IMG/VR virus record: IMGVR_UViG_3300029305_007860
Reading direction: 5' to 3' (one strand)
From: an uncultured virus (IMG/VR IMGVR_UViG_3300029305_007860)
Taxonomy: Duplodnaviria > Heunggongvirae > Uroviricota > Caudoviricetes
Length of the DNA stretch: 64,000 nucleotides
Shown here: in pieces, positions 1 through 64,000 of the stretch
How positions within the stretch are numbered: position 1 is the first letter of the stretch
How the letters are laid out: each line of letters begins with the position of its first letter
Translations under genes and position numbers: made by a program
The notes under the pieces: generated by a model
Told to the model about the DNA's origin: nothing
The model's input: only the letters and a program-made list of their open reading frames with translations
Databases searched by the model: none

Positions 1-20
1 ATGAATTAGTTTCTCAAGTA

Positions 21-560
21 ATGACAGATAGAATGTTAGCGTTGTTTAAGTATACAGATGAATATTCAATAAATTTAGACGAATGTAATGAAAAAATACA
101 TGTCATTTTTAAAGAATATATTTCTAAAAACAAAATTTATATATCAAATGAAAAGATAAAGTCTCTTGTTAATTATACATGTGATATATCAGGAATCACA
201 ATGATGTTTGCTTATGATACACCTTTGGCTTATAGAGCTTCTATATTTGAATCAGAAAATAAAGAAGATTTAATTATTGATACTCAAATACTAGAAGGGA
301 TATCTTTTTTGTCTGAATGGTATTTTTTAGTTTCCTTGTGGGTTATGTATTTAATAACAATAACTATAATTTATTTTATATGTGATAAGAAAGAAATATA
401 TGTTAGGCACCGTATTATCCCTAATACTTGCCTTGACCCATCTATTCTTTTTTCAGCAATTTCGCTGGGAGCTATACTAGGATTGCCTGAAGAACCGATA
501 GTAACATTTTTTGTTCTTAAAGTCTTGTTTTTTGTTGGAATTTTAGGTCTTTTGTTTTGA
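21..560 (+). CDS. Hypothetical membrane protein (may be 5'-truncated or mis-started)
   Basis: 179-aa ORF with about three hydrophobic segments in the C-terminal half. Confidence 0.55.
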   Translation: MTDRMLALFKYTDEYSINLDECNEKIHVIFKEYISKNKIYISNEKIKSLVNYTCDISGITMMFAYDTPLAYRASIFESENKEDLIIDTQILEGISFLSEWYFLVSLWVMYLITITIIYFICDKKEIYVRHRIIPNTCLDPSILFSAISLGAILGLPEEPIVTFFVLKVLFFVGILGLLF

Positions 561-601
561 GTAGTTTTTCGCATTTTTTTAGCAAGAGGTGATATAAATA
601 G

Positions 602-928
602 ATGAAAATAGAAACAAGATATATAAGACAAATATTAAAAAAAGAATTTCCTCAAGAAACATTCAGACTAAGTTATAAAAAGGTACGTTCTAGTGTAATG
701 TCATTTGATATACTTATAATAAATATTAGTGATGGAAATAAATACATACAAGAAGATGTTATATCAAAGATTAAGGAATATACATGTGGTATAGATATAC
801 ATAATTATGGATATAAAGGAAATTTTGAGGGTTCACATAATAATGTGACACCTAAAATATATATGGTTAACCAAAAAGAGTACATAGAACCTACTTTATT
901 AAGGGGAATTGAGGTTAAATACTGTTGA
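602..928 (+). CDS. Hypothetical protein
   Basis: 108-aa ORF, GAGGTG RBS, followed by a terminator hairpin at ~954-981. Confidence 0.7.
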   Translation: MKIETRYIRQILKKEFPQETFRLSYKKVRSSVMSFDILIINISDGNKYIQEDVISKIKEYTCGIDIHNYGYKGNFEGSHNNVTPKIYMVNQKEYIEPTLLRGIEVKYC

Positions 929-953
929 TTTTTAAGGGATTTGTATTTTTATT

Positions 954-981
954 AAAAGAGAGCTATATTAGCTCTCTTTTT
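954..981 (+). terminator. Rho-independent terminator
   Basis: AAAAGAGAGCT-atatt-AGCTCTCTTTTT. Confidence 0.8.
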
Positions 982-987
982 GGTTGT

Positions 988-1062
988 CGTTTTACTATTA
1001 TGTATTGATTTTTATTATCCTAGCAGGGGCAAGGTAACCCTGTAAAAAAACAAAAAAGGAGG
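988..1062 (+). promoter_or_regulatory. Conserved leader copy 1 (box + hairpin + RBS)
   Basis: CGTTTTACTATTATGTA at 988-1004; stem GCAGGG/CCCTGT, loop GCAAGGTAA at 1023-1043; AAGGAGG. Confidence 0.8.
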
Positions 1063-1069
1063 GATTATA

Positions 1070-2554
1070 ATGGATAATAAGAAAAACTTAAGAGAATTTA
1101 GCGGAATTAAGGTATCTAAACTTAATCGTGCGACGTCAGCTTGTTTTAACGAATTATATAATGAAGTAAAACAGGGAACTGTATATGAGGGTTTTATAAT
1201 TGAAATAGTTTCTGGAGATGTAGATAAATTGGTGATTTCGTTAGTAAAATCAAATGGAGTTACGGAAGAAACAACACCTTTTGGAAAGGCAGTATCTACA
1301 GATATTGAAGACTATGATGAACTTGTCAACTTAATAAATTCGGGAAACTATATTTCGAGAATATATGATGTCGATAATACATCTTTAGTCCTTCTTGTTA
1401 AAGAAAAAGAAGAGATAAAGGACTTAACTTCAGGTTATAACACAGATAAAGAAATTATTTCGTTGTTAAAACATTCGTTAGGAGAAAAAGAGTATGAGGA
1501 AAGAATAGAATATCTTAAAGAACATGGAATTACCGAAGGAAGTTTGTTGTATACAAAGATTCTTGAAAAAATTTCTCCGGGATTTTCGGTTCATAAACCT
1601 GTTTCTCTTTATAAGAAAGTTGGAAAAGGTACCTCTTTAATATCTAAAATACTTTCCAATATTGTTGTCGGAAATAATCTTATTTTACAGGGACCTAAAT
1701 CTGTTGGTAAAAATGTTGCATGGGAGTCGGTAGCATGGCTTTTAAATTGTAATATAGTTACTTTACAGTGTTCAGAAAGATTGACAAGAGCGGATATGTT
1801 AGGCTTTCAATCTTCTGATACATCAAACAAGGAACTTTTAACAGAGGAAGGTTTTTTGGATAAGATTGCTTCGCAAAATACAGGAATTTGGACAGAGAAA
1901 GGTATATCTTATCAGATGGCTCTTGATAAATCTCATAGTCCTGATTTAAAACATGTTCCGGGACCAGTATTGGAGGCTATGATTAGAGCCAATAGAGGAG
2001 AGGGAATTATTCTTCTTGTAGATGAAATGAATTTAGCAGACCCAAATACATTAGCAGGAGTGTTTAATACTTTGACGGACAAACACAGTAAAAGTATTTT
2101 CGTCACAGGATATGGAGAAGAAATCGTTCCAAAACATCTAATTATTGGTGCTACTCAAAATGCTAACACTGGGAATTATATCGGTGTAAATGCTCAAAAT
2201 ACAGCTACTGTGTCTAGATTTACATGTATTGATATCAAGGAAACAGGGTCTATTAAGAATATTCTTCAGAGAGTGGCAGATGAGTTTGATGTTCCTGAGT
2301 ATATTCTTGACGGAATGAACAAAGTATATTGCGAATTCAAAAAGGTTTCAGATAGTGGAGAAGATGGAATATCTTCGGATTCTCTAAATATTAGAGGTTT
2401 TGAATCTGCTGTTAGACTTATCGGAGTGGGAGTTCCTTCTCGAGAAGCTATTATAGAAGGAGTGATTAATACCGTATCAGATTATAACGAAATTGAGGTG
2501 TTAATACAACTTCTTGATAATTTTGTTGAAGAGGATGGGAATTTTAAACACTAG
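1070..2554 (+). CDS. MoxR/CbbQ/CobS-like AAA+ ATPase with N-terminal extension
   Basis: Walker A-like GPKSVGKN, Walker B LLVDEMN, GATQN, SRF; adjacent vWA gene. Confidence 0.85.
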   Translation: MDNKKNLREFSGIKVSKLNRATSACFNELYNEVKQGTVYEGFIIEIVSGDVDKLVISLVKSNGVTEETTPFGKAVSTDIEDYDELVNLINSGNYISRIYDVDNTSLVLLVKEKEEIKDLTSGYNTDKEIISLLKHSLGEKEYEERIEYLKEHGITEGSLLYTKILEKISPGFSVHKPVSLYKKVGKGTSLISKILSNIVVGNNLILQGPKSVGKNVAWESVAWLLNCNIVTLQCSERLTRADMLGFQSSDTSNKELLTEEGFLDKIASQNTGIWTEKGISYQMALDKSHSPDLKHVPGPVLEAMIRANRGEGIILLVDEMNLADPNTLAGVFNTLTDKHSKSIFVTGYGEEIVPKHLIIGATQNANTGNYIGVNAQNTATVSRFTCIDIKETGSIKNILQRVADEFDVPEYILDGMNKVYCEFKKVSDSGEDGISSDSLNIRGFESAVRLIGVGVPSREAIIEGVINTVSDYNEIEVLIQLLDNFVEEDGNFKH

Positions 2555-2623
2555 ATAAGAGATGTTCAATAAGGAGCAAAAGATTTCTCTAATTCCTTAT
2601 TATCTTATGAAAGGAGGAAAAAT

Positions 2624-4921
2624 ATGATAGTAGAATATGATAAAATGTCATTTTCGGAAAAAAATAATAAGATAACTTCTATAAAAAACTGGTTAAAAAA
2701 TGGTGTATCTAAGATATTAAAACCTTTGATTAAATCATATTTGGGAGATAGATTAAGTAAATTTATTAAATCTATTGAACTGGATGTTTCTGATGATTCT
2801 TATGATATATCTACGGCTAATGGGAATCATTATATAAAGGTTTCTTTATCGGAGGAAGAAGCTTGTACATTAGAAAAATCTGATTTAATGAGAGTTTTAA
2901 AATTCAAATTATATCACGAATTATCTCATGTATTATATTCAAGTGAATTAAATCCGGATACAGGAAAGGAATATTATGAAGAAGCAATAAGTAGAATTGC
3001 TGATATTTTTACAGAGATAGCAAGTTGTCAGAATAAGTTTTTTATTTCTAACCATTTAAAAAGTTTATGTTCTGATGTCATGAATTGTATAGAGGATGGA
3101 AGAATTGAAAATATTCTCTGTACAACATATGTAGGAGCCAAAAAACATAGAGATTGGTATAGGCTTACATTATGGAAAAAAAATAAAGTAAAGAATGAGT
3201 CTCCGAAAATAGGAGACCTTCGAAATGCTATATTAACTATTGCTACTATAGGTATGTTGCCTAATGGTTTTAATGTAAAATATCCTAATTCTGGAAATTT
3301 TTTCAACTTTGTTCTTGGATTATCAGGATGTATAGGACAATATGTTTGTTCAAATTCTATTAAAAGTGCTTTTCCTGTTATTGATGAGCTTTCTTATAAG
3401 ATTGCACCTTATTATGTTGATGCTTATGCTTTGTCCGAAGAAGATTACGAACATTATAAGTCAACTCAAAAGAATAGAAAATATTCGGATGAAGAACTTA
3501 ATAAAATCGCTCAAAGAGTAGCGGAAGAAATGCAGAATATGAAGGCTTCTCCTATTCCATCTGCTGATATTCCGTCTACTAATAATGGTCCAATAGTTTC
3601 TGTTCTTACCGATGATGAAATAAAGGGAGAAGAAATATCGTTAGAAACTACGCCTGATGTTATAGTTGATTTAAGGAAAAATCCTGTGTTTTCTGATAAA
3701 GAAGGAGATTCCTTAGATAAGGAGGACAACCCATATTACTATCGTCCTGAAGGGATTGATTCTAATAAAAACAACGATGGTAGCGGAGATTTAAGCCTTG
3801 ATAACGAGAAACAAATGGAATCAAAAACTGATACTTCTTTATCTAAAGAAGAAAATATGGCTGACGATGGTTTGTCACAGTCTTCTGAGTCCAACTCTTT
3901 AAATAAAAGTTCCGAAGAAGATAATAATGGGTATATATTGCCGGATTCTTCTTTTTTAGAATCTCTTATCAGTTCAAGTCTTCAGAATAGAATAGAAGAG
4001 AGTTGTGCCGAGGTTAAAAGCGATATTCAAAGAGCGAATAAAGAACAATCAGAATGGGAAATCAACCAGCATGATTCCTTTCCACTTGATAAACAAACTA
4101 TAAGCGTTTTAGCTCAAGAGTTTGGTGGGTACGAAGATGTTGATATAGTTGATTATCGAAAAAAATCTGGTGTTCGACAAGTTAAATGTCCTTCGGATAT
4201 TTTATTAAAATCTAAACGTCTTGCTCAAAAACTACAAACAATTATTTATAACAAATCTTCAAGAGACAGATATGGTTGTTATAATGGTCTTGTGAATTCG
4301 CAAGATTTGGGAAAATTTCTTACAGGGCAACCAGATTATTATAAGCAGGAAGGAATAAAGAAGAAAACGGATTTTTCTTGTTTGATTTTAAAGGATGATT
4401 CTGGTTCCATGTGTGGTGATAATGAGCATAAAGCTTTGGAAGTTCTTGCTGAATTAGAAGAAGCTTTTAAGATTATTGATTTTCCTCTTCGTATGCAAGC
4501 GTTCTCGACGAAACATGGAGAGACTATGAAAATTATTAAAAGCTGGAATGATAAAAATAAGAATGTATCTTATACATATTCCTTTGGTTCTACTTCTAAG
4601 CCTGATTGGGGGAATAATGATGCATATTCTATATCTCTTGCTACAGATATATTGGCTCAGCGTAAAGAAAAGAACAAACTGTTGATTATAGTATCAGATG
4701 GAGCTCCGTGTTGTTCTACTGAACTTGTAAAAAAAGCAGTTGAAAGAGCTAGAGGCAAGGGTATTTTTGTTATTTCTATTCTTATTGGCACAGAGAACGA
4801 GGTTACATCTAACTGGAATACCTTCACTCAAATGTACGGTCATAATCTTCTTGCCGGTTCCCTTGATAAAATGGGTGACCAGTTATTTAAATTTGTAAAG
4901 AAGTTTATTTCTTTAATTTAA
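2624..4921 (+). CDS. CobT-like vWA domain protein with N-terminal HExxH region
   Basis: HELSH and EDGRIE in N-terminus, acidic linker, MIDAS DDSGSM, VSDGAP. Confidence 0.85.
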   Translation: MIVEYDKMSFSEKNNKITSIKNWLKNGVSKILKPLIKSYLGDRLSKFIKSIELDVSDDSYDISTANGNHYIKVSLSEEEACTLEKSDLMRVLKFKLYHELSHVLYSSELNPDTGKEYYEEAISRIADIFTEIASCQNKFFISNHLKSLCSDVMNCIEDGRIENILCTTYVGAKKHRDWYRLTLWKKNKVKNESPKIGDLRNAILTIATIGMLPNGFNVKYPNSGNFFNFVLGLSGCIGQYVCSNSIKSAFPVIDELSYKIAPYYVDAYALSEEDYEHYKSTQKNRKYSDEELNKIAQRVAEEMQNMKASPIPSADIPSTNNGPIVSVLTDDEIKGEEISLETTPDVIVDLRKNPVFSDKEGDSLDKEDNPYYYRPEGIDSNKNNDGSGDLSLDNEKQMESKTDTSLSKEENMADDGLSQSSESNSLNKSSEEDNNGYILPDSSFLESLISSSLQNRIEESCAEVKSDIQRANKEQSEWEINQHDSFPLDKQTISVLAQEFGGYEDVDIVDYRKKSGVRQVKCPSDILLKSKRLAQKLQTIIYNKSSRDRYGCYNGLVNSQDLGKFLTGQPDYYKQEGIKKKTDFSCLILKDDSGSMCGDNEHKALEVLAELEEAFKIIDFPLRMQAFSTKHGETMKIIKSWNDKNKNVSYTYSFGSTSKPDWGNNDAYSISLATDILAQRKEKNKLLIIVSDGAPCCSTELVKKAVERARGKGIFVISILIGTENEVTSNWNTFTQMYGHNLLAGSLDKMGDQLFKFVKKFISLI

Positions 4922-5009
4922 TAGAAAATAGATTCTTGGAAACAGGAATCTATTTTTTATTATTTTAGATTAATTAAATATATTAATCTTGTTTTATGTG
5001 CGTTTTTTT

Positions 5010-5078
5010 CGTTTTACTATTATGTATAAAGTTTTAAATATCCAAAAGGGAAAAGGTAACCCTAATAAAAAAAAGGAG
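5010..5078 (+). promoter_or_regulatory. Conserved leader copy 2
   Basis: CGTTTTACTATTATGTA at 5010-5026; stem AGGG/CCCT, loop AAAAGGTAA at 5047-5063. Confidence 0.8.
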
Positions 5079-5088
5079 TGTGTATATT

Positions 5089-6213
5089 ATGGATAATTCG
5101 TTAAAACAAAAGATATCGGTAGTTGAAAGAGCAAAGAAATTGGAAAAAATTCGTAAATCTCTTGGAAAAACTCCAATAACAGCAGAAGAACTACAAAAGG
5201 CTTATGAAGAGTCTACAGATATTCAGGAAGTAGAAATTTCAGTTCATATCTCTTCTTGTAATGTGTGTGTAGGCAAAATAAATACTTTGAAAACTTCTGA
5301 ACTATCTGAAGAGGAAAGAGAATTTATTAAAGGAGCTGGAAATTGTAGTAAATATGAGATGTTTCCAAAGGCTCAGTTAAAATTAAATAATATTTTAACA
5401 AAAATTCATCAGAAGAAAGAAATTTGTTCTTTGTCAGGTTCTAATCTTATGAATAAAACTTTATTCATAGAGACTTTTCTTCCTTATTTAAAAGAAATGG
5501 AAAAAGAACTGGAGGAAGTTAAAGAGTCTATCGAAGAGGATTTCGATGATAGGCTTATAGAATTTGAAAATATATTAAATGATATAGTTGTCAAATTATT
5601 TCCAGACAAAACAGAGCATGTAAAGAAGCAAATAGAATTCATTAAAAAGAGAGGAGCTAAAGGTTATACAAGCAGAATCTTTATTGAGATGAAGACAACT
5701 TATGATGGAGAGTCAATAAATAGAGAGGATTTAAGACAGTTTCTAGAAACCATGAAGAAAAATGCAACAGATAAATTTGCGGGAGAAATTTTGTATTCTT
5801 TGTTAGATGATTTATGGCAGGCTTGTATAACTTATGCGGTTAATATTAGTAGCGGAAGGTATAAAGATACTTCGGATTTAAGTGGATTTCTTTCTACAAG
5901 AAATAATTTAAAGAAAGAGGCTATAAAAGTAAGAGGTAATGCGGTACCTATTAAAGATAAAGTGCTTGATATTATTTCTCTTACTGAAAAGGTTGAAGAC
6001 CTGTCTTTGTGTACAGATGGATTCGAAGCTCCTGATTTATGCTTTGACACTCTTGTTGAAATTTATATGACTGCAAGAGAAAACTATGGCTATTTATTAT
6101 CTTTTGGGAACAAGACAAAAACCGGGGCGATAATTCCGTCTTGGTTAAGAATTGAAGAGATAGAGTCTACAGCAGATGAAATAATTAAACTTTCTAAATC
6201 TTCAAGTTTATAA
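5089..6213 (+). CDS. Hypothetical helical protein, possibly DUF3150-like
   Basis: ATG at 5089 fits RBS GGAG 5075-78; position after an AAA/vWA pair recalls plasmid DUF3150 loci, but the family call is weak. Confidence 0.6.
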   Translation: MDNSLKQKISVVERAKKLEKIRKSLGKTPITAEELQKAYEESTDIQEVEISVHISSCNVCVGKINTLKTSELSEEEREFIKGAGNCSKYEMFPKAQLKLNNILTKIHQKKEICSLSGSNLMNKTLFIETFLPYLKEMEKELEEVKESIEEDFDDRLIEFENILNDIVVKLFPDKTEHVKKQIEFIKKRGAKGYTSRIFIEMKTTYDGESINREDLRQFLETMKKNATDKFAGEILYSLLDDLWQACITYAVNISSGRYKDTSDLSGFLSTRNNLKKEAIKVRGNAVPIKDKVLDIISLTEKVEDLSLCTDGFEAPDLCFDTLVEIYMTARENYGYLLSFGNKTKTGAIIPSWLRIEEIESTADEIIKLSKSSSL

Positions 6214-6215
6214 TA

Positions 6216-6255
6216 AAAAATAACACCTTCTATTAGTATAGGAGGTGTTATTTTT
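6216..6255. terminator. Bidirectional terminator
   Basis: AAAAATAACACCTTCTA-ttagta-TAGGAGGTGTTATTTTT between convergent genes. Confidence 0.85.
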
Positions 6256-7508
6256 TATATTCTGTTTATTATTTGTTCTTCTTCTTTTATGTTTAGGTTT
6301 TTATCTTTAAAATGATATAATATATTGTTTTTTTCTATTTTAAACAAAGAAGAATAGAAAGTATAGTTATTGAGTCTCTCTTGTGTTGTGAAGTAAATGT
6401 TCTCGTGATATATTCCTGTATGTTTTAATAAAAAATATGCATCTTTTATAGATTTTACTGCTATTATATATTTTAGAGGATATCCTTTGAGAGATTCAAA
6501 TATTGTATTTATTTTAGGGAATAGTTGGACTTTTTTATAAACATACATATTTTCGTCGGTATAATCGTCAACAACAAAGTCCATTATTATTCCATTTTCT
6601 GAAACTAATTGATTCTCTTCGCTTTTAAAAATATAATTATCAAACGAAATATCGCTCATTTCTGGATAATTAAATACCCCTTTTGATACGTTAAAACCTT
6701 TTTTTTGAAATTCATTTGCGATATTAATTTTGTTATCATTTAGTTCTTTGCCTAGTATATCTAAAAGTTCGTCGCTTTTTCCTATATATATATTGAATTT
6801 ATAAGATATTTCGCTTCTTAGATTGGTATCAATATATTCCATTAGTTGATTTTTTCTGCTGGATTTTCTTGATATATTGTCTAAAATAAACAATACTTTT
6901 ATATCATAAGTCATTGAATTATAAAAACTTTCTGAATGGATGAAGTTTCTATAACTATCCCATTTTTTTATGAGTCTTGATTTTCTTTCGGTGTTCATAT
7001 CAGCTTCTAAAAAATATAAAGTATTACCTGATTTGATTAATCCGTCAGGCATTATATTGGATATAAAAGTAGAAATGTCTTTTTCATCGTAATATTCATC
7101 TAAATAATTTGGGTATTGTGAAACAAACTCCATAACAAATTGATTAAGAGAAATTTGATGTTTTACTTTACTTTCTTTTAACACAATTTTGCTGGTAGAA
7201 AGTAATTTTTTAAACTCTACACCATTCCAATCTAAAGGATTTATTCCAAAAATACCATATTTTTTTAAAAAGTTTATTCCTGATGAAGATATTATATAAT
7301 AGGAGTCTTCTTTATAGTATCCTACCTTTACTATCATTTTTTCCTGATTTTGTAAAGAAGACAGAGTGTTGAGGCAAGTTTTTATAGATAAATGTTCTCT
7401 TTCAAAAACCTGTTTATAAATTTGGTCGAGAGAAAGACATCTATAATGATAAAGTAATGATAATATAATATGTTTTTTCTTGTTTATTGTCATTTTTTCT
7501 TCCTCCAT
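6255..7508 (-). CDS. Replication-relaxation family protein (wHTH + PD-(D/E)xK-like)
   Basis: N-terminal LYHYRCLSLDQI wHTH, HQISLN, PDG..YFLEADMNTE..KWDSY. Confidence 0.75.
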   Translation of the reverse strand: MEEEKMTINKKKHIILSLLYHYRCLSLDQIYKQVFEREHLSIKTCLNTLSSLQNQEKMIVKVGYYKEDSYYIISSSGINFLKKYGIFGINPLDWNGVEFKKLLSTSKIVLKESKVKHQISLNQFVMEFVSQYPNYLDEYYDEKDISTFISNIMPDGLIKSGNTLYFLEADMNTERKSRLIKKWDSYRNFIHSESFYNSMTYDIKVLFILDNISRKSSRKNQLMEYIDTNLRSEISYKFNIYIGKSDELLDILGKELNDNKINIANEFQKKGFNVSKGVFNYPEMSDISFDNYIFKSEENQLVSENGIIMDFVVDDYTDENMYVYKKVQLFPKINTIFESLKGYPLKYIIAVKSIKDAYFLLKHTGIYHENIYFTTQERLNNYTFYSSLFKIEKNNILYHFKDKNLNIKEEEQIINRI

Positions 7509-7699
7509 TATTATAATAATAATTTAACACATGAGAATACGTTTTTCAATAAAATAAGTTTATTTTTTGTAAAGTTATAATATTTCATGAATTAATATGC
7601 TCGTTGACATTGGATATTTTATGAATTAAAATTATAAAAAGTATTTGTAATTTTTTGGCATTATAGATGGAGTAAAACTTATTTTAGGAGTGTAGTAAT

Positions 7700-9136
7700 A
7701 TGGGAGCAAAGAAAAAGGAAAACTCAAAAGTATTAAAAACCTACTTGGATAAACTTAATACAGGGGTAAATTATACTGAAATAGCAAGAAGTTCTGGGAG
7801 TACTTCTGAAAAGATAATTAAGGTTTTTGCTGGACAAAGAGTTCCGCCTTATGATTTGCTTGTTGATATTTTGGATTATTTTGATGTTGAAAATATTAAA
7901 GATGTTATTTGTGAGCTTTCTAAAAAAGATGGAGTTCTTTTGTTTAATTATTGGGACAATATTTATCCGGAAGAAGTATCTATAAAAGAACTAAGGCAAG
8001 TTATAATTGAATTAATGAAGAAAAAGAAACTCACAAGCCGGGATGTAGCAAAGAAATTTAATACCACTCAAAATTATATTTCGTCTATTGTATCAGGAAA
8101 TACAGAAATTTCATATAATTGCGTTAAGAGTTTTTCGGAAGTGTTCGATATTACTCCTGTTGAGTTGATTAATAAATTAAAAAACCGTCAACAAATATCT
8201 CTGAAACGAGATGAATTCACAAGATGCCTTGTTGAAGCTAGACAATCTCTTGATTTTACCGCAGAACATATAGCAGAGATATGCAAAATAAGTGTATATA
8301 GATATATAAAGATAGAACAGGCTGACGTAGAAATAAAAATAAAAATGTTAGCCAAAATATGTAAAGTCTTAAAATTGGATTTAGAGTATTTGGGTAAATT
8401 GGCAATAGAAGCTAGGGTATTGTTTGAGATTGAAGAATTTGAGGAAATAGTATCTGGGAAGAAAAATATAATACTTGATAGAAATCCAAATTCTAGAGAT
8501 ATAGAAGAATTTCTTTTTGAAACTTGTAGGTATAAAAGGATATCTTCTGGAGCAGTTTCCTACAATAGTAAGGCTATCGTAACGTTACTGTTTTTAATAT
8601 TATCAAATGAAATGAATAGTAGAGAAAAGTTTAAGGGAGAAATAATATATTATCTAACCCAACTGAGGTCAGGGAATGATAAGGATATATATAAGAAATT
8701 TGATTTTACAGGTATTACTAAGAGTGATGATGTTAAGTTACAAGAAATTTTTGCTAGATATAAAGATGAGTTTGGTTATTCTTTTTTGCAAATCGCTAAA
8801 TTATCTGGGTTTTCAAAGGGGTACATATCTAATAGAAATCAAAGTAAGGATTTTCTTGGTATGAACTTTATTATTAGAGTATTGCCGGCAGTCAATATAC
8901 CTTTGTCTATTGGTGTAGAGGTTATGATAAAAGAACGACTTTTTGATACTGATGTCACTGAAACGTGTGAAACCATAACTGTTAATAAACTTGTGGCATC
9001 AATGAAAAAGAATCCGATTTGGACGTATCTGGGAGAGGATGTTTCTGTAGAATCGTTCAAAGAAATATTAAAAATTATATTTGGAACAGGAGATTCGGTT
9101 GATAAATATCAGAATACAAAAGATTTCTTTGCCTGA
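7700..9136 (+). CDS. Multi-HTH XRE-family transcriptional regulator
   Basis: About four Cro/CI-like HTH units (YTEIARSSG, SRDVAKKFN..YISSIVSG, AEHIAEICKIS..YIKIEQ, LQIAKLSGFSKGYIS); upstream TTGACA-17-TAAAAT at 7604-7632. Confidence 0.8.
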   Translation: MGAKKKENSKVLKTYLDKLNTGVNYTEIARSSGSTSEKIIKVFAGQRVPPYDLLVDILDYFDVENIKDVICELSKKDGVLLFNYWDNIYPEEVSIKELRQVIIELMKKKKLTSRDVAKKFNTTQNYISSIVSGNTEISYNCVKSFSEVFDITPVELINKLKNRQQISLKRDEFTRCLVEARQSLDFTAEHIAEICKISVYRYIKIEQADVEIKIKMLAKICKVLKLDLEYLGKLAIEARVLFEIEEFEEIVSGKKNIILDRNPNSRDIEEFLFETCRYKRISSGAVSYNSKAIVTLLFLILSNEMNSREKFKGEIIYYLTQLRSGNDKDIYKKFDFTGITKSDDVKLQEIFARYKDEFGYSFLQIAKLSGFSKGYISNRNQSKDFLGMNFIIRVLPAVNIPLSIGVEVMIKERLFDTDVTETCETITVNKLVASMKKNPIWTYLGEDVSVESFKEILKIIFGTGDSVDKYQNTKDFFA

Positions 9137-9298
9137 GAGTTATAAAACTTTAGCTGAATAAGTTGTTAAATTAGAAATGTTTGGGCTTTTTTCTTTCGAA
9201 GAAGTGTCTTAGTTTGTTACAACCAAAATATTAAGTATAAATAAGTCATTTATTTTAATGGCTTATTTTTTTGCCTTAGAACAAATATTCTATTTGCG

Positions 9299-9327
9299 TT
9301 GACAAAACGATTCTGTATTGTTATTAT
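9299..9327 (+). promoter_or_regulatory. Sigma-A type promoter of the recG-orf-cas12f operon
   Basis: TTGACA-17 nt-TATTAT with TG extension. Confidence 0.65.
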
Positions 9328-9399
9328 AATTACAATATATTATAATATTTTATTTTTATAAAATACTACACATAAAATACAAAACAAGGGCGTGAGTTA

Positions 9400-11358
9400 A
9401 TGTTAATAGAAGAACTTGAATTATCTGAAAAAAAAACAAATCAGCTAAAAAAGAAAAAACTTAATACAGTAGAAGATATTATATATATGTTTCCTAAAAA
9501 GTATATGGACTATAGACAAGCAAAATCGGTTGATGAGGCGATATCCGGGAAAAAAACCATAATGATTTGTACAGTAATGGATGTAAAAAGAGGAAATAAA
9601 TACATAGAAGTTGTAGGAAGAGAATGTAAGTCCTTTAGAAGAGTATCTATAAAATGGTTTAGTCAACCTTATAAGTATTCTGAAGTTATTAATCTCAAAG
9701 GCATAGATGTAGCTGTAGGAGGATTATTTAACAATGATGATTATGGACCAAGTTTTGTTAATCCTGAAATATTTACTACAGATATTCCTTCTGCATTTAA
9801 AATTACTCCTATTTATTCTAAAATTGCAGGAATGAGTAACGAATATTTTTTGAATGTATTAAATAAAAGTTTGAATTTAATTGACATAAAGGATGATTTG
9901 TCTGAAAATTTCAGAAACTATTTTAATTTAATTACTGAAAGAGAAATGGTAATTAAATATCATTATCCTTGTTCGATAGATGATATTAAATTAGCAAATA
10001 AGAAAATAGTTTATAATAGATTATATAAGTTAGCGAAGAAAATGATTCTGGATGCTGGAAATGTTGAAAAAAAATCTACTTATTGCCCTAGAATCCTTAC
10101 TAATACTAATAAGTTAATAAATGAGCTCCCATACTCTTTAACGGATGACCAAAAAATTGTAGTTAGTGAGTTTGTTTCTAATGCTCAAAATGGAGAGCGT
10201 GTTAACGCATTAATTCAAGGTGATGTAGGTTGCGGAAAAACAGTATGTAGTTTTCTTATTATGTTTGCTATGGCTGATAATGGGTACCAGTCTGCATTAA
10301 TGGTTCCTACAGGAATATTAGCCAAACAACATTTTAAAGAATTACAGTTTTATGCAGAAAAATTTGGATATAAAACTGTATATTTGGGCGGAGATTTAAC
10401 TGTTAAAGAGAAAAAATTAGCTTTAAATATGATTAAATCAGGAGAAGCTACTTTTGTAGTAGGAACACATTCTATTATTTCTGATGATGTAGAATTTAAA
10501 AATTTAGGTTTGACTGTTGTTGATGAAGAACATAAATTTGGTGTTATACAAAGAGAAACATTGAAAAAAAAGGCAAATGACGGTGTTCATAGTATCTCTA
10601 TGTCTGCTACACCTATTCCTAGAAGTCTTGCTCTAACACTTTATGGAGAAGGAATGGATATATATACTATATCGACTATGCCGGGTGGAAGGGTTCCTGT
10701 AAAGACGGCTGTTGTTAATAACGATAATTCTATTTTTTCTTTTGTGCAGATGGAAATTGAAAATGGTCATCAATGTTATATTGTATGTCCATTAATTGAT
10801 AATAATGAGGATAACGAGAATGTTCCTGAATCCGTTGAAGATGTATATAAAAAAGTAACAGATTATTTTTCTATACATAATAAAAATATAAAAGCATCAA
10901 TGATAACAGGAAAAATGAAGGATAATGAAAAAAATCAAATAATTGACGATTTTTCTAAGAATAATACTCAGATTCTTATTGCGACAACTATAATAGAAGT
11001 TGGAGTTAATGTTCCAAATGCTACAGTTATTACAATAATGAACGCAGAGAGATTTGGACTTGCTGGATTACATCAGTTGCGTGGAAGAGTTGGAAGAAGT
11101 AATTTACAAAGTTATTGTATGCTTAAATCTTTAGAAAAGAATAATGATAGACTTGAAATCATGTGTATGTATACAGATGGATTTAAAATCGCTGAAGAAG
11201 ATTTAAAACTACGTGGAATTGGAGATTTAGCTGGAGTCAAACAAAGCGGAGATGATGAATCTGTCTCTCTTATGCTTAAGTATCCTCAAATATATGAAGA
11301 AATTAAAAATTATATAAAAGAAAAAGAGGTGTTTTTTAATGACAGTCTTAAACTGTAA
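9400..11358 (+). CDS. recG: ATP-dependent DNA helicase RecG
   Basis: QGDVGCGKT, DEEH, SATPIPRSL, TIIEVGVNVPNA, GLAGLHQLRGRVGR, DGFKIAEEDLKLRG. Confidence 0.95.
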   Translation: MLIEELELSEKKTNQLKKKKLNTVEDIIYMFPKKYMDYRQAKSVDEAISGKKTIMICTVMDVKRGNKYIEVVGRECKSFRRVSIKWFSQPYKYSEVINLKGIDVAVGGLFNNDDYGPSFVNPEIFTTDIPSAFKITPIYSKIAGMSNEYFLNVLNKSLNLIDIKDDLSENFRNYFNLITEREMVIKYHYPCSIDDIKLANKKIVYNRLYKLAKKMILDAGNVEKKSTYCPRILTNTNKLINELPYSLTDDQKIVVSEFVSNAQNGERVNALIQGDVGCGKTVCSFLIMFAMADNGYQSALMVPTGILAKQHFKELQFYAEKFGYKTVYLGGDLTVKEKKLALNMIKSGEATFVVGTHSIISDDVEFKNLGLTVVDEEHKFGVIQRETLKKKANDGVHSISMSATPIPRSLALTLYGEGMDIYTISTMPGGRVPVKTAVVNNDNSIFSFVQMEIENGHQCYIVCPLIDNNEDNENVPESVEDVYKKVTDYFSIHNKNIKASMITGKMKDNEKNQIIDDFSKNNTQILIATTIIEVGVNVPNATVITIMNAERFGLAGLHQLRGRVGRSNLQSYCMLKSLEKNNDRLEIMCMYTDGFKIAEEDLKLRGIGDLAGVKQSGDDESVSLMLKYPQIYEEIKNYIKEKEVFFNDSLKL

Positions 11359-11968
11359 TAATTTAAATGGTGATGTTATAACAGAAAAAACGGCAAGAGT
11401 AATGTTTTATGGAAATCCAGACAGTATTTTTAATATTTATAATAATTCTAAAGTTATAGAAAATGGTGTATTAAGTCATTTTTTTGTTGGTGGAGTAAAA
11501 GTTCCTCTTGAATATGAAAATGAGTTTTATGTTGCTCTTTGGTGGCAATTTTTTAAAGAAAATCCAGAAGTGTTAAAGACTATTTTATTATATGATGAAT
11601 TCAATGATGGATATTCAGAAGATACGATAAATTCTCCTGCCAGAATTTTTAAAATTCTAAAAATAGGTGGAATGAATGGATTAGGAACCATGTGTAAAAA
11701 ATTTCTTGTTTGGTTAAGAGAGGAAAGAAAACATATGGACTCCGATGATTTTACAGAGTTAAGAAGAAAAGCAGAGCTTTTAGTAAATGAAAATTATAAA
11801 AAATTAACTAAAGACGATATTCTTAATATAGCAAATATATCAGATTCGTCTTATTTTACTCGATTGGTATCCTTAGTTTATGATAAAAAAACGGATTGCA
11901 TTACTGATAATTTATACAATATGCAATTAAAAACAATAAAAAAAGAATTCGAAGATGGCAAAGATTAA
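11339..11968 (+). CDS. Hypothetical protein between recG and cas12f
   Basis: 209-aa ORF overlapping the recG stop, GAGGTG RBS. Confidence 0.75.
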   Translation: MTVLNCNNLNGDVITEKTARVMFYGNPDSIFNIYNNSKVIENGVLSHFFVGGVKVPLEYENEFYVALWWQFFKENPEVLKTILLYDEFNDGYSEDTINSPARIFKILKIGGMNGLGTMCKKFLVWLREERKHMDSDDFTELRRKAELLVNENYKKLTKDDILNIANISDSSYFTRLVSLVYDKKTDCITDNLYNMQLKTIKKEFEDGKD

Positions 11969-12007
11969 TAAGGTTTTTAAAACTGAAGATGATGAGGAGA
12001 GTTGAGT

Positions 12008-13228
12008 ATGGCGGTAAAAGTATTTGTAAAAAAACTTCAACTAATTCCAGTTGGAGAAAAGGATGAAAAAGATAGAGTATATGAATATATACGTACTGGT
12101 ATGTATAATCAATATATTGCTTTAAATCGTTGTATGAGTGAAGTAGGGACATTATATTATCATGTAAACAAAGATATTTCTTCCGTTGAATGGAAAGAAA
12201 AATATAGAGAAATATTTCTAATGAAAAATCCTCAGTTTGATGATATAGAGCAACCTGTAGGATTAGGTATGTTTTCGTGTGTCTTTCAGAAAGTAAAAAC
12301 TGATTTTTCTACAGCATTAAAATCTGGATTAGCTAAAGGAGAAAGACAATTACCATATTATAAACGTGACTTTCCTCTAATGGTAGGTGGTAGATTTTTG
12401 AAATTTTATAATTTTCAAGATGAAAGAGATAGTTATGCACTCAGATTTGTCAATGGTATTAATTTTAAAGTATATTTAGGGTCTCGAGGACATAAAGATT
12501 ATTCTCTTGTCGAGATGTTATCGTCTCTTTCCGAAAACACATCCAAATATAAGATTGGTCAAAGTCAAATTACAATTAAAGATGGTAAAATTTTTTTGTT
12601 CCTTACATTGAAAACAGAATATGACAACTCCTATATTCCCCAAAAAAATAAAACATTAGGCGTTGCGTTGGGATATAGTAGTCCGATTATTTGTGCTTTT
12701 AATGACTCTAATGATGTTATAGAAATTGGAGATAGTGAAGAATTTATCTCTAAACGACAATATATGCAGGAGTTCTATAAAAATTTGCAGTCGTCTATAA
12801 AATCAACTAAAGGTGGAAGAGGTAGAAAACACAAATTACAAGCTCTCGAACGGTTAAAAAACAGAGAAAAAAATTTCGCAACCCATTACAATCATGAGCT
12901 GAGCAAAAAAATAGTTGAACTTGCCGTTAAACATAATACAGAATGTATTATATTGGAAAATATTAAAAAAAATAGAATAAGTGATTTTCAAGTTTTAAGA
13001 AATTGGAGCTATTATCAATTACATGAGTTTATTAAATACAAGGCAAAAGTATATGGAATAAAGGTTTTAATAGAGGATGGTATTTATAAATGTAAATGTG
13101 GATATGAAATTAAAATAGATAATGCAGATGTTTCGATTTTTAATAATAATAAATTAATCAACTGTATAAATTGTGGAGCTGATATTGAAATAGGTGCTTG
13201 TAAAGCACATAATTTAGCAATACAATAA
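12008..13228 (+). CDS. cas12f: Cas12f/TnpB-family protein, predicted nuclease-dead
   Basis: GLAKGERQLPYYKRDFPL, KGGRGRKHKLQAL, NHELSKKIV, RNWSYYQL..IKYKA and Zn-finger Cys pairs; RuvC-I GVALG (D to A), RuvC-III IEIGACKAHNLA (no D); ATG 12008 fits RBS GAGGAG. Confidence 0.88.
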   Translation: MAVKVFVKKLQLIPVGEKDEKDRVYEYIRTGMYNQYIALNRCMSEVGTLYYHVNKDISSVEWKEKYREIFLMKNPQFDDIEQPVGLGMFSCVFQKVKTDFSTALKSGLAKGERQLPYYKRDFPLMVGGRFLKFYNFQDERDSYALRFVNGINFKVYLGSRGHKDYSLVEMLSSLSENTSKYKIGQSQITIKDGKIFLFLTLKTEYDNSYIPQKNKTLGVALGYSSPIICAFNDSNDVIEIGDSEEFISKRQYMQEFYKNLQSSIKSTKGGRGRKHKLQALERLKNREKNFATHYNHELSKKIVELAVKHNTECIILENIKKNRISDFQVLRNWSYYQLHEFIKYKAKVYGIKVLIEDGIYKCKCGYEIKIDNADVSIFNNNKLINCINCGADIEIGACKAHNLAIQ

Positions 13229-13234
13229 AATATA

Positions 13235-13354
13235 AAGGGTAGATTTGACTGCCTAAGTCTGAGGTAAGAGTCTCGTTTTTGAAGATTCTATAACACACTC
13301 GGAAAATTCTTGTTTGATGGGTTAGAACCATATAAAATATCAAGGATATCAAAC
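13235..13354 (+). ncRNA. Cas12f-type tracrRNA/scaffold fused to the first repeat
   Basis: Stem GGGTAG/CTGCCT with loop ATTTGA complementary to TCAAA at the repeat 3' end (pseudoknot); CTGAG/CTCGG and AGAGTCT/AGATTCT stems; TTCTTG..ATGG pairs with CCAT..CAAGGA of repeat 1. Confidence 0.75.
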
Positions 13355-13419
13355 CTCCTTTCTTTATACTTGTGAAAATATCAGTTTTAGAGCCATATAA
13401 AATATCATAGTTATCTCTT
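13319..13419 (+). CRISPR. Mini-CRISPR: two 36-nt repeats, one 29-nt spacer
   Basis: R1 GGGTTAGAACCATATAAAATATCAAGGATATCAAAC (13319-54), spacer CTCCTTTCTTTATACTTGTGAAAATATCA (13355-83), R2 GTTTTAGAGCCATATAAAATATCATAGTTATCTCTT (13384-419); 21/24 identity in the 5' part, 26/36 overall. Confidence 0.75.
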
Positions 13420-13430
13420 TAAGAGCATTA

Positions 13431-13461
13431 AAAAGAACACTCAATAGCGAGTGTTCTTTTT
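13431..13461 (+). terminator. Terminator closing the guide-RNA locus
   Basis: AAAAGAACACTC-aatagc-GAGTGTTCTTTTT. Confidence 0.85.
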
Positions 13462-13532
13462 CGTTATACTATTATGTAAAAATTTCTTACCCAAGCAAAG
13501 AAAAGGTAGCTTTGCAAATAAAATAAAAGGAG
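13462..13532 (+). promoter_or_regulatory. Conserved leader copy 3
   Basis: CGTTATACTATTATGTA at 13462-78; stem GCAAAG/CTTTGC, loop AAAAGGTAG at 13495-13515. Confidence 0.8.
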
Positions 13533-13543
13533 CGTGAGTATAT

Positions 13544-16390
13544 ATGGGTAAAAATGTAATATATGTAGGTGGTACAAATAATGTAAGTCGTTGTAATAAG
13601 GCAAGAAAATATGGCATAAAGGTTTCTGATATTACTATTGAGGCATTTTCAAGAACTACAGTTACAAAAGAAGCAATTAAATATTATAAGTATGATAAGG
13701 ACGTAACTTTAGAGGATACGGATTTATTTATCGACGAGAAGATGTCCGAATTATATTTTCCTAATGATTTAGTAAGGAGATTAAATCATGAAGAGGTTTT
13801 GTCTATTGTACATCGTTATCTTGAATTTGATTCAAGAAAAGCATATCCTTGTTCGTGTATTGATTTTGAGTTTGGAGGACAAACTCTTTCATATAAACCT
13901 CATTTTATTTATTATAGTGAAGAGCAGGTTTATGGGAAAGGGAAAAAAGGAATTATTAATGTCCCTGTTGTAGAAGTAGTTACTATGACTGCCGGTGCTC
14001 AAAAATTTACTACTGGTAACAAATATGGTTCTGCTAAAGATATAGTATCTTTGCATCATAATTTGGACGGATTAGGGCTTTTGATGGCTGGTAAACATTT
14101 ATTAAAAGGGAAATCTGGTATCGTAAGGTGCTGTGCTGATAGCTTAAAGACTTCTCTTGATAGTTCGGATGATTATTCTAGACCTTTTGTTGAAGCTGAT
14201 ACGGATAATTCTGGTGCTAAAAGTTCCACAAATCGTTGCTGGTTTGAAGTATTCTTTTCTGAAAATGGGAAAATCATTCCTTTGAATAAAACAGGATATT
14301 ATAAAGATTTAGAAAAGAATCAAAAAATCGTATATGATAATAGGAAACTTTTTCCGCAATATTTAGAAACTCTCAATAACTTTCTTATAGGAAAAAACAG
14401 TTGCTCTGATAGTACATGTGTGAAGTGCGATTTCTATGAGTTATGTAAGTATAATCATCAGCCTGTGAGAAAAGATGAAAATGTTATTGAAAAGAAAGAA
14501 GCGGTGGAGCCATCGTTAAACATGCAACAAAGAATGGTATGTGACTTTAAGGAAGGGATATGTTGTGTGGATGCAGGTCCGGGTTCCGGAAAAACTCAGT
14601 GCATGGCATATCGTATTTCTAAGTTATTGTGTGAAGGGACTCTTCCAGAAGAAATATTAGTAATGTCTTTTAGTAAATCAGCTGTCAAGGTTATTACTAA
14701 TCGTGTTAAATTTTTCGTTCATGATGTCTATGGGCTGTACCATATTGATACTGAAAAAATTAAGATTGCCACTTTTAATTCTCTTGGAAATGAGTTGATA
14801 GTAAAATATTACAAAGACTTGGGTTATAGTGATATTCCGGAAATGATTGATGAAGTAGAAATGTTTCATAGAGTACTATCGGCTATTGATTTTGAAAATC
14901 CATGTGAAGGATTTGATTATAAAAACTATAAAATGAAAGGATTTAGCAACAGTATAAAAGGTGGAGTAGTGTCTGAAATAACCTCTGAAATTAAGTATAT
15001 TAGAGAAAATGATATTACTAAAGAGCAATATAAGAATATTGCTACTGAAAAAGGTTATAATGAGAATCAGATTAACTATATTTGGGAAACCAATAATAGA
15101 TATACAGATATTTTATTAAAAAATAATCTTATTGATTATTCGGACCAGTGTTATCAGATATTACGTCTAATTGATTCTATAAATCCAGATGCAATTACTT
15201 CTACTTATAGATATAGTCATATTATTGTAGATGAATTTCAAGATTCTAATGACTTTCAAATGGTATTTTTGTCGGAGCTTATGAACACGGCTTGTTTTAA
15301 AAGTCTTATGGTAGTAGGCGATGATGCTCAGGCTATATATGGTTTTAGAGGAACTACACCTGAAAATATTATCAATTTTACTAAAAAGATAAATATTCCT
15401 ATAGAAGTAAAGAATTTTACTCTTGAAAGAAATTATCGTTCTACAGAAGAGATTGTATCTTTAAGTAATGAAATCTTATCTCACAATAAAAATAAGATTC
15501 AAAAAACATTAACTTCTCACATGGGAGTTTCAGGAAACAAACCGATATTTAAATCTTTTGAAAAGGATTCTATGGAAATAAGCTTTATATGTGATAATAT
15601 AGAGAAACTTATTTCTAACGGGGTAGAAAAGAACCAGATAGCTATAATTTGCTCAAAGAAAATTGCCCTAAAAAAGATATCTAAAGAACTTTCAAAAAGG
15701 GGAATCTTGTCTCAATATGATATGCCAGAACGTTTGCTGGATAATTCAAGAGTTAGAGCTGGGATAGGTTTTTGTAATTTTGTTTCAGATACAAAAGGAA
15801 CCAAAGGGCTTCTTGAATATCTTAATGAAGTATATAATGATACTTTATTTGAAAAGTTCTCGCCTTTGCGTATTCAGTCTTTGCTTGAAACAGCAAGAGA
15901 AGACTTTATAACATATTATACTCCTTTATCCTTAGAGGAACAAAAAGAGTTTGTGTTGAACGCCTTGACTCTTTTGGATGATGGAACAGATGCGGTTTAT
16001 ACAGACTTTTTAGAACGCCTTATATCCAAAACTAAGTATAATATAAATAATCTTCTTGATTATGTTAGAGATTTCTATGAGCTTGATGTAGATGCTACAG
16101 CAGAAAAGACAGGTCAATATGACGCTGTATCTATTGTTACTGCTCATTCTTCAAAGGGAAAAGAATGGGAATATGTATTTGTATCTCTTACTAATTTTGA
16201 AGATGTTCCTTGTAAAAGTGAGGAAGAAAAAGAAGAAATACGAAGATTAATATTTGTTGCATGTACAAGAGCCAAGTATGGACTTATGGTTACTACTTTA
16301 AGAAATAAGAACAAAGATGGAGATTTTATTCCTGAGAATCCTTGGTATAAAGAATTAAAAGATTATAATTCTTTTAACAACTTAGATTAA
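13544..16390 (+). CDS. UvrD/PcrA-family SF1 helicase with ~310-aa N-terminal domain
   Basis: AGPGSGKT, VDEFQD, VGDDAQAIYGFRG, LERNYRST, TAHSSKGKEW, FVACTRAK. Confidence 0.92.
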   Translation: MGKNVIYVGGTNNVSRCNKARKYGIKVSDITIEAFSRTTVTKEAIKYYKYDKDVTLEDTDLFIDEKMSELYFPNDLVRRLNHEEVLSIVHRYLEFDSRKAYPCSCIDFEFGGQTLSYKPHFIYYSEEQVYGKGKKGIINVPVVEVVTMTAGAQKFTTGNKYGSAKDIVSLHHNLDGLGLLMAGKHLLKGKSGIVRCCADSLKTSLDSSDDYSRPFVEADTDNSGAKSSTNRCWFEVFFSENGKIIPLNKTGYYKDLEKNQKIVYDNRKLFPQYLETLNNFLIGKNSCSDSTCVKCDFYELCKYNHQPVRKDENVIEKKEAVEPSLNMQQRMVCDFKEGICCVDAGPGSGKTQCMAYRISKLLCEGTLPEEILVMSFSKSAVKVITNRVKFFVHDVYGLYHIDTEKIKIATFNSLGNELIVKYYKDLGYSDIPEMIDEVEMFHRVLSAIDFENPCEGFDYKNYKMKGFSNSIKGGVVSEITSEIKYIRENDITKEQYKNIATEKGYNENQINYIWETNNRYTDILLKNNLIDYSDQCYQILRLIDSINPDAITSTYRYSHIIVDEFQDSNDFQMVFLSELMNTACFKSLMVVGDDAQAIYGFRGTTPENIINFTKKINIPIEVKNFTLERNYRSTEEIVSLSNEILSHNKNKIQKTLTSHMGVSGNKPIFKSFEKDSMEISFICDNIEKLISNGVEKNQIAIICSKKIALKKISKELSKRGILSQYDMPERLLDNSRVRAGIGFCNFVSDTKGTKGLLEYLNEVYNDTLFEKFSPLRIQSLLETAREDFITYYTPLSLEEQKEFVLNALTLLDDGTDAVYTDFLERLISKTKYNINNLLDYVRDFYELDVDATAEKTGQYDAVSIVTAHSSKGKEWEYVFVSLTNFEDVPCKSEEEKEEIRRLIFVACTRAKYGLMVTTLRNKNKDGDFIPENPWYKELKDYNSFNNLD

Positions 16391-16450
16391 TTTTGGTATT
16401 ACATAGTAAAGGTTAGGTTTTAAACCTAACCTTTTATTATATATAATTAA

Positions 16451-16545
16451 TATACTAAAAGTTAGTATATACAATACTAAATAATACTAAAAATTAGTAT
16501 AAAATTACTATAATAATTGACAACATAGTGATACAAAAGTATAAT
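16451..16545 (+). promoter_or_regulatory. Candidate parC centromere repeats plus parM promoter
   Basis: Clustered ATACTAA/TTAGTAT direct and inverted repeats at 16451-16510, then TTGACA-17-TATAAT at 16517-16545. Confidence 0.6.
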
Positions 16546-16577
16546 AATTATAGAATACATATTAAGGAGGATATATC

Positions 16578-17507
16578 ATGAAAGATAATATTGAGGTAAT
16601 TGGAGTTGATGTTGGGAATGGGTATACAAAGACGGTTCATTCTGATTTTGTATCTGCAAAACGTGATTGGGGAGAAACAAAACCTACTTTAACAGATAAA
16701 TTAGTATCATATAATGGAAAATATTATACAGTTGGAGGAGAACGTACTAAAACAAAAACTGACCAAAAAAAAGATGATACCTGTCTCACTCTTGCCTTAG
16801 CAGGAATCGGAGAAGAATTAAAATATAGAGGATTAAGAGAAAGTAAAATCCTTCTCTCAGAAGGGTTACCACTTGAAAGATGTATAGAGTCAAATAAGGT
16901 TTTTGACGAGAAATATTATTTGAAGGGTAATACGGTAGAGTTTGAGTATGAGGATATTCCTTATAAGATTGAGATAATTGATGTTCTTGTTAATCCTCAG
17001 TGTGTTGCAGGCATTGTAGATATGGTTGCAAATAAAGAATTACCGGATAATTGCCTTGTTATTGACTTGGGTAGTTGGACTTTGGATTTAGTTCCTATTG
17101 AAAATGGTAAGTTACAGCCAGCAAAAGCACAAAGTCTCAATATGGGAGTTATAGAGTGTATGCTTAAATGTAATGAAGGAATACGAAGAAGAACTGGTAA
17201 GGAAGTTCCTGAGTCAATGATTCAGCAAATAATGAGAGGAAATGTAGATGCTCTAATTCCACAGTATTCTTCAATCTGTGTCAATGAGATAACTGCTTAT
17301 GTAAATAATATTGCAGATGCTATAGAAGAAAATAAGTACAATACAGATGTATTGCCATGTGTGTTTATGGGCGGAGGAACATCCATTATAAAGAAATATG
17401 GAAAAGACAGATTCCCTTTAGCTATGTATATTTCTAATATTCGTGCAAATGCTATCGGTTATGAAAAATTAGGAAAGAACTATTTGAAAAAGAAAGGATT
17501 ATTATAG
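16578..17507 (+). CDS. parM: ParM/StbA actin-like segregation ATPase
   Basis: GVDVGNGYTK, GLP, VIDLGSWTLD, MGGG, ANAIGY. Confidence 0.9.
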   Translation: MKDNIEVIGVDVGNGYTKTVHSDFVSAKRDWGETKPTLTDKLVSYNGKYYTVGGERTKTKTDQKKDDTCLTLALAGIGEELKYRGLRESKILLSEGLPLERCIESNKVFDEKYYLKGNTVEFEYEDIPYKIEIIDVLVNPQCVAGIVDMVANKELPDNCLVIDLGSWTLDLVPIENGKLQPAKAQSLNMGVIECMLKCNEGIRRRTGKEVPESMIQQIMRGNVDALIPQYSSICVNEITAYVNNIADAIEENKYNTDVLPCVFMGGGTSIIKKYGKDRFPLAMYISNIRANAIGYEKLGKNYLKKKGLL

Positions 17508-17565
17508 AATTGTTTTGTATTTAATATAAGAAGAATAAAACTTCTATAATATACAGGGTTATATT

Positions 17566-18000
17566 ATGGCAAATAAGAATAATAAAGCTCATATAGGTTT
17601 TTTTATGAATTTAAATAATCCGTCTGATAGAGCTGTTCATCAGATATTAGAAAATAGACCTCCTTTTATAACTAAGACGGCATATATAAAAAGAGCTATT
17701 ATGTTTTATAAGAAATATGGTGGAGGAAATGTTGAGTTGACAGAAGGAGGAGTACTTGAACCTATTTTTTCTGGAGATTCGAACAAAGAGAAGAAGATTA
17801 CTAATGGTAAAAAGAATACTCCTAAAAATAAAGATTTAAAGAATACATCAGAAAAAAGAGTTTTTGAACCAAATGACAAATCAGAGGAAGATATATCAGA
17901 AACAATAAGTGATAAAGAGAATGACATAATAGTAAAAAATAACTCTGATATAAATGAAAATGTAGATTATGATGCTTTTGTGAATGGATTCTTTTCATAA
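17566..18000 (+). CDS. Putative ParR-like adaptor
   Basis: Directly after parM; RHH-like N-terminus (KTAYIKRAIMFY), disordered acidic tail ending in a short hydrophobic helix. Confidence 0.65.
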   Translation: MANKNNKAHIGFFMNLNNPSDRAVHQILENRPPFITKTAYIKRAIMFYKKYGGGNVELTEGGVLEPIFSGDSNKEKKITNGKKNTPKNKDLKNTSEKRVFEPNDKSEEDISETISDKENDIIVKNNSDINENVDYDAFVNGFFS

Positions 18001-18025
18001 ATTATAATAAAGAAGGTGTTGTTAT

Positions 18026-18442
18026 ATGAAAAGTATTGAAGTAATAATATCTATTAGTAATGGTGTTCCATATTTTCCGCCTCAAATCCCTTCTATTTTA
18101 TATATAGATAAAGAATATCCATATTCACGAATTGGCAATATTGTTAGTCTAGTAAAGCAGGAAGGGTTATCCAATAAATATAATTTAACCAAAATTAATT
18201 CTGAATTCTTAGGGTCAATACCAAAGGATGAGATATATACACTATCAGGACCATATTCAAATGATTTTTTTTACGTAAGGAATGAGTTGAATTCTTCATC
18301 TTTTAGAATATGTAAGGTCTTGACAAGTCTGCCATGGACTATTGTTTGTGAAAAATCAGGAAAAGAAAGAATTAAATATTTTTCTCGTGCTGAAAATTAT
18401 AAGATAATAGATAAGGAGCTTAATTATGCAGTCCCTAAATAA
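18026..18442 (+). CDS. Hypothetical protein
   Basis: 138-aa ORF with RBS, overlaps the recJ start. Confidence 0.7.
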   Translation: MKSIEVIISISNGVPYFPPQIPSILYIDKEYPYSRIGNIVSLVKQEGLSNKYNLTKINSEFLGSIPKDEIYTLSGPYSNDFFYVRNELNSSSFRICKVLTSLPWTIVCEKSGKERIKYFSRAENYKIIDKELNYAVPK

Positions 18443-20240
18443 AAATTGGATAAATAGAAGCGAATTAAATAGACAGGATATGATTAGGGTTGCTAATGAA
18501 TGTAGCATCTCTTTTCCTGCTTCAGCCATTTTGTGTAAGAGAGGGATAAAAGAACCTAAGTCTTTTATTTCTGAGGATGGATATAATATGTTTTCTCCTT
18601 TTTTGCTTCCAGATATGGAAAAAGCAGTTAATATATTATATGAAAACATTAAAATTGCTAAGTCTGAGGGAATTATTCTTAAAATCGGAATAGTGAATGA
18701 TTATGATGTCGATGGGGCAACAAGTGGGGTAATCATGACCGAATGTTGTGAATTTTTGGGAGTAGAGTCTTATATATTTACTCCAGATAGAGATATTGAT
18801 GGATATGGGATTAGTATTCGTCTTATTGACAAAGCTATATCTAACGGTTGCTCTATTATTATTACAACTGATAATGGAATATCTGCATTGGAGCAAATTA
18901 ATTATGCTAAAGAGAAAGGACTTATAGTTATTGTTACGGACCATCATGAGGTACCTTTTGTTATTAATAATAACGAAAAGGTACAAATACTACCTAATGC
19001 AGACGCTATTATAAATCCTAAGAGATTAGATTCTGTGTACCCTTTTAAAGAGATTTGTGGTGCGATGGTTGCATTAAAATTAGCAGATTGTCTTATAAGT
19101 AGTATTCCGGAGATTAATCCAGAAGAATATGACTATCTCATTTCTAAGTGGACTGAACTTGCAGGAATTGGAACCGTTTGTGATGTGATGCCATTAGTAA
19201 GTGAAAATAGAACAGTGGTAAAAAAAGCCTTAAAAAAAATAAAAAATGGTTCTTCATATATAGGAATTAGACAATTAATTAGAGTTCAGAATATAGATGT
19301 TCAGAGGTTTAATTCATATAATATAGGATTTGGTATTGGTCCTTGTATTAATGCTTGTGGAAGAATGACAGGAAACATAGATACAGCTATAGCTTTATTG
19401 TTGGAAAAAGACCATGTTAATGCCTATAAAATGGCAGAAATGTTAAAAGAATTAAACGAAGAAAGGAAAAAGGCGTCTATTGAGGGTGAGAAACTTGCTT
19501 TGAATATTGTAGACGAATTAGTTAAACAAAATCGTAAATTTTATATTATATATATTCCAAATTCTAATCCTCATATTATGGGAATAATAGCAGGGCGGGT
19601 AAAAGAGAATACTAATCATCCATGTATATGTTTAACAGATTCAGAACATGGAATATTAAAGGGTTCAGGAAGGTCTATAAAAGGATATGATATGTTTGAA
19701 AATATGTCAAAATATAAAGATTTATATGAATCCTTTGGTGGTCATGAATTGGCAATAGGAATATCTATAAAAAAGGAAAATCTTAATAAATTTATAGATG
19801 TTTTAAACCAAGACATTGAGAGCTTTGATGATGAAATTTTCACTTCTATGGAGTATATTGATTTATTTATGCCGGCTAGTAATATAAATGAACAATTTGT
19901 TAATGAATTAAGTTTGTTTGAACCTTTTGGAGCCGGAAATCCTTATCCTTTGCTTGTGAGTGAAAACGTTACATTAACAAAAGCAAGAAGAATTGGAAAA
20001 AATAAAGAATATTTATCTTTGGTTTTTGATGAAAAAGGAAAAAATTTAGATTCTGTTTATTTTGGGTCGGCAGATAAATTTGATGATTTTATAAGACAAA
20101 ACTTTGGTTCTGAGAATCTGGATTTATTATATTCTTGTAACTCTAATATTATTATTAATATTTTATATAAGCCTGTGATAAATGTTTGGAATGGCAAAAC
20201 ATCTATTCAAATACAACTTAAGGATTATAATGTAGTATAA
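18426..20240 (+). CDS. recJ: ssDNA-specific exonuclease RecJ
   Basis: DYDVDG, TDNG, TDHH, GTVCDVMPL, GSGRS, GGH, LFEPFGAGNP. Confidence 0.95.
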   Translation: MQSLNKNWINRSELNRQDMIRVANECSISFPASAILCKRGIKEPKSFISEDGYNMFSPFLLPDMEKAVNILYENIKIAKSEGIILKIGIVNDYDVDGATSGVIMTECCEFLGVESYIFTPDRDIDGYGISIRLIDKAISNGCSIIITTDNGISALEQINYAKEKGLIVIVTDHHEVPFVINNNEKVQILPNADAIINPKRLDSVYPFKEICGAMVALKLADCLISSIPEINPEEYDYLISKWTELAGIGTVCDVMPLVSENRTVVKKALKKIKNGSSYIGIRQLIRVQNIDVQRFNSYNIGFGIGPCINACGRMTGNIDTAIALLLEKDHVNAYKMAEMLKELNEERKKASIEGEKLALNIVDELVKQNRKFYIIYIPNSNPHIMGIIAGRVKENTNHPCICLTDSEHGILKGSGRSIKGYDMFENMSKYKDLYESFGGHELAIGISIKKENLNKFIDVLNQDIESFDDEIFTSMEYIDLFMPASNINEQFVNELSLFEPFGAGNPYPLLVSENVTLTKARRIGKNKEYLSLVFDEKGKNLDSVYFGSADKFDDFIRQNFGSENLDLLYSCNSNIIINILYKPVINVWNGKTSIQIQLKDYNVV

Positions 20241-20252
20241 GGAGATTATTTT

Positions 20253-20663
20253 ATGAACAATTTTGGGACGAATTTGGTTAATATTATAAATGAATTAAAT
20301 ATATCTATATCCGATGTATCAAATAAAACGGGAATATCACAAAATGTAATTGAATTTTATATAGAGAATAAAGTCATTCCTAAAGATGGGGGAAAACATT
20401 TAGCAACCGCGTTAAATGTTCCTTTATCTAAATTGTTTTGTATTAATGAGGAATGGAATACAGGTATTCCTAACCATGCCGATTGGGGAAATAATATGTT
20501 TTTGGGAAAACTTAATTTTACCCCTCATCAATCATTATATATGTATTTATTTTATGATAAATATGGATGGTATTTTAAAACATATACTTTATTTTCTCGA
20601 AACGAAATAGGAAAAACGTATATAAATAAAGATATTAATATAGAGTGGCAATATATAGATTAG
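20253..20663 (+). CDS. XRE HTH domain protein
   Basis: ISISDVSNKTGISQNVI..YIEN...P....LATALNVPLSKL. Confidence 0.7.
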   Translation: MNNFGTNLVNIINELNISISDVSNKTGISQNVIEFYIENKVIPKDGGKHLATALNVPLSKLFCINEEWNTGIPNHADWGNNMFLGKLNFTPHQSLYMYLFYDKYGWYFKTYTLFSRNEIGKTYINKDINIEWQYID

Positions 20664-20831
20664 ATATAATATTTTAAGAAAAATGAAGATGGAGAAATAC
20701 ATGAAATATAATTACCTTGAAAAGACCAGTTGAAAGAAGGAGTGGTATAATGCTTATAGGTGGAAAAGAGTATCAGATAGGAACCCATGTTCGTATAATA
20801 TCGAGAAAAGAAGAAGGGGGATTAACGGCAA

Positions 20832-21365
20832 ATGAGTAAATACAAATTAGGGGATAAGGTAAGAACGATTAAGGACAGAGATTGCAAAATAGGTATTATA
20901 ACAGATATTGATGAAGATGCAAGTTTCCCATATCAAGTTAGGGTAGGAGATGATGATAATTACTACTATTCAGAAGATATGCTTGAACCATACATAGAAA
21001 AAACCTATGATGACGGGCTCAGGGATGCTTGGGAGTTGGTGCGGAAAATATATGAAATGCCGAAAGCAGATTTGTATACCATTTTTAATACTGAAAAATG
21101 TTTAATAATTGATATTCTTACAGATTTTACGCCTCAGCAGGCTCTTGATAAAATCGCAGAGTATGAATCACATCAAATAAAGGTTGATGATGAAGTGGTT
21201 CACGAAGATGGTGCTTATGGTGTAGTTACCAGTTTTACAGATGGTCGGGCTCATGTGTTGTGGGAAGATGGAACTGTTACTACTGAAAGTTGTATGGATA
21301 AATTGCGAAAAACTGGGAAGAAATTAGGGGTTACGTCCTTACTTACTCAACTGGGAGAAAATTAG
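20832..21365 (+). CDS. Phage-like hypothetical protein with SH3-like segments
   Basis: MSKYKLGDKVR and IKVDDEVV beta-rich units; RBS present. Confidence 0.65.
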   Translation: MSKYKLGDKVRTIKDRDCKIGIITDIDEDASFPYQVRVGDDDNYYYSEDMLEPYIEKTYDDGLRDAWELVRKIYEMPKADLYTIFNTEKCLIIDILTDFTPQQALDKIAEYESHQIKVDDEVVHEDGAYGVVTSFTDGRAHVLWEDGTVTTESCMDKLRKTGKKLGVTSLLTQLGEN

Positions 21366-21387
21366 ATAAAGAAAGGAAATTTTGTTT

Positions 21388-21783
21388 ATGAATGAAGAGA
21401 AAAAAGATTTTGTTTTACCTATACTACTTGTTCTGCTTGTGATAATTGTTTTGTTTTTCAATAATGATAAGAAGACAGATTACAATGAATTGATTGCCAA
21501 CGGTTATACCCTGTCAGTGGATGGCGTTGAGCAGAACATGAAATATCTTACCAGAGATGATATTGAGTCCATTATATATAAAAATGGATATACTGTGGAG
21601 ATAATAGATTCCGAAAAACAGATTTTGGTTAATAAAATAGTGAAAACTCCGGAAGAGATTGAGGAAGAAGAAAAAATAATGAAGGTTCTGGATAAACTAA
21701 TTGTAATTGCTCCAACAATTCTCTTCGGAGCTGGTTTCGTTTTTATATCAATTAGGAAAATCTTCGGAAAAAATCCTTATTAG
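21388..21783 (+). CDS. Hypothetical two-TM membrane protein
   Basis: Hydrophobic helices at both termini; AAAGGA RBS. Confidence 0.65.
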   Translation: MNEEKKDFVLPILLVLLVIIVLFFNNDKKTDYNELIANGYTLSVDGVEQNMKYLTRDDIESIIYKNGYTVEIIDSEKQILVNKIVKTPEEIEEEEKIMKVLDKLIVIAPTILFGAGFVFISIRKIFGKNPY

Positions 21784-21976
21784 GAGAATATTTTCTAAAA
21801 ATAACGTATTATTTAACCGTTTTATCATTATAAACTTTATCTTATAAAAAAATAAAGACTTTAATCTAGGATTTAAATAAGGAGTGGATAAACCACTCCT
21901 TTAATAATTTTAAGAATTCTCTATGTTTTTTTCTATGCTTGTTTTTAATAGTAGTTATATATGAAGATGGAAGTAG

Positions 21977-22024
21977 AGTACACATCTTTTCGCAAAATGT
22001 CTGTTTTACGAAAAGATGTGTACT
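21977..22024. repeat. 16-bp perfect inverted repeat
   Basis: AGTACACATCTTTTCG ... CGAAAAGATGTGTACT. Confidence 0.85.
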
Positions 22025-22078
22025 TTTATTATATATTATGTTATAATATATAATAATTTAATTATTTGAGGTGTTGTT

Positions 22079-22303
22079 ATGAATTTTTCTGTTTATGTTT
22101 CTTTTTTTACTGATAAAGGATATTCTAATACAAAGATAGAACGTTTAAATAATACATTTGATAATTTTAGGGATGCATTTTTGTGTGCAAATACGTATTC
22201 TAAAAAGGATTTATTTGAATATTTCAAAATTTGTAATTCTTATAACAATAATCTTATTTATTATAAGGATTATAAAGGTATTATACAGGATAATTCTAAA
22301 TAA
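22079..22303 (+). CDS. Hypothetical small protein
   Basis: 74-aa ORF with GAGGTG RBS upstream of the recombinase. Confidence 0.55.
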   Translation: MNFSVYVSFFTDKGYSNTKIERLNNTFDNFRDAFLCANTYSKKDLFEYFKICNSYNNNLIYYKDYKGIIQDNSK

Positions 22304-22322
22304 ATGGACTGAGAGGTGAAAT

Positions 22323-23372
22323 ATGGCTGTATTATATAGAAATGAAATTGAAAAAAAACATATTGAAAAGATAAATAATATATTACTTCAAATGCCTTCG
22401 TTTGTAACGTCATACATACAACATATTCAATTTTCGACTACGGCACAAACAAGACTTGGTTATTTAACGGATATATTGCTTTTTTTTGAGTATATCGTAG
22501 ATGCAGACACAGGCTTTGCTCATGAGAAAGTTTCTGATATTTCATTGTCGTGTCTGGAAGGGCTTGATTTAGACTTTTATAATTCTTATTTGGGGTATTT
22601 GACATATTACGAAAAAAATGGCACCTTACGGTCAAATGATAGAGTCTCTATCCGCAGAAAGCTTTCTTCACTTCGTAATTTTTATAGTTTTTTGTATTTA
22701 AATGATTATATATCTGTTAATATAGTTCAGAAAATCAAAATTCCCAAAGTACAAAATAAAGAACTTATAAGAATGAATAAAGAGGAGACAGAAGAGTTTA
22801 TAGCGACTGTGGAATATGGTAATGGGAAATTATCTAAGAAAGAACAGGATTATTTTGACAAATACTCTCTTAGAGATTATATTATTATTACTCTTCTGCT
22901 TAGCTCTGGAATAAGAGTTTCAGAGTTGGTAGGATTAGATATTAATGATGTAGACCTAAAGCATTCAGGAATGAGAATTATTCGTAAAGGTGGTAAGGAA
23001 GATGTGGTGTATTTTAATGATGCTGTGACTAATCAGTTAAGGGATTATCTTGTTTATAGAAAATCCATAACCACTATATCCGGACATGAACAAGCTTTGT
23101 TTTTATCATCTCAAAGGAGAAGAATCTCTGTTAGAAGTGTAGAAATATTAGTAAAAAAATATTCATCCAGAACAGAATTGTTAAAAAAAATTACGCCTCA
23201 TAAATTACGCTCAACCTATGGAACAGCTTTGTATGAGGAAACTGGAGATTTATATTTGGTTGCTGAAGTATTAGGTCATAGTTCGGTAGAAACAACACGA
23301 AAACATTATACAGAAGTAACAAAACAACGTAAACACGAGAACCGTAATGCGGTTGATTTCTTATCTAAATAA
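22323..23372 (+). CDS. Xer-like tyrosine recombinase
   Basis: SGIRVSEL, RKGGK, TPHKLR, LGHSS, catalytic Y in TRKHY; N-terminal SAM-like domain. Confidence 0.92.
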   Translation: MAVLYRNEIEKKHIEKINNILLQMPSFVTSYIQHIQFSTTAQTRLGYLTDILLFFEYIVDADTGFAHEKVSDISLSCLEGLDLDFYNSYLGYLTYYEKNGTLRSNDRVSIRRKLSSLRNFYSFLYLNDYISVNIVQKIKIPKVQNKELIRMNKEETEEFIATVEYGNGKLSKKEQDYFDKYSLRDYIIITLLLSSGIRVSELVGLDINDVDLKHSGMRIIRKGGKEDVVYFNDAVTNQLRDYLVYRKSITTISGHEQALFLSSQRRRISVRSVEILVKKYSSRTELLKKITPHKLRSTYGTALYEETGDLYLVAEVLGHSSVETTRKHYTEVTKQRKHENRNAVDFLSK

Positions 23373-23425
23373 AAAATAAAGAGACAATTAGTAGTCTCTT
23401 TATTTTTTTTATATAATAGTATTAT

Positions 23426-23527
23426 TTATTCGTGCGTAGATTTCCATAGGTAAATTAAGAAAAATATTATAAAACCTAGTATAATAATTATAGAAACTAC
23501 GCTTGCTCCTTGTTGCCAAATATTCAT
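23426..23527 (-). CDS. 33-aa single-pass membrane microprotein
   Basis: MNIWQQGASVVSIIIILGFIIFFLIYLWKSTHE, GGAAGG RBS, between hup and the terminator. Confidence 0.55.
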   Translation of the reverse strand: MNIWQQGASVVSIIIILGFIIFFLIYLWKSTHE

Positions 23528-23561
23528 ATTAGAATTCCTTCCATGCACATTAATTTAGTTG

Positions 23562-23834
23562 CTATTTTATGGAATCTTTAAGTCCTTTACCTGCAACAAA
23601 TTTTGGAATTGTTCTTTCTGGGATTATTATTTCCTCTCCTGTTTTTGGATTTCTACCCTTCTTTTCTGCTCTTTTTGAAGTATCAAATGTTCCAAATCCT
23701 ATTAATTGAACTCTTTCACCCTTTTTTAGAGAACTTTTTACTTCATCAAAAAAGGCTTCGATGCATGAGTTTACATCTTTTTTTGCTACTCCTGTTGTTT
23801 CGGCTATGTTTCCTATTAATTCTTTTTTGTTCAT
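23562..23834 (-). CDS. hup: HU family DNA-binding protein
   Basis: MNKKELI, VQLIGFGTF, GRNPKTGEEI, PKFVAGKGLK. Confidence 0.97.
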   Translation of the reverse strand: MNKKELIGNIAETTGVAKKDVNSCIEAFFDEVKSSLKKGERVQLIGFGTFDTSKRAEKKGRNPKTGEEIIIPERTIPKFVAGKGLKDSIK

Positions 23835-23852
23835 GTAATATTTCCTCCTGTT

Positions 23853-24845
23853 TTAACCAAATAAGTTATAACTGATTTCGTATAACTTTCCATCTTCTTT
23901 GTTGTATTTTATAAATCTTCCATCATCTCCCAAGGCTCGATTCCTTATTCTTTCGAATGTAGTAATAAGGAATATATTGAGTTTTGACCCTGTTACAATG
24001 TTTTGTGCTAATGTAAATGCTAAATCATCATTATCCGTAATAAATACTAACATAGGAATTTTTTTAGTATCATTGAAATATCTCATCCATACTCTTGTAC
24101 AAAGTAATCCTTCCCACATTCTTATTTTTTTACGGATATTATCTATATTATCCTCCTTTCTTATAGTATCAAATATCATATATTCGTTTATACCATTAGC
24201 ATCTACAAATCCATAGTATGCATTGCATCTTAGAAATTCTTCTCTTAATGAAAATACTGGTTTTGGTTCAAAACTAATCATCTGAACTTTTGAGGTAATC
24301 ATATCTAAGTAAGTTTCATTCAGCATAATTTGAGATTCGATATTTTTTATACTTGTAAGATTATCTCCTGCTTCCCACTGTATAAACAATCTGTCTGAAT
24401 ATTCATCTAATATATATTTACCGCCTTGTTTGAGACAATAGAATAATTTTGCATCTGAAGGTTTTGCAATGTAATTTCCCGGCTTTCCAGAGCCCATTAT
24501 AAAAAATGCATTTATCATTCCAACACCGAGTAAATTTGTTATTCTACTTCTTGTTTCTTCAATACCCCTGCTATCACAAAATCTTTCTATCTGGTCTATA
24601 GTAGAAAATCTTGCTGTATAGATGTATTCAATTATTTGTATGTCTTCGTTGTCTACTGTCCCATTGTTTACTAACGCCATAATAGGAGTTTTTGCAACAG
24701 TTGAAAAATTATCTTTTAGAAATTGCTGATAATAATTTCTTTTTGTTTCTCTTTGACCTATAATATCTGTGTTTTTTATGTATATCATAGGTTTTCTTCC
24801 ACTTTCCTCTTTTGAAGATGTTTCTAATGCTCTATTATTATCCAT
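23853..24845 (-). CDS. Degenerate replication-relaxation-like (wHTH + nuclease-fold) protein
   Basis: IIEYIYTARFSTIDQI resembles the 6255-7508 N-terminus; C-terminal PMLVFITD; catalytic PD/ExD not evident. Confidence 0.5.
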   Translation of the reverse strand: MDNNRALETSSKEESGRKPMIYIKNTDIIGQRETKRNYYQQFLKDNFSTVAKTPIMALVNNGTVDNEDIQIIEYIYTARFSTIDQIERFCDSRGIEETRSRITNLLGVGMINAFFIMGSGKPGNYIAKPSDAKLFYCLKQGGKYILDEYSDRLFIQWEAGDNLTSIKNIESQIMLNETYLDMITSKVQMISFEPKPVFSLREEFLRCNAYYGFVDANGINEYMIFDTIRKEDNIDNIRKKIRMWEGLLCTRVWMRYFNDTKKIPMLVFITDNDDLAFTLAQNIVTGSKLNIFLITTFERIRNRALGDDGRFIKYNKEDGKLYEISYNLFG

Positions 24846-24861
24846 ATTTTTCTCCCCCTTA

Positions 24862-25674
24862 TTAAAAACTTGTATTGCTATTATTTATTATTGTATGAAT
24901 TCTACCATGTAAATGATATTTATCCTTAGTCTCGTCATGTTCAATTTTTCCGATTTTTACAGTGACTTCATCTCCGTTTTTTAGATATGGAAAATTTTGT
25001 GGGAAATAGCATCCGACTACTATATTTGAGCTAATAGTTACCGATACCCATTCAAAGTCCGGAGTGATATTTGTAACCTTTCCTTTGAAAAACTGTCCTT
25101 TTTTGATATCTTTAATATTATATAATTCTTTTCCTTTTCGTCTTTCTTCGGGTAGAAATACTATATTTCCGTTTAATGTAGTCTTTTTATATTTTACTTT
25201 TATTTTTGAATATTTGCTATAAATTTCTCTAATTTCTGTTCCATCATCTGAAAAATCATAATTTTTCATTAGACCTGAGAGTTTTCCGTCAATAGTTATG
25301 TATGCTCCAAATGGTGTTATATAGGTTATTATTCCTTCTAATACTTCACCTGCATATAATTTCTCAAGTATAGGTTTCTCTACTATCTCTTTTGCTTCTT
25401 TCATGGAACCATATACATTATTCTCAATAATTGCTTTTATCGTGAAATTAACTTTCTCTCCTATGTATGATTTCAAAGTTGCATAATGATGAGGCATTAC
25501 GATATCTTCTTCCTCTATTATTATTACTGAATCTAAGCAATGTACTAATAATCTTTTTTGTGTTGATTCTTCAGATAAGTTATAGTCTTCGCATGATGTA
25601 ACAAGTCCTTTTAATACTTTTTTTTCTGCTAATGCTTTTTCTAAATTTATTTTTATATTGACCGCTTTAGCCAT
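24862..25674 (-). CDS. S1 (OB-fold) repeat RNA-binding protein
   Basis: GEVLEGIITYITPFGAYI..LSGLM and KGQFFKGKVTNI S1-like repeats. Confidence 0.75.
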   Translation of the reverse strand: MAKAVNIKINLEKALAEKKVLKGLVTSCEDYNLSEESTQKRLLVHCLDSVIIIEEEDIVMPHHYATLKSYIGEKVNFTIKAIIENNVYGSMKEAKEIVEKPILEKLYAGEVLEGIITYITPFGAYITIDGKLSGLMKNYDFSDDGTEIREIYSKYSKIKVKYKKTTLNGNIVFLPEERRKGKELYNIKDIKKGQFFKGKVTNITPDFEWVSVTISSNIVVGCYFPQNFPYLKNGDEVTVKIGKIEHDETKDKYHLHGRIHTIINNSNTSF

Positions 25675-25895
25675 ACATATCCCCCTTTTCGTATTCTCTG
25701 TAATAGTATTTATTATAATATATTATTTTAAAGCTTTCAATGTTTTTAACTATTTTTGTAGTATTTTTTCTATTTTAATTGATTATTCGCTTGTTGTTTA
25801 TTATAATAATAGTATCTTTTAAAAAACATTTATGATATTTATTGTTGTTAATGTGATTTTAGGAATAATAGTATTTTTTACAAAGAAGGTATATT

Positions 25896-28157
25896 ATGGA
25901 TAATAAAAATTATTTTAATTTTGAATTTACATGCAAACATATTTTATATAGGAATCTCGAAAATGGTTTTTCTATTATGGATTGTAAAATTCTTCATCTC
26001 CCTGATACGGAAGTTTATGAACAAAAATCTATAGTAGTAAAAGGTACTTTTGAAAAATTAGAGGAAAATGATTCTTTTAGATGTTTTGCAAAATGGGTAG
26101 ATGATAAAAAGTATGGAAAACAAATAGAAGTTTTTATCCCTACTATGATTGCTTCTTCAGATATATCTGGAATAAAAAGGTTTTTAAGAAGATATATAAA
26201 GGGGCTTGGACCTGCATGTATTGAAAAAATTACATCATTATATGGAACCGATACTCTGGATAAAATTCGTGAATCTCCGCATAATTTAGAATGTATAAAG
26301 GGAATTTCGAGTAAAAAAGCAGAAATGATACATAATCAACTTCTTGAAAATGAGAAAATTGAAAAACTGTCATTATTCCTATTTAATTCGGGAGTATCTA
26401 ATTTTAATGATATAGTTACCATTTATGAAAATTTAGGAGACGATGCTCAAGATATGATATTGTCAAATCCTTATTGCTTATGTGATTATTTATCTATAAG
26501 TAAATTTTCTTTATCTGATACTATTGCTATTAATTTAGGGCATGATACAAATTCTTTGCTCAGGATATCAAAAATAATAAATTATTATTTATATTCTCAT
26601 TGTTATTCTTCAGGAGATATGTATGTAGAGAAAGACTATTTGTATTCTTCTCTTCCTCTTTTTATTAAAAAAAATCAAATTACACCTTTTATGCTTTCGA
26701 TAGATGTATTTAATAAAGCATTACAATACATGCAAGATATCAATTCGGTTGTAATTGATTCGTCTTCAAAAAGAGGTGATTTAGTTTATATCTCCTCATT
26801 ATATTCAGTAGAAGAAAAAACGGCACAGATAATAAAAAAGATTAATACAAGAAGAATTCTTCCAGTTGATGACTCTATTTATGATTCTTTTTTTGAGAAA
26901 TACACTGCTTCTCATGGTATAGAATCTGATGAAATTCAGAAAAAAGCCGTAAGATATGCATATGAGAACCGATTATCAGTTATTACCGGAGGACCGGGAA
27001 CAGGAAAAACACAGACTATTAATACTATTATTTCTTTTATTGAGGAAATAGACCCAGATTCTAATATAGCATTATGCTCTCCTACCGGAAGAGCATCTAA
27101 AAGAATATCTGAAGTTACTGGGAAAGAAGCTTTTACTATTCATAGGCTTTTAGGTATAGTTAATAATGATATTTCTGACAATTCCTGTTCGGATTTAGAT
27201 GTTGATTACTTAATATGTGATGAATGTTCTATGCTTGGTTCTGTATTATTTTATAAGCTTATTTTAGCTGTTTCTAATAGTGCTAATACATCCTTAATTC
27301 TAGTAGGTGATATAAACCAGCTCCCACCTGTTGATATAGGATTGCCTTTTAGAGATATTATAGAAAGCGGTAAGGTTCCTACTGTATGTTTGAAAACACT
27401 GTTCAGACAAGCGATTAATAGTCAGATATATAGAAATTCCAGATTACTATTAGACGGAGTTACTGATATTGGTATAAACGGGCTTACTTTTGATAAAACA
27501 AAACAGGATTGTTTTTTCTTTCAGTCAAATAATGTATCTTTTTCACAAACTCTTATATTAAAGAGTATTGAACAGTTATTAGCTTTAGGAATAAATTTTG
27601 ATGATATAATGGTTCTTTCTCCTACAAGAAAAACCGCTTTAGGTGTTGAAGAAATAAATAAATTAATCCAAGCACACTTTAATCCAGAATCTACAAATAC
27701 TCCTGAGTATCATTCTTCTAAATATATTCTTCGAGTAAATGATAGAGTAATGCAAACTTCTAATGATTATGAATTAGGTGTATTTAATGGAGATATAGGG
27801 ATAGTTACCTCTGTTGATATTGAAAATGAAACGTTAATAGTTACATATGATGACAGTTTTCTTGAAAATGGTTTTTTAATTGAACAGAAAAAAGAGGTTT
27901 TATATGAATTTTCATATGCAAAAGAGTTAGAACTAGCATATGCTACAACAGTTCATAAGGCTCAGGGTTCTGAATATCCTGTAGTTATTATGCCTCTTTC
28001 TAACATGTTTTATAATTTATCGAGGACTATATTATATACTGCTTTTACAAGAGCTAAAAAACGTCTAGTCTGCATAGGCGAAGTATCTGCTCTGGTTCAG
28101 GGAATAAAAAAATCGGATAATCTTCATAGAAGAACATTATTAAAGGAACGTATATAG
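25896..28157 (+). CDS. recD2: RecD2-like SF1B helicase
   Basis: HhH IKGLG/IKGIS, TGGPGTGKT, SPTGRAS, VGDINQLPPV, FNGDIG, AYATTVHKAQGSEY. Confidence 0.93.
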   Translation: MDNKNYFNFEFTCKHILYRNLENGFSIMDCKILHLPDTEVYEQKSIVVKGTFEKLEENDSFRCFAKWVDDKKYGKQIEVFIPTMIASSDISGIKRFLRRYIKGLGPACIEKITSLYGTDTLDKIRESPHNLECIKGISSKKAEMIHNQLLENEKIEKLSLFLFNSGVSNFNDIVTIYENLGDDAQDMILSNPYCLCDYLSISKFSLSDTIAINLGHDTNSLLRISKIINYYLYSHCYSSGDMYVEKDYLYSSLPLFIKKNQITPFMLSIDVFNKALQYMQDINSVVIDSSSKRGDLVYISSLYSVEEKTAQIIKKINTRRILPVDDSIYDSFFEKYTASHGIESDEIQKKAVRYAYENRLSVITGGPGTGKTQTINTIISFIEEIDPDSNIALCSPTGRASKRISEVTGKEAFTIHRLLGIVNNDISDNSCSDLDVDYLICDECSMLGSVLFYKLILAVSNSANTSLILVGDINQLPPVDIGLPFRDIIESGKVPTVCLKTLFRQAINSQIYRNSRLLLDGVTDIGINGLTFDKTKQDCFFFQSNNVSFSQTLILKSIEQLLALGINFDDIMVLSPTRKTALGVEEINKLIQAHFNPESTNTPEYHSSKYILRVNDRVMQTSNDYELGVFNGDIGIVTSVDIENETLIVTYDDSFLENGFLIEQKKEVLYEFSYAKELELAYATTVHKAQGSEYPVVIMPLSNMFYNLSRTILYTAFTRAKKRLVCIGEVSALVQGIKKSDNLHRRTLLKERI

Positions 28158-28285
28158 AAAGGAAGGGGTGTATCTTGAATATATACATATCACAATACTC
28201 TCTACTATTTATAATACTATTACTACTAGACAGTTTTTGTAGGAGTTATAAGTTTTTTTATGAATTCTAATCAAGGAGGAATTTT

Positions 28286-28915
28286 ATGAAAAATATATCA
28301 GATATTACAGAAAATGAGATTGTAAACGAGTTACTTACTAACAAATTAGGTATATTATTATTAAAAACTACTGATAAAAACTTCTATAATATTTTATCAA
28401 GATACAACTCAAATTACAACAATTGTACTTCAACACAAAACGTTTGTGCAAACGAAAATTATGTAACATATTTATTATATCCTTTATTATACAGTATAGA
28501 GATAGATGATTTTACAAATGAACAAACACAAAAAATAGTTTTTATCAGAAATAAAGCTATTTATGATATTTTTTTACGATGGACTAACGCTGGATACAAT
28601 AAGCATCATGCAAAAGACCCTTATAATTGTAAAAAATTTATGAACTACCTTAATAACATCAAATTCAATAAGGCAGATTATGTATTAATAAAAATAAATG
28701 ATTACAAAGTGTCAGAACAGGAAAAAACTTTAATTAAATTACATGATTTAGGATTCAGTATTGATAGCGAACAGGATTTTCTTATTCCTATTCCTGATTC
28801 CTTAACTGACAATCATTTTCCATTAACTTTAGTTAACTCTCTTACTGACGAAAAAATTACAGTTAACTCATGGAACGAACTTGAAGATATTCTTACATAT
28901 AAGATGAGTTCATAA
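28286..28915 (+). CDS. Hypothetical protein
   Basis: 209-aa ORF with AAGGAGG RBS. Confidence 0.7.
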   Translation: MKNISDITENEIVNELLTNKLGILLLKTTDKNFYNILSRYNSNYNNCTSTQNVCANENYVTYLLYPLLYSIEIDDFTNEQTQKIVFIRNKAIYDIFLRWTNAGYNKHHAKDPYNCKKFMNYLNNIKFNKADYVLIKINDYKVSEQEKTLIKLHDLGFSIDSEQDFLIPIPDSLTDNHFPLTLVNSLTDEKITVNSWNELEDILTYKMSS

Positions 28916-28928
28916 TTTTATATTAAAA

Positions 28929-28959
28929 AGGGAGAAAATACGACTTTGGTCGTGAGGAT
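28929..28959 (+). mobile_element. Degenerate IS200/IS605-end-like hairpin
   Basis: AGGGAGAAAATACGACTTTGGTCGTGAGGA, related to copies at 33.1 and 37.8 kb. Confidence 0.45.
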
Positions 28960-29113
28960 AAATGCTTGTAATAAGATGTAAAAAACATATATATTAGAAT
29001 AACACGTAAATATATATGTTTTTTTATTGCCTCTTTATTCATGTTATATTATAATAAAAACAAAGCAAAGAATACGGAATACACATATTTCAAAGAAAGG
29101 AATTGATGGATTT

Positions 29114-31861
29114 ATGAAAAAAACCGCGTTACTGATTGCCGAAAAACCTTCGGTAATGAATTCTATTAAGAGTGCATACTTAAAAATCAAGGATACCTAT
29201 GAGTATGATATTGATTTTGCTTCTTGTGCTGGACATTTAATTGGGCTTTGCGAACCAAATGAATACACTAAGGAATGGGGAGAGCCATGGTCTAAGGATG
29301 TACTTCCTATTGTTCCTCAAATATGGAAGAAAAAAATTATTAATGCTAAGTTTTTTAATGATTTAAAAAAAATATGGTCCGAAAAGAGATACGACGTAGT
29401 TATTAATGCCGGAGATGCAGGACGAGAAGGACAACTTATTCAGCATCTAGTTTATGAAGCTTTGGGAGTAAATGTTCCCATTTTAAGATATTGGGCGGAT
29501 GATACTACCGAAAAAACAATAATAAAAACTCTTAATCATCTTGTATCTGATGAACAATATAGTGGATTAACTAAAGCTTCTTATTTAAGGCTGTATTTCG
29601 ATTGGTTGATTGGTATAAATTTTTCAAGAGCAGGAACGCTAGCCCTTGAAAGACGCTCAAATATGGGACGTGTTTTAATTCCTACTCTTGCATTAGCATA
29701 TAATAGAGAGCTTGAGATTAAGAATTTTATACCTACGGATTATTTTGAATTATCAGCAACATTTTTAACATCTGAAGGAATACATTATACAGGATACTTA
29801 TTGAATCCAGCATCGAATGATAAATCACCTTCTAAATATGCTTATTTTAATAAGTTTGATTTATCCAATATAAAGAATTCCCTTATATCCTGTACAAAAG
29901 GTGTTATTACAGATGCTATTAAAGAAGATAAAATAAACCGAGCTCCCCACTTATTTAATCTTTCTGATTTACAGAAAGAATGTTCTAATAAATTTGGTTA
30001 TACACCTGCAAAAACTCTTGAGATAGCTCAGAAGTTATATGAAAACCATTATTTATCTTATCCTAGAACCGAAAGTAAGTGTATTACTTCAGAACAAGCA
30101 AAAGAAATGCCCGGATTAATAGTAAGTATGGGGAAATTGGATATATTTAAACCATTTGTAGATAATATCGTAATACAAAAGGAATATGTCACCAAAGCCC
30201 TATCTTCTAAAAAATACGTGGACAATAAAAAAGTATCAGACCATCCGGCTCTCACTCCGACTTCTGTTCTCCCTGACGTAAATGCTTTATCAGAAGCCGA
30301 AAAAAATGTATACGTGTTGGTTGTATGTAGATTTTTAGCTATATTCATGCCTGAAAATATTATAACTCAGACTATGATTATAACTACTGTTACATTAAAT
30401 GGTGCTAATTATGATTTTAGAAGTATAGGATATGTAGAAAAACAGATTGGTTGGAAGAATATTTTATCTCTTATATCCACTTCTCCTACTAAGATTTCGG
30501 AAATCATAAAACAGGAACTTCCAAAACTCGAATGTGGAGAAAAAGTCACACAAACATCTTTAAATATAGAAGATAAGACTACAGTTCCTCCTAAACGTTA
30601 TGACAACGCTTCTATTTTAACTGCTATGGAAACATGCGGTAAACAACTTAATGATGAGGAACTTGAAAAAGTATTAATGGAGTGTGCCGGTCTCGGAACT
30701 CCTGCTACCAGAGGAGAAATTTTAGAAAAATTATTCGAATACGAATATCTTGAGCGAAAAGGAAAGACTATTTATCCAACTGTACAAGGAATACAACTTA
30801 TTCAGGCTCTTGAAGGAAAAAGTATTATATCCCCAGAATTAACAGCTATTTGGGAGAAAAAACTTAAAGAAGTAGAAATAGGAAAAACTTCTTACGAAAG
30901 TTTTTACAATGCTATGATTAAATACATACAATCAGAAACTAATTCCTTATTACAATTACAACCTATAGGTCCTTATTACAAAACTATAGGAAAATGTCCT
31001 AAATGTGGACGTGATTTTATTTCAACGTCTAAATTTTATTCATGTTTAGGATATTTTGAAAAAAAGGACAATATACGAAGTTGTGATTTTGGACTTCCTA
31101 AAAAATATGGCGGACGTCCTCTTACTGAGACGGATGTTAAAGCTTTAATCAATGGTGATATTACAAAACCCAAAGAATATACTTGGTCAAACGGCAATAA
31201 AAACACTACTTCTCTCATGTTAATTGATTATAAAATAAAATTTCCAGACCCTTCTCTTTTAAAAGAGATTGTTGGAAAATGTCCTTTATGTGGCGGAAAT
31301 GTTATCAAAGGGAAAAATGGTTATTATTGTGAGGAATGGAACCACAAAGATTTAGATGGAAATCCAAGTTGTAGTTTTTCGGTATACGGTAAACTTGGAG
31401 AATCAACTATCTCATCAAAAAAAATGATGGAAATCTTAAGCGATGGACAAACAAAAAAAGAAGTATCAATTAAATGGGCTTCTGGCAAATCATATTCAGG
31501 AATTCTTTATCTTGAAAAACTTAACGGCAAATACAGATTTGCAATTAAACCATTTGAGAGAAAATGCCTAGGAGAATGTCCATATTGCCATATTGGTAAG
31601 ATATGGGAAGAAAAATTTACTTATGAATGTGACCATCTTCCGTCAAAAGGAGGTTCATGTCTTATTTCGATTCCTAAATCTTTCTACGGTATTACTATTT
31701 CTCAAAAGGAAGCTTTAAAGTTAGCTAATAGAGAAGATTTAATAGGGAAAACTTTTAAAAATAAAGAAAATGAATCTTATAAAGCGAATGTAACAGCTGT
31801 AATTGATGAATCTAGAGGTTTTAACATAAAGAAAATTTCATCCACAAAACGTAAAAAATAA
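29114..31861 (+). CDS. topB: Type IA DNA topoisomerase III
   Basis: IAEKPS, DAGREG, SYPRT, GLGTPATR, C-terminal Cys-rich zinc-ribbon repeats. Confidence 0.93.
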   Translation: MKKTALLIAEKPSVMNSIKSAYLKIKDTYEYDIDFASCAGHLIGLCEPNEYTKEWGEPWSKDVLPIVPQIWKKKIINAKFFNDLKKIWSEKRYDVVINAGDAGREGQLIQHLVYEALGVNVPILRYWADDTTEKTIIKTLNHLVSDEQYSGLTKASYLRLYFDWLIGINFSRAGTLALERRSNMGRVLIPTLALAYNRELEIKNFIPTDYFELSATFLTSEGIHYTGYLLNPASNDKSPSKYAYFNKFDLSNIKNSLISCTKGVITDAIKEDKINRAPHLFNLSDLQKECSNKFGYTPAKTLEIAQKLYENHYLSYPRTESKCITSEQAKEMPGLIVSMGKLDIFKPFVDNIVIQKEYVTKALSSKKYVDNKKVSDHPALTPTSVLPDVNALSEAEKNVYVLVVCRFLAIFMPENIITQTMIITTVTLNGANYDFRSIGYVEKQIGWKNILSLISTSPTKISEIIKQELPKLECGEKVTQTSLNIEDKTTVPPKRYDNASILTAMETCGKQLNDEELEKVLMECAGLGTPATRGEILEKLFEYEYLERKGKTIYPTVQGIQLIQALEGKSIISPELTAIWEKKLKEVEIGKTSYESFYNAMIKYIQSETNSLLQLQPIGPYYKTIGKCPKCGRDFISTSKFYSCLGYFEKKDNIRSCDFGLPKKYGGRPLTETDVKALINGDITKPKEYTWSNGNKNTTSLMLIDYKIKFPDPSLLKEIVGKCPLCGGNVIKGKNGYYCEEWNHKDLDGNPSCSFSVYGKLGESTISSKKMMEILSDGQTKKEVSIKWASGKSYSGILYLEKLNGKYRFAIKPFERKCLGECPYCHIGKIWEEKFTYECDHLPSKGGSCLISIPKSFYGITISQKEALKLANREDLIGKTFKNKENESYKANVTAVIDESRGFNIKKISSTKRKK

Positions 31862-31934
31862 TAATATATTTGATTAATTTATTATTTTGTTAAAAAATAA
31901 AGTCTGCCACTTATAATATGGCAGACTTATTTTT

Positions 31935-32963
31935 TTAGTACATTCTTGTTACTTTATGGCAATAACCATTTACAGAAAATCTTGAAATATCAAGGGTTTC
32001 AATATCTTTACAAGCATGTGCACTTTCAAAAGTTAATAGCTCAAGGTTTATAAGGTGTTTAAGATAAAAAGCTTCCGGAGTAGCAGGTTCAACCTGTTCA
32101 TTTAAAACACTTATACAATGTTTTAGATTAGAAATTTTATGCATCTCATTTTCACTATAGTTCTCATTGTCATAATGACGTTCTATTATAGTAAAAGTAT
32201 TAGTTACATTTCTTACTCCTAATAATCCTCCAAACAGTAATTCATAAGCCTTTGTATTACTACGAATAAATCCGGTATTAGGGTCCACATCATAGATATA
32301 AAACGATGACAAACTGTATAATAAAATAGCAGTTACTATTACATCCTTATTAAGAAGAGATACATATTTTACATTGTTTGTATTATCTACTGTTCTCACT
32401 TTCGGCTCTCCGAATCCTGTAGCACTAAAAGCTATACAGTTATAAATATGATGTAACCAACCTCCTTTTTCCTTATGTACTTCCAACGAATAAGGGCAAT
32501 ATCTAATCTTTTCTTTGACATTTTCATTTTCAAAAAACTCCTGACATATTGCCTTCATTATTCCATCCTGAATCTTATCTACCTCTTTATGTATAAGAGC
32601 AATCATATTATCTACTGGGTATGGAACTGTTTCTATATAGTTATCTATAGCTCCTTCTCTTTCTACAACCTTTATTCCTCCCTTTACAATAATCTGAGGT
32701 TCGTTATTATAATATTCAAGATTACCGCTTATTTGAACTACCACAGCAGTATCTCTTGGAATTCTATAACTATCGTAGAATGTTTGTTCTTCTATATCCC
32801 AATTTTTTACCAATGCTCTTACTGAACCGTCAATAAGATATCCTTCTACATAAGGTTTTCCGTTTTTGGCAACTGAAGAATTAAGGTCTGTTAAGACTCC
32901 TTCTACTATTACTGCTTTTTTCTCATCCTTGTTACCTAATACACTATTTAATCTTACTACCAT
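31935..32963 (-). CDS. YhaM/CBF1-like OB-fold + HD-fold protein with degenerate HD motif
   Basis: AKNGKPYV..L.DGS OB fold, H...GGWLHH, PATPEA; LLYSLS where LLHDIG is expected. Confidence 0.7.
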   Translation of the reverse strand: MVVRLNSVLGNKDEKKAVIVEGVLTDLNSSVAKNGKPYVEGYLIDGSVRALVKNWDIEEQTFYDSYRIPRDTAVVVQISGNLEYYNNEPQIIVKGGIKVVEREGAIDNYIETVPYPVDNMIALIHKEVDKIQDGIMKAICQEFFENENVKEKIRYCPYSLEVHKEKGGWLHHIYNCIAFSATGFGEPKVRTVDNTNNVKYVSLLNKDVIVTAILLYSLSSFYIYDVDPNTGFIRSNTKAYELLFGGLLGVRNVTNTFTIIERHYDNENYSENEMHKISNLKHCISVLNEQVEPATPEAFYLKHLINLELLTFESAHACKDIETLDISRFSVNGYCHKVTRMY

Positions 32964-32971
32964 AACTATAC

Positions 32972-33046
32972 ACTCCTTTTTTATTATTTAGAGGCTACCT
33001 TACCTCTTATGGTTATTGAATAAATAAGTTACATAATAGTATAACG
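32972..33046 (-). promoter_or_regulatory. Conserved leader copy 4
   Basis: Minus strand CGTTATACTATTATGTA (33046-33030); stem AGAGG/CCTCT, loop TAAGGTAG (33007-32990). Confidence 0.8.
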
Positions 33047-33097
33047 ATTTTTTTCTTAGCACTTTATTACTAGAGTTCTCTTTTAATCTTATAAGCA

Positions 33098-33142
33098 ATT
33101 AAGGGTGCGAAAACTCACGACTTTAGTCGTGGGGAGTTTCAA
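33098..33142 (+). mobile_element. IS200/IS605-end-like solo hairpin (PATE-like remnant)
   Basis: ATTAAGGGTGCGAAAACTCACGACTTTAGTCGTGGGGAGTTTCAA. Confidence 0.6.
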
Positions 33143-33224
33143 TCGTGTGATGTATAATGATATAAGAAAATGGAATAGAATAAAATAATAACCAGAGATA
33201 ACTACATCTCTGGTTATTACTTCT

Positions 33225-33437
33225 TTAATCCCAATCAATTTTATCTTCTGAAACATAATCGCCATTTTCCATTTCGTCAATGATTTGTTTTAGCTCTTTT
33301 GCTTCGGATGAGGTTAGCTTTGTAAAGTCTGGGTCCCAAGCTCTAAGGAGTTTTTTAGCCATACTATACATCATCTCTTGGTCTTCTTCTGGTAAAACAT
33401 TCATTATTTTGATAGTTTCAGCCACTGCTGTACTCAT
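33225..33437 (-). CDS. Putative type II antitoxin
   Basis: 70-aa acidic protein (MSTAVAE...WDPDFTKLT..E) directly after relE, AAGGAGG RBS. Confidence 0.75.
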   Translation of the reverse strand: MSTAVAETIKIMNVLPEEDQEMMYSMAKKLLRAWDPDFTKLTSSEAKELKQIIDEMENGDYVSEDKIDWD

Positions 33438-33453
33438 AGTAAAAACGCCTCCT

Positions 33454-33717
33454 TTACTTATATACATCTCCTCTAGGTCCAATCTTATAGATAAACAGTA
33501 TCTTAATTCCTTCTTCCATATCATAACGGAATATTATCCTATACTGTCCAACTTTAAGTCGCATATATCCGGCAAACTCTACACCTTGCATATCTTTTAT
33601 ATCTCCTTCTGGTGGAGTTAATTTTAGACCTTCTATAGCTTTTTTTATGCGGTCTTTGGTTGGCTTATCCATTCGAATGATTGATTTTTGGGCTTTTTTG
33701 GAATATCTAACTTCCAT
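33454..33717 (-). CDS. RelE/ParE-family toxin (toxin-first order)
   Basis: VRYSKKAQK, GDIKDMQG, RLKVGQYRIIF, IGPRGDVYK. Confidence 0.9.
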   Translation of the reverse strand: MEVRYSKKAQKSIIRMDKPTKDRIKKAIEGLKLTPPEGDIKDMQGVEFAGYMRLKVGQYRIIFRYDMEEGIKILFIYKIGPRGDVYK

Positions 33718-34023
33718 TCTTCTTCCTCCTTGTATCTTGGCTTATTGACTTTAGATTAAATCATAAGATAAGACATACAGAGGAAACTCTTCTACTACTA
33801 CCTTTGATAAAAACTAAAAGGCAATAGCCTATATTCTTCCTTTTATTACTTTCTACATTTACTAATCTCATGTAGATTACTGAATTTATTACACTTATAG
33901 TATATATTATATATATTTAATTTTCAAGAATTCCATAACATTTTGTATCTATTACACAATAAAAAACAAGAGTCAGTCATGCCCGAATCTTGTTTTTTAT
34001 TTTATCATTATTTGCTTAATAAA

Positions 34024-34275
34024 TTACTTGGTACTCGCTTTCAAAATAAAAGCATTGTAAAGATGTTTGCCCTTATTAGTTACAGATTTTACATCTGTAA
34101 GTTCTTGTAATGCTGTAGACATAGGACCACCATATTCTCCTCTAACCCAAAGTCCTGATTCCTCAGCCTTTTTCCAAAAAAGACCTACTTCTATACCTGT
34201 AATTTCTTTAGGTAGCTTTGAAAATAATGCTTTAATAAAGTTTTTACACCATTCTACTTTTATTTTTTTTTTCAT
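34024..34275 (-). CDS. Hypothetical protein
   Basis: 83-aa ORF, AAGGAGG RBS, preceded by a degenerate leader box at 34336-34320. Confidence 0.75.
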   Translation of the reverse strand: MKKKIKVEWCKNFIKALFSKLPKEITGIEVGLFWKKAEESGLWVRGEYGGPMSTALQELTDVKSVTNKGKHLYNAFILKASTK

Positions 34276-34502
34276 ACTTGTCCTCCTTTTTTACCTTATA
34301 TAATAAATGAATAAATATATACAAAATAGTAAAACGAAAACTTTATTTATCTCTATAATTTTCGTTTTATAATAAATAAATTCATAATTATATTAAATTT
34401 TTTTTGGCGATACCATTAATGGCAATAACTCTAGTTTTTTCTATTTTTATTGATTTTATAACTCGTAATTCGTATAATAAATATAATATAGGAGGTGTGC
34501 TC

Positions 34503-34946
34503 ATGAAATATATAAGAGTCTCTACAGATTTAGAAGTTTCAATACATGATTTTCCTACAGGGAATTATTTTGAACAAAATATGAAATTAAAAGAACAAAT
34601 TGGAGACTTGTGTGATTTATACGAGGTTGTTAGACCAAAAAGATTGTATAAAGAACTTGGTCATAAATGTAATATTACGGAAAATACCGGAGAATCCGTG
34701 TGTATGCTGATTGATGAGGAAGGGTTAATAAAGAAAGGAATGAGTCCAAATCTTGTAGCCAGTTTTTTGTATGAGGCAGACAAACATGGTACTCCTATTA
34801 TGGGAAACGTCCTTTTTGTAGGATTAAAAAATTCGGAAGATGGAATGGATTTGTGTGGAATTCAGGATGATGTTTGTGGAAAATTAAAAAATCAGCTTCT
34901 AAATATTATTAATTCTATAAATAACATCAAAAAAAGGAAGGAATAA
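34503..34946 (+). CDS. DUF3846-like protein
   Basis: MLIDEEGL, N..AS..Y, PIMGNVLFV; AGGAGG RBS before MKYIRV. Confidence 0.7.
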   Translation: MKYIRVSTDLEVSIHDFPTGNYFEQNMKLKEQIGDLCDLYEVVRPKRLYKELGHKCNITENTGESVCMLIDEEGLIKKGMSPNLVASFLYEADKHGTPIMGNVLFVGLKNSEDGMDLCGIQDDVCGKLKNQLLNIINSINNIKKRKE

Positions 34947-34948
34947 TT

Positions 34949-35866
34949 ATGAAAGGATTAAGGGTTGTAAATTACTATAAGAAAATATTAAATAACTATT
35001 CTTTATCTATGGCTATGGAAGATTCTTTATGTTTTGAATCAAATTCTAATGAAGCAAAAGGATTAACAAAATTAGCCGAAACATCAAATAAGCGTATGTT
35101 ATCTACTACATGCTTAAATTATGTTGAATTATTATCTTATAATAAACATGAATATTACGATTATTTGCTTTTTGTTAAAATGTTGGCAGACGTACTCAAC
35201 AATATTAACAACATAAAAAAATATTTAAGTACACATAAAAATGTATTAAAATATCATAGACCTCTGATAATACCGGGAATTCTTAATATGGACTTTTTGA
35301 GAGAAGGTAATTTTGTCAGAATAGGCAAAATATATTATAATTTAGAAATAATATTTTATGTTATGACAAATAAAACTCACGATTATCAATCGTTATATAA
35401 TTATATTGTTACATATACAGAAAAAATGGACTTAGATTCAGAATCAATGGAATATTATCGTAAAAGTATATATTCTCGTTACACCGATTCTATCCATAAA
35501 GATATACCAGCTTATAAATCGTTATCAATATCAAAAACATACGAAGAAATAATTTCATTACTATGTATGAATACACATTATAACGAAATTATAGTTCATT
35601 TATGTATGCGTTGGTCTAGGGAACAATCATATCTAAACAGATTTAAATGGTTTTTTCCAATGACCTTAAATTATAAAGATTTGTTCTGGATACAAAAAAA
35701 ATTAGACTTTTATAAAACAAAAACATTAAAAAATGATATTTATTGCAGATTTCCTGATTTAAAATTAGAACGAAAAATAGATGATTTTTTGAGGATTAAA
35801 TATGAAGATTTCCCTTCTATATCCCCAGAAATGTTGAATGTAAACAAAAATTACATGCATTTATAA
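34949..35866 (+). CDS. Hypothetical protein
   Basis: 305-aa ORF co-oriented with the previous gene, terminator at ~35867-35897. Confidence 0.7.
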   Translation: MKGLRVVNYYKKILNNYSLSMAMEDSLCFESNSNEAKGLTKLAETSNKRMLSTTCLNYVELLSYNKHEYYDYLLFVKMLADVLNNINNIKKYLSTHKNVLKYHRPLIIPGILNMDFLREGNFVRIGKIYYNLEIIFYVMTNKTHDYQSLYNYIVTYTEKMDLDSESMEYYRKSIYSRYTDSIHKDIPAYKSLSISKTYEEIISLLCMNTHYNEIIVHLCMRWSREQSYLNRFKWFFPMTLNYKDLFWIQKKLDFYKTKTLKNDIYCRFPDLKLERKIDDFLRIKYEDFPSISPEMLNVNKNYMHL

Positions 35867-35904
35867 AAAAAGAACCTAGATTTAACTAGGTTCTTTTAGT
35901 TATT

Positions 35905-35988
35905 CTATTTTTTATCATCCTGCTCGATTGCTTTAACCTCTTTATCTCTTTTAATTAAATCGAAGATTGTTTTAACATTTAATCCCAT
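35905..35988 (-). CDS. 27-aa microprotein
   Basis: MGLNVKTIFDLIKRDKEVKAIEQDDKK, AAGAGGT RBS, ends just before the terminator. Confidence 0.5.
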   Translation of the reverse strand: MGLNVKTIFDLIKRDKEVKAIEQDDKK

Positions 35989-36052
35989 TTGATTATACCT
36001 CTTTCAAATAAATATTTACTAATACTAGTAATACCACTAATCATTATATTTG

Positions 36053-36976
36053 TCAACTTTTTTTATTATATGACAATTCAGACCCTTTTGACACAGTTGT
36101 TCTTTGTAATTCTATTCCTTCTGTTCTTTGTTGTTTGGCTCTATTCTTCCATATATTGAACAATTCAATACTATTTGTATATAATTTTTCCTCTCCACTC
36201 ATATTATTTTGTGAAATGTCATAATATAAAATTTGCATTAATGATAAATAAGTTTTATGTAATGACTGATAAACAACGGTTTCATCTGCTGTTTTATGAG
36301 TAAAATTCATAGCAAAGTATTCTGTATTATTTAATAACATATTTAATATATTTGAATATTCTCTAAATAAATCTATATCATCTATTACTACACTTTTCTT
36401 TACTATTCCATCCTTACATAAAATATTTGAAAAATGTTTCGCTTCCTTGGCAAATCCCATTGTAATACTTGTTTTTGTTAACGCTTCTCTAAAATCATTC
36501 GAATTTACTATTTTTTCAATCTGAGCTTGCTGTTTCTTTGTTAATACAGAATCTAATTCGTGCTTGTCAAATTCCGTCATTTCTTCTATTTTAATATTCT
36601 CAAGAATTGCTTTTATACCGGTATCCCTATATACTGCTTCAATAATGAATATATTATCTAAAATATTATCTTTATAATAATTAGCCAGATTTATTGCATT
36701 TTGAATTCTGTCTTTTTCTATTTCCATGAATTCTTTTTCTTTTATCTCCAACTCTCTTTTTCTGGTATTAACCTGTTCTTCAGATGTTATTTTATATTGC
36801 ATAACTGCTATTATTATACTACATATAACAAATAGAATAGAAAACATTTCAGAACAATAATATACTTTTTCAATATCCTTTGTTACTATTCCTGATATGA
36901 TTATACATATGATGTATAGTATTATAGTTATTCCTATAAATATTCGTAGTTTTATAATTTCCTCTTTTTTCACCAT
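36053..36976 (-). CDS. DUF4760-like membrane protein, paralog A
   Basis: Two N-terminal TMs; LNNTEYFAM..ADETVVYQSLH, IELFNIW shared with 43564-44376. Confidence 0.7.
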   Translation of the reverse strand: MVKKEEIIKLRIFIGITIILYIICIIISGIVTKDIEKVYYCSEMFSILFVICSIIIAVMQYKITSEEQVNTRKRELEIKEKEFMEIEKDRIQNAINLANYYKDNILDNIFIIEAVYRDTGIKAILENIKIEEMTEFDKHELDSVLTKKQQAQIEKIVNSNDFREALTKTSITMGFAKEAKHFSNILCKDGIVKKSVVIDDIDLFREYSNILNMLLNNTEYFAMNFTHKTADETVVYQSLHKTYLSLMQILYYDISQNNMSGEEKLYTNSIELFNIWKNRAKQQRTEGIELQRTTVSKGSELSYNKKS

Positions 36977-37466
36977 ATCCTCCCCGTTTTTACTAATTTT
37001 TTTACATTATATGTCATATTTTTTACTTTTTCAATATATTGTATCATTTTTAATTAATCAATTATATTGATTTTATTTTTTTTATATTATATCATTTAAA
37101 TTGTGAGTAAAAATATTAAAATTGTAATATAAAAAAAGGCACTTTCGAGTGCTATTTTTATTTATTTCTTCATAAAAAAAATCTTGAAAAAAACAAGTCT
37201 TGAAATCATGCTGATTATATGATATTATGAGTTAACTTTTGAAACAGTGTATAGTGTTTCCTATATGAATTGTAATTATTTTAGAATATGTATTTGATTT
37301 TTCTTAAAATTTACTTCCCTTGTATTTACAGAAATTGTTTGATATAATAACGAAAAAGGTGTTATTCGGAAAATATGGTAAGTGGTTAGTCCTTTCAACC
37401 TGTATACATATACAGAGCTTCCCAAAGGGGGTATTTATATGAATATTACCAGTGAAAGGATAATTG

Positions 37467-37583
37467 ATGATTCTTGATGTTTTAGGAATTGTTATAACGT
37501 GTATAAGTATTATTGTTACCGTTATATCTATATTCCAAAGTCATAAAAACAAGCAAGAAAATAGCAACCACTCGCCTCGCTAA
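37467..37583 (+). CDS. Putative type I toxin peptide (38 aa), copy A
   Basis: MILDVLGIVITCISIIVTVISIFQSHKNKQENSNHSPR; promoter TTGTAT-17-TATAAT at 37320-48. Confidence 0.75.
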   Translation: MILDVLGIVITCISIIVTVISIFQSHKNKQENSNHSPR

Positions 37584-37655
37584 AGTTGAAAGGTTGCTAT
37601 TTCTCTAAGTTACCCATAGGCAAAAGGCTAACCAGTATTCCGGCGACACCTTTTT
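37555..37655 (-). ncRNA. Putative antisense antitoxin RNA, copy A
   Basis: Minus-strand TTGACA-17-TATATT (37687-37659); ATAGCAACC/GGTTGCTAT hairpin as terminator. Confidence 0.65.
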
Positions 37656-37800
37656 TCTAATATACTATGAAATTGACATATTGTCAATAAATCACTTGCA
37701 ATTTTTCGTTACTAAGAATATAATATCACCTTAGGAGATATATTAAAAAAAAAGGAGAGTATGCATTGTCGCATACTCCTTTTTTATTGATTTTATGCTG

Positions 37801-37844
37801 ATTAAGGGCATAAAAACCACGTCTTTAGTCGTGGGAAGTGTCAA
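37801..37844 (+). mobile_element. IS200/IS605-end-like solo hairpin (PATE-like remnant)
   Basis: ATTAAGGGCATAAAAACCACGTCTTTAGTCGTGGGAAGTGTCAA. Confidence 0.6.
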
Positions 37845-37891
37845 AAAAAGAGTATGCGTTTTCAGCATACTCTTCATGTTTTTTAGGTATA

Positions 37892-40800
37892 TTATTCTGA
37901 GTCGTCCTTAACTAATCTTTTTTTATTTAATATTACCATTCCGCCAACTAAGAGACATCCCATAACACCCATAAGAGCTATTATAGGGATTATAGGGGAA
38001 TTATCTCCTGTTCTTGGAACATCTTTAACAACAACTGCCTGACTGTCGCTGTTAATATCCTCATGAAGACCTATTACTACTCCTTTATCAAGAGTATAAA
38101 TCTTTTCAAAAACAACTAATGTCTTCTCATTAAGACCTGTAGTATCAAAAGTAAATTCTACATTTACAGTTCCATCTTGAGTTTCAGGTGTGAATTCAAC
38201 CTTTGACGTAATATTCTTTCCGTCTTTAGTAACTGCTGGCATATTGGTTGAACGGTCATAAATAATACCTTCAACAACATAAGTCTCTCCTGCTGTTAAA
38301 TTCTCATAACCAATTTCATCTACAACTGTTACAACTGAATTAACCGGAACCTCTTTAACTCCACCGTCTTTATTAGTAGCTTTGGTACAAAGCTTAGGGA
38401 AATTAATACTCTGGTCCTTGTTGTTTATGTCAGCATGAGTAAAGATGAGTAAGTCATCATAATACATGTACTCATAACATACTATTGTTTTACCCTGTAA
38501 AGATGATGCGTCAAATTTAAACTCAATATCTACTTCTCCTTCGGATTTCTCAGGAGTAAATGTAGTCTGTCCTCTAACTTCTTTTCCGTTATCAAGGAAC
38601 GGAACCGCTTTTCCATTCTCATCCGTAGTCATAAGAATACCTTTTATAGTGTATTCCTCGCCCGGAATAAGGTCTCTATAGAAGAATGTATCATAAATCA
38701 CAACTTCCTTGTCCGGATAAGCAGTATGAGAACCCGTCTCATCATCTCTAGCAGTAGTATGTCCGCTTGGAGCAGTCACAGTCTGGTATTCATCATTAAT
38801 ATCAGCATGAACAGCAAACTCTATATCATCGTAATAAACTGTTTCAAATGCAACGATATCTGAATATGTACCGTCTTCCTTTAATAACCCAGCCTTAATA
38901 CCATCGAATTTAAACTCTACTTCTACGACTCCACTTGTATTTTCAGGAGTAAATGTTACAGAAGCAGTAACTTCTTTATCATCATTCATTAATGGCTTGT
39001 TAGTGTCTTTATTCATAAGAACACCAACTATTTCATATTCCTCGCCCACAATAAGGTTTTCATAAACAACCGTATCAATAAGAGTAATATCGTCATCCAC
39101 ACATGTTAAGTGAATTTCTGTGTCTTTATCAACAAGGGTTGTCTTTAAATCAGGGAACTCTATAGTCTGCTCATCGTCGTTTATATCAGAATGAGTGGCA
39201 ACCTGTTTTCCGTTGTAATATATATCCTCAAATACTACCACAGATTTACCCTGTAATAAACTTGCATCAAACGTAAACTCAACTTCTACAGTACCTGAAG
39301 CCTTTTCAGCAACAAAAGTCTTAGATGAGGTAATCTTATTTCCTTCAGAATCAAGAAGTGGCTCTCCTGAAGACTTATCCATAATGGTACCCATTACTGT
39401 ATAAGTCTTACCATCTATAAGATTTTCATAAGATACTTTATCAACTATAGTAGTTTTCTTATTAGCCGGACTGATGTTTTCTCCAGTCACACTATCTTTT
39501 GCAGTTGTTCCAACCTCAGGGAAGTGAATACTCTGGTCTTCATCATTTATATCCACGTGTGAAGCATATAGCTTACCGTTATAATATAAGTTTTCAAAAA
39601 CAACGATTGTCTCTCCTGCAAGAAGAGATGCATTAAACGATGGGAATGTAACATCAACGCTTCCGTCCGGGTCCACAGGTGTAAAGTATTTAACAGCTGT
39701 AATCACGTTACCATTTTCATCAAGTAGAGCTTCTCCCGTAGCCTTGTCAATAAGCTTTCCTTCAAGCTTATACTCCTCTCCTACGCTGAGTCCCTGATAT
39801 TCAACGGTATCAACTACTACTACCTCTTCATCCGGGAATGCAAGATTGGTTTCGGTTCCAATATCCCATGCTTTTGTACTAAGACCGGCAAAATAACCTG
39901 TCTGATTAATATCTGTTATATCATCATGTTTTGCTATATAAGATGTACTAGCAATACTTCCATCTGGATTAAGGAAGGTATTTGACGATGTATCTCCTGC
40001 ATAAAGATATTCGTATATAACAAATGATTCTCCTTCAAAGCCTGTAGCATCGAAATTAAATTCTACATCTACTTCCCCACATTTTTCCTGTTTACTAGCC
40101 ACATAATTTGAATCTACAGTAAACACCTTGCATGATATGATGAATTTTCCATCATTATCTTTTAATGCTTCTCCTGTAGCCTTATCTACAAGAATTCCCC
40201 ATGCTGTATATTTCTTTCCGGCTGTCAGATACTTATAAGAAATAGTATCAACCACAGTTACATCATTATCCGCGATGGACATATGTGTATTGGATTCTTT
40301 ATCCCATTCAGTTGTACTGATTTCCGGTACAGGAACATTAGATATTGTTCCGGCTGAAGCTGTCACTCCATCTTCTGTTACGGTAAATTCATATGGTACT
40401 ATAAGCTGTAATCCTTCATTTGCCGTACATGGAAGCTCTTCTAATCGGTATGTACCATAAGGTAAAGCTCCTACATTATCATCAACTGTAACCGCTGTTT
40501 CTGAACCCGAGAACCATATTCCTGTCTGGTTAAGACCGTCATAATGTCCGTCTGCATCAGGTACCGCATTATCGTTTCCGTTTGTATTGGTACTGTGTGC
40601 TATTGTTTCGGTACTAAACGCACCATTTGAATCAGTTACAATAATATGACTTTCTACCACATTTCCATCATCATCAAGATACGAAAGTCTAAATGGAATT
40701 TTAGACATTGTCTGTCTTGTCTCGTAATTTACCTTCGTAAAGGTAAATCCGCCTCTCTCCGGATTCTCTGATACAAGTATCTCATGTCCTCCCTGTAACG

Positions 40801-43315
40801 ATGGGAGATTTCCGGTTGATGAGGTTATCTGTCTTATATACAATCCGTTTACCGCTGTATTTCCTTCGGTATCTGTTAATGTACAGTCAGCCTTATATCC
40901 GTCCGGTGCCTTCGTCTCTTCTATTGTGATTGTTCCGAGGGGAAGATAGGCTTTTCCTGTGCTGTCTAAATACAATGCATCACCGCTGACTTTGTACTTA
41001 TCTTCTAAACCACATCTATAAAAATCGTATGTTGCGTTGTATTGTGTTTCCAGAACCCACGTTCTTTCCGGATTAGCAGGAAGACTCTGAACTGTGTCAT
41101 AATAACCTGCATAATACTTAATGGTAAACTGTGCTCCTGCAAGGGAAGGACCTGCCTTCACATTTCCCTCTGAATCCTCTTTATAAATCTGAATAACAAC
41201 AGGGTCATTTCCCGGCTTATCCTTAACGGTAACCACCTGTTTCTCCGAATAATTATCCGAAGTTATCTGAATATATGTAGGATTAGGGTTAAGCTCGTAA
41301 GACCCGTTATCCGGAGCTTTTGTTTCCTTAATCATGTACCAGCCAAGAGGAAGCTCTGAAAGGGTTGTCTTAGTGAGGTCTGTTCCTGTAGCATCTGCCT
41401 CAGAAGAATTGTACTTTGAATATGTAACAACTCCCGTACCTGCATCATCAGCACCCTTGTTATCCGCTATTCTGAACTTTCCTACCCTGTCAGCTGTGGA
41501 AGTGTCTGCCTGTGATGTAACGGCATATACTTCATATTCCGCTCCTGTTAAATCATAACAGCTGTTATCATCTGTCACTTCCGGATATAATGATACTTTA
41601 ATAAGTCCCATCGAACCTGTCTTTAACTCTGATGCATAAAGGGTTGAAGAAAGGGATGCAGACTGGTTGTAATTGCCAACTACAACGTCCTGATATCCGC
41701 TTGCCCTAAATATTCTTCCGACCGGAATGAAAAGCTCTCCGTTTGTCATTCCGGCAACCATGGCTGTTCCTGACTCTACATTAAGGTCTAACACCTTACC
41801 GTCAGTAAGTTCAGAATAAGGTATTGTAATGTATGCATCCTGATAAAAGCTCTTTCCAAGCCACGCCGTACCGTCGACGGGGTCAACAAGGTTTACATCA
41901 TTATTAGATAATCCATGATATTCCACGGATATATTTCTTACCGTATTACTGCTTCCCTCAGATACTGTAAAGTAGTCATAGTATCCGTTTTTGGAAGTGT
42001 CAAAGTTGCAAGTAGTCTCAGTTGTGTGGGAATATGAAATATTACCTGTTGTTCCCGATGCCGATGCGGATTTAAGAAGCTGAGTCTCTACTCCTGTGCT
42101 TTCAAGACGAACACAGATTTCTACATTTCCTGAAGAATCTTTGTATGGTGACCAGTCAAAGTCACCATTCTGGGAACCGGTTGGAAGTCCCTCACTCCAG
42201 CTTCCGTCTGACTTCTTTACCCAGTACGTATATTTTATAGACTTATTCTTCTGAGATGCCTGATTTCCTGCATCAAGACCTTCCCAATAATTGCCTGTTG
42301 CCACTGCCTGATTGTAAACATAATCAGCAAGCTCTACCAAATATTCATAACATGCATTAACGGATGTCGTATGTGCCGGATTAACCTTACTTTCTACGGA
42401 AGATATATCGCTTCCTGATGCCTTGTGTATCGCAGTAGCACATACCGCCGCCGCTTCTGCCTCTGTCATTTCATAAAACGCACCTGCGACCATCAATCCT
42501 TGCTTTGCTACGCCATCAATGACATATACTCCATAGGTACCCCCATAATCAAGGTCTCTTCCTGTCCCAATTCCGAAAAACTGATATGCGTTAGCTGAAC
42601 CAGAACCGCCCGAGTAAGCAAACGGCATAATGCCCTGATATTTCATCGTTTTCTTACCTTCGGCAGTCGAAAAATCAGTTTCAAATACTTCTGTAAATAC
42701 AGTAGATGTTGTCGGAGCCGGTTCGGTAGGTTCAGCACAATATACACTAGGAACTTCTCCGTCATCAGATACAAAATATAAAAATGAATGATTCTCGTTC
42801 CAATATGAGCCTGTTCCACCGAGCACCTGACTGATGTAACTATACGAGTTGCCTCCTATTGTCCATGAATAAGAAGAAACACTTCCTCTGTCCGCATTAA
42901 TTTCATGAACCACAGGTATATCCTCCTGAATAAATACCTGTACACCCTGACTTTCTATATCTTGTCCTTCTGTTTCTGAAATCAGCGTTGTTTCCTCAGT
43001 GCTATTTTCCGTACTTATCTCTTCTGTTGTAATTTCCTCTGCTGTTTCTTCCTGTGTTTCCGTTTCCTCCGTTGTTACCTCCTCTGTAGATAACTCAAGA
43101 ATTTCTTCCGAATCCGATTCCTCTGTCGAGACAGCTTCCGTAGTTACTTCTGTTGTCTCTTCTACGGAAAGTCCTGTTTCGGATTCCGTTGTCTCTGCCT
43201 CCGTATAGTTACCGGGGGCGACTTTTTCCAGCGAATTACTTACATTATTTAGTGGCGTAACACTCATTATCGCACTTATTATTAATGCAAGAATACGGGT
43301 TTTCAATTTTGTCAT
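37892..43315 (-). CDS. Sortase-anchored adhesin with putative thioester, SpaA/CnaB and six T-Q ester (VaFE) domains
   Basis: Signal peptide from MTKLK, Glu/Thr linker, VYCAEP, GAEY/GAQF..ETKAPD, six HxDIxxxxQ motifs, VPRTG + TM + basic tail. Confidence 0.88.
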   Translation of the reverse strand: MTKLKTRILALIISAIMSVTPLNNVSNSLEKVAPGNYTEAETTESETGLSVEETTEVTTEAVSTEESDSEEILELSTEEVTTEETETQEETAEEITTEEISTENSTEETTLISETEGQDIESQGVQVFIQEDIPVVHEINADRGSVSSYSWTIGGNSYSYISQVLGGTGSYWNENHSFLYFVSDDGEVPSVYCAEPTEPAPTTSTVFTEVFETDFSTAEGKKTMKYQGIMPFAYSGGSGSANAYQFFGIGTGRDLDYGGTYGVYVIDGVAKQGLMVAGAFYEMTEAEAAAVCATAIHKASGSDISSVESKVNPAHTTSVNACYEYLVELADYVYNQAVATGNYWEGLDAGNQASQKNKSIKYTYWVKKSDGSWSEGLPTGSQNGDFDWSPYKDSSGNVEICVRLESTGVETQLLKSASASGTTGNISYSHTTETTCNFDTSKNGYYDYFTVSEGSSNTVRNISVEYHGLSNNDVNLVDPVDGTAWLGKSFYQDAYITIPYSELTDGKVLDLNVESGTAMVAGMTNGELFIPVGRIFRASGYQDVVVGNYNQSASLSSTLYASELKTGSMGLIKVSLYPEVTDDNSCYDLTGAEYEVYAVTSQADTSTADRVGKFRIADNKGADDAGTGVVTYSKYNSSEADATGTDLTKTTLSELPLGWYMIKETKAPDNGSYELNPNPTYIQITSDNYSEKQVVTVKDKPGNDPVVIQIYKEDSEGNVKAGPSLAGAQFTIKYYAGYYDTVQSLPANPERTWVLETQYNATYDFYRCGLEDKYKVSGDALYLDSTGKAYLPLGTITIEETKAPDGYKADCTLTDTEGNTAVNGLYIRQITSSTGNLPSLQGGHEILVSENPERGGFTFTKVNYETRQTMSKIPFRLSYLDDDGNVVESHIIVTDSNGAFSTETIAHSTNTNGNDNAVPDADGHYDGLNQTGIWFSGSETAVTVDDNVGALPYGTYRLEELPCTANEGLQLIVPYEFTVTEDGVTASAGTISNVPVPEISTTEWDKESNTHMSIADNDVTVVDTISYKYLTAGKKYTAWGILVDKATGEALKDNDGKFIISCKVFTVDSNYVASKQEKCGEVDVEFNFDATGFEGESFVIYEYLYAGDTSSNTFLNPDGSIASTSYIAKHDDITDINQTGYFAGLSTKAWDIGTETNLAFPDEEVVVVDTVEYQGLSVGEEYKLEGKLIDKATGEALLDENGNVITAVKYFTPVDPDGSVDVTFPSFNASLLAGETIVVFENLYYNGKLYASHVDINDEDQSIHFPEVGTTAKDSVTGENISPANKKTTIVDKVSYENLIDGKTYTVMGTIMDKSSGEPLLDSEGNKITSSKTFVAEKASGTVEVEFTFDASLLQGKSVVVFEDIYYNGKQVATHSDINDDEQTIEFPDLKTTLVDKDTEIHLTCVDDDITLIDTVVYENLIVGEEYEIVGVLMNKDTNKPLMNDDKEVTASVTFTPENTSGVVEVEFKFDGIKAGLLKEDGTYSDIVAFETVYYDDIEFAVHADINDEYQTVTAPSGHTTARDDETGSHTAYPDKEVVIYDTFFYRDLIPGEEYTIKGILMTTDENGKAVPFLDNGKEVRGQTTFTPEKSEGEVDIEFKFDASSLQGKTIVCYEYMYYDDLLIFTHADINNKDQSINFPKLCTKATNKDGGVKEVPVNSVVTVVDEIGYENLTAGETYVVEGIIYDRSTNMPAVTKDGKNITSKVEFTPETQDGTVNVEFTFDTTGLNEKTLVVFEKIYTLDKGVVIGLHEDINSDSQAVVVKDVPRTGDNSPIIPIIALMGVMGCLLVGGMVILNKKRLVKDDSE

Positions 43316-43563
43316 TCTTTTTACTCTTCCTTTCCTTTTTATTTTTGCTGTTATTCCTGCCGTATCAGGCTTTTTACAGCAAGCAAAGTATAACATATTT
43401 GGTAATTACTTACAATACAGAAAATACGGTTTTCATATATTAAATTTTTGTTTTTACTATTTTTATTTTTAAATTATGATATCTTTGGTTTATTAAAAAT
43501 AATATATAGATTTTTGTAAGTTTTTATTTTATAATTATATAAAACAATAAAAGGGGGAATTGT

Positions 43564-44376
43564 ATGATAGAAGCTGTTTTGACTAACTATGATACCTTAA
43601 TTCAAATTTTCACTAATATTTTTGTGATTATTGGTGGATTTGTTGCTATATGGCAATATAGTTTAAATGTTAAAATCAATAAAGACGCCAAGAAAAAAGA
43701 AATCGAATTAAGGGAAAAAGAATTGTATCACCGGGATAAAGAAAAAATAACCAAAGCTATTGATTTAGCCGGTTATTATAAGGATTACATTCTTCCAAAT
43801 GTTAGAAAATTGAAGAATATCTATACAGAAACTGAGATATATAATATTATTCACACAATTCCAATTAAAAACATGGAACATTTTGACGCCATAGAACTTA
43901 ATGATAATTTAACTCCTCTTCAGATAGAAGAAATAAAAGAAAAAGGTAAACCCTATCATTTTGATACCGCATTAAAAAGCGAAGGTGTAGCCATAGGATT
44001 AAGTGACGAAAAAACAATTACTAATTCTTCGAATTATTCTGATACAAATACGGACAAAGCTTCCGAATATGCATATCTGGTAATTGGAACATTGAATAGT
44101 TTGGAGTATTTTTCGATGTATTTTGTACATAATGTGGCGGACCACACTGTTGTATATCAGTCTTTACATATGACTTTTTTAGAGGCTGTAAGAATGTTGT
44201 ATTATGATATAGCATCAGCTAATACAAATGGCGAAAGCAAGTATTATGTTAATACTATTGAACTATTTAATATATGGAATAAAACATCTGAAGTTCAAAA
44301 ATTACAAGAAGTAGAAAATACAAGAAATATGATAAACATAGGGAAAATACTTCAAGAAACCACAAAAAAAGAGTAA
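43564..44376 (+). CDS. DUF4760-like membrane protein, paralog B
   Basis: One TM; LNSLEYFSM..ADHTVVYQSLH, IELFNIW. Confidence 0.7.
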   Translation: MIEAVLTNYDTLIQIFTNIFVIIGGFVAIWQYSLNVKINKDAKKKEIELREKELYHRDKEKITKAIDLAGYYKDYILPNVRKLKNIYTETEIYNIIHTIPIKNMEHFDAIELNDNLTPLQIEEIKEKGKPYHFDTALKSEGVAIGLSDEKTITNSSNYSDTNTDKASEYAYLVIGTLNSLEYFSMYFVHNVADHTVVYQSLHMTFLEAVRMLYYDIASANTNGESKYYVNTIELFNIWNKTSEVQKLQEVENTRNMINIGKILQETTKKE

Positions 44377-44674
44377 CTATTTACTATTTGACATTTTTAT
44401 AATTATGATTTATTATATAATTGTAGCAGAAAACTCAACTTAGATGGAGGGAACAGATATGGTATAATTTTTCGAATCCATTAAAAAACATATTTACTTT
44501 CAGTGATAATATTATATAAATACCAAGAACCAAGAAACGCTATACTTGTTTTTCTTGGTTCTTTTTGTATATTCAAAGCATAGAAAACCACTACCCCTAA
44601 TATTATCATTATTTTTATTATTTTACTGACTTCAAATCGTAAACTTTATTATCAATCATACTCTACAATCGAAT

Positions 44675-44998
44675 TTACAACTTTCTCAATTCAGTGCCTG
44701 ATACACCAGTCGACATTGCAGGTTCAATTTCCTTAATTCCCCATAACGCATAAGACAAAATTGATGTGGCTTGTAATAATTCTTCGGCTAATTCTGGGTT
44801 ATTTTGTTTCGCAGTTTCGTAAACATTTACAAGCTTAATATTCATTTCCCCTAGTAAACGAACTGCATCTTGCCTATTTATAGTGTCATTTCTTCCCATT
44901 GAACCACACGGATTATAATCACTATAGTCCTTATGTATCTGCCATCTTCCTTTTTCTATTTTTACCTCTGACTTGTCAGCTAACATTTTCTCAAACAT
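44675..44998 (-). CDS. Hypothetical protein
   Basis: 107-aa ORF, GAGGAGG RBS. Confidence 0.65.
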   Translation of the reverse strand: MFEKMLADKSEVKIEKGRWQIHKDYSDYNPCGSMGRNDTINRQDAVRLLGEMNIKLVNVYETAKQNNPELAEELLQATSILSYALWGIKEIEPAMSTGVSGTELRKL

Positions 44999-45056
44999 TA
45001 TTGTTCCTCCTCTTCTCGTCGTTAATCATTTTATATATACTATCATGTGTAAATGA

Positions 45057-45458
45057 TTATGTTATTTCAGTAGTCTTTGGTGGCTTAGAAGTTTCTGTGG
45101 TTGTGTTTGAACCAGTAGGCTTCTTTTCTTCTGTTGTTTTCTCGGTAGTTACTGCATCTGGCTTTTCTGTAGTACCAGTAGGTTTCTCGGTAGTCTTCTC
45201 TTCTGTTGTTGAATTATCTTCTGTAGAAGTTGTGCTATTTTCTATAACCTCTTCAGTAGAGCCGACATTTTCTGTCTTATCAGCAGAGGTTGAAGTTTCG
45301 ACTGAAGCTTCCTGAGAGCCGTTTTCGGTATTCTTATTCTTGTTCTGACAACCCATACAGATGACTGCTACTAAACAGATGAGTGAAGCGATAAGTACCA
45401 CCATTCTTGTGAATTTTTTCTTTGTTTCGTTGTTGTTCATTTTCTTCATAAAAATCAT
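45057..45458 (-). pseudogene. Truncated Thr/Glu-rich lipoprotein paralog
   Basis: Near-identical to the first ~125 aa of 62958-63731 (ICMGC lipobox) but stops within the linker. Confidence 0.7.
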
Positions 45459-45726
45459 CTCCTAACTATTATCTAAAAACATCATATACATTGTACTCCT
45501 TTGTTTAAAATAATACTACTACTTTTATTTGTATTTATTATGACATATTACAATCAATTAATCAATAAAAATAGAAAAATAATTAAATATGTTATGTTTG
45601 GGTATTTAAAAATATTCTAATTTATTCTGGATTTGTAAGACACCACGCTATAATATAGGATAATATCATATATTATCAGGCAAAAAAAATAAGAACAGAT
45701 TTTACAATCTGTTCTTGCTATATTTT

Positions 45727-46629
45727 TTATAGTTGAAACAAAAAAAATAAAATCAACCCAATAAAAAGTAAATCTATGAATATAATAGGTAACGTAAAGC
45801 AATTTGACTTCTTTCCTGAAGTTCTTATTCTTTCGATAAACATAAACATCACAGCCATCAAATTGATAACTACGAATCCCACAACACAACAACTTATTAA
45901 GAGATTGTAGATTTCATCCTTTTTTATTTGTGATAACGCTTCTAACGATGAACCTGAAAAAGAAATACCTCCAAATACTGTAATTACCACAGCAGAAAAA
46001 ATACTCATCAATGTTACGTTTGATTCAGTGAGTTTCTTAACTGTTTCTTCCATTTTTTCTTTAACGTTGTTTTCGACTTCGGTTTTTGCAAAATCTTTAA
46101 TAAAAGGTTTTCCATGGCTTTCAAATGCAATTTCTGCATTTATTTTTGCTATTTTGCCTGCATCCTCTATTATACTGTTTTTTATTTCTTGAGAACGTAT
46201 ATCATAAAAACTTTCAAAAAGTCTATAATGTTCACTTATTTCATTGATTGCTTCAAATGCTCTGTTTATAATTTCGGGAATAGCTTTATCGAGTATTGTC
46301 TGATATTCTACTTCAAAAAATTCTTTATATTCTTTTAATTCGGTTCCTGAATCAAAACCAAACAACGAAATAGTATTATTACTTTTAGAATATCTTTCTT
46401 TAATTTTTTTGCAGACATAAATATAGTTATCTATGTCTGAATTAATATAACACAATCCTTCTTCTATATCTGCGTTTTCTAAAATATCTATTTCTTCTTC
46501 TGTTAAACTCTTAATATATTTTGTTGCTTTATCAATCTCTATCTCATCTTTATATATTAATATATTTATATCAAAATCATTTAATAAATTACGTAAACTT
46601 CTTTTTTTTCGACCGTCACTGTCATCCAT
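45727..46629 (-). CDS. Hypothetical protein with three C-terminal TMs (candidate toxin/effector)
   Basis: Directly downstream of the Panacea-like gene; coiled region then hydrophobic helices. Confidence 0.6.
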   Translation of the reverse strand: MDDSDGRKKRSLRNLLNDFDINILIYKDEIEIDKATKYIKSLTEEEIDILENADIEEGLCYINSDIDNYIYVCKKIKERYSKSNNTISLFGFDSGTELKEYKEFFEVEYQTILDKAIPEIINRAFEAINEISEHYRLFESFYDIRSQEIKNSIIEDAGKIAKINAEIAFESHGKPFIKDFAKTEVENNVKEKMEETVKKLTESNVTLMSIFSAVVITVFGGISFSGSSLEALSQIKKDEIYNLLISCCVVGFVVINLMAVMFMFIERIRTSGKKSNCFTLPIIFIDLLFIGLILFFLFQL

Positions 46630-46635
46630 TATAAG

Positions 46636-47304
46636 TTACTCCTTTTTCTTTGGTTTAAATAAATATTGAATTAAAACATTATCTTTTTCTTCTTTGTCAA
46701 AGTCGTTGTATTCTAATAAATATATCTGATTTATATTAATGGTTTTATCTTCATTTATAACATTACTCTTTTTTATTATTGGCATTATAAGTTTTCCTAA
46801 TCCGGGAGCTTTATATGCTCCAAATTTTCTAAATACCTCTTCTATGGTTTTTCTTACATCTTGAGGAATATCTTTAAATCTACCATCTTCTTCTATTGGG
46901 TCACATATGTTTTCCTCATTATCACTATATTCATATTCTCTGTATATATCCCTACCTACTAAACGTAATAATTCTCCAAATGTGGTACCACAATTTTCAT
47001 ATTCTAATACTTCTTCTAAAAATAATCTTTTATTCTGTCTAGCATAAACAAATGCTACAATAGACAATAATTTCCCTATCTTTGTACGTGTACAAGAATA
47101 TCTTCTGTCTGTCGCTTCGAATAAGCTTATTAAATAATTTGTTGCTTCTATAAAATCAATATCTAATGGCTCCATTATTTCCTCTTTAGTAAAAATACAA
47201 CACTCTGGCTTTAGAGCTTCTTTACCATTTGTTGCTTTATATACCTCCACTTTTATTTTATATAAAATATTTTCAAATATATCATGTTTTTCATTAATTA
47301 TCAA
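46636..47304 (-). CDS. Panacea/SocA (DUF4065)-like antitoxin
   Basis: ATNYLI..TRTKIGKLL...Y....RLF.EEV..YENCG, IEEVFRKFGAYKA..L match the DUF4065 pattern in divergent form. Confidence 0.65.
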   Translation of the reverse strand: MIINEKHDIFENILYKIKVEVYKATNGKEALKPECCIFTKEEIMEPLDIDFIEATNYLISLFEATDRRYSCTRTKIGKLLSIVAFVYARQNKRLFLEEVLEYENCGTTFGELLRLVGRDIYREYEYSDNEENICDPIEEDGRFKDIPQDVRKTIEEVFRKFGAYKAPGLGKLIMPIIKKSNVINEDKTININQIYLLEYNDFDKEEKDNVLIQYLFKPKKKE

Positions 47305-47670
47305 TGCTTTTCCTCCATATTTTTACATAATTTGTCATATTTATCCAAATATGCCTCTGTATCTATTATTATATAATTTATATCTGTGAACCGAAGTCGA
47401 ATAATAGCAGAAAATTATAACTATTATTTTTAATTTATTAATTATATTAATATATGATTTGTTTTACATATTTTAACATTTATGATAGAATTATATCGTT
47501 ATATTTGTGTTTTTATCACTTTATAACTTTTTTTGACGTACCTTAACTATATGTTTCTAATACTTAATTTGTTATTATGGATTGTGGAGGAAACTATAAT
47601 GGGTACAATCATATATTTCACAAATTATTTACAACAATTATCTGAAAGAACAAAAGAAAAAGGTGTTATT

Positions 47671-48234
47671 ATGGGTCTGAGCAAAGAACGTATGTTAGAA
47701 ATCGAAAAAATAGCTGATAAAATTTTGGTCAAAACAAAATTTAAAGATAAACCATTTATTGATATTGTGTCTATAGTAAAAAAAGATGGTTTTACTGTAC
47801 AGCAGACAGAATTAGAAATGAACACAACGGGATGCCTACTTGTTAATGATTATAAAAAAGAACGATTAATAGTGGTTAATTCCTATTTTAAAGAATCGAA
47901 TGACGAAAAAGAGGTCATTTTGAAGAAAAGTAGATTCATAACTGCTCATGAATATGGTCATTACATATTACATAAACACGAAAGAAAATCAATATTTGCT
48001 CATAGAGATACGTATCATAAAACTGAAATCAAGGAACTTGAAGCAGATTATTTTGCCAGATGTATTCTTATGCCTATTTACAAATTTTTCATATCTTATG
48101 ATTTTTTAATGTCTGAATATAAAGATTCTGAATATGTTGTTACTTTTCTTTCTGATTACTTTAGAGTGACAAGAAAAAAAATTTTAGCCCGGATAGAAGA
48201 TATAAAAGAGTTAGGAATATATTATGGAGAATAA
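47671..48234 (+). CDS. ImmA/IrrE family metallopeptidase
   Basis: PFIDIVSI, RFITAHEYGHYILH, ELEADYFARCILMP. Confidence 0.88.
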   Translation: MGLSKERMLEIEKIADKILVKTKFKDKPFIDIVSIVKKDGFTVQQTELEMNTTGCLLVNDYKKERLIVVNSYFKESNDEKEVILKKSRFITAHEYGHYILHKHERKSIFAHRDTYHKTEIKELEADYFARCILMPIYKFFISYDFLMSEYKDSEYVVTFLSDYFRVTRKKILARIEDIKELGIYYGE

Positions 48235-48799
48235 ATACAGACACCTAAAAGATTATATATTAAAACTAGATAATGCCAATGAAGATAAAGAATACTATGA
48301 ATTATTAAGAGGTTCTGTAAAACTTCCTCTATCATCCGCAAAGACTATTTCAGTTAATAATGATGATATCTTTGGTGAAAATGCTTCTAAACAGATTGGT
48401 GACAGAGATGTAGAATACACAAAACTACTGTCTCACTTTGTTAAAATAACAAAAGTTAGAACTATATTACGCGAAATATTCAAATGGATATTTTATATAA
48501 CAATTATTTGTTCTGTTATAGCTGTTTCTGTAGTTACTATAAATATTGTAAATAAATTTATTAATGAAGCTACAATAAATGAATTAACCAAAGGAATTCC
48601 TTTATTAATCACTTCCCTAGTAGGGTTAATATCTACAATTATAGTCATTCCTCTTGTTATCACAAAATATCTGTTTAGCACAAAAGAAGACGATAACATA
48701 ACCTCCATAATACTTCACACTCAGGAACATGATACTACTGGAAGACAATGGGTAATGAAATATAAAAATAAAAATAACAACAAAAGAACACGTCAATAA
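48224..48799 (+). CDS. Two-TM protein coupled to the ImmA/IrrE gene
   Basis: Overlaps the peptidase stop; two hydrophobic helices, ITKYLFS. Confidence 0.7.
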   Translation: MENKYRHLKDYILKLDNANEDKEYYELLRGSVKLPLSSAKTISVNNDDIFGENASKQIGDRDVEYTKLLSHFVKITKVRTILREIFKWIFYITIICSVIAVSVVTINIVNKFINEATINELTKGIPLLITSLVGLISTIIVIPLVITKYLFSTKEDDNITSIILHTQEHDTTGRQWVMKYKNKNNNKRTRQ

Positions 48800-48889
48800 A
48801 ATTTTCTTCTCCTAGCTTGACTTATAATTGTGGAGAAAAAGGAAAAGATACCGTTTTTATGCGGTATCTTTTTTCATTCCTATGAGTTC

Positions 48890-49198
48890 TTAGTTCCCTA
48901 TTCCTAAATATCTCTTATATACATCCTTTTTGCTCAACTCTCCTGCTCCAAACTCATATATAAACAAGGGGTTAACCTGCTGAAAATATTTTTTACATAT
49001 ACTGCTTTCACGAATGAAATGAGGAATTTTGGGGCAATTTTGGATATCATATTTAACTGCTGACAACATATGTAGAAAAATCTCATCATCTAATAATACC
49101 TCTTCAGATTCTTCCCCCTTTTCAATTTTTTCTAACAAATAATCCAGAGCCATCCACTCATTATCATCTATTTCTTCAATATCAAATTTATAAAACAT
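48890..49198 (-). CDS. Hypothetical protein
   Basis: 102-aa ORF, GGAGG RBS. Confidence 0.6.
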   Translation of the reverse strand: MFYKFDIEEIDDNEWMALDYLLEKIEKGEESEEVLLDDEIFLHMLSAVKYDIQNCPKIPHFIRESSICKKYFQQVNPLFIYEFGAGELSKKDVYKRYLGIGN

Positions 49199-49260
49199 CT
49201 CTGTTTTCCTCCGTTTCTTTTATTTGTAATTTATATAATAATATCACATATTATAATATA

Positions 49261-50400
49261 TTATTGTGTTATATCTATTAACGCTGTATCTCCATATAGT
49301 AATAACACATCCATATTTTTTCTCATTTCTTCATATTTCAAAGATTTTCCTTCATTTGTATAAGCTTCTTTATTAACAAGCAATAAATGATTAACAGCAT
49401 CTGCGTCCTCAATATAATTAGTCATTTGTTTTATAAATTCATCTTTGCTTATTATTCCGGAATTATACTTATTTACAAGTTGTATTTCAGAAGATAAAAT
49501 ACTTCCTGTATTACTATCAATATACAAAGTAAGCTCATCAATATTTGCAAATCTGCCTGTATAACTTGTCTCAGATAATTCATAAGACACTTGCTTTTCT
49601 GCTTCTTTATAAAGGTCCTCATCAATATTTATTTCAATACTCTCTGAAGACAAATCATTTTCTTCTAAATTCTTTCCTCTTCCAGATGTGGTGATAACCG
49701 GTATTACAAATACTAAAAACACCATAACTATAAAAATTGCCGGGGTCTTAAAAAACTTTATTTTCTCTTTCAATAAATTCGTATTTATAACTAGAATTTT
49801 ATTCTGAAGTTCTTTTTGTGTATTCTCACTATTATCAGTATTATACATAGACTCAATAGTTTCTAAAACTTCTTTATCAGCACTGCTGTAATTAGTTCTT
49901 TCTTCAGTCTCTTCAAGAGACTCATAATACGCTTCATCTATGTATTCTGTATCATCATTATACTCTTCATATTCATAATACATATTTCTAAGATATGTTT
50001 CTTCTTCGAAACTCATATCATATTCTGTTTTTCTACATTCAACTGTTTTATCAGGACCGTCTTTTTGTTCAGTCTTTTCAATCTTTTCTTTTTTCTTATT
50101 TTGATTATTTATTTCTTTAATGTTATTAAATTCCGGTACCACTTCCTTTACCGGAATATTTTCTTTTTGAACCTGTTTTTCTTTATATGACTTCACTCCT
50201 ACATTTTCAAACATTTTATCAATATTTTCATTAATCGCAACCTTTGTTTTAGATTGTGAATTTGTTGGTTCTGCTTCCTTTTCTGAAAAATCCAAAAAAT
50301 CTCTATTTTCAGAATACTCATAGTCAGGCTCCTCATCATAATTCGGTTCTTCCATTTCAAAAGGGCATTCATCCATATCATCAAAATCCATTTTTCTCAC
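49261..50400 (-). CDS. Acidic single-TM hypothetical protein
   Basis: Long Glu-rich N-terminus, TM at ~aa 220; GTG start with AGGAG RBS. Confidence 0.7.
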   Translation of the reverse strand: MRKMDFDDMDECPFEMEEPNYDEEPDYEYSENRDFLDFSEKEAEPTNSQSKTKVAINENIDKMFENVGVKSYKEKQVQKENIPVKEVVPEFNNIKEINNQNKKKEKIEKTEQKDGPDKTVECRKTEYDMSFEEETYLRNMYYEYEEYNDDTEYIDEAYYESLEETEERTNYSSADKEVLETIESMYNTDNSENTQKELQNKILVINTNLLKEKIKFFKTPAIFIVMVFLVFVIPVITTSGRGKNLEENDLSSESIEINIDEDLYKEAEKQVSYELSETSYTGRFANIDELTLYIDSNTGSILSSEIQLVNKYNSGIISKDEFIKQMTNYIEDADAVNHLLLVNKEAYTNEGKSLKYEEMRKNMDVLLLYGDTALIDITQ

Positions 50401-50435
50401 CTCCTACTATCATTATAGTATAACGAGAACTACAA

Positions 50436-50816
50436 TTATTGATTAACGGAAGCTACGCTTCCAAAATAAGATTGATTGTTCGCATCAATAATATGTATTC
50501 CTTCCTTTGTAACGTCTGTAATCATTGCTACCGGTACTAAACTTCCGTCACTTGTCGTTACATTATATCCTTGTTGAATAATCTGACCATTAAAAAATGT
50601 GTTCTGTATATAAACAGGAACCGGGATATCTTTATATATTGAATTTTTGGTTTCTACCGTCAAGAATATATATCCTTCGTTATATGACACACATAATATC
50701 CTTTTTATATAAGTTTGAGCTTTCTGGTTTGACATAAGTGTTATTACTGCTTTTTTATTAACACTTACTGGCAAATCAATAGCTAGTGCTTTTTTAATTT
50801 CTGCCATCTCGTTCAC
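50436..50816 (-). CDS. Hypothetical protein
   Basis: 126-aa ORF. Confidence 0.6.
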   Translation of the reverse strand: MNEMAEIKKALAIDLPVSVNKKAVITLMSNQKAQTYIKRILCVSYNEGYIFLTVETKNSIYKDIPVPVYIQNTFFNGQIIQQGYNVTTSDGSLVPVAMITDVTKEGIHIIDANNQSYFGSVASVNQ

Positions 50817-50974
50817 TTCCTTTCGTATTTTAATATTATCATTTACTATTATTTTTTACAATGTTTTTTATTATACAATATTATAATATCATATAGTATA
50901 ACATATTATCATATAATATATATTATATTACAAAAAAAAGAGCTGTTTAAACGATTACAGCTCTTTCTACCATG

Positions 50975-51442
50975 TCACTCACAATTATTTGCAAGAATTC
51001 TAAACAGTTGAGAAAACGTCAAATCATGTCTTTCTGCTGTTTCGACGAAATTATTATATTCATCCTCAGGCATTCGAATAGTAATATACTTAGACACAAC
51101 TCCTTCTCCTCTTTTGTGTCTCTTTGGTTTTACTACTCCTTCTGAATTGATTTTAAACTTTTTTTCTCCTTCAGGAACAAAACTTTGAACCTGATAACTC
51201 TCTTTCTTCATCCTTTCACGCAATATAGCTTCCTGTTTTGATTTTCTTTCTGCTTCTCTTCTTTCTAATTCACGTTTTTTCTCTCTTTCTTCCTCTTCTT
51301 TTCTTTGTATCTCTCTTCTTTCCTCTTCTTTTCTTTCTGCCTCTCTTTGCTCCATCTCTTTGTATCTTTCAAACTCTTCTTTTTCTGCTCTTTCGTCATC
51401 TGCCAAAAGACTTCTTAATTTACTTGCAGTATCTCTCTTCAT
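50975..51442 (-). CDS. Putative type Ib partition adaptor (coiled coil + C-terminal RHH)
   Basis: E/R/K-rich helix then SKYITIRMPEDEY...TFSQLFR; directly after parA. Confidence 0.7.
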   Translation of the reverse strand: MKRDTASKLRSLLADDERAEKEEFERYKEMEQREAERKEEERREIQRKEEEEREKKRELERREAERKSKQEAILRERMKKESYQVQSFVPEGEKKFKINSEGVVKPKRHKRGEGVVSKYITIRMPEDEYNNFVETAERHDLTFSQLFRILANNCE

Positions 51443-51457
51443 CTCATTTTCCTCCTC

Positions 51458-52210
51458 TTATACTCCAAATAACTCTTTAGATAGAGCTCTGTACGAATCA
51501 GCTCCCTTACTCACAGGTTCATAATCCGTAATTCCGGTCCTCGAAAGAACCGCTTCTGCTATTTTTATATTCCTTACTATTTTTGTTTGAGCTACAGGAA
51601 CCCCATACGATATACTCAAACTTCTTATTTTCTCCTCAACAATCTCTCTCAAAAGCGTTCTTCTGGTTTCGTAATTATTGTAGACTAAAGCTTTTACATC
51701 AATATCGCTGTACTCTTTAACCCCTTTATATGTATCCAGAATTCCCTTAACAGAATCTATTGTCTTTCCTTCTGCTGTTATAGGTATTATCACTTCCTTT
51801 GAAAGCCCTAAAGCTACTATATGAAGGGTTGACGGAGTAGGACTTGTGTCTATAAACACATAATCATATTCTTTCTCTATTGAATTCATCTTCTTTTTAA
51901 GCTCTGTTTGTCTGACTCCCTTAACCACATCTGCTACAAATATAGAATTTTCATTAGCCGGAACCACCGAAAGATTAGGAGATATTTTTATTATACATTC
52001 CTTTAAATCTATTCCTTCTTCCAAAACCTCATACATTCCCGGCTTATATTCAGTACACTTTATTCCTGCATAAGAAGTTAAATTTCCTGCCTGATGGTCC
52101 CAGTCTAATATTAGTATTTTCTTCCCTTGCGAAGCTAAATACCACGCCAGATTAAAACATAAAGACGTTTTTCCGACTCCTCCCTGTTCTGCCATAAAAC
52201 TTATTACCAT
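51458..52210 (-). CDS. parA: ParA/Soj family ATPase
   Basis: EQGGVGKTS, DWDHQAGN, YDYVFIDTSP. Confidence 0.92.
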   Translation of the reverse strand: MVISFMAEQGGVGKTSLCFNLAWYLASQGKKILILDWDHQAGNLTSYAGIKCTEYKPGMYEVLEEGIDLKECIIKISPNLSVVPANENSIFVADVVKGVRQTELKKKMNSIEKEYDYVFIDTSPTPSTLHIVALGLSKEVIIPITAEGKTIDSVKGILDTYKGVKEYSDIDVKALVYNNYETRRTLLREIVEEKIRSLSISYGVPVAQTKIVRNIKIAEAVLSRTGITDYEPVSKGADSYRALSKELFGV

Positions 52211-52279
52211 TTTTCTTGTTCCTCCTCGTAATCTTTTATTGATATTATCATGTTTGTTTTTTCTGTCCTTTTATTGCAG

Positions 52280-53085
52280 ACATATTTTATATGTTATAAC
52301 ATCATATATTATGTTATATTTTATTCAATATATTATAATATATGATATTATAATTATTTACGCAAATCGAAAATATCATTACTCAATATATAATATTATC
52401 TTATGTTATAATATATTATAATATTACACATTAAAAAAAATTATAATAATATAGTATATTATAATATATTAAAGTGTAATATTATATGTTGTATTATAAT
52501 ATATAATATTGTCATATATTATAATACATGTTAGTATATTATACGATATTATGAGTTATTGTATCATAATATATTTTAACAACAAATAATATCTAATAAT
52601 ATATCATATTATCAAACACATTGCAAGATAATATAATATATTATATTATAATATCATCAACTTAATATATTATTATATACTATAATATATTATCTTATAA
52701 AGTAAGATATAATAATATATTATATCATACTATTATACAATACATTTCTTTATTTATAAAGGAACACCACCAGAATACCTATGAGTTAAAAATTTATATT
52801 ATTATATAATATTATATATTATATTATAATATAAATATTTCAATTAGCATTTTGTATTATATTATCTTATAATATAACATCTTATAATTATTGTATCATA
52901 TTATAAGATATTATATTACTATATGATATTATATACCGTGAATAATTATATTATCACATATTATAATACCTTTTATAAAGTATTTAGTTATAAAAAAAGA
53001 ACTATTACAAAAACACACCAAATCAGCATATCTTTATGATAGTTCCTTTTTTATATTATAATATATTATATGATATTATTATATT
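52280..53085. repeat. Extremely AT-rich non-coding tract of TATTAT/ATAATA repeats
   Basis: Dozens of ATATTATA/TATAATAT-type units upstream of parA. Confidence 0.8.
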
Positions 53086-53105
53086 TTGAAAAAATAAGAA
53101 ATAAA

Positions 53106-55286
53106 TCAATTAATATTTACATCAAACTCTTCAGGCATATCAAATTCAGTAGGAGAGTACTCATCCTTAACTTCCTCATCAATAACTTTGTTTGGCGATT
53201 GTTTATTTTTATTTTCTGACTTTCCCCCGACCACGGATTTTATCACAAAATCTTCTTGTCTTTCCTGTATTTTAGGAGCCACAAACTTCCTGTTTGATAT
53301 ATTAACATTGTTTTCTCTCTTAATTTCTGTAGGAGTTCTTCTAAATTCGTTGATATTTCCTATACTTACGCCTCCTTTGAGACTATTCTGAAACGATTCA
53401 TACATTTTTCTACGTTGTTCCTGCTCGTATTGTTCTGCTTTTTGACTTTTTTCCTGTTGACCAAGATTATATTCAGATGCTATTTGATTCAATTCTTCAT
53501 CAATATCTCTAGGAATAAACGACGCCACGCCATCTCTAGCCATCTGTACCGATTTACCCTTTATTATTTTATATGTAATTTCCGAAAATGGTTTATATAC
53601 AATATCAGCATGTGTATATTTAGATTCAATCACCTCAGCTCTTTGAACACTTTCCATAGGCGGTCTGGCATCTCCGAACAAAGAGGCTTTTTGTTTTGAC
53701 TCCCCAAATCTTTCTTGTATTTTTTTCTCATCTCCAAAAGAGAGAGAGAAGAACTTGGCATCTTCCAAAGACACACCCGGAAAAGCCACAACATTTCTTG
53801 CATTCGAAGTAACAACTTCAAGAAAACTTCTACCTTGTTTACCCGATTCCATTATAATAGATTCTCTTGACTGTGTAGCAAGAATCATACCCACTCTGTA
53901 AGAACGTGCCTGTGCAAATAAATCCGACATGCCCGGAACCAAATACTTCTGGCATTCATCCATATATAGAAAAGACGGATTTCTTGTAAACTCATTTCCC
54001 GGACGTCTAAATATAGCAGACTGCAAAGAGAATATAAGGAAATATCCCAAATAACTTCCTAATTCTCTCAGAATGCCTTGACATGTAGATATTGATATTG
54101 ACTTTCCTTCTGCGAGAATTTTGTCAAAATCAACATCATTAACTCCGTTTTCCGGATTCAATATTCTTCTTAAATATTTATTCTGTATTAATTTAGAAAC
54201 CTGTTGACGTATACCGGAAGCATTCTCATATACTTTACTACGGTCAGCATAATACTCATTCAAAAACCAATCCACTGTATCTTTATTCTGCTTTTCTTCA
54301 GAAGCAGTAAGACAAGGTATCGCAAGTAAATCATTCATATATTGTCTACCTCGGTTTTCTGTGTTATGAAGAATATCCGACAATGTAACCAGTGAAGCGG
54401 TTCTTGACGATATCCCCGTTACAGGGTCTCTATATGCTTCCTCTATTCTTTTTAATACCATTACCGACCTTCTTACAAGGTTATCAGAAATATCTTTAAA
54501 ATACGTAGCCGAATCAGGAGAGAGCATTATAAATACCGTTGTTAAATTTTCTATTACTTCGTCTTCTTTACCATGGAGAGGATTAAATCGAGGACAATCC
54601 GGGTCTATTGGATTAAAATACAATACATCACGTTTATATTTTACTCCCATCGCATACGCTTTTTCCGCCAAATCACCCTTAGGCTCTATTACAATAACGC
54701 TATTTCCATGCATTATATCCTGCAAAATCATAGGATTTAATATTTGAGACGATTTACCGCACCCCGTAGGTCCTATACAGATAAAATGCACATATCTTGA
54801 GTCCGCCTCTAAAATCACATCCTTCCCGGTATCCTTATCCTTGCACAACACAATATCATAATTTGATTCCTGCTTTTTTTCTCCCCGAAACAACCATTGT
54901 ACGTTTATTTTATCTACAAATTCTTGTTTCTTTGCATTATCCGAGAATAACAGATACATCATCACCATCAGAATTATTAACCCCAACATTATATCAATAG
55001 CATTTATCACATTAAGTTTTAATTTTTCTTCAACCAACAATGTTAAATAATGCGGTACCGATATCGAAAAAGAAACAACCCCCATTCTACACAAGGTAAA
55101 TGTCCTCGTTTTCGATTTTGTATAATCCTTATAAACCAAGAACATCACCAAATAAAAGAATATCAGCCCTATGTAATATATCAAATTAACTCTCCCCGGG
55201 GCAACACACAAGTACATGTACGCCATTATTATCACGTAATGACTCATCTCATATATATAACATGTATTTTTTATAAATTTTTCCAT
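53106..55286 (-). CDS. VirD4/TraG-like type IV coupling ATPase
   Basis: N-terminal TMs, GPTGCGKS, IEPKGDL, FNPL, MDECQ, QARSY, ILATQS. Confidence 0.88.
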   Translation of the reverse strand: MEKFIKNTCYIYEMSHYVIIMAYMYLCVAPGRVNLIYYIGLIFFYLVMFLVYKDYTKSKTRTFTLCRMGVVSFSISVPHYLTLLVEEKLKLNVINAIDIMLGLIILMVMMYLLFSDNAKKQEFVDKINVQWLFRGEKKQESNYDIVLCKDKDTGKDVILEADSRYVHFICIGPTGCGKSSQILNPMILQDIMHGNSVIVIEPKGDLAEKAYAMGVKYKRDVLYFNPIDPDCPRFNPLHGKEDEVIENLTTVFIMLSPDSATYFKDISDNLVRRSVMVLKRIEEAYRDPVTGISSRTASLVTLSDILHNTENRGRQYMNDLLAIPCLTASEEKQNKDTVDWFLNEYYADRSKVYENASGIRQQVSKLIQNKYLRRILNPENGVNDVDFDKILAEGKSISISTCQGILRELGSYLGYFLIFSLQSAIFRRPGNEFTRNPSFLYMDECQKYLVPGMSDLFAQARSYRVGMILATQSRESIIMESGKQGRSFLEVVTSNARNVVAFPGVSLEDAKFFSLSFGDEKKIQERFGESKQKASLFGDARPPMESVQRAEVIESKYTHADIVYKPFSEITYKIIKGKSVQMARDGVASFIPRDIDEELNQIASEYNLGQQEKSQKAEQYEQEQRRKMYESFQNSLKGGVSIGNINEFRRTPTEIKRENNVNISNRKFVAPKIQERQEDFVIKSVVGGKSENKNKQSPNKVIDEEVKDEYSPTEFDMPEEFDVNIN

Positions 55287-55540
55287 AATATCCTCCTTAT
55301 CCGTATTTCTTTTTACTATTCAATTTGTTTTTTACTATTTTTATGTATTTTATATTTGTTAATTATGATATTATATTTATAAATCATTTACAAGGATAAA
55401 ATATACAATAACGCTTAATATTATTGCGTTTTTATGATTGATATAATATATTATCATACATTATCATATATTATTGTATATTACACCATTTCCTCTTCTT
55501 GCTCGTTTTAAATAAATTCACCTCGTTAATTTAGCACTAT

Positions 55541-55615
55541 CGTTTTACTATTATGTATTTATTTGATTAACCAAGTAGGAAAAGGGAACCTATATAATAA
55601 AAGTAAAAAAGGAGG
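55541..55615 (+). promoter_or_regulatory. Conserved leader copy 5
   Basis: CGTTTTACTATTATGTA at 55541-57; stem GTAGG/CCTAT, loop AAAAGGGAA at 55575-93. Confidence 0.8.
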
Positions 55616-55621
55616 GATAAT

Positions 55622-58600
55622 ATGGTTATATCAGTAAAAAACAAATTGAATAAAGGAGATATATTACCTATTTCGGTAACAGATAATCATGTGTATCTTT
55701 CATCACCTAATTCGGGGAATAAATTAGATATAACCAATCTCATCGGAGAGGAGTTAAACTATTTATTACACGTTGGAAGAGCAGTAGCAGTAGTAAAAGA
55801 CGAAAACAGTATGCATGTATCTTACTGCTGTAACTATCACGTGCATAGTAATTACAGTTTACTGGATGGAATGAGCAGAGTATCAGAAATCGCAGATAAA
55901 TCCAGCGGTATATCTGCCATAACAGACCACGGTAACTGTTTTGCTATTTTAAAATGGCAAAAAGCTATGAAAAAAGCAGGGAAAAGAGCAATATTCGGAT
56001 TTGAAGCATATATGGAAGACATATTAACCAAAGAAAAAAATGGGTCTCATGGACTATTTCTGGTTAAAAACGAATGCGGATTAAAGAACTTATTCAAGCT
56101 TTGTTCCATAGCATATAATGATGAAAATTATTATTACAAACCACATGTTACTTCAGAGATGTTGTTAAAATATCACGAAGGACTAATATTTACTTCTGCA
56201 TGTATCGGAGGAGAACTTTCTAAAACCATTCTCACCAATTATGAAAAAGCCAAAGAAATTGCATTGTTTTATAAAAATCTTTTTAAAGATGATTATTACA
56301 TAGAAATTCAAAGGCATAATTTTGATGATGAATTTAAAGCAAATCCTCTTTTAATCAAGCTTGCTAATGAATTAAACATAAAAGTAGTAGGAGCAAATGA
56401 CAGCCATTTTATAAACGATAGTGATGTAGAAGAGCACAAAAAACTACTTGCTTTATCATACGGTAAACTTGTATCTGAAATTACCGGATTCACAGGAACC
56501 GGATATCATTACAAAACAGACAAAGAAATGGTAGAAGATTTTTATGATATACCTGAAGCAATATCGAACACTCTTGAAATTGCAGAAAAATGTAACTGTG
56601 TTTTAAAAACAGGAGAGTATCATATGCCAAGTTTTCCTATTCCTGACGGTTTCAAAGATGACAACGAATATCTGTCTTATCTTATAGACAAGGGATTTAA
56701 GGAACGATTCATTAATACTCCTTACCTCAATTCCCCTGAATATCTAGAGAGACTAGCTTACGAGAAATCAGTAGTACTTTCTATGGGTTTTTCTTCTTAT
56801 TTCCTTATAGTTCACGATTATGTGAATTATGCAAAAGAAAAGGGAATATTAGTTGGTCCGGGAAGAGGTAGCGGAGCCGGAAGTCTTTGCCTGTATTCTC
56901 TTAAGATTACCGATTTAGACCCTATAAAATATGGGTTGAAATTCGAAAGATTTCTTAATCCTGACAGAATTACAATGCCTGATATAGATATAGATTTCGA
57001 AGACGAAAGAAGAGAAGAGGTAATCGAATATGTCCGTTCAAAATACGGCAACGAACACGTCTGCAATATAATAACATTTGGTACAATGCAAGCAAAATTA
57101 GCTATTAAAGACCTCAGTCGAGTAACAGGAGAAGACGTTAGCTTTTCAAACAATATAACCAAAAAACTTAATCCTAAAGCCGAAACCCTAAAAGAAAGTC
57201 TTGAAGGAGAACTTGCAAGTTCGGAACTTATTGATTTGATTAACTCAAATCAAAAGGTCAAAGGCATAATTAACAGTGCTCTAAAACTTGAAGCAAACCC
57301 AAGACAGACTTCTACTCATGCTTGTGGAATAGTAATATCTGACAGCCCTATTTATAATCATCTGCCTACAGCCATGATAAAAAAAGAGAAAAACTCAGAC
57401 AAAAAACTTCTTACATCACAAGTAACCATGACAGAAGTAGAAGAGTTAGGACTTCTTAAAGCAGATTTTCTTGGATTAAAGACTCTTAATGTTATAGGAC
57501 GTTCATTAAATATCATAAATACGCTAAGAAAAAACAAAGGTCTTGATGTTTTCAAAAGTTATTTAGATATTCCTCTAAATGACCCATATGTATATGCCGA
57601 CATCTCAAACGGTAAGACTTTTGCAGTATTTCAGCTTGATAAAGAAGGAATGAGGAACTTCATGAAAGAGATTTTTGCCGACGTTAACGATAAAATATCT
57701 TTAATAGAGCAAAAATATTCCTTATCAGGATATTCAAACATCACAGGAAACGGAACCAATACAGACGGATATATAAAAGAAATGTCTTCCTTAGGTGATG
57801 ATTTATTCGAAAGATTAATTGCCGGCGTTTCTCTTTACCGTCCGGGTCCTATGGATTACATCCCGGAATATCTTAAAAACATGAATAATCCTGAAGATAT
57901 CAAATATGATACTCCAGCATTAGAGCCTATCCTTAAAAATACTTACTCTGTAATAGTATATCAGGAACAGGTAATGGATATAGTAAGAGCTTTAGCCGGA
58001 TTTACAGCCGGACAAAGCGATACCATACGTAAAGCCATGGGAAAAAAGGTAGAATCCATACTTGAAGAATATAAACCTCTCTTCATAAAAGGTTGTGTTT
58101 CAAACGGTATATCAGAAGACACAGCTATAGAAATATGGTGTAAAATGTCGGATTTTGCTAAATATGCATTTAACAAATCCCATGCCGCCGCTTACAGTGT
58201 CATCACCTTTGTTTGTGCTTGGATTAAATACTATTATCCATCTGTATATATGGCTTCAGTGCTTAATGTATATGCCGATAACAACGAAAAACTCAGAGGT
58301 TATGTATCATGTACTAAATCTATGGGGATAAACATTATTCCTCCAGATATTAATTTATCAGGTGATACCTTCTTAACTAACGGAACAGATATTTTGTTCG
58401 GTCTTAAAGGGTTAAAAGGGTTAAAAAAACTGACTAAAGTAATTATAGAGGAACGTAAAAACGGTAAATTCGAGTCTGTACAAGATTTTGTATCTCGTAC
58501 ATATCCATTAAAAGTTGCAAAACTGGCTTATGAATCACTCGTTTATTCAGGAGCTTTCGACCAGTTCAACCATTCCAGAAAAGCCTTAATAGAATGTTCA

Positions 58601-59359
58601 GACAAGTTGATGGAAGCAGGCAAAAAGATTGTTTCAAACATAAAAAAAGAATCCGAAAATCAGTTATCGTTTTTTGATGTAATAGGTGTCCAACCAAACA
58701 CTATTTGTCTTGATATACCCGAAACGAAAGAGTATTCAGACAGAGAAAAGCTAGAATCCGAATTGGATATTGCCGGTATATATATATCTGCACATCCTTT
58801 AGATAATTATTCCAAAAAACTTTCAGATATAGGAGTAAGCGAAATAGCATTTATAAAAGATGATAACGACTCAGTTGTAGAAGGAAAATATACTTTTGCA
58901 GGAACTATCACCGATGTAAAAGAATTTATCACTAAAAAAGGAGATAAAATGGCTACTTTTACATTAGCAGATACCGGAAGCAATATTAAGTGTACTGTAT
59001 TTCCAAATGATTATGAAACTGCCAAGGAATACATTAATAACCCTAAGTCTTTAGTAGTAGTTAAAGGCATTGTGGAAAATAATGATACTTACGGAACTCA
59101 GTTATTAGTCAATACTATTATTGATATCGACAAAGTTCCTGATAACACAGCCTATTCTAAGGTATTTGTCAAGGTTGATGATATCGAATCCGAAAGCCAC
59201 AACTTAGACAAAATTTTATGTATCCACAAAGGAAACATCCCTGTAACAGTTCAGTCAAACGGAAAATTATATACTATGAACACTTCTGTAACCCCGACAA
59301 GTTCGCTTTTTATGTCTTTGTCAAACAAATTCGGATACGAAAACGTAAAATTTTCTTAA
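55622..59359 (+). CDS. dnaE: DNA polymerase III alpha subunit
   Basis: PHP HVHSNYSLLDG/TDHG, GPGRGSGAGSL, PDIDIDF, KADFLGL, YAFNKSHA, C-terminal OB fold. Confidence 0.96.
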   Translation: MVISVKNKLNKGDILPISVTDNHVYLSSPNSGNKLDITNLIGEELNYLLHVGRAVAVVKDENSMHVSYCCNYHVHSNYSLLDGMSRVSEIADKSSGISAITDHGNCFAILKWQKAMKKAGKRAIFGFEAYMEDILTKEKNGSHGLFLVKNECGLKNLFKLCSIAYNDENYYYKPHVTSEMLLKYHEGLIFTSACIGGELSKTILTNYEKAKEIALFYKNLFKDDYYIEIQRHNFDDEFKANPLLIKLANELNIKVVGANDSHFINDSDVEEHKKLLALSYGKLVSEITGFTGTGYHYKTDKEMVEDFYDIPEAISNTLEIAEKCNCVLKTGEYHMPSFPIPDGFKDDNEYLSYLIDKGFKERFINTPYLNSPEYLERLAYEKSVVLSMGFSSYFLIVHDYVNYAKEKGILVGPGRGSGAGSLCLYSLKITDLDPIKYGLKFERFLNPDRITMPDIDIDFEDERREEVIEYVRSKYGNEHVCNIITFGTMQAKLAIKDLSRVTGEDVSFSNNITKKLNPKAETLKESLEGELASSELIDLINSNQKVKGIINSALKLEANPRQTSTHACGIVISDSPIYNHLPTAMIKKEKNSDKKLLTSQVTMTEVEELGLLKADFLGLKTLNVIGRSLNIINTLRKNKGLDVFKSYLDIPLNDPYVYADISNGKTFAVFQLDKEGMRNFMKEIFADVNDKISLIEQKYSLSGYSNITGNGTNTDGYIKEMSSLGDDLFERLIAGVSLYRPGPMDYIPEYLKNMNNPEDIKYDTPALEPILKNTYSVIVYQEQVMDIVRALAGFTAGQSDTIRKAMGKKVESILEEYKPLFIKGCVSNGISEDTAIEIWCKMSDFAKYAFNKSHAAAYSVITFVCAWIKYYYPSVYMASVLNVYADNNEKLRGYVSCTKSMGINIIPPDINLSGDTFLTNGTDILFGLKGLKGLKKLTKVIIEERKNGKFESVQDFVSRTYPLKVAKLAYESLVYSGAFDQFNHSRKALIECSDKLMEAGKKIVSNIKKESENQLSFFDVIGVQPNTICLDIPETKEYSDREKLESELDIAGIYISAHPLDNYSKKLSDIGVSEIAFIKDDNDSVVEGKYTFAGTITDVKEFITKKGDKMATFTLADTGSNIKCTVFPNDYETAKEYINNPKSLVVVKGIVENNDTYGTQLLVNTIIDIDKVPDNTAYSKVFVKVDDIESESHNLDKILCIHKGNIPVTVQSNGKLYTMNTSVTPTSSLFMSLSNKFGYENVKFS

Positions 59360-59422
59360 CAGGTAATATATCGGCAGTAATTATCTACTGCCGATTTCTT
59401 TATGAAAGGAGTGATATAATCT

Positions 59423-59827
59423 ATGATAAAACCTTTAATCATATTTATACTTACGTGTCTTGTTTTAAGCCTCATTAAGGCACTTCCAGACATCATTTGG
59501 TCATTTACCTATCTATTATCATTAAAAAGGCTAAATAAGGGCAATAACAGCCTTTATGCACCATCTGATGATTCCAGTGGAGAAACTTATCATAACACCC
59601 CGGATATGGCTAATACCATTTTAAAAGATGAACCTTTATATGTATACCCTTCATCGTCCGAGGTTCCGGCTCCATATATTTTTACGGAAGAAGAAGAGGA
59701 AGAATTATTAAAACAAATACCTTCTGATGATGACGATATAGAATTTCGTGACGATTTAGATTTAATCATTCAAGACATCGCAGAAAGAGAAGAATTTGAT
59801 AAGACCTTCAGCGAAATTTTCGCTTAA
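59423..59827 (+). CDS. Hypothetical membrane-anchored acidic protein
   Basis: N-terminal hydrophobic helix, AAGGAG RBS. Confidence 0.65.
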   Translation: MIKPLIIFILTCLVLSLIKALPDIIWSFTYLLSLKRLNKGNNSLYAPSDDSSGETYHNTPDMANTILKDEPLYVYPSSSEVPAPYIFTEEEEEELLKQIPSDDDDIEFRDDLDLIIQDIAEREEFDKTFSEIFA

Positions 59828-59906
59828 TTTCAAGACACTCTTTAAAAATAAAGCTATTTCCCCTTATAGGAGATAGCTTTATTTTTATATTCCCTACATA
59901 TTTTAT

Positions 59907-59971
59907 CGTTTTACTATTGTGTAACTATTTTATTAACCAACAGGAAAAGGTAGCCTGTCAAAAAAAAGGAG
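59907..59971 (+). promoter_or_regulatory. Conserved leader copy 6
   Basis: CGTTTTACTATTGTGTA at 59907-23; stem ACAGG/CCTGT, loop AAAAGGTAG at 59940-58. Confidence 0.8.
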
Positions 59972-59979
59972 TGTATATT

Positions 59980-60333
59980 ATGGGTAGAAAAAGTTTGTTA
60001 AACAAAGAACTCATCAGAAAAAAAGAAGAGACTCTTATAACAGAAGAGAAGCTGGCTAAAACAGAAATAAGCATTGTTGAACATAGCTCTCAGGCGTTAG
60101 ATATAGCTGAACGCTATAAAAAGCTTTACAATGAGACCTATATGGAATATGAGGAACAATGTCCTTCTGAAAAAAGTACAGAAAACGTCATATTTACTAT
60201 GATGTTAGAATCTTATGATGAACTGGTTCAGGAAGCACGCAAACGTTATCACAGCCTCTTAGAGCAGGAACTCAACAGCCGGGACAGATTATTAGGCTAC
60301 AACAAAAACATCCCCTTAGCTCAGAGATGCTAA
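59980..60333 (+). CDS. Hypothetical helical protein
   Basis: ATG at 59980 fits AAGGAG; terminator at ~60337-60382. Confidence 0.7.
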   Translation: MGRKSLLNKELIRKKEETLITEEKLAKTEISIVEHSSQALDIAERYKKLYNETYMEYEEQCPSEKSTENVIFTMMLESYDELVQEARKRYHSLLEQELNSRDRLLGYNKNIPLAQRC

Positions 60334-60660
60334 ATAAAAAAACACATCTTATCGGTCACATGATTGATAAGGTGTGTTTTTTATATATAATAAACGGGTA
60401 TACGTTTTTTACACCTTCCTCGTTTATCACAACAGGAAACATGTATAGTTTAGTTCCCTGACCGCTTTCCACATGCGTAAGGCGTATCATCATCTCATAA
60501 GTTATTCCTAATTGTAAACAATCTTCCCTGTCTTTTAAGTCGAGGTCTTCCCATCTTTAACCAATCAAAATACATTATATTTAATTAATTAAAAATTTTA
60601 ATAGCGTATTCCCAAAATTTGTTATATAATTAATACACAAAGAACACAAAGGAGAGAAAT

Positions 60661-61653
60661 ATGCCAAAGAAAAATCGTGAACACAACAAAAAACCTAAGA
60701 AGAAAAATTTCTTTTCTATGTTTTTTACAAGATATACAATCTGGGGATTGTTAAGCATATTAATATCTATAGTTATTGATTTACGCAATACATCCGATAT
60801 ATTTATTGTAAATATACTTCAAAACATATTCTCAACCATTGGAACCGCCATATTAGTAGGTGCAATTTTTGATTTTTCAAAAAACAGCGAGGCTTTTACA
60901 TCTTTTGTTTCAAATATATTAAAAGATATTGTAATATCTAAAGATTTTCTAAATGTTATGAGCGAAGAGGAAAAGAAAAACTCTCTGGAATTAATTCTTA
61001 AACCTACAGATTTACAAACCGAACAATGTTCTTCCATTAATTTGTATTACCAAAAATCCATTAATAAATTTATGGATTTATATAAGACACCTTTTAAAAC
61101 AGGACTTGTTATAAACATTAGAATTACCAAAGAAAACGGAAGATTAATAGCAAAAGGAGACCTGACACACAAAATATATAAGGTTTGCGGAGAATATCAA
61201 CCCATATTAACCACTTTTGAAAGAGCGGAATGCAGAATCCTTGACAGCTTTATTATTTTACCTACCGGAGAAAAAATACGACTGGAAAATGAATATGTTA
61301 AAGAAACTCAGGACGAACATGAGATTGACGAAAACGGAGAAATCGCAAAAAAATACGAAACTGTTATTCCAAAAGAATATTATGAATATCCATATTTAAC
61401 AGTCTGCCGAGAAATTTTAGAAACCGGAAACGACCATTGGATAAATTTTCACTGGATATCCTTAACAACTTGCGACGGTATATATTTTAAAATTACCTGT
61501 GATAAAGGGATTTCTATAAAAGATTATCTTGTATTTGATAACAAGAAGTGTTATGATATAGAAGTTAATTCAGAAAGAGACACAATGACTATAATCTCTA
61601 CCAACTGGCTAGATGCTCATTCCGGATTTACAATGACAATAAGCGACACATAA
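60661..61653 (+). CDS. Two-TM protein with beta-rich C-terminal domain
   Basis: Basic N-terminus, two TMs, soluble ~250-aa domain; AAGGAG RBS. Confidence 0.75.
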   Translation: MPKKNREHNKKPKKKNFFSMFFTRYTIWGLLSILISIVIDLRNTSDIFIVNILQNIFSTIGTAILVGAIFDFSKNSEAFTSFVSNILKDIVISKDFLNVMSEEEKKNSLELILKPTDLQTEQCSSINLYYQKSINKFMDLYKTPFKTGLVINIRITKENGRLIAKGDLTHKIYKVCGEYQPILTTFERAECRILDSFIILPTGEKIRLENEYVKETQDEHEIDENGEIAKKYETVIPKEYYEYPYLTVCREILETGNDHWINFHWISLTTCDGIYFKITCDKGISIKDYLVFDNKKCYDIEVNSERDTMTIISTNWLDAHSGFTMTISDT

Positions 61654-61707
61654 TTAGTAAACTATAATAATATAATTATATATAGCTTAAAAAAGGGAGG
61701 AATATTT

Positions 61708-61803
61708 ATGGCAAAGAATAATATCAGAAAAATTATCGGTGGTCATGTTGGAGGCTATGTCGGTGGCTTCGTTGGTGGATATGTTGGTGGTTTTATTAAT
61801 TAA
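61708..61803 (+). CDS. 31-aa Gly-repeat peptide
   Basis: MAKNNIRKIIGGHVGGYVGGFVGGYVGGFIN, strong AAGGGAGG RBS, terminator GGAGGATAC/GTATCCTCC at ~61829-57. Confidence 0.75.
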   Translation: MAKNNIRKIIGGHVGGYVGGFVGGYVGGFIN

Positions 61804-62190
61804 TATTTAAAACAATCTATTTACATTGGGAGGATACTTAACCGTATCCTCCTTTTTCTATTTTTATTTAAAAATAATGTCGAATTTTCCTGTATAACAG
61901 GATTATAGTGTTATGAGAGTATTTTATCATCATATCAAAAATATAATAAATACCCACGTAAACAAACCATAATCATTCACTATATGATAATAGAATACTC
62001 TTAATTTCACACAAAATAAAATAGTGATATTTTTCTAAATAGATTGAATAGTACCCAATAAAAATATATAATTAAATTAAGGGTGTTACCTAAAACGGTA
62101 GGCGGTCAGCCTTTCAACCTGTATATACATACAGAGCTTCCATTACAAAAGGGGGTTTTAATATGGATAGTACAAAAGAAAGGATTTTGG

Positions 62191-62289
62191 ATGATTCTTG
62201 AAATTATCGGAATCGTCGTAACTATTATATCTATAATAGTTACTGTTGTTTCGATTCTCGATACACGTAAAGATAAAAACAAAAAATAG
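62191..62289 (+). CDS. Putative type I toxin peptide (32 aa), copy B
   Basis: MILEIIGIVVTIISIIVTVVSILDTRKDKNKK; promoter TTGAAT-17-TATAAT at 62044-72. Confidence 0.75.
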   Translation: MILEIIGIVVTIISIIVTVVSILDTRKDKNKK

Positions 62290-62372
62290 CAACCGCCTCT
62301 GCCATAGGTTTAGGTTGCTATTTTTTTTGCAACTTATAAACAAGGCTGACCGTCTATCGGTAACACCTTGTC
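62278..62372 (-). ncRNA. Putative antisense antitoxin RNA, copy B
   Basis: Minus-strand TTGACA-17-TATTCT ending near 62376; AATAGCAACC/GGTTGCTATT hairpin followed by a U-tract on the minus strand. Confidence 0.6.
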
Positions 62373-62957
62373 TATAGAATACATCAATAAAAAGAATATG
62401 TCAATAATCCTTTTTTAATTAGACCGGCATATTTACGATGTTATAGTAACGCACGAATTAGGTCATTTAACACGAATACAAGCATTCGTCCAAAGAATTA
62501 AGGATATTTAAAGAGTATTATAATTAATATAGATTTACACACTTAGGAGGATACAATGGGAGTAGGTTGGCGTTGGTGATTTTGTTTTTTTGAAAGACAG
62601 GAGTTGATATTATGGGTGACCTACGAATTTAACTTTATTTTTTACTTATTCACCAATTAGAAAAACATATTTTTTCTGTCAAGGATAACCACTTCAATAC
62701 GAAGTGGTTATTTTTGTGTTACTATTTTATTATTCTCTTTTCTTTATCTCGTCTTGTCAATAAATCAGTATTACATTCAAATCCTTTAATAAAATCAACA
62801 ATATTCTTGAATACCTAAACATAACATATTTAATTATTTTTCTATTTTTATTGATTAATTGTTTGTAATATGTTATAATAAATACAAATAAAAGTAGTAG
62901 TAATATTTTAAACAAAGGAGTACAATGATTATGATGTTTTTAGATAATAGTTAGGAG

Positions 62958-63731
62958 ATGATTTTTATGAAGAAAATGAACAACAACGAAACAAAGGAAA
63001 AAGTCACAAGAATGGTGGTACTTATTGCTTCCCTTATCTGCTTAGTGGCAGTTCTCTTAATGGGTTGCCAAAACAAGAACAAGGATACTGAAAACGGCTC
63101 TCAGGAAGCTTCAATCGAAACTTCAACCTCTGCTGATAAGACAGAAAATGTCGGTTCTACTGAAGAGAATGTTTCAACAACAACTTCTGTAGCAGATAAC
63201 ACAACAGAAGAGAAGACTACCGAGAAACCTACTGGTACTACAGAAAAGCCAAACGCTTCAACAACAGAAGCTACAACCGAAGAGAAGAAGCCTAATAGTT
63301 CAAACACAACCACAGAAGCTTCTAAACCACCAAAAGCTACAGAAGAGACTACAACAGCACCAAGCACTACTGAAGCTTATGTTCCTACAACCGCTGAAGC
63401 GACTACTGAAGCGACTACTGAAGCAACCACCGAAGCAACTACTGAAGCAACCACCGAAGCAACTACTGAACACACTCACGAATGGGTTGATGTATACGAA
63501 GAAAAAACAGAATTTGATTACAGTGCAAATGTTTGTAATAATTGTGGATTTGTAGACTATCCTGTAGGATGGTCTGGAGTAGACATTATAGACCATTGTC
63601 TTATGTGTAAAGGTAAAAACGATAAGGGAGTATGGATAGGAACTTCTTACCACCTTCAAGATTTCTACAAAACAGTTTCGGTATTATCATACAAGTATTG
63701 CACAGGTTGTGATGAAATCATTTATTACTAA
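62958..63731 (+). CDS. Thr/Glu-rich lipoprotein with Cys/His-rich C-terminal domain
   Basis: LLMGC lipobox-like, TTEA 12-bp tandem repeats (~63395-63470), HTHEW, CNNC, HCLMC, CTGC. Confidence 0.8.
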   Translation: MIFMKKMNNNETKEKVTRMVVLIASLICLVAVLLMGCQNKNKDTENGSQEASIETSTSADKTENVGSTEENVSTTTSVADNTTEEKTTEKPTGTTEKPNASTTEATTEEKKPNSSNTTTEASKPPKATEETTTAPSTTEAYVPTTAEATTEATTEATTEATTEATTEATTEHTHEWVDVYEEKTEFDYSANVCNNCGFVDYPVGWSGVDIIDHCLMCKGKNDKGVWIGTSYHLQDFYKTVSVLSYKYCTGCDEIIYY

Positions 63732-63849
63732 GAGAGAGGAAAACCTCTCTCTTTTTTATGTTATAATATCATACATTATACTATTGATTAAATGATTATA
63801 ATAAGATATAATAACCACATAATCATTTGCATAGGAGATTATACATAAA

Positions 63850-64000
63850 ATGAACAGAGAAAAAATTACAAGAATGGTGGTACTTATCGCTTCCCTTATC
63901 TGTTTAGTGGCAGTCATCTGTATGGGTTGTCAGAATAAGAACAATAAGAACAAGGATACTGAAAACAGTTCTCAGGAAGCTTTAATCGAAACTTCAACCT
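63850..64000 (+). CDS. Third lipoprotein paralog (runs off the window end)
   Basis: MNREKITRMVVLIASLICLVAVICMGCQNKNNKNKDTENSSQEALIETST..., AGGAG RBS. Confidence 0.75.
   Translation, partial: MNREKITRMVVLIASLICLVAVICMGCQNKNNKNKDTENSSQEALIETST

Follow-up and report, generated by a model that had tools for sequence, protein, structure and literature searches.

Genes of the window and its megaplasmid family

The stretch of DNA analysed here (the window) comprises the 64,000 nt of IMGVR_UViG_3300029305_007860, part of a 117,307-bp source contig, and all copy counts refer to it. Its main genes and leader features are listed in Table 1. The gene labels of the preliminary description were upheld by Pfam for the AAA (AAA_5), vWA, UvrD and DnaE proteins, whereas the YhaM-like label relies on a weak match (NF010007, E 6.7e-6) far under the family cut-off.

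This large gut-bacterial element is conjugative, carrying a coupling protein and a Replic_Relax-family protein. It shares core genes with the Bacillota megaplasmids pSC2, pJFP838A, BTB_502p and pJeoMA: those for Replic_Relax, AAA-vWA, DnaE, the S1-like protein with the 330-aa gene, RecD2, a topoisomerase and the coupling protein. These homologues are 24-44% identical to the window proteins and are found in the same plasmid records. As judged by this shared gene content, the window is part of a family of conjugative megaplasmids of Bacillota, 127-722 kb in size. Scans for related loci, with AAA and DnaE as queries, returned no close relative from viral_contigs and a single weak match from the GTDB genomes; a metagenome scan gave three loci, all of one 32% relative. 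AAA relatives at 44-54% identity occur on the contigs of P0004-P0009. The label 'MOBL relaxase' was dropped, the pLS20 mobL being annotated as another family.

Table 1. Genes, boxes and leaders of the window (positions in nt; 5′ to 3′ order on the minus strand within details)
Feature	Position	Strand	Details
AAA ATPase and vWA protein	1070..4921	+	1070-2554 and 2624-4921; core gene pair of the megaplasmid family
orf5089	5089..6213	+	374 aa; no family match, single 27% relative
Replic_Relax-family protein	6255..7508	-	marks the megaplasmid family (11 PLSDB records)
UvrD-like helicase gene	13544..16390	+	Pfam
330-aa gene after S1-like gene	23853..24845	-	homologue behind the S1 gene in 4/4 relatives compared
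S1-like protein	24862..25674	-	three OB folds; candidate trans factor; core gene of the family
YhaM-like gene	31935..32963	-	weak match, below cut-off
dnaE (DNA polymerase III alpha)	55622..59359	+	Pfam
orf59980	59980..60333	+	117 aa; no family match
Box 1	987..1004	+	-10-like TATTAT at 996-1001
Box 2	5009..5026	+	
Box 3	13461..13478	+	
Box 4	33030..33047	-	
Box 5	55540..55557	+	
Box 6	59906..59923	+	
Seventh box with leader	34275..34337	-	box 34337-34320, 1 mismatch; AAGGTAA at 34297, without G-C hairpin
Eighth box, degenerate	50409..50426	-	3 mismatches; SD directly after, without hairpin leader
Leader 1 (AAA gene)	1009..1083	+	P1 5′ arm 1009-1020, CC 1019-20, P2 1023-1043, SD 1057, AUG 1070, P1 3′ strand 1072-1083
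Leader 2 (orf5089)	5031..5108	+	arm 5031-5044, CC 5042-43, P2 5047-5063, SD 5074, AUG 5089
Leader 3 (uvrD)	13482..13555	+	arm 13482-13493, P2 13495-13515, SD 13528, AUG 13544
Leader 4 (YhaM-like)	32943..33029	-	arm 33029-33008, CC 33012-11, P2 33007-32990, SD 32977, AUG 32963
Leader 5 (dnaE)	55558..55638	+	arm 55558-55573, CC 55571-72, P2 55575-55593 (loop with AAGGGAA), SD 55610, AUG 55622
Leader 6 (orf59980)	59925..59995	+	arm 59925-59939, CC 59937-38, P2 59940-59958, SD 59967, AUG 59980

A hairpin with a conserved loop in six leaders

The six hairpins (P2) first noticed from the sequence were all confirmed at the positions listed in Table 1. Their stems of 4-6 bp enclose loops of 8-9 nt with AAGG(T/G)AR at the loop end. 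The CC, A-rich run and SD described earlier are present in every copy, the CC 2-3 nt 5′ of the stem and the A-run followed by AGGAG 3′ of the hairpin. The loop word reads GGU in five of the six copies and GGG(-A) in the other, and its AGG lies 32-40 nt before the AUG. Two stems close with G-U pairs, which are valid in the sense strand only. The sequence shared by the cassettes, including the upstream box described below, spans about 85 bp.

Among 48 AAGGKAR sites in the window, only seven have a stem of at least 4 bp including at least two G-C pairs; six are the leaders and the seventh (16154) lies inside the uvrD coding region. In 100 dinucleotide shuffles the mean number of such sites was 0.29 and the maximum 2. 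RNAalifold recovered the inner 4 bp of P2, with both-sided changes at three of these. Stems which vary in sequence yet stay paired argue for the structure-selected cis element that had been proposed. This element had been put forward as apparently undescribed: an Rfam search of the window returned no match at the gathering threshold, E-value scans of two leaders gave sub-threshold matches only, and the 140 kb of pJeoMA and BTB_502p searched contained two group I introns and no other match.

No leader variants were seen over positions 900-5300 in contigs of four of the nine DNA runs; one divergent contig piece over box 1 reads as cross-mapping of the dnaE leader. A three-part pattern had a single match, within coding sequence.

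An upstream box resembling a promoter

The preliminary description, accurate for the hairpins, the loop, the CC and the A-run, had omitted two further components of the cassette, an upstream box and a helix over the start codon. The near-invariant 18-bp box TCGTTWTACTATTRTGTA precedes all six hairpins. Allowing at most one mismatch, it was found seven times in the window and never in 100 shuffles, and all six exact copies stand ahead of a P2 hairpin, whose stem starts 25-31 nt after the -10. The box is conserved far better than the leader downstream. Behind the seventh box, a short arm TTCAT matches its own gene's ATGAA start, at a level that is not significant (p 0.78).

None of the eight window boxes has a -35-like hexamer (TTGACA at 15-19 nt), the box sequences show no TG ahead of the -10, and they fit neither the canonical nor the extended sigma-A promoter. 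The box looks like a promoter lacking a -35 element. An operator overlapping the -10 is conceivable; neither of the HTH genes (at 7700 and at 20253) has the box upstream. A box search of viral_contigs gave one match, without hairpin or SD.

Predicted pairing of the leader with the start codon

The 5′ arm of the leader can pair with the gene's own AUGG and the next codons, closing an outer helix, P1. Of the 36 cells given by ORF nt 2-7 in the six copies, 33 are paired. The base 5′ of the CC complements ORF nt 5 in five copies, with three pair types (T-A, T-A, C-G, A-T and A-T), whereas in the same register it complements the loop base in only two of six. Real covariation is limited to ORF nt 5 and partly nt 8, nt 3, 4, 6 and 7 being nearly constant. 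The summed energy of cognate arm:start pairs was -54.4, against a mean of -40.1 with swapped partners, and the cognate sum was attained by 7 of 720 permutations. Shuffling the arms with the CC kept fixed gave p = 0.01, 0.06, 0.04, 0.27, 0.03 and 0.81 for the six copies (combined 0.0016). All six box-led ORFs start with ATGG, as compared with 12 of 34 other genes, and P1 begins 4-8 nt past the -10, where the 5′ end of the transcript is expected.

P1 is weak in two copies, YhaM and orf59980, whose arms pair better with another gene's start, orf59980 having the weakest P1 of the six; for orf5089, its own and another gene's start tie. RNAalifold did not recover P1 from the MAFFT alignment because that alignment does not bring the CC and the AUG into register. 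Relatives lack P1, as judged by cognate arms that pair no better than swapped ones in pJeoMA, BTB_502p and pJFP838A, and the start-codon region of the gut relative L010 folds differently from the window leaders.

An AGG-hairpin tag on related megaplasmids

On the related plasmids we scored leaders for a strict form, WGG-N-R followed by a covarying stem, against a null that keeps the GG. With this motif, which was defined after inspecting these same plasmids, enrichment was observed in six of seven relatives scanned, about 40 nt ahead of start codons: pJeoMA (80/445 leaders; null 9.8, max 16), pJFP838A (50/289; 14.7, max 19), the first 400 of 502 kb of BTB_502p (46/284; 9.5, max 16), Brevibacillus (21/297; 8.7, max 12), pSC2 (20/370; 8.4, max 14) and Geobacillus (5/82; 1.5, max 4). 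The tag thus marks 5-18% of scored leaders on these six. The C. difficile plasmid was not enriched (6/179; null 3.8, max 7), though its S1-like gene is present. The controls examined, namely pCW3 (1/23), phi3626 (0/12), BTB_78p (1/25), the first 50 kb of pLS20 (0/19) and two chromosome-sized records (3/118 and 4/137), were at or within the null. Stretches of 25 kb from Aneurinibacillus and P. thiaminolyticus were at null (1/17 and 0/14).

The stems covary across the 80 pJeoMA leaders. In relatives the GG is single-stranded beside a stem, the base after it varies (T, A, C or G), and the AGG lies at a median of 39-42 nt before the AUG. The stem starts 27-29 nt after the -10 in pJeoMA and BTB_502p, and the distance from -10 to WGG is 23-25 nt at 50 of 59 and 34 of 43 sites, respectively.

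The tag signal emerged only once position and hairpin were required. A loose test ('C-TATAAT then AGG') gave p 0.93 for pJFP838A, 0.96 for pSC2 and 0.62 for Brevibacillus, with 0.03 for C. difficile and 0.01 for the window, and a second loose version of the motif gave pooled p 0.14 and 0.32. Among enriched 5-mers were AGGTA in pJFP838A (p 6.5e-12) and AGGCA in Brevibacillus; neither pSC2 nor C. difficile had an enriched AGG word. The null maximum was exceeded with other prefixes as well: WAG (32 vs 17.4) and WGT (39 vs 16.1) in pJeoMA, WAG in pJFP838A (42 vs 28.6) and WGA in Geobacillus (7 vs 2.8). The excesses on plasmids probably reflect the same leaders read in shifted registers. Among controls, WCG (7, max 6) was above null in the record of P. 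cellulosilyticus, and WAG was within it in phi3626.

The window itself is not enriched for the strict form (3/34; null 1.1, max 3), its loop form is almost absent from relatives (0-3 each), and three of nine AAA-orthologue leaders pass the strict test. The window form is read as a rearranged variant of the family-wide tag; the evidence for this homology is the shared position and a word of five letters. In L010/L011, a closer relative from the gut (AAA 32% identical), the box is similar and the hairpins have AAAGG loops on different stems; its AAA leader keeps the AAAGG loop without a CC partner. The L010-type pattern had two matches, both without SD or ORF.

The coordination of DNA-metabolism genes, as first proposed, describes the window leaders, while in relatives the regulon is far larger than such genes. 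The occurrence of the tag on dozens of megaplasmid genes is pointing to an undescribed plasmid-wide control signal.

Candidate factors

The S1-like gene was found in all five relatives searched, and the nine PLSDB matches of its product are all members of the megaplasmid family. The predicted model (pLDDT 94) has three OB folds in 270 aa, and in the PDB it best matches bS1 of the 30S mRNA-delivery complex (9gut; E 3e-14, TM 0.40 by query), while the protein scores far below the bS1 family cut-offs. As a family core gene whose closest solved fold is ribosomal bS1, the S1-repeat protein named in the preliminary description stays the best candidate partner of the leaders; we propose it tentatively as the most likely factor. 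Its own leader is untagged in four of four relatives, so simple autoregulation is without support. The hosts' own S1 is not known to unfold structured initiation regions.

For the 330-aa protein, the low-quality model (pLDDT 45) matched nothing in the PDB at E ≤ 0.001. A SigE/K-like sigma gene was identified in all eight relatives searched (best NCBIfam matches, below cut-offs); none is present among the 50 ORFs of the window.

A proposed locking of the start codon by its leader, and alternative explanations

We consider it somewhat probable that every copy forms a full expression cassette in which the leader locks the start codon, carried by a conjugative megaplasmid of Bacillota. The 18-bp box would be the promoter, in which TATWRT is the -10 hexamer and an extension upstream of it, CGTTWTAC, replaces the -35, and transcription would start about 7 nt past the -10, giving a leader of 55-65 nt. 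Covariation and folding suggest that the 5′ end of this leader pairs with the AUGG and next codons in P1, which would enclose P2, with AGG-N-R exposed in its loop, together with the SD and the A-run, which is left unpaired. With the start codon held in P1 and the SD accessible, the default state would be absent or slow translation. Recognition of the single-stranded AGG-N-R beside a helix would fall to an RNA-binding protein encoded by the plasmid, which, once bound, would open P1 or bring the mRNA to the 30S subunit. The family-wide tag would have the order -10 box, about 12 A-rich nt, WGG-N-R, hairpin of 4-7 bp, U-rich stretch and SD. A more far-reaching version, which we hold to be rather doubtful, is a private channel in which the plasmid sigma transcribes tagged leaders and the S1-like protein reads the tag and loads these mRNAs, the window lineage having moved the tag into the loop and gained the helix over the start codon. 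Replication and recombination genes would then be untranslated until the plasmid's S1-like protein is present.

An mRNA-stability element, which seems unlikely, would instead set half-life: P1 would hide the 5′ end and P2 with a bound factor would block 5′-to-3′ decay by RNase J, or the GG would be an endoribonuclease cut site helped by the S1-like protein, as for T4 RegB. P1 begins at the expected 5′ end, the GG in relatives is single-stranded next to a stem, and the 330-aa gene is conserved behind the S1 gene. RegB, in the substrates described in PMC1702504, cuts GGA sites with S1 as cofactor, and in one model substrate the GGA is unpaired and the last G paired; in the same account it requires both an unvarying GGA and a single strand rich in A, whereas the third base varies here. 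The 330-aa model offers no support, and a stability element would have no need to pair exactly on the start codon. Less probable again is a promoter-proximal pause or attenuator, in which the nascent hairpin, as long as the AGG is not bound by a plasmid factor, would stall or release RNA polymerase. The tight -10 to WGG spacing would suit it, as would TTNTTT, described as the B. subtilis NusG pause word (bioRxiv 10.1101/2022.10.28.514324), which follows the hairpin in 33 of 74 pJeoMA leaders. This word occurs in just 5/42, 2/28, 0/11 and 2/13 leaders of four other plasmids, an A-run rather than U's follows the hairpin in all six window copies, and P1 is left unexplained.

The CC had been interpreted as possibly forming a small pseudoknot with the loop GG. 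This is not supported as its main role, since the arm-start duplex is stronger (-3.5 to -12.5 vs -1.4 to -4.2 kcal/mol for arm-loop) and the neighbouring base tracks the ORF, not the loop. A pseudoknot switch, with the CC pairing either the loop GG (start free) or the AUGG (start locked), with or without a ligand, is quite improbable: CC and GG are invariant in all six copies, the YhaM and orf59980 copies could form ACC:GGU, as could UvrD after a slide, and arm-loop values of -2.8 and -3.7 are near the arm-start values in the two weak-P1 copies, but only 2-4 bp would form and the L010/L011 AAA leader has the loop without a CC to pair with it. Very improbable, in our view, is a functional DNA box alone (promoter or operator), the rest being a relic of a copied promoter-RBS cassette and the helices by-products. 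The better conservation of the box and the two further boxes without G-C hairpin would be in keeping with this; the stems, however, differ in sequence and stay paired, they covary in pJeoMA, and the arms follow each gene's own codons. An ssDNA hairpin or Frpo-like promoter on the strand transferred in conjugation, also among the initial suggestions, is hardly credible, even if the element is conjugative and its genes could act early in the recipient. The motif follows the coding strand (five copies on plus, one on minus, over 59 kb), so that opposite forms would end up on a single transferred strand; P1 extends into the ORF, and the G-U closing pairs hold in the sense strand only. Such promoters, in the account of PMC8708921, are annealed inverted repeats, and here the box lies outside the stems.

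If each leader does lock its start codon, the cassette differs in kind from the repeated conjugative-plasmid cassettes known as DNA operators or ssDNA promoters, being read as an RNA structure. Up to about one in five of the leaders scored on these poorly understood megaplasmids bears the tag, which is accompanied by an S1-like protein confined to the family and by a SigE/K-like sigma factor; this gives a handle on the role of an orphan plasmid S1 protein and on the joint control of dozens of scattered genes. It may also provide a compact orthogonal translation switch for Gram-positive hosts, and tag and candidate factor are testable in cultured hosts such as J. malaysiensis or P. polymyxa.

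Comparison with known systems

Like the PreQ1-I riboswitch (RF00522), the leaders have a short stem and, ahead of the SD, an A-rich tail, but the score is 13 bits where the gathering threshold is 39 (E 3.4), and the 3′ tail cannot pair with the loop. CsrA/RsmA sites need GGA in the loop. The window leaders likewise place a GG-containing purine word in a hairpin loop, at a distance of 20-28 nt before the SD; their loops, however, read GGU or GGG, and relatives vary freely at this position. Ribosomal protein bS1 unfolds mRNA, and the plasmid protein, in its predicted model, likewise has tandem OB folds that could bind A-rich single-stranded RNA; it differs in having three of them and in being plasmid-restricted within PLSDB. 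With T4 RegB/S1 the leaders share a GG word and, as a candidate specificity factor, an S1 protein, whereas the RegB sites described in PMC1702504 lie mostly in the SD itself and involve the host S1; here a stem follows, the site is upstream of the SD, the S1-like protein is plasmid-encoded and no nuclease was recognised.

Tagged promoters of the relatives mostly lack TTGACA. A SigE/SigK promoter example given in PMC3789822 reads ATA-N16-CATATATA. In pJeoMA, 32 of 74 tagged promoters, compared with 3 of 296 control windows, have TTAT at -24 to -22 from the -10, so that ATA falls at roughly the SigE spacing. ATA occupies the position expected for SigE, about 16 nt ahead of CATAnnnT, in 34/74, 27/42 and 8/28 promoters of three relatives, with CA ahead of the -10 in only 26/74, 8/42 and 0/28. 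The window box has no SigE-type upstream element.

The closest parallels are other repeated cassettes of conjugative plasmids. EGeRS1 and EGeRS2 of the pLS20 family, as presented in PMC8708921, likewise join scattered operons of Bacillota conjugative plasmids through a repeated upstream cassette. EGeRS2 is described there as a repressor-bound strong promoter, and EGeRS1 as 400-600 bp of multiple inverted repeats without a strong sigma-A promoter; the window cassette, in contrast, is about 85 bp long, too short for EGeRS1, combines variable stems with a fixed loop word, and has an arm that pairs with the ORF. For IncN plasmids, PMC6289460 describes the CUP elements, which are similarly conserved repeats before establishment and replication genes with a plasmid-encoded reader, ArdK. 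There the repeat is a sequence-conserved, enterobacterial dsDNA operator, whereas below its box the window cassette conserves a structure and a short single-stranded word.

Leader hairpins and an upstream promoter-like box

All six hairpins with AAGG(T/G)AR loops of the preliminary description were recovered in place. The hairpin (P2) has a stem of 4–6 bp and a loop of 8–9 nt with AAGG(T/G)AR at the loop end; in each copy, CC lies 2–3 nt 5′ of P2, and an A-run and AGGAG lie 3′. Among the 48 AAGGKAR sites in the window, a P2-type stem was found at seven, the six leaders and one site inside uvrD (mean 0.29 and maximum 2 in 100 shuffles). The stems differ yet remain paired, as claimed: RNAalifold recovered the inner four pairs, with both-sided changes at three. 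An Rfam scan at gathering thresholds found nothing in the window, and matches around two leaders were all sub-threshold; the motif also appears undescribed. The hairpin is thus real, but its description was incomplete: the feature is larger, and an upstream box and an outer helix (P1) had been omitted.

The box, TCGTTWTACTATTRTGTA, starts 41–46 nt ahead of all six hairpins and, with at most one mismatch, occurs seven times in the window against 0 in 100 shuffles. At a constant offset it carries a hexamer, TATTAT, TATTGT, TATTTT or TATAAT; the extended −10 definition was taken from the available portion of PMC7438776. A −35-like hexamer was found at none of the eight window boxes, and terminator-like hairpins or T-runs precede several of them. 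We infer that the box is a putative promoter, from which transcription would start about 7 nt past the hexamer.

Predicted pairing of the leader with the start codon

When folded from the box end, the 5′ arm of the leader, which includes the CC, pairs with the start-codon region (P1). All six tagged ORFs start with ATGG, compared to 12/34 other genes. With CC:GG as the anchor of an ungapped register, 33 of the 36 cells for ORF nucleotides 2–7 were paired; at nucleotide 5 the pairs are T-A, T-A, C-G, A-T and A-T, with one mismatch. Summed arm:start duplex energies were −54.4 kcal/mol for cognate and −40.1 kcal/mol for swapped combinations, the cognate sum being matched by 7 of 720 permutations; 124 of 5040 did as well once the arm length was fixed and the seventh copy included. 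Shuffling the arms with CC fixed gave p = 0.01, 0.06, 0.04, 0.27, 0.03 and 0.81 (combined 0.0016). Against P1, its paired columns are mostly invariant, the YhaM and orf59980 arms pair preferentially with the start of another gene, and pairing of the seventh copy's arm with its own start was not significant (p 0.78). In predicted ensembles the SD is mostly unpaired, and pairing probabilities for the G's of AUGG are 0.78–1.0; the leader may therefore be drawn as a ring, in which P1 would lie over the start codon and enclose P2, the A-run and the SD.

The element and its relatives

The window (GC 30%) encodes Replic_Relax, coupling, Alp7A-like actin, ParA, DnaE, RecG, UvrD, RecJ, RecD2, topoisomerase and S1-domain proteins. 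Its core genes are shared with 11 PLSDB records of 127–722 kb, from Paenibacillus, Brevibacillus, Aneurinibacillus, Geobacillus, Bacillus, Jeotgalibacillus, Clostridium and Clostridioides. The dnaE gene, whole in the window, is split in pJeoMA as well as in C. difficile, C. perfringens and Brevibacillus plasmids. In a closer gut relative (L010/L011), a box CGTCTGTATATWR precedes the AAA and primase genes and is followed by hairpins with differing stems and AAAGG loops; the AAA start codon lies within a different hairpin. The vWA leaders of BTB_502p, pJeoMA and pJFP838A have an AGG word. The available part of the pJeoMA paper (PMC5027565) leaves the role of the plasmid unexplained and mentions no tag-like motif.

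Coordinates of features in the window and in related records
Feature	Position	Strand	Remarks
Seventh box	window 34337	minus	AAGGTAA kept, G-C stem absent
Eighth box	window 50426		3 mismatches; SD directly after
330-aa gene	window 23853-24845	minus	behind S1 gene; likewise in 4/4 relatives
ParE-family toxin gene	window 33454-33717	minus	probable toxin-antitoxin pair
Large surface adhesin gene	window 37892-43315	minus	TQ/SpaA domains
Very AT-rich, gene-free region	window 52250-53000		many TATAAT-like repeats, between parA and coupling-protein gene; possible partition or origin region
Two genes with near-identical 120-nt upstream region	window 45458-45580; 62838-62958	minus; plus	identical first codons; duplicated promoter and signal cassette, unrelated to box
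Near-identical repeat, ~60 nt	window near 63035 and 63897 (-)		within and after orf 62958-63731
vWA leader, gut relative	L010:2950-3007		6-bp hairpin ahead of SD, no AGG loop
Group I introns, pJeoMA	L142:12574-12948; L143:16868-17231		one within split dnaE
SigE/K-like sigma factors	L006:1147-1794; L008:1297-2058; L009:1132-1878		43-48% identical across hosts
C. difficile BI1 plasmid (W01) leaders	L003 near 19920, 24693		several CTATAAT promoters, then AAGT and AU-only hairpin, not AGG

A related tag in the leaders of megaplasmids

Among the named plasmids, the leaders of genes such as AAA, vWA and ssb carry, in order, a −10-like hexamer and A-rich sequence, WGG followed by a single free base, and a 4–7 bp hairpin with a purine at its start; U-rich sequence and the SD come next. 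Tag counts cover ORFs preceded by a gap of at least 80 nt; for the null, GG was retained and the 22 nt following it were shuffled. With a motif defined post hoc, after these plasmids had been viewed, tagged leaders numbered 80/445 in pJeoMA (null 9.8, maximum 16), 50/289 in pJFP838A (14.7, 19), 46/284 in the first 400 of 502 kb of BTB_502p (9.5, 16), 21/297 in Brevibacillus (8.7, 12), 20/370 in pSC2 (8.4, 14) and 5/82 in Geobacillus (1.5, 4). No enrichment was observed in the C. difficile plasmid (6/179; null 3.8, maximum 7), nor for the family form in the window (3/34; 1.1, 3). Controls, with chromosomes represented by samples only, gave 1/23 in pCW3, 0/12 in phi3626, 3/118 and 4/137 in 250-kb samples of two chromosome-sized records, and 1/25 and 0/19 in the first 50 kb of BTB_78p and pLS20. 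Two looser definitions were mostly without signal, and other prefixes were likewise enriched in some plasmids. Stems of pJeoMA tags show five and six pair types at positions 3 and 4; AGG(T/A/G)A peaks 30–44 nt upstream of the start in pJFP838A (53 sites), and most sites of pJeoMA and BTB_502p have 23–25 nt between the −10 and WGG. The top enriched leader words of the C. difficile plasmid were GTATA and AGTAT, and WAG plus stem was not enriched there (18 versus 16.1); the AAGT and AU-only hairpin of its leaders may represent a lineage variant of the tag.

The AGG-N-R word is common to window and relatives (32–40 nt to AUG versus a median of 39–42), as are the AAA, vWA and UvrD target genes. The stem starts 25–31 nt from the −10 in the window versus 27–29 in relatives, and the window CC occupies the GG position of relatives (21–26 nt from the −10); L010 has two AGG words, one ahead of the stem and one in the loop. 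Topology and upstream promoter element differ; P1 is absent in relatives, where the window-type loop form is almost missing. Only 3/9 leaders of AAA orthologues passed the strict tag test; WGG stands 28–56 nt upstream in 9/9, with an AGG background of 13–37% in a similar window. On balance, the window motif is probably homologous to the family tag.

Sigma factor and S1-like protein

TTGACA was rare at tagged promoters of relatives (6/74, 3/42 and 1/28), the comparison set for this count being unmatched, with several candidate −10s per leader. TTAT was often present at −24 to −22 (32/74 versus 3/296, 23/42 versus 13/168 and 20/28 versus 12/112). This position is close to the SigE spacing ATA-N16-CATA, as given in the accessible text of PMC3789822. 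A sigma factor gene was found in 8/8 family records searched; the three factors examined scored best with SigE and SigK, below cut-offs. The 50 ORFs of the window include no sigma gene; the contig extends for about 53 kb beyond the window. In the C. difficile plasmid, pilin-like and PrgI-like genes lie immediately downstream of the sigma gene. A palindrome, TTGACTATAGTCAA, covers −35 elements of many promoters, including that of dnaE, in L005, L057, L058, L110 and L111 (many intergenic sites), with TTGACAAAAGTCAA-like forms in L004; it likely marks a second, repressor-controlled regulon of the megaplasmid family.

The 270-aa S1-like protein was found in 5/5 relatives searched and had nine PLSDB matches, all family members; it had no match in the phage collection and many more relatives of similar length in a representative library. 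Its AlphaFold model (pLDDT 94, 79 sequences) shows three OB folds, with bS1 from the 30S mRNA-delivery complex as best match (E 3e-14). S1 unfolds structured initiation regions, a role that S1 of Bacillota, to our knowledge, largely lacks. Proposed earlier as a candidate partner of the hairpin, the protein remains the leading candidate; against it, the C. difficile plasmid carries this gene yet shows no tag enrichment. In the Atlas, the adjoining 330-aa gene has unnamed Bacillota clusters as neighbours, and in one of them Replic_Relax occurs on 23% of members.

Possible function and known systems

The feature is real and lies outside every known family tested. What the sequence itself shows is the box, covariation in P2, complementarity in P1, enrichment across the family, and co-occurrence with the S1-like and sigma genes. 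We lean towards translational gating, in which P1 would repress and a plasmid factor, for which the S1-like protein is the leading candidate, would bind the leader by recognising single-stranded AGG-N-R next to a helix. A private sigma and S1 expression channel on the megaplasmids is a more tentative proposal.

Among other explanations, an mRNA stability or processing element seems unlikely. Pause or attenuation, for which a NusG pause word is given in the abstract of a 2022 preprint (bioRxiv 10.1101/2022.10.28.514324), appears rather more so. A pseudoknot switch, an improbable reading, would use the CC:GG arm–loop pairing suggested in the preliminary description; this pairing is weaker than arm:start in 6/6 copies (−1.4 to −4.2). 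We give very little credence to a relic, and hardly any to the ssDNA hairpin also suggested at first.

Published descriptions of the megaplasmid family, its sigma promoters or an S1-linked leader were not found in a search that covered subscription journals and supplementary RNA lists thinly. The recognition word of CsrA resembles the leader word; the leaders here fail the GGA test. The same holds for RegB/S1, whose word, in the part of PMC1702504 available, is alike. EGeRS (PMC8708921) and CUP/ArdK (PMC6289460), as far as the accessible text of each describes them, are the closest in kind, and both act at the DNA level; the feature described here is a new, RNA-level form of such a repeated plasmid regulatory cassette.

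Follow-up and report, generated by a model that had tools for sequence, protein, structure and literature searches.

The DNA analyzed here, referred to as the window, is a stretch of 64,000 nucleotides in which the gene under study, dcas12f, occupies positions 12008-13228 of the plus strand, including the stop codon. The gene is an intact open reading frame (ORF) encoding a Cas12f1-type protein of 406 amino acids from its ATG (protein cluster P0001), predicted to be nuclease dead. A ribosome-binding site, GAGGAGAG, lies 10 nt 5' of this ATG, which is a likelier start than the in-frame TTG at 12002. The genes on either side of dcas12f have the same orientation. Upstream are a RecG-like helicase gene (9400..11358, plus strand; Pfam RecG_wedge, DEAD, and Helicase_C) and, between it and dcas12f, a 209-amino-acid ORF from the ORF list (11339..11968, plus strand) whose sole Pfam match, NADAR-DarT1, was weak and below the cut-off (E 0.0086). 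An HTH_3 protein is encoded at 7700-9136, 2.9 kb upstream of dcas12f and beyond recG, and a UvrD-like helicase gene (13544..16390, plus strand; Pfam UvrD-helicase and UvrD_C) lies downstream.

A relaxase, a coupling protein, ParA, and actin-like partition genes were found in the window and bear out the claim of a preliminary description of this DNA that the locus is plasmid-borne. No near copy of the region was found in PLSDB or among GenBank phages, and none of the 381 clostridial-family genomes scored had a match to the relaxase. Pfam was searched with the remaining 49 window ORFs of at least 70 amino acids (E <= 0.001). None matched the Cas1, Cas2, Cas4, Y1 transposase, or sigma-70 families, in agreement with the earlier statement that no cas1, cas2, tnpA, or sigma factor gene is adjacent, and none matched tnsB, tnsC, or tniQ; flagellin, Opp, and CsrA families were likewise not found among the window ORFs. 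At three loci encoding relatives of the window protein (L001, L026, and L028), Cas1, Cas2, and Cas4 were also not found in the flanking ORFs, and neither a RecG-like nor a UvrD-like gene lay beside the cas12f-type gene. The neighbors there were sugar and nucleotide transferases and a methyltransferase at L001 and L026, and PhoH and a sortase at L028, and no partner protein was conserved across these three neighborhoods and that of the window. The RecG-like and UvrD-like genes are context, not conserved partners.

The Cas12f1-type protein and its clade

When the dcas12f product was compared to PDB sequences using phmmer, the best match was RhCas12f (9nzp_A; E 1.8e-56), with CnCas12f1 (8hr5_A) at E 5.1e-55 and AsCas12f at about 1e-22. 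An AF2 model of the protein (pLDDT 85.1) gave CnCas12f1 as the first-ranked Foldseek match (8hr5_A; E 1.5e-26). The product also narrowly passed the NCBIfam guided_TnpB cut-off (102.4 bits versus 100) because it shares a superfamily with TnpB. These results demonstrate that the dcas12f product is a Cas12f1 homologue in both sequence and fold, of the WED-REC-RuvC-Zn ribbon class of about 400 to 550 amino acids, and they uphold the earlier claim of an intact 406-amino-acid Cas12f1-type ORF.

The catalytic positions were located by aligning the window protein with 119 homologues using MAFFT. CnCas12f1 was represented in this alignment by P0078, which covers residues 1 to 497 of the 497 in the solved chain (1078.8 bits). 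At the RuvC-I position, the GVDLG of active relatives is GVALG in the window protein, with Ala at residue 220 (codon 12665..12667, plus strand) in place of Asp; Asp occupied this column in 0 of 37 clade rows (19 Ala, 12 Ser, 5 Val, and 1 Glu) versus 74 of the 80 other rows. The RuvC-II glutamate, E317 of the ILENI motif (codon 12956..12958, plus strand), is kept, and Glu was present in 29/37 clade rows, the clade variants being Asp (four), Gln (two), and Thr (one), versus 78/80 other rows. In the C-terminal alignment, the RuvC-III sequence NADxNAARNIA of active relatives corresponds to EIGACKAHNLA, placing Gly at residue 396 (codon 13193..13195, plus strand) where active relatives have Asp. 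Scored by eye in the 35 full-length clade rows, this position was Ser in 23, Ala in 4, Arg in 4, Gly in 3, and Asp in 1, so the RuvC-III Asp is gone in 34 of the 35, whereas a D.N[AGS][AS] motif was present in 76 of 80 nonclade rows. The P.YTSQ motif is also absent from the window protein. The preliminary description had claimed loss of both aspartates, retention of the ILENI glutamate, and absence of P.YTS, and all three points were confirmed by this alignment. As judged from these sequences, the D-E-D triad is not intact and the window protein is predicted to be a nuclease-dead Cas12f.

The window protein has further peculiarities. Its first Zn-ribbon Cys pair is CxC rather than the CxxC of the other clade members, a feature that can be added to the earlier account, and the near-invariant Asn of RuvC-III is Cys (N398C). 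A Gly aligns with Arg117 of RhCas12f in the PDB match, and since Arg117 contacts the PAM (PMC13186708), the PAM of the window protein may differ. The protein is the shortest member of its clade, and its cluster consists of a single member sequence found on two contigs. It keeps 86 of 92 clade-conserved columns, with other divergent members ranging from 75 to 100%. Fragments recovered from four animal feces metagenome DNA runs were identical to the DNA of this locus, with 0 differences and no variants at low depth; none of the 10 runs listed was an RNA run, a blank that carries no weight as evidence.

The window protein belongs to a monophyletic dead clade of 36 protein clusters, all without the RuvC-I Asp. 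In a FastTree tree, the clade (36 rows) had an SH-like support of 100 and a stem branch of 0.44. Its members, of 406 to 445 amino acids, are deeply diverged from each other and their ORFs are intact. Long contigs carry most of the clusters, and the members whose DNA was examined are on phage-like contigs with CRISPR arrays, among them three IMG/VR phage sequences of 40, 106, and 253 kb, the last of which CheckV rates as 100% complete. The preliminary description had proposed measuring dN/dS across homologs, and the values for the three pairs among L001, L002, and L026, all members on phage contigs, were 0.021 to 0.039, which indicates purifying selection. A scaffold of the same kind, with repeats, lies directly 3' of the gene in all five dead-clade loci with DNA examined. 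The arrays range from one spacer in the window to about 12 at L001 and L002, the spacers of the related arrays are diverse and differ between related phages, and guides across the clade are organized as multispacer arrays, as single-guide units with a half repeat, or as a tracrRNA fused to a unit of one spacer.

Further members were sought in several ways. No dead-clade homologue was found in PLSDB or among GenBank phages, where the best matches were 35 to 40% identical and annotated as TnpB-family proteins or transposases. A search with a degenerate pattern for the YSYNKAKN motif gave five IMG/VR matches, all unrelated, and scans with P0003 and P0020 returned the same three contigs only, or nothing. 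A scan with the scaffold pattern gave eight loci, five of them new, and a relative of the query is encoded at three of the new ones (L053, L054, and L055); the two that were examined, L053 and L054, encode predicted active relatives with the same scaffold, on other phage contigs.

The preliminary description had inferred an independent, plasmid-borne exaptation of Cas12f. The independence holds with respect to the dCas12f-sigma-E lineage: P0117, a relative of 9n9c (625.8 bits), groups with P0110 and P0112 to P0116, elsewhere in the tree and outside the 36-row clade. What does not hold is an isolated event on the window plasmid, as the inactivation is ancestral to the 36-cluster clade. With inactivation this old and arrays of up to approximately 12 spacers, the ancestral role of the clade looks like cleavage-free targeting of the CRISPR type by mobile elements, and a fixed-guide regulator with one guide, as first described, is better seen as a minimal member of this clade. 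The literature text searched contained no account of a clostridial phage- or plasmid-borne dead Cas12f clade, and the terms Clostridi, Lachnospir, Firmicutes, Bacillota, and Eubacterium had 0 occurrences in the four supplementary text files of PMC13472631. A conserved dead Cas12f group on the phages and plasmids of gut clostridia is thus apparently undescribed.

The guide RNA unit and its candidate target

A promoter-like element (TTGTAA, 17 nt, TACAAT; 13198..13226, plus strand) was identified within the 3' end of the ORF by a consensus scan and would start transcription immediately 5' of the scaffold. The number of promoter-like sites in the region was not above that of shuffled sequences; AT-rich, -10-like words occur 5 to 8 nt 5' of a GGG in most of the 13 units compared. 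The tracrRNA-like scaffold (13237..13318, plus strand, about 82 nt) consists of stem 1, stem 2 with an inserted hairpin, and an anti-repeat, and in the minimum free energy fold positions 13306-13318 pair with the repeat. Since the single-sequence folding z-score was not significant (-0.72), we relied on covariation as evidence for the scaffold: among 12 homologous units from six loci, 6 of 12 predicted pairs had compensatory two-sided changes, and both covarying stems are kept in the window scaffold. No Rfam family matched the scaffold at the gathering score.

Fused in cis to the scaffold is a 36-nt CRISPR repeat (13319..13354, plus strand) ending in ATATCAAAC, a 3' handle that resembles the ..GTCAAAC and ..ATCAAAC of relatives. 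It is followed by a single 29-nt spacer (13355..13383, plus strand) that is unique in the window and whose first 7 nt, CTCCTTT, are antisense to a Shine-Dalgarno sequence. The terminal repeat (13384..13419, plus strand) is degenerate, being identical to the first repeat at 26/36 positions; it keeps the core CCATATAAAATATCA and has lost the 3' handle. A terminator-like hairpin follows (13430..13461, plus strand), with a 13-bp stem, a 3' arm ending in a U-run, and a ViennaRNA energy of -16.1 kcal/mol, although a simple terminator scan did not list it. Sequence, covariation, and folding together substantiate the scaffold, 36-nt repeat, 29-nt spacer, degenerate repeat, and terminator of the preliminary description. 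The repeat core was found in none of the 401 genomes of the clostridial family searched, and the array therefore did not come from a host system in that set.

The sole candidate target found for the window guide lies in one clostridial genome (G111:C7:87210-87233), where spacer positions 1 to 20 match 20/20 and 4 of the remaining 9 positions agree. The site overlies the ribosome-binding site of a gntR-GH4 operon on the chromosome, 11 nt 5' of the ATG of a GntR/UTRA regulator gene that precedes a GH4 glycosidase gene. Its 5' flank is TTACCA; PMC10090079 gives the PAM of enRhCas12f1 as 5'-CCD, of which CCA works best. By chance, 0.006 to 0.03 exact 20-mers would be expected in the genome scan, a figure multiplied by about 0.022 for a CC flank. 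At three or fewer mismatches, the real pattern gave 6 matches versus 12 for a reversed control. The genome contains no homologue of the window protein and no plasmid-like DNA beyond weak DnaE similarity, and the target leader was not found in 40 of its relatives. At this site the guide would pair with the coding strand, an orientation in which the block to elongation by dCas12a is weaker. Taken together, these sequence comparisons are suggestive, but not decisive, as to the G111 site being the target of the window guide.

Other searches for protospacers gave no candidate. The window contains no second spacer site at three or fewer mismatches of 20, and the best matches to its seed (11/12) are at 45496 and 62909, within a repeated leader sequence. 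An exact 18-mer scan gave 17 IMG/VR and 65 JGI metagenome loci, none of which extends beyond chance (maximum, 24/29) or is a copy of the window plasmid, and GenBank phages gave chance-level matches only. For the related arrays, no protospacer was found for any spacer in the databases searched: the L026 array had no clear self-target in three phage records and none in GenBank phages, two L001 spacers matched only their own arrays in IMG/VR, and the L028 arrays had no significant match in their own metagenome-assembled genome or in 301 genomes of the L028 family, the latter being a weak test with two candidates scored per genome.

Proposed function and alternatives

We consider it probable, although well short of certain, that dCas12f derives from a type V-F1 effector and acts with its own guide RNA as a cleavage-free, RNA-guided binder or silencer, as a minimal, one-guide member of its clade. 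The transcript would start at about 13237 and end at the hairpin at 13430-13461, forming a natural single-guide RNA in which a tracr-like scaffold is in cis with one repeat, followed by one spacer. The protein would bind this RNA, probably as a Cas12f-type dimer, and the complex would locate double-stranded DNA through a match of roughly 20 nt beside a 5' PAM, which is probably C-rich (CCN/CCD) as in the nearest active relatives. An R-loop would be formed, the DNA would stay uncut, and the bound complex would block transcription or replication at the site. If the leader and ribosome-binding site of gntR-GH4 are the target, the plasmid would be an RNA-guided repressor of a host operon. This most specific version, in which the one-guide dCas12f of a conjugative plasmid is a hard-wired gntR-GH4 repressor acting by CRISPRi through a 5'-CCA PAM, in a clade independent of dCas12f-sigma-E, TldR, and Cas12m, we put forward only tentatively and consider rather unlikely in its entirety.

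The same cleavage-free machine could instead be aimed at a rival mobile element or an unseen part of the plasmid, with the G111 match arising by chance; the plasmid would then silence an essential or transfer gene of a competitor, as plasmid-borne Cas12m and type IV systems do. The whole clade is on mobile elements (the three IMG/VR phage contigs and the plasmid-like window), arrays of approximately 12 diverse spacers that vary between related phages are typical of conflict systems, and a section of PMC11656645 describes V-F as plasmid enriched and V-M and type IV as blocking transcription in interplasmid competition. The lack of any excess over the control at three or fewer mismatches is also consistent with a chance match in G111. 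Conversely, no protospacer was found in IMG/VR, JGI metagenomes, GenBank phages, or the window, an array of one spacer whose terminal repeat has decayed would serve an arms race poorly, and chance would seldom yield a 20/20 match flanked by CCA; we regard a rival element as a serious possibility that is nonetheless unlikely. The single remaining spacer and the terminal repeat decayed to 26/36 also raise the question of whether the window copy is an inactive, decaying relic of a system that was once larger, as do its CxC pair and N398C, its length, and its cluster of one sequence on two contigs. This is improbable given the intact ORF, a share of retained clade-conserved columns that falls among those of other divergent members, the preservation of both covarying stems in an RNA flanked by promoter-like and terminator sequences, and the identical sequence in four feces metagenome runs.

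The dead protein and its RNA might alternatively act as an anti-CRISPR decoy that sequesters host Cas12f crRNAs or forms inactive mixed dimers, and so shields its plasmid or phage from type V-F interference by the host. Precedents are a phage Cas9 with an inactive RuvC and its own tracrRNA, for which crRNA sequestration has been proposed, and single repeats that serve as RNA anti-CRISPRs, both in a section of PMC11656645; Cas12f works as a dimer according to a passage of PMC12255294, so poisoning would be possible, and L053 and L054 place predicted active relatives with the same scaffold on other phage contigs. We nevertheless consider a decoy quite improbable: dead-clade loci maintain many-spacer arrays of their own that a decoy would not need, the repeat core was found in none of the 401 clostridial-family genomes searched, and strong purifying selection has preserved the architecture on both the PAM side and the guide side. 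There is very little chance that the protein remains a nuclease whose active site has been rearranged to use E317 and acidic residues from other positions. Retention of the RuvC-II Glu would fit such an enzyme, as would the Asp that many clade members carry four residues past the missing one (GYDKC), and some TnpB/Cas12 branches have relocated catalytic residues and may stay active (a passage of PMC10691335). However, the GYDKC Asp is not conserved, being Ser in the window protein and Asn, Ala, or Glu in others, the RuvC-II Glu itself varies, and no invariant acidic residue was present at or near any of the three RuvC motifs in 35 aligned clade members; the basal member P0034 still has its RuvC-III Asp, which suggests stepwise loss, not relocation. 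We give equally little credence to dCas12f being a guide-directed recruiter of neighboring enzymes (the RecG-like or UvrD-like helicase, or a transposase) instead of acting as a plain roadblock. Recruitment is the role of Cas12k and dCas12f-sigma-E, dcas12f lies between the two helicase genes on the same strand, and type IV-A uses the DinG helicase (PMC11656645, in part), but the neighbors differ at L001, L026, and L028, and no Tns/TniQ or sigma factor genes are among the 49 other window ORFs.

The cleavage-free, RNA-guided binder that we favor would add to a young field, in which Cas12k, Cas12m, TldR, and dCas12f-sigma-E are the known naturally dead RNA-guided proteins. The dead clade is a further independent loss of nuclease activity within Cas12f1, in Firmicutes, by effectors that are phage- or plasmid-borne, retain true CRISPR repeats, and have no partner protein. 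Its guide architectures correspond to stages of a route from CRISPR RNA to single guide RNA proposed in a passage of PMC10691335. If the candidate target is real, a plasmid would silence a host operon by natural CRISPRi and so reprogram host metabolism. As predicted natural DNA binders of 406 to 445 amino acids with a compact native single guide and possibly a C-rich PAM, the dead-clade proteins are candidates from which miniature scaffolds for CRISPRi or base editing could be developed.

Comparison with known systems

The active proteins RhCas12f1 (9NZP) and CnCas12f1 (8HR5) are closest to the window protein by sequence and fold, and they share with it a compact size (415 and 497 versus 406 amino acids), a tracrRNA and repeat guide, and an origin in Clostridia; the candidate target also bears the 5'-CCA flank preferred by enRhCas12f1. 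The window protein differs from both in lacking the RuvC-I and RuvC-III Asp and P.YTSQ and in having Gly at Arg117, and its locus differs in having the tracr in cis with the first repeat and a one-spacer array. Compared to type V-F1 as a whole, the locus shows the homology and the tracrRNA with an array and lacks the D-E-D triad and cas1/cas2/cas4. It is unlike Cas12k and type V-K CAST in having no Tn7-like genes (NCBIfam V_Cas12k, 25.3 bits versus a cut-off of 150), and unlike IS200/IS605 TnpB (OMEGA) in that the window has no Y1 transposase and the downstream RNA has CRISPR repeats and a spacer. TldRs, RNA-guided repressors of host genes that are in some cases prophage-borne, are likewise small dead RuvC proteins with a guide just downstream; as part of bioRxiv 10.1101/2023.11.30.569447 describes, they arose directly from the TnpB of transposons and have fliC, oppF, or flagellin/csrA as linked genes, whereas the window protein comes from the CRISPR-associated Cas12f1 group, keeps CRISPR repeats, and has no TldR-type neighbors. 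The array, a single spacer on a mobile element, resembles the virus- or plasmid-borne mini-arrays of one or two spacers described in a section of PMC11656645. Unlike classical mini-arrays, which copy the host repeat and use the host Cas, the window element brings its own dead effector and tracrRNA.

The dCas12f-sigma-E systems of Bacteroidota (9N9C) are dead Cas12f1 descendants that act as RNA-guided activators and bind DNA without cleavage, with the guide immediately downstream of the gene and scaffold and guide in one RNA, according to a part of PMC13472631. The window locus shares the dead Cas12f1 derivative, the downstream guide, and the fused scaffold-guide RNA. In contrast, it has no sigma factor or HTH partner beside the gene, its protein keeps the C terminus and Zn ribbon where dCas12f-sigma-E is described as C-terminally truncated (PMC13472631, in part), and its clade is on Firmicutes mobile elements with true CRISPR repeats kept. 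The same source describes, in the legend to Extended Data Fig. 1a,b, a sigma-E-free dCas12f cluster that is CRISPR linked, in which a gRNA region showing covariation precedes the array. An example from Chitinophagaceae targets an RND efflux promoter, and the role proposed for the cluster is transcriptional repression of a chromosomal operon. The window locus is similarly a dead Cas12f beside a CRISPR array; the sigma-E-free cluster, unlike the window clade, is described from Bacteroidota in that part of PMC13472631, and the two may overlap.

Cas12m belongs to another Cas12 lineage: its Foldseek ranks were 43 to 48 (TM, 0.34 to 0.50), compared to rank 1 for CnCas12f1, and no Cas12m chain was among the PDB sequence matches of the window protein at E <= 10. 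It is larger than the window protein and is not known to have a tracrRNA. It is plasmid enriched, present in some prophages, and interferes by binding and blocking transcription without cutting, as sections of PMC11013384 and PMC11656645 describe. By this analogy, Cas12m is the best functional counterpart for what the window locus is predicted to do.

Protein family and loss of catalytic residues

The ORF at 12008-13228 (plus strand) encodes a 406-aa Cas12f1-type protein that scored 102.4 bits against NCBIfam guided_TnpB, passing the cut-off of 100. The solved structures closest to it were 9nzp_A (E = 1.8e-56) and 8hr5_A (E = 5.1e-55), followed by Al3Cas12f, the sigma-E-type dead Cas12f 9n9c (E = 8e-27), and AsCas12f; 8HR5 is CnCas12f1, and 9NZP is RhCas12f, described as an active nuclease in PMC13186708. 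An AlphaFold2 model made from 35 clade sequences had a mean pLDDT of 85.1, and its top Foldseek match was CnCas12f1 (E = 1.5e-26), with Cas12k and Cas12m far lower.

The catalytic positions were compared in an alignment of the best 120 of 121 relatives found at E <= 0.001 in a database search, of which one, P0078, matches the full length of the CnCas12f1 chain of known structure (1078.8 bits). The residue counts leave out P0118-P0120, three 401-aa rows that aligned poorly; the dead group comprises 37 rows, among them the window's protein, a fragment of 273 aa, and a truncated row of 377 aa. The RuvC-I Asp was present in none of these 37 rows (Ala in 19, Ser in 12, Val in 5, and Glu in 1) versus 74 of the 80 other rows, while the RuvC-II Glu was found in 29/37 versus 78/80 rows and a P.YTSQ-like motif in 1/37 versus 74/80. 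Reading by eye of the RuvC-III Asp position in the 35 full-length dead-group rows gave Ser in 23, Ala in 4, Arg in 4, Gly in 3, and Asp only in P0034, the most basal member. Outside the dead group, the regular expression D.N[AGS][AS] matched RuvC-III in 76 of 80 rows, and one of its four misses, P0103, nevertheless keeps the Asp. The three catalytic positions of the window's protein are A220, E317, and G396, so the loss of both aspartates and retention of the glutamate claimed in the preliminary description held up when aligned with relatives.

A FastTree phylogeny was built from 114 rows after removal of P0118-P0120 and of three rows under 350 aa. All 36 dead-clade rows lay on one side of a single branch (SH-like support of 100, length 0.44), with long branches inside the clade, and the label "no Asp at RuvC-I" required six changes over the whole tree. 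P0117, a non-Asp row outside the clade and a close relative of 9n9c (625.8 bits), was placed in a different part of the tree. With the 36 rows on one supported branch and P0117 elsewhere, inactivation was already present in the ancestor of the clade and arose separately from that of the sigma-E lineage. The independent, plasmid-borne exaptation proposed earlier thus stands as regards its separation from that lineage, but the window's protein is one member of a wider clade of 36 rows on phages and plasmids. In four rows outside the clade (P0046, P0070, P0076, and P0103), the RuvC-I Asp is replaced by N, H, K, and N, respectively; these rows are dispersed among active relatives, which suggests that members of this Cas12f1 group were inactivated independently on other occasions as well.

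Neutral decay of the homologs had been raised as a possibility, and the three pairwise comparisons among the dead-clade genes with DNA sequence available for this purpose (loci L001, L002, and L026) gave dN/dS values of 0.039, 0.021, and 0.027. Among the relatives listed, the nearest to the window's protein was P0002, with only 54-55% identity. Of the 92 columns with at least 90% conservation among the remaining clade members, the window's protein retains 86, and retention by other members ranged from 75% to 100%; the columns it misses include the first Zn-ribbon Cys (CxC rather than CxxC) and a near-invariant Asn (N398C). The conserved 36-row clade, the low dN/dS, and these retained columns argue against a lone pseudogene.

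Guide RNA unit in the window and its relatives

The fused scaffold and single spacer of the preliminary description were confirmed. The scaffold (13237-13318) begins at 13237, downstream of the stop codon, with GGGTAGATTTGAC; it matches no Rfam family and joins the 36-nt repeat (13319-13354) without a gap. In the minimum free energy fold, the scaffold end pairs with the middle of the repeat via a 7-nt loop, and this pairing, together with the junction, predicts that the tracrRNA and first repeat are a natural single guide. The 29-nt spacer (13355-13383) is followed by a second repeat (13384-13419; 26/36 match) that has retained the core and lost the 3' handle, and then by a hairpin (13430-13461) of -16.1 kcal/mol. 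A promoter-like hexamer pair ends at 13226, and AT-rich -10-like words lie upstream of a GGG in most scaffold units compared, which is no more than suggestive of a promoter just ahead of the scaffold.

In L001, L002, and L026, the same scaffold overlaps the stop codon of the dead gene and continues directly 3' of it, and in a fourth dead-clade locus, L028, it lies 11 nt 3' of the stop codon; all four loci have additional copies further downstream. In an alignment of 12 scaffold units, two stems with 12 pairs were predicted, and 6 of the 12 pairs were compensated by two-sided changes. L001 and L002 each contain two short units (scaffold, whole or half repeat, and guide) before a scaffold with an array of approximately 12 repeats, separated by spacers of 18-33 nt; in L026, a single short unit is accompanied by two scaffold-plus-array modules of approximately 9 and 6 repeats; and L028 has three such modules of 2-4 repeats. 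Some spacers are common to the L001, L002, and L026 arrays and others differ. Two active phage-borne relatives with the same scaffold, L053 (3996-4180) and L054 (minus strand, about 3985-4100), also have one-spacer mini-arrays beside Asp-containing Cas12f on IMG/VR contigs of 107-155 kb, and the minimal array is therefore either older than nuclease loss or independent of it.

Two further features were seen at these loci. An ordinary TnpB-like gene that keeps its RuvC-I and RuvC-III aspartates lies right 3' of the array in a phage contig with dead Cas12f (L001 12657-13967 and G001:C1:29078-29665), with more array-like stretches beyond. In L028, ARAGORN detects a tRNA-like gene at 4057-4128, calling an odd 4-base anticodon loop; 4 nt separate its end from the third scaffold copy that follows, and a second tRNA-like T-arm lies 3' of the second array; these elements may serve guide-RNA processing.

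A candidate target for the spacer

Spacer bases 1-7 are the complement of a Shine-Dalgarno sequence, which predicts a target site at a gene's leader. No second spacer site was found in the window, GenBank phages gave no match, and IMG/VR and the JGI metagenomes gave none longer than the 18-nt seed. We scanned 401 genomes of the family holding Clostridium lentum NSJ-42 with 24 nt of the spacer at up to three mismatches; the six hits, versus 12 for a reversed control, were no excess. One of these hits, in the clostridial genome G111 (G111:C7:87210-87233), is a perfect match to spacer positions 1-20; the expected number of exact 20-mers in the scan was 0.006-0.03 (Markov models of order 0-4), to be multiplied by about 0.022 for a CC flank. 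The G111 site lies in an ordinary chromosomal neighbourhood, 11 nt 5' of the ATG of a gene for a 239-aa GntR/UTRA regulator that is followed by a GH4 glycosidase gene, and its 5' flank is TTACCA. CnCas12f1 is credited with "C-rich PAM specificity" in the title of a cited paper. For RhCas12f1, the nearest characterised relative, PMC10090079 gives a C-rich PAM, with the engineered form reading 5'-CCD and CCA best at 9 of 12 sites.

Against this candidate, just 4 of the final 9 positions of the spacer match, G111 contains neither a homologue of the dead Cas12f protein nor plasmid-like DNA, the leader was not found among 40 relatives of G111, and a Gly of the window's protein aligns with Arg117, a PAM contact of RhCas12f. 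We consider it possible, if rather doubtful, that the G111 site is the real target, and a lead worth testing. Two sequences, ATTACCAC and GTGGTAAT, flank the site (8195-8245 of L145, its extracted region) as a perfect inverted repeat of 8 bp, which could be a GntR operator or a leader hairpin holding the ribosome-binding site.

Plasmid setting and possible roles

The window (30.3% G+C) looks like a large conjugative plasmid, in agreement with the plasmid-borne location first proposed: it encodes a Replic_Relax relaxase (6255-7508, minus strand), a TraG/VirD4-like coupling protein (53106-55286, minus), ParA (51458-52210, minus), an Alp7A/ParM-like actin (16578-17507), and an 1834-aa adhesin with TQ-ester domains. 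Contigs recorded in the protein database for its dead Cas12f reach 117,307 bases. No near-identical DNA was found in PLSDB or GenBank phages, and four animal faeces metagenome runs contain identical fragments at low depth. A contig of 26.7 kb found at higher depth (14-18) in two runs, X3 and X5, has short stretches that match the degenerate-repeat region 13388-13424 apart from 1-2 differences (X3 has two such stretches, and one is among the matches listed for X5), which may be a related CRISPR array from the same samples. The window is unusually rich in DNA repair and replication genes at 9400-31861 (RecG-like, UvrD-like [948 aa, including a long extension at the N terminus], RecJ, RecD2-like, and a 944-aa topoisomerase), with DnaE further on. 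A 368-nt inverted repeat (45249-45616 and 62800-63167, arms 93% complementary) flanks a 17-kb segment that encodes ParA, DnaE, and the coupling protein, and this module may be invertible or duplicated; both arms have leader-like sequence with an 11/12 match to the guide seed.

As the preliminary description had noted for cas1, cas2, tnpA, and sigma factor genes, none of the 49 other window ORFs belongs to the Cas1, Cas2, Cas4, Y1 transposase, Tns/TniQ, or sigma-70 families. The neighbours of the dead effector vary by locus, with helicases in the window, PhoH and a sortase in L028, and transferases and a Dam-like methyltransferase in phage contigs, one of which is 253.5 kb and 100% complete by CheckV. 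These differences, and the lack of such partners, argue for a self-contained unit of effector, scaffold, and array.

The most economical reading is an RNA-guided DNA binder that would block transcription or replication at its target without cleavage. The data show that both the protein and the RNA are conserved and that the nuclease residues are lost; expression, RNA loading, DNA binding, a PAM, and silencing are inferred, and the regulator role of the preliminary description is a putative one. The same machine might instead be directed at competing plasmids or phages, which fits the multi-spacer arrays of the relatives and the roles given for plasmid-borne V-M and type IV systems in PMC11656645. 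That review also supplies the analogy, phage dead Cas9, for an anti-CRISPR decoy. A recruiter of the neighbouring helicases and a relic are further rivals, to be weighed against the changing neighbours and the 86 of 92 retained columns, respectively. A rearranged nuclease, another rival, meets the clade alignment of 35 sequences: no invariant acidic residue was found in or beside the RuvC motifs, making a relocated active site unlikely.

No description of this dead clade was found in the literature texts searched, as distinct from figures, trees, and bioRxiv supplements, and it may be included in a published tree. PMC13472631 deals with the sigma-E systems and also notes a distinct dCas12f cluster linked to CRISPR, with one from Chitinophagaceae as an example; its supplementary text files contained none of the Firmicutes names looked for. 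For a clostridial TldR group, bioRxiv 10.1101/2023.11.30.569447 gives a linkage to flagellin and csrA, both of which are absent at the dead-clade locus here. The window's predicted system would resemble Cas12m and TldR in function and Cas12f1 in the structure of its protein.

Follow-up and report, generated by a model that had tools for sequence, protein, structure and literature searches.

The window, a 64,000-nt stretch of DNA taken from a 117-kb contig, carries a gene for a Cas12f predicted to be nuclease-dead, followed on the same strand by a tracr-like scaffold and a CRISPR array with one spacer (Table 1). We read this locus as the CRISPR module of a mobile element, which would act in conflicts between elements by Cas12m-like silencing through DNA binding (probability roughly 0.57); possibly, the module is also directed against host defence. 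The guide in the window is one acquired spacer and not an instance of a rule by which the clade targets untranslated regions (UTRs).

Table 1. Features of the Cas12f locus in the window
Feature	Position	Strand	Remarks
Cas12f, predicted nuclease-dead	12008..13228	+	406 aa; 2 aa longer if translation began at an in-frame TTG (12002)
tracr-like scaffold	13237..13318	+	two conserved stems; anti-repeat (~13303-13313) pairs with repeat 1
CRISPR repeat 1	13319..13354	+	36 nt; 3' end intact, directly 5' of the guide
Only spacer	13355..13383	+	29 nt; 13355-13363 correspond to the 16S rRNA 3' tail (anti-Shine-Dalgarno)
CRISPR repeat 2 (trailer repeat)	13384..13419	+	36 nt; degenerate at its 3' end
Terminator-like hairpin	13430..13461	+	13-bp perfect inverted repeat, then a T run

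The effector, its guide RNA and its clade

PADLOC assigned the effector gene to Cas12f (7e-73), and the closest solved relatives of its product are RhCas12f (1.8e-56; PDB 9NZP, as identified in PMC13186708) and CnCas12f1 (8HR5; 5e-55). The latter was also the top Foldseek match of a structure model with a pLDDT of 86. Alignment of the RuvC triad showed Ala220 in place of the RuvC-I aspartate, a retained RuvC-II glutamate (Glu317) and Gly396 in place of the RuvC-III aspartate, while the ORF is intact and the zinc-finger cysteines and the RuvC-III helix are retained. Judged by its sequence, the effector would be a Cas12f by descent that has become catalytically dead and, because its RuvC is dead, silences rather than cuts. 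As to the type V-F features, the Cas12f sequence and fold and a tracrRNA-anti-repeat with an array are present, and an intact D-E-D triad is absent. Section 8 of PMC13186708 names D77, R117 and R119 as the PAM-reading residues of RhCas12f; the corresponding positions read G, G and R in the window protein (two of three changed) and GPR in most of the clade.

In a FastTree of 123 proteins, the dead ones cluster as a single group of 40 (SH support 100); P0117, P0041, P0070 and L105 were left out as truncated or poorly aligned (the L105 protein is truncated). The RuvC-I aspartate is missing in all 40 proteins of this group and the RuvC-III aspartate in 39.

The scaffold occurs once in the window. 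Alignment of 12 dead-clade scaffolds revealed 26 predicted pairs, 14 of them with compensatory changes, the anti-repeat duplex included; folded alone, the window scaffold did no better than shuffled sequences (z -0.85). Since it abuts repeat 1 directly, a natural single-guide-like transcript is possible. The length and 3' end of repeat 1 match the repeats of homologous arrays. The hairpin was not among the hits of a consensus terminator scan, an Rfam scan of the window gave no matches, and a promoter scan found 14 sites at 15.7 expected.

That the array holds a single guide, as the earlier note had it, is true of the window contig and of a contig from run X1, which covers 13237-13564 with 0 differences and the same spacer (X1 may be the source sample). 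It is not true of run X6, in which the scaffold and repeat 1 are duplicated with 84 other letters in between, an arrangement that fits a second guide unit in a sister strain. Because homologous arrays are multi-spacer and X6 carries this duplicated unit, the single guide of the window is a reduced state of a multi-guide system. Reduction might have gone further, to a decaying relic that lost the spacers of a formerly multi-spacer array by recombination and is now functionless. Repeats that are unlike each other, the one spacer and the failure to find a target would agree with decay, whereas the intact ORF with its zinc-finger cysteines, the covarying pairs kept in the scaffold and a loss of the catalytic aspartate that is clade-wide and old, with no recent decay, make a relic quite improbable.

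The spacer, its Shine-Dalgarno motif and the search for its target

The reverse complement of the spacer terminates in AAAGGAG and the PAM-proximal seed is anti-Shine-Dalgarno (SD), as stated in the earlier note. The first 9 nt match the 16S 3' tail of Lachnospiraceae perfectly (3 genomes); the 16S-end context of this 9-mer was shared by 10 of 12 fetched loci, and Rfam recognised 16S in 3 of 4 scanned. An origin of the spacer in an rRNA operon was rejected: agreement with the 16S tail in the 3 Lachnospiraceae genomes is confined to these 9 nt and then amounts to 12-13/29. Three Lachnospiraceae operons (L220, L221, L224) have 5S rRNA and tRNAs between 16S and 23S.

AAAGGAG on either strand is expected in about 1.2% of random 29-mers, and the chance of at least one occurrence among 47 clade spacers is 43% anywhere in the spacer and about 5% if the motif must start at positions 1-4 in antisense. 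In a background of 1.07 Mb, made up of loci fetched without using the SD match, the 9-mer has a frequency of 1.4e-5 per position per strand. A perfect anti-SD at the very 5' end is thus unusual, yet it was chosen post hoc and is not compelling.

We then looked at where such motifs lie in this background. AGAAAGGAG sites stood ahead of a plausible start codon in 17/30 cases and deep in coding sequence in 7/30; for AAAGGAG the corresponding counts were 144/314 and 82/314. Because the 9-mer marks a ribosome-binding site (RBS) in 17/30 background cases, derivation of the protospacer from an RBS region appears slightly more probable than not. Of the earlier suggestion that the target is the 5' UTR of one gene, the RBS region therefore stands as plausible by both motif counts; against the suggestion as a whole speak the lack of a target and the openness of the spacer, which is stop-free in 3/6 frames.

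One of the open frames reads the motif as Lys-Gly codons, and the SD look could accordingly be a coincidence in a coding protospacer, with AAA-GGA-G encoding Lys-Gly-Glu/Asp; this matter is separate from that of the mechanism. Among 141 background AAAGGAG sites at which this frame is open over 7 upstream codons, 47 lie in frame in coding sequence and 35 at an RBS, and the AGAAAGGAG sites deep in coding sequence point the same way. The 17/30 share of RBS sites argues against coincidence, as do a stop codon immediately 5' of the SD in a different frame, as at an operon junction, and a coding-wobble pattern of the spacer that retrieved 0 viral contigs from IMG/VR. We hold a coding origin to be plausible, if less probable than an RBS origin. 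The codon-versus-intergenic score of the spacer is -0.17, and the estimated coding fraction of dead-clade spacers is 0.66 (95% 0.26-1.0), the same as for active-clade spacers; neither value favours one origin over the other.

Searches revealed no target for the window spacer in the window (64 kb of the 117-kb contig), IMG/VR, PLSDB, INPHARED or 401 Lachnospiraceae genomes. The window has no second full match, as had been noted before; the best partial match is 21/29 and the longest 5' seed, of 10 nt, lies within a coding sequence. In IMG/VR, the 5' 18 nt of the spacer detected 17 loci (best 24/29, none with more than 19 contiguous nt). A start codon follows 3-14 nt past the SD in 4 of these 17, and 3 of the 4 are one TnpB-like gene. 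The 3' 18 nt detected 2 IMG/VR loci, both mismatched in the 5' part, and both spacer ends together 1 locus (20/29). The spacer was unmatched in PLSDB, the 90 INPHARED records all had E values of 1 or worse, and a 24-nt pattern with up to 2 mismatches gave 0 matches in the 401 Lachnospiraceae genomes.

BLAST of 301 Lachnospiraceae genomes gave matches at E<=0.05 in 45 genomes, and the 39 loci examined were all at chance level; these large searches scored 2-3 candidates per genome, and a positive control in one genome recovered a 33/34 protospacer. The best of the 39 loci, an RBS ahead of a gene which we take to be histidinol-dehydrogenase-like, matched at 19/20 and at 22/29 overall; its E value of 0.04 per genome over 301 genomes is that of chance, and it was rejected.

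Guides at homologous loci and their targets

Among 90 loci fetched, 10 encode the dead-clade protein type, of which 7 are distinct (L061-L063 repeat L018, L043 and L019). The distinct loci are three IMG/VR phage contigs (40-253 kb), one Lachnospiraceae MAG contig and three metagenome contigs; two of them, L094 and L105, have RecG or ParM in common with the window. All seven (L018, L019, L043, L045, L064, L094, L105) have arrays, which range from 2 to about 16 spacers, and the scaffold-array unit is present several times in 5 of the 7. The window spacer recurs in none of them. Of 46 non-redundant homologous spacers, a count that excludes 7 putative spacers found subsequently, 0 contain AAAGGAG or AAGGAG in either orientation; one of the 46 contains an internal antisense AGGAG and one a sense GGAGG. 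The spacers at homologous loci are thus numerous, unrelated and free of SD bias, which argues against a UTR-directed regulator.

The arrays of the phage contigs (L018:11797-12540, L019, L043:11665-12720) have highly degenerate repeats, yet several spacers are common to the phages with 1-4 changes, as though these arrays retained an old guide set. A separate IS605-type TnpB-like gene, recognised by eye, lies between two dead-Cas12f array units (L018:12718-13967). Large gut phage contigs with active-type Cas12f (L020-L044) have mini-arrays ranging from two spacers to none, some with only a scaffold remnant.

Three homologous spacers gave matches above the level of shuffled spacer controls (20-21/30). 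The spacer L018:11899 matches, in antisense, the coding sequence of a helicase in a rival phage of 38 kb at 28/30, both mismatches falling on third codon positions. The spacer L018:12473 matches at 26/30, in sense, a gene for a 178-aa protein in 1 of 401 Lachnospiraceae genomes, and the spacer L043:11946 matches the same gene in antisense at 25/30 (24/30 for its L018 allele); a second hit of this kind has an expectation of 2e-6. Being inexact, the matched genes are relatives of the true targets.

The gene for the 178-aa protein overlaps the end of a gene for an AAA_21 ATPase (PADLOC AbiLi, 1.5e-41) and lies beside hsdR (L129:238-1955, G012:C88). Homologues were found in 15/251 Lachnospiraceae genomes. 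The protein had no match in Pfam, PADLOC, NCBIfam or PHROG, and an Atlas look-up returned 30 matches without a common family, with RloB as just a 17% lead. The AbiLi-like ATPase and its 178-aa partner form a candidate uncharacterised defence pair, the defence role of the partner being suggested by its ATPase neighbour.

All three targets found lie inside coding sequence, which again argues against a regulator of UTRs, with the qualification that they belong to one IMG/VR phage lineage (L018/G403/G404) and that the search was biased: coding targets are easier to detect in diverged relatives, and the search that led to the helicase could return coding matches only. Nor did a consistent PAM emerge, the flanks of the three targets being TTG, ATA and TCT. 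The differing flanks, the two changed PAM-reading residues and a seed identical to the 16S tail would suit a broad anti-SD guide, which with its 9-nt seed and a relaxed PAM would dim many strongly translated genes, or whose RNA would pair with SD sites on mRNA. We consider such a guide very improbable: 0/46 other clade guides behave in this way, the plasmid's own host would be burdened, and characterised Cas12f proteins make 20-bp R-loops on DNA.

For the plasmid-type arrays (L064, L094, L105) no credible target was found; with E values of 0.002-0.004 per genome across 271 genomes, two 25/30 matches of L064 were rejected as chance. Array 1 of L018 gave nothing credible besides one true match against phages, plasmids and 61 relatives, the L043 spacers had no credible match in plasmids and the L045 spacers none in their own genome. 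No self-targets were seen in two phage records, and another back-translated pattern retrieved just the arrays themselves. Three spacers of active Cas12f match their own genome or related loci (L048:2625 and L054:11046-11079; L056:12435 and L056:8597; L082:4956 and L099:2044), and two of these three matches have C-rich 5' flanks.

These comparisons bear on a dedicated RNA-guided repressor of the TldR kind, with one fixed guide against the 5' UTR of one gene on the host or on the remainder of the replicon. Such a repressor would account for the one spacer with its degenerate trailer repeat and the hairpin behind it, for the perfect 9-nt anti-SD at the 5' end of the guide and for the identical spacer in X1, if that run is not itself the source sample; the contig is 117 kb long, of which 64 kb were read, and guides of array-linked dCas12f sometimes match promoters, according to Hoffmann et al. 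(PMC13472631). Against it stand the absence of a candidate gene from the 401 Lachnospiraceae genomes (24 nt, up to 2 mismatches), the chance level of the best BLAST locus in 301 genomes, a guide common to no homologous locus, the count of 0/46 for AAGGAG and the second unit in X6, and we regard a dedicated repressor as unlikely.

The earlier preference for regulation rather than immunity holds insofar as a dead effector silences, while the homologous guides and targets lean against a UTR regulator. Regulation versus immunity is a false choice, because silencing by binding is itself interference in Cas12m. A guide against an RBS region fits silencing in conflicts and dedicated regulation equally and so separates neither.

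Comparison with known systems and proposed role

The type V-F proteins RhCas12f (9NZP) and CnCas12f1 (8HR5) resemble the window system in sequence, fold and size, in the order of gene, tracr and array, and in having no adaptation genes nearby; the window protein differs from both in lacking two of three RuvC residues and in the replacement of D77 and R117. The window type has 36-nt repeats and 29-30-nt spacers, whereas many active relatives have repeats of about 30 nt and longer spacers. The array-associated dCas12f of Hoffmann et al. 2026 (PMC13472631, Extended Data Fig. 1a,b) likewise lie beside arrays, lack rpoE and are proposed to repress. In that paper, the guide of the example, from a Chitinophagaceae genome, targets a promoter, and the proteins are described as C-terminally truncated, whereas our clade is found on Bacillota plasmids and phages, has coding targets as far as found and retains the zinc finger and the RuvC-III helix. 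The two groups may share members.

Earlier papers already note inactivated branches of Cas12f (PMC10691335), repeated loss of RuvC in type V (PMC12669027) and array-linked dCas12f with promoter-targeting guides (PMC13472631). Among the papers listed in searches of open-access literature, we found no report of a Bacillota plasmid and phage clade of dead Cas12f aimed at defence or rival-phage genes; supplements may list the clade.

Cas12m (type V-M) interferes with phages and plasmids by binding promoter or coding DNA without cleavage (PMC11013384), and the likeness to it lies in the proposed interference by DNA binding without cleavage. It needs no tracrRNA, whereas the window system has a tracr-like scaffold, and it is structurally distant (Foldseek ranks 41-49, 8-10% identity). 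The dCas12f-sigmaE activators and TldR are comparable insofar as a dead protein of the TnpB/Cas12f family would control transcription with a short guide. The dCas12f-sigmaE systems have an adjacent rpoE with a C-terminal extension and, in place of the lost array, a fused single guide; the window has no sigma factor (no sigma domain in 41 window ORFs scanned with Pfam), two full-length repeats and relatives with longer arrays. TldR proteins are TnpB-derived and use an omega-RNA without CRISPR repeats, whereas the window protein is Cas12f-derived and has CRISPR repeats, and its relatives' spacers are variable. The window system would work like Cas12m and descends from Cas12f, outside both V-M and the sigmaE-linked group.

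An ecological parallel may be type IV-A3, in which, as reported (bioRxiv 10.1101/2023.06.23.546257), a conjugative plasmid gains spacers in trans and represses rivals transcriptionally. The proposed role is the same; the proteins are unrelated, as IV-A3 uses a multi-subunit Class 1 complex with DinG.

In the silencing mechanism that we propose, the dead Cas12f would dimerise on its RNA and load the scaffold-repeat-spacer RNA. By analogy with Cas12m and dCas12f, this complex would sit on matching dsDNA and block transcription or replication without cutting, and a roadblock just 5' of the start codon of a foreign or host gene would silence well. Spacers would be acquired, as in type IV-A3, from defence loci and from the DNA of rival phages and plasmids; the adaptation machinery would be the host's, because no cas1 or cas2 was seen among the scanned window ORFs.

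More tentatively, the Bacillota dead-Cas12f clade on conjugative megaplasmids and large phages might serve as reprogrammable CRISPRi counter-defence against host anti-phage operons and rivals, with the window guide acting at the RBS of its target. If true, a dead Cas12f that is borne by phages and plasmids and silences host defence would amount to programmable counter-defence, and its spacers would indicate defence genes important in gut Lachnospiraceae, here the unnamed partner of the AbiL-like ATPase, which was matched twice. The naturally dead 406-aa effector, with its 118-nt scaffold-repeat and altered PAM residues, is also a candidate for a compact CRISPRi tool. The anti-SD guide by itself, as one spacer with no target, carries less weight.

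The gene content of the window (VirD4-type coupling protein, Replic_Relax, ParA, ParM-like protein, DnaE, TopA, RecD2) resembles that of a conjugative plasmid. The sequence occurs in animal faecal metagenomes, with no RNA data set listed among those that contain it, and we infer its host family from relatives. An IMG/VR search with ParM for related elements found none. The neighbours of the Cas12f gene encode RecG, a 209-aa orphan and a UvrD-like helicase (13544-16390), the latter with a 320-aa N-terminal extension that contains a cysteine cluster and has no Pfam match. Replic_Relax is encoded at 6255-7508, and a similar-looking ORF without a Pfam match lies on the minus strand at 23853-24845. 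A surface protein of 1834 aa with six TQ ester-bond domains is encoded at 37892-43396. Two near-identical 35-nt stretches that contain an RBS lie in inverted orientation 17 kb apart, at ~45496 (+) and 62920 (-).
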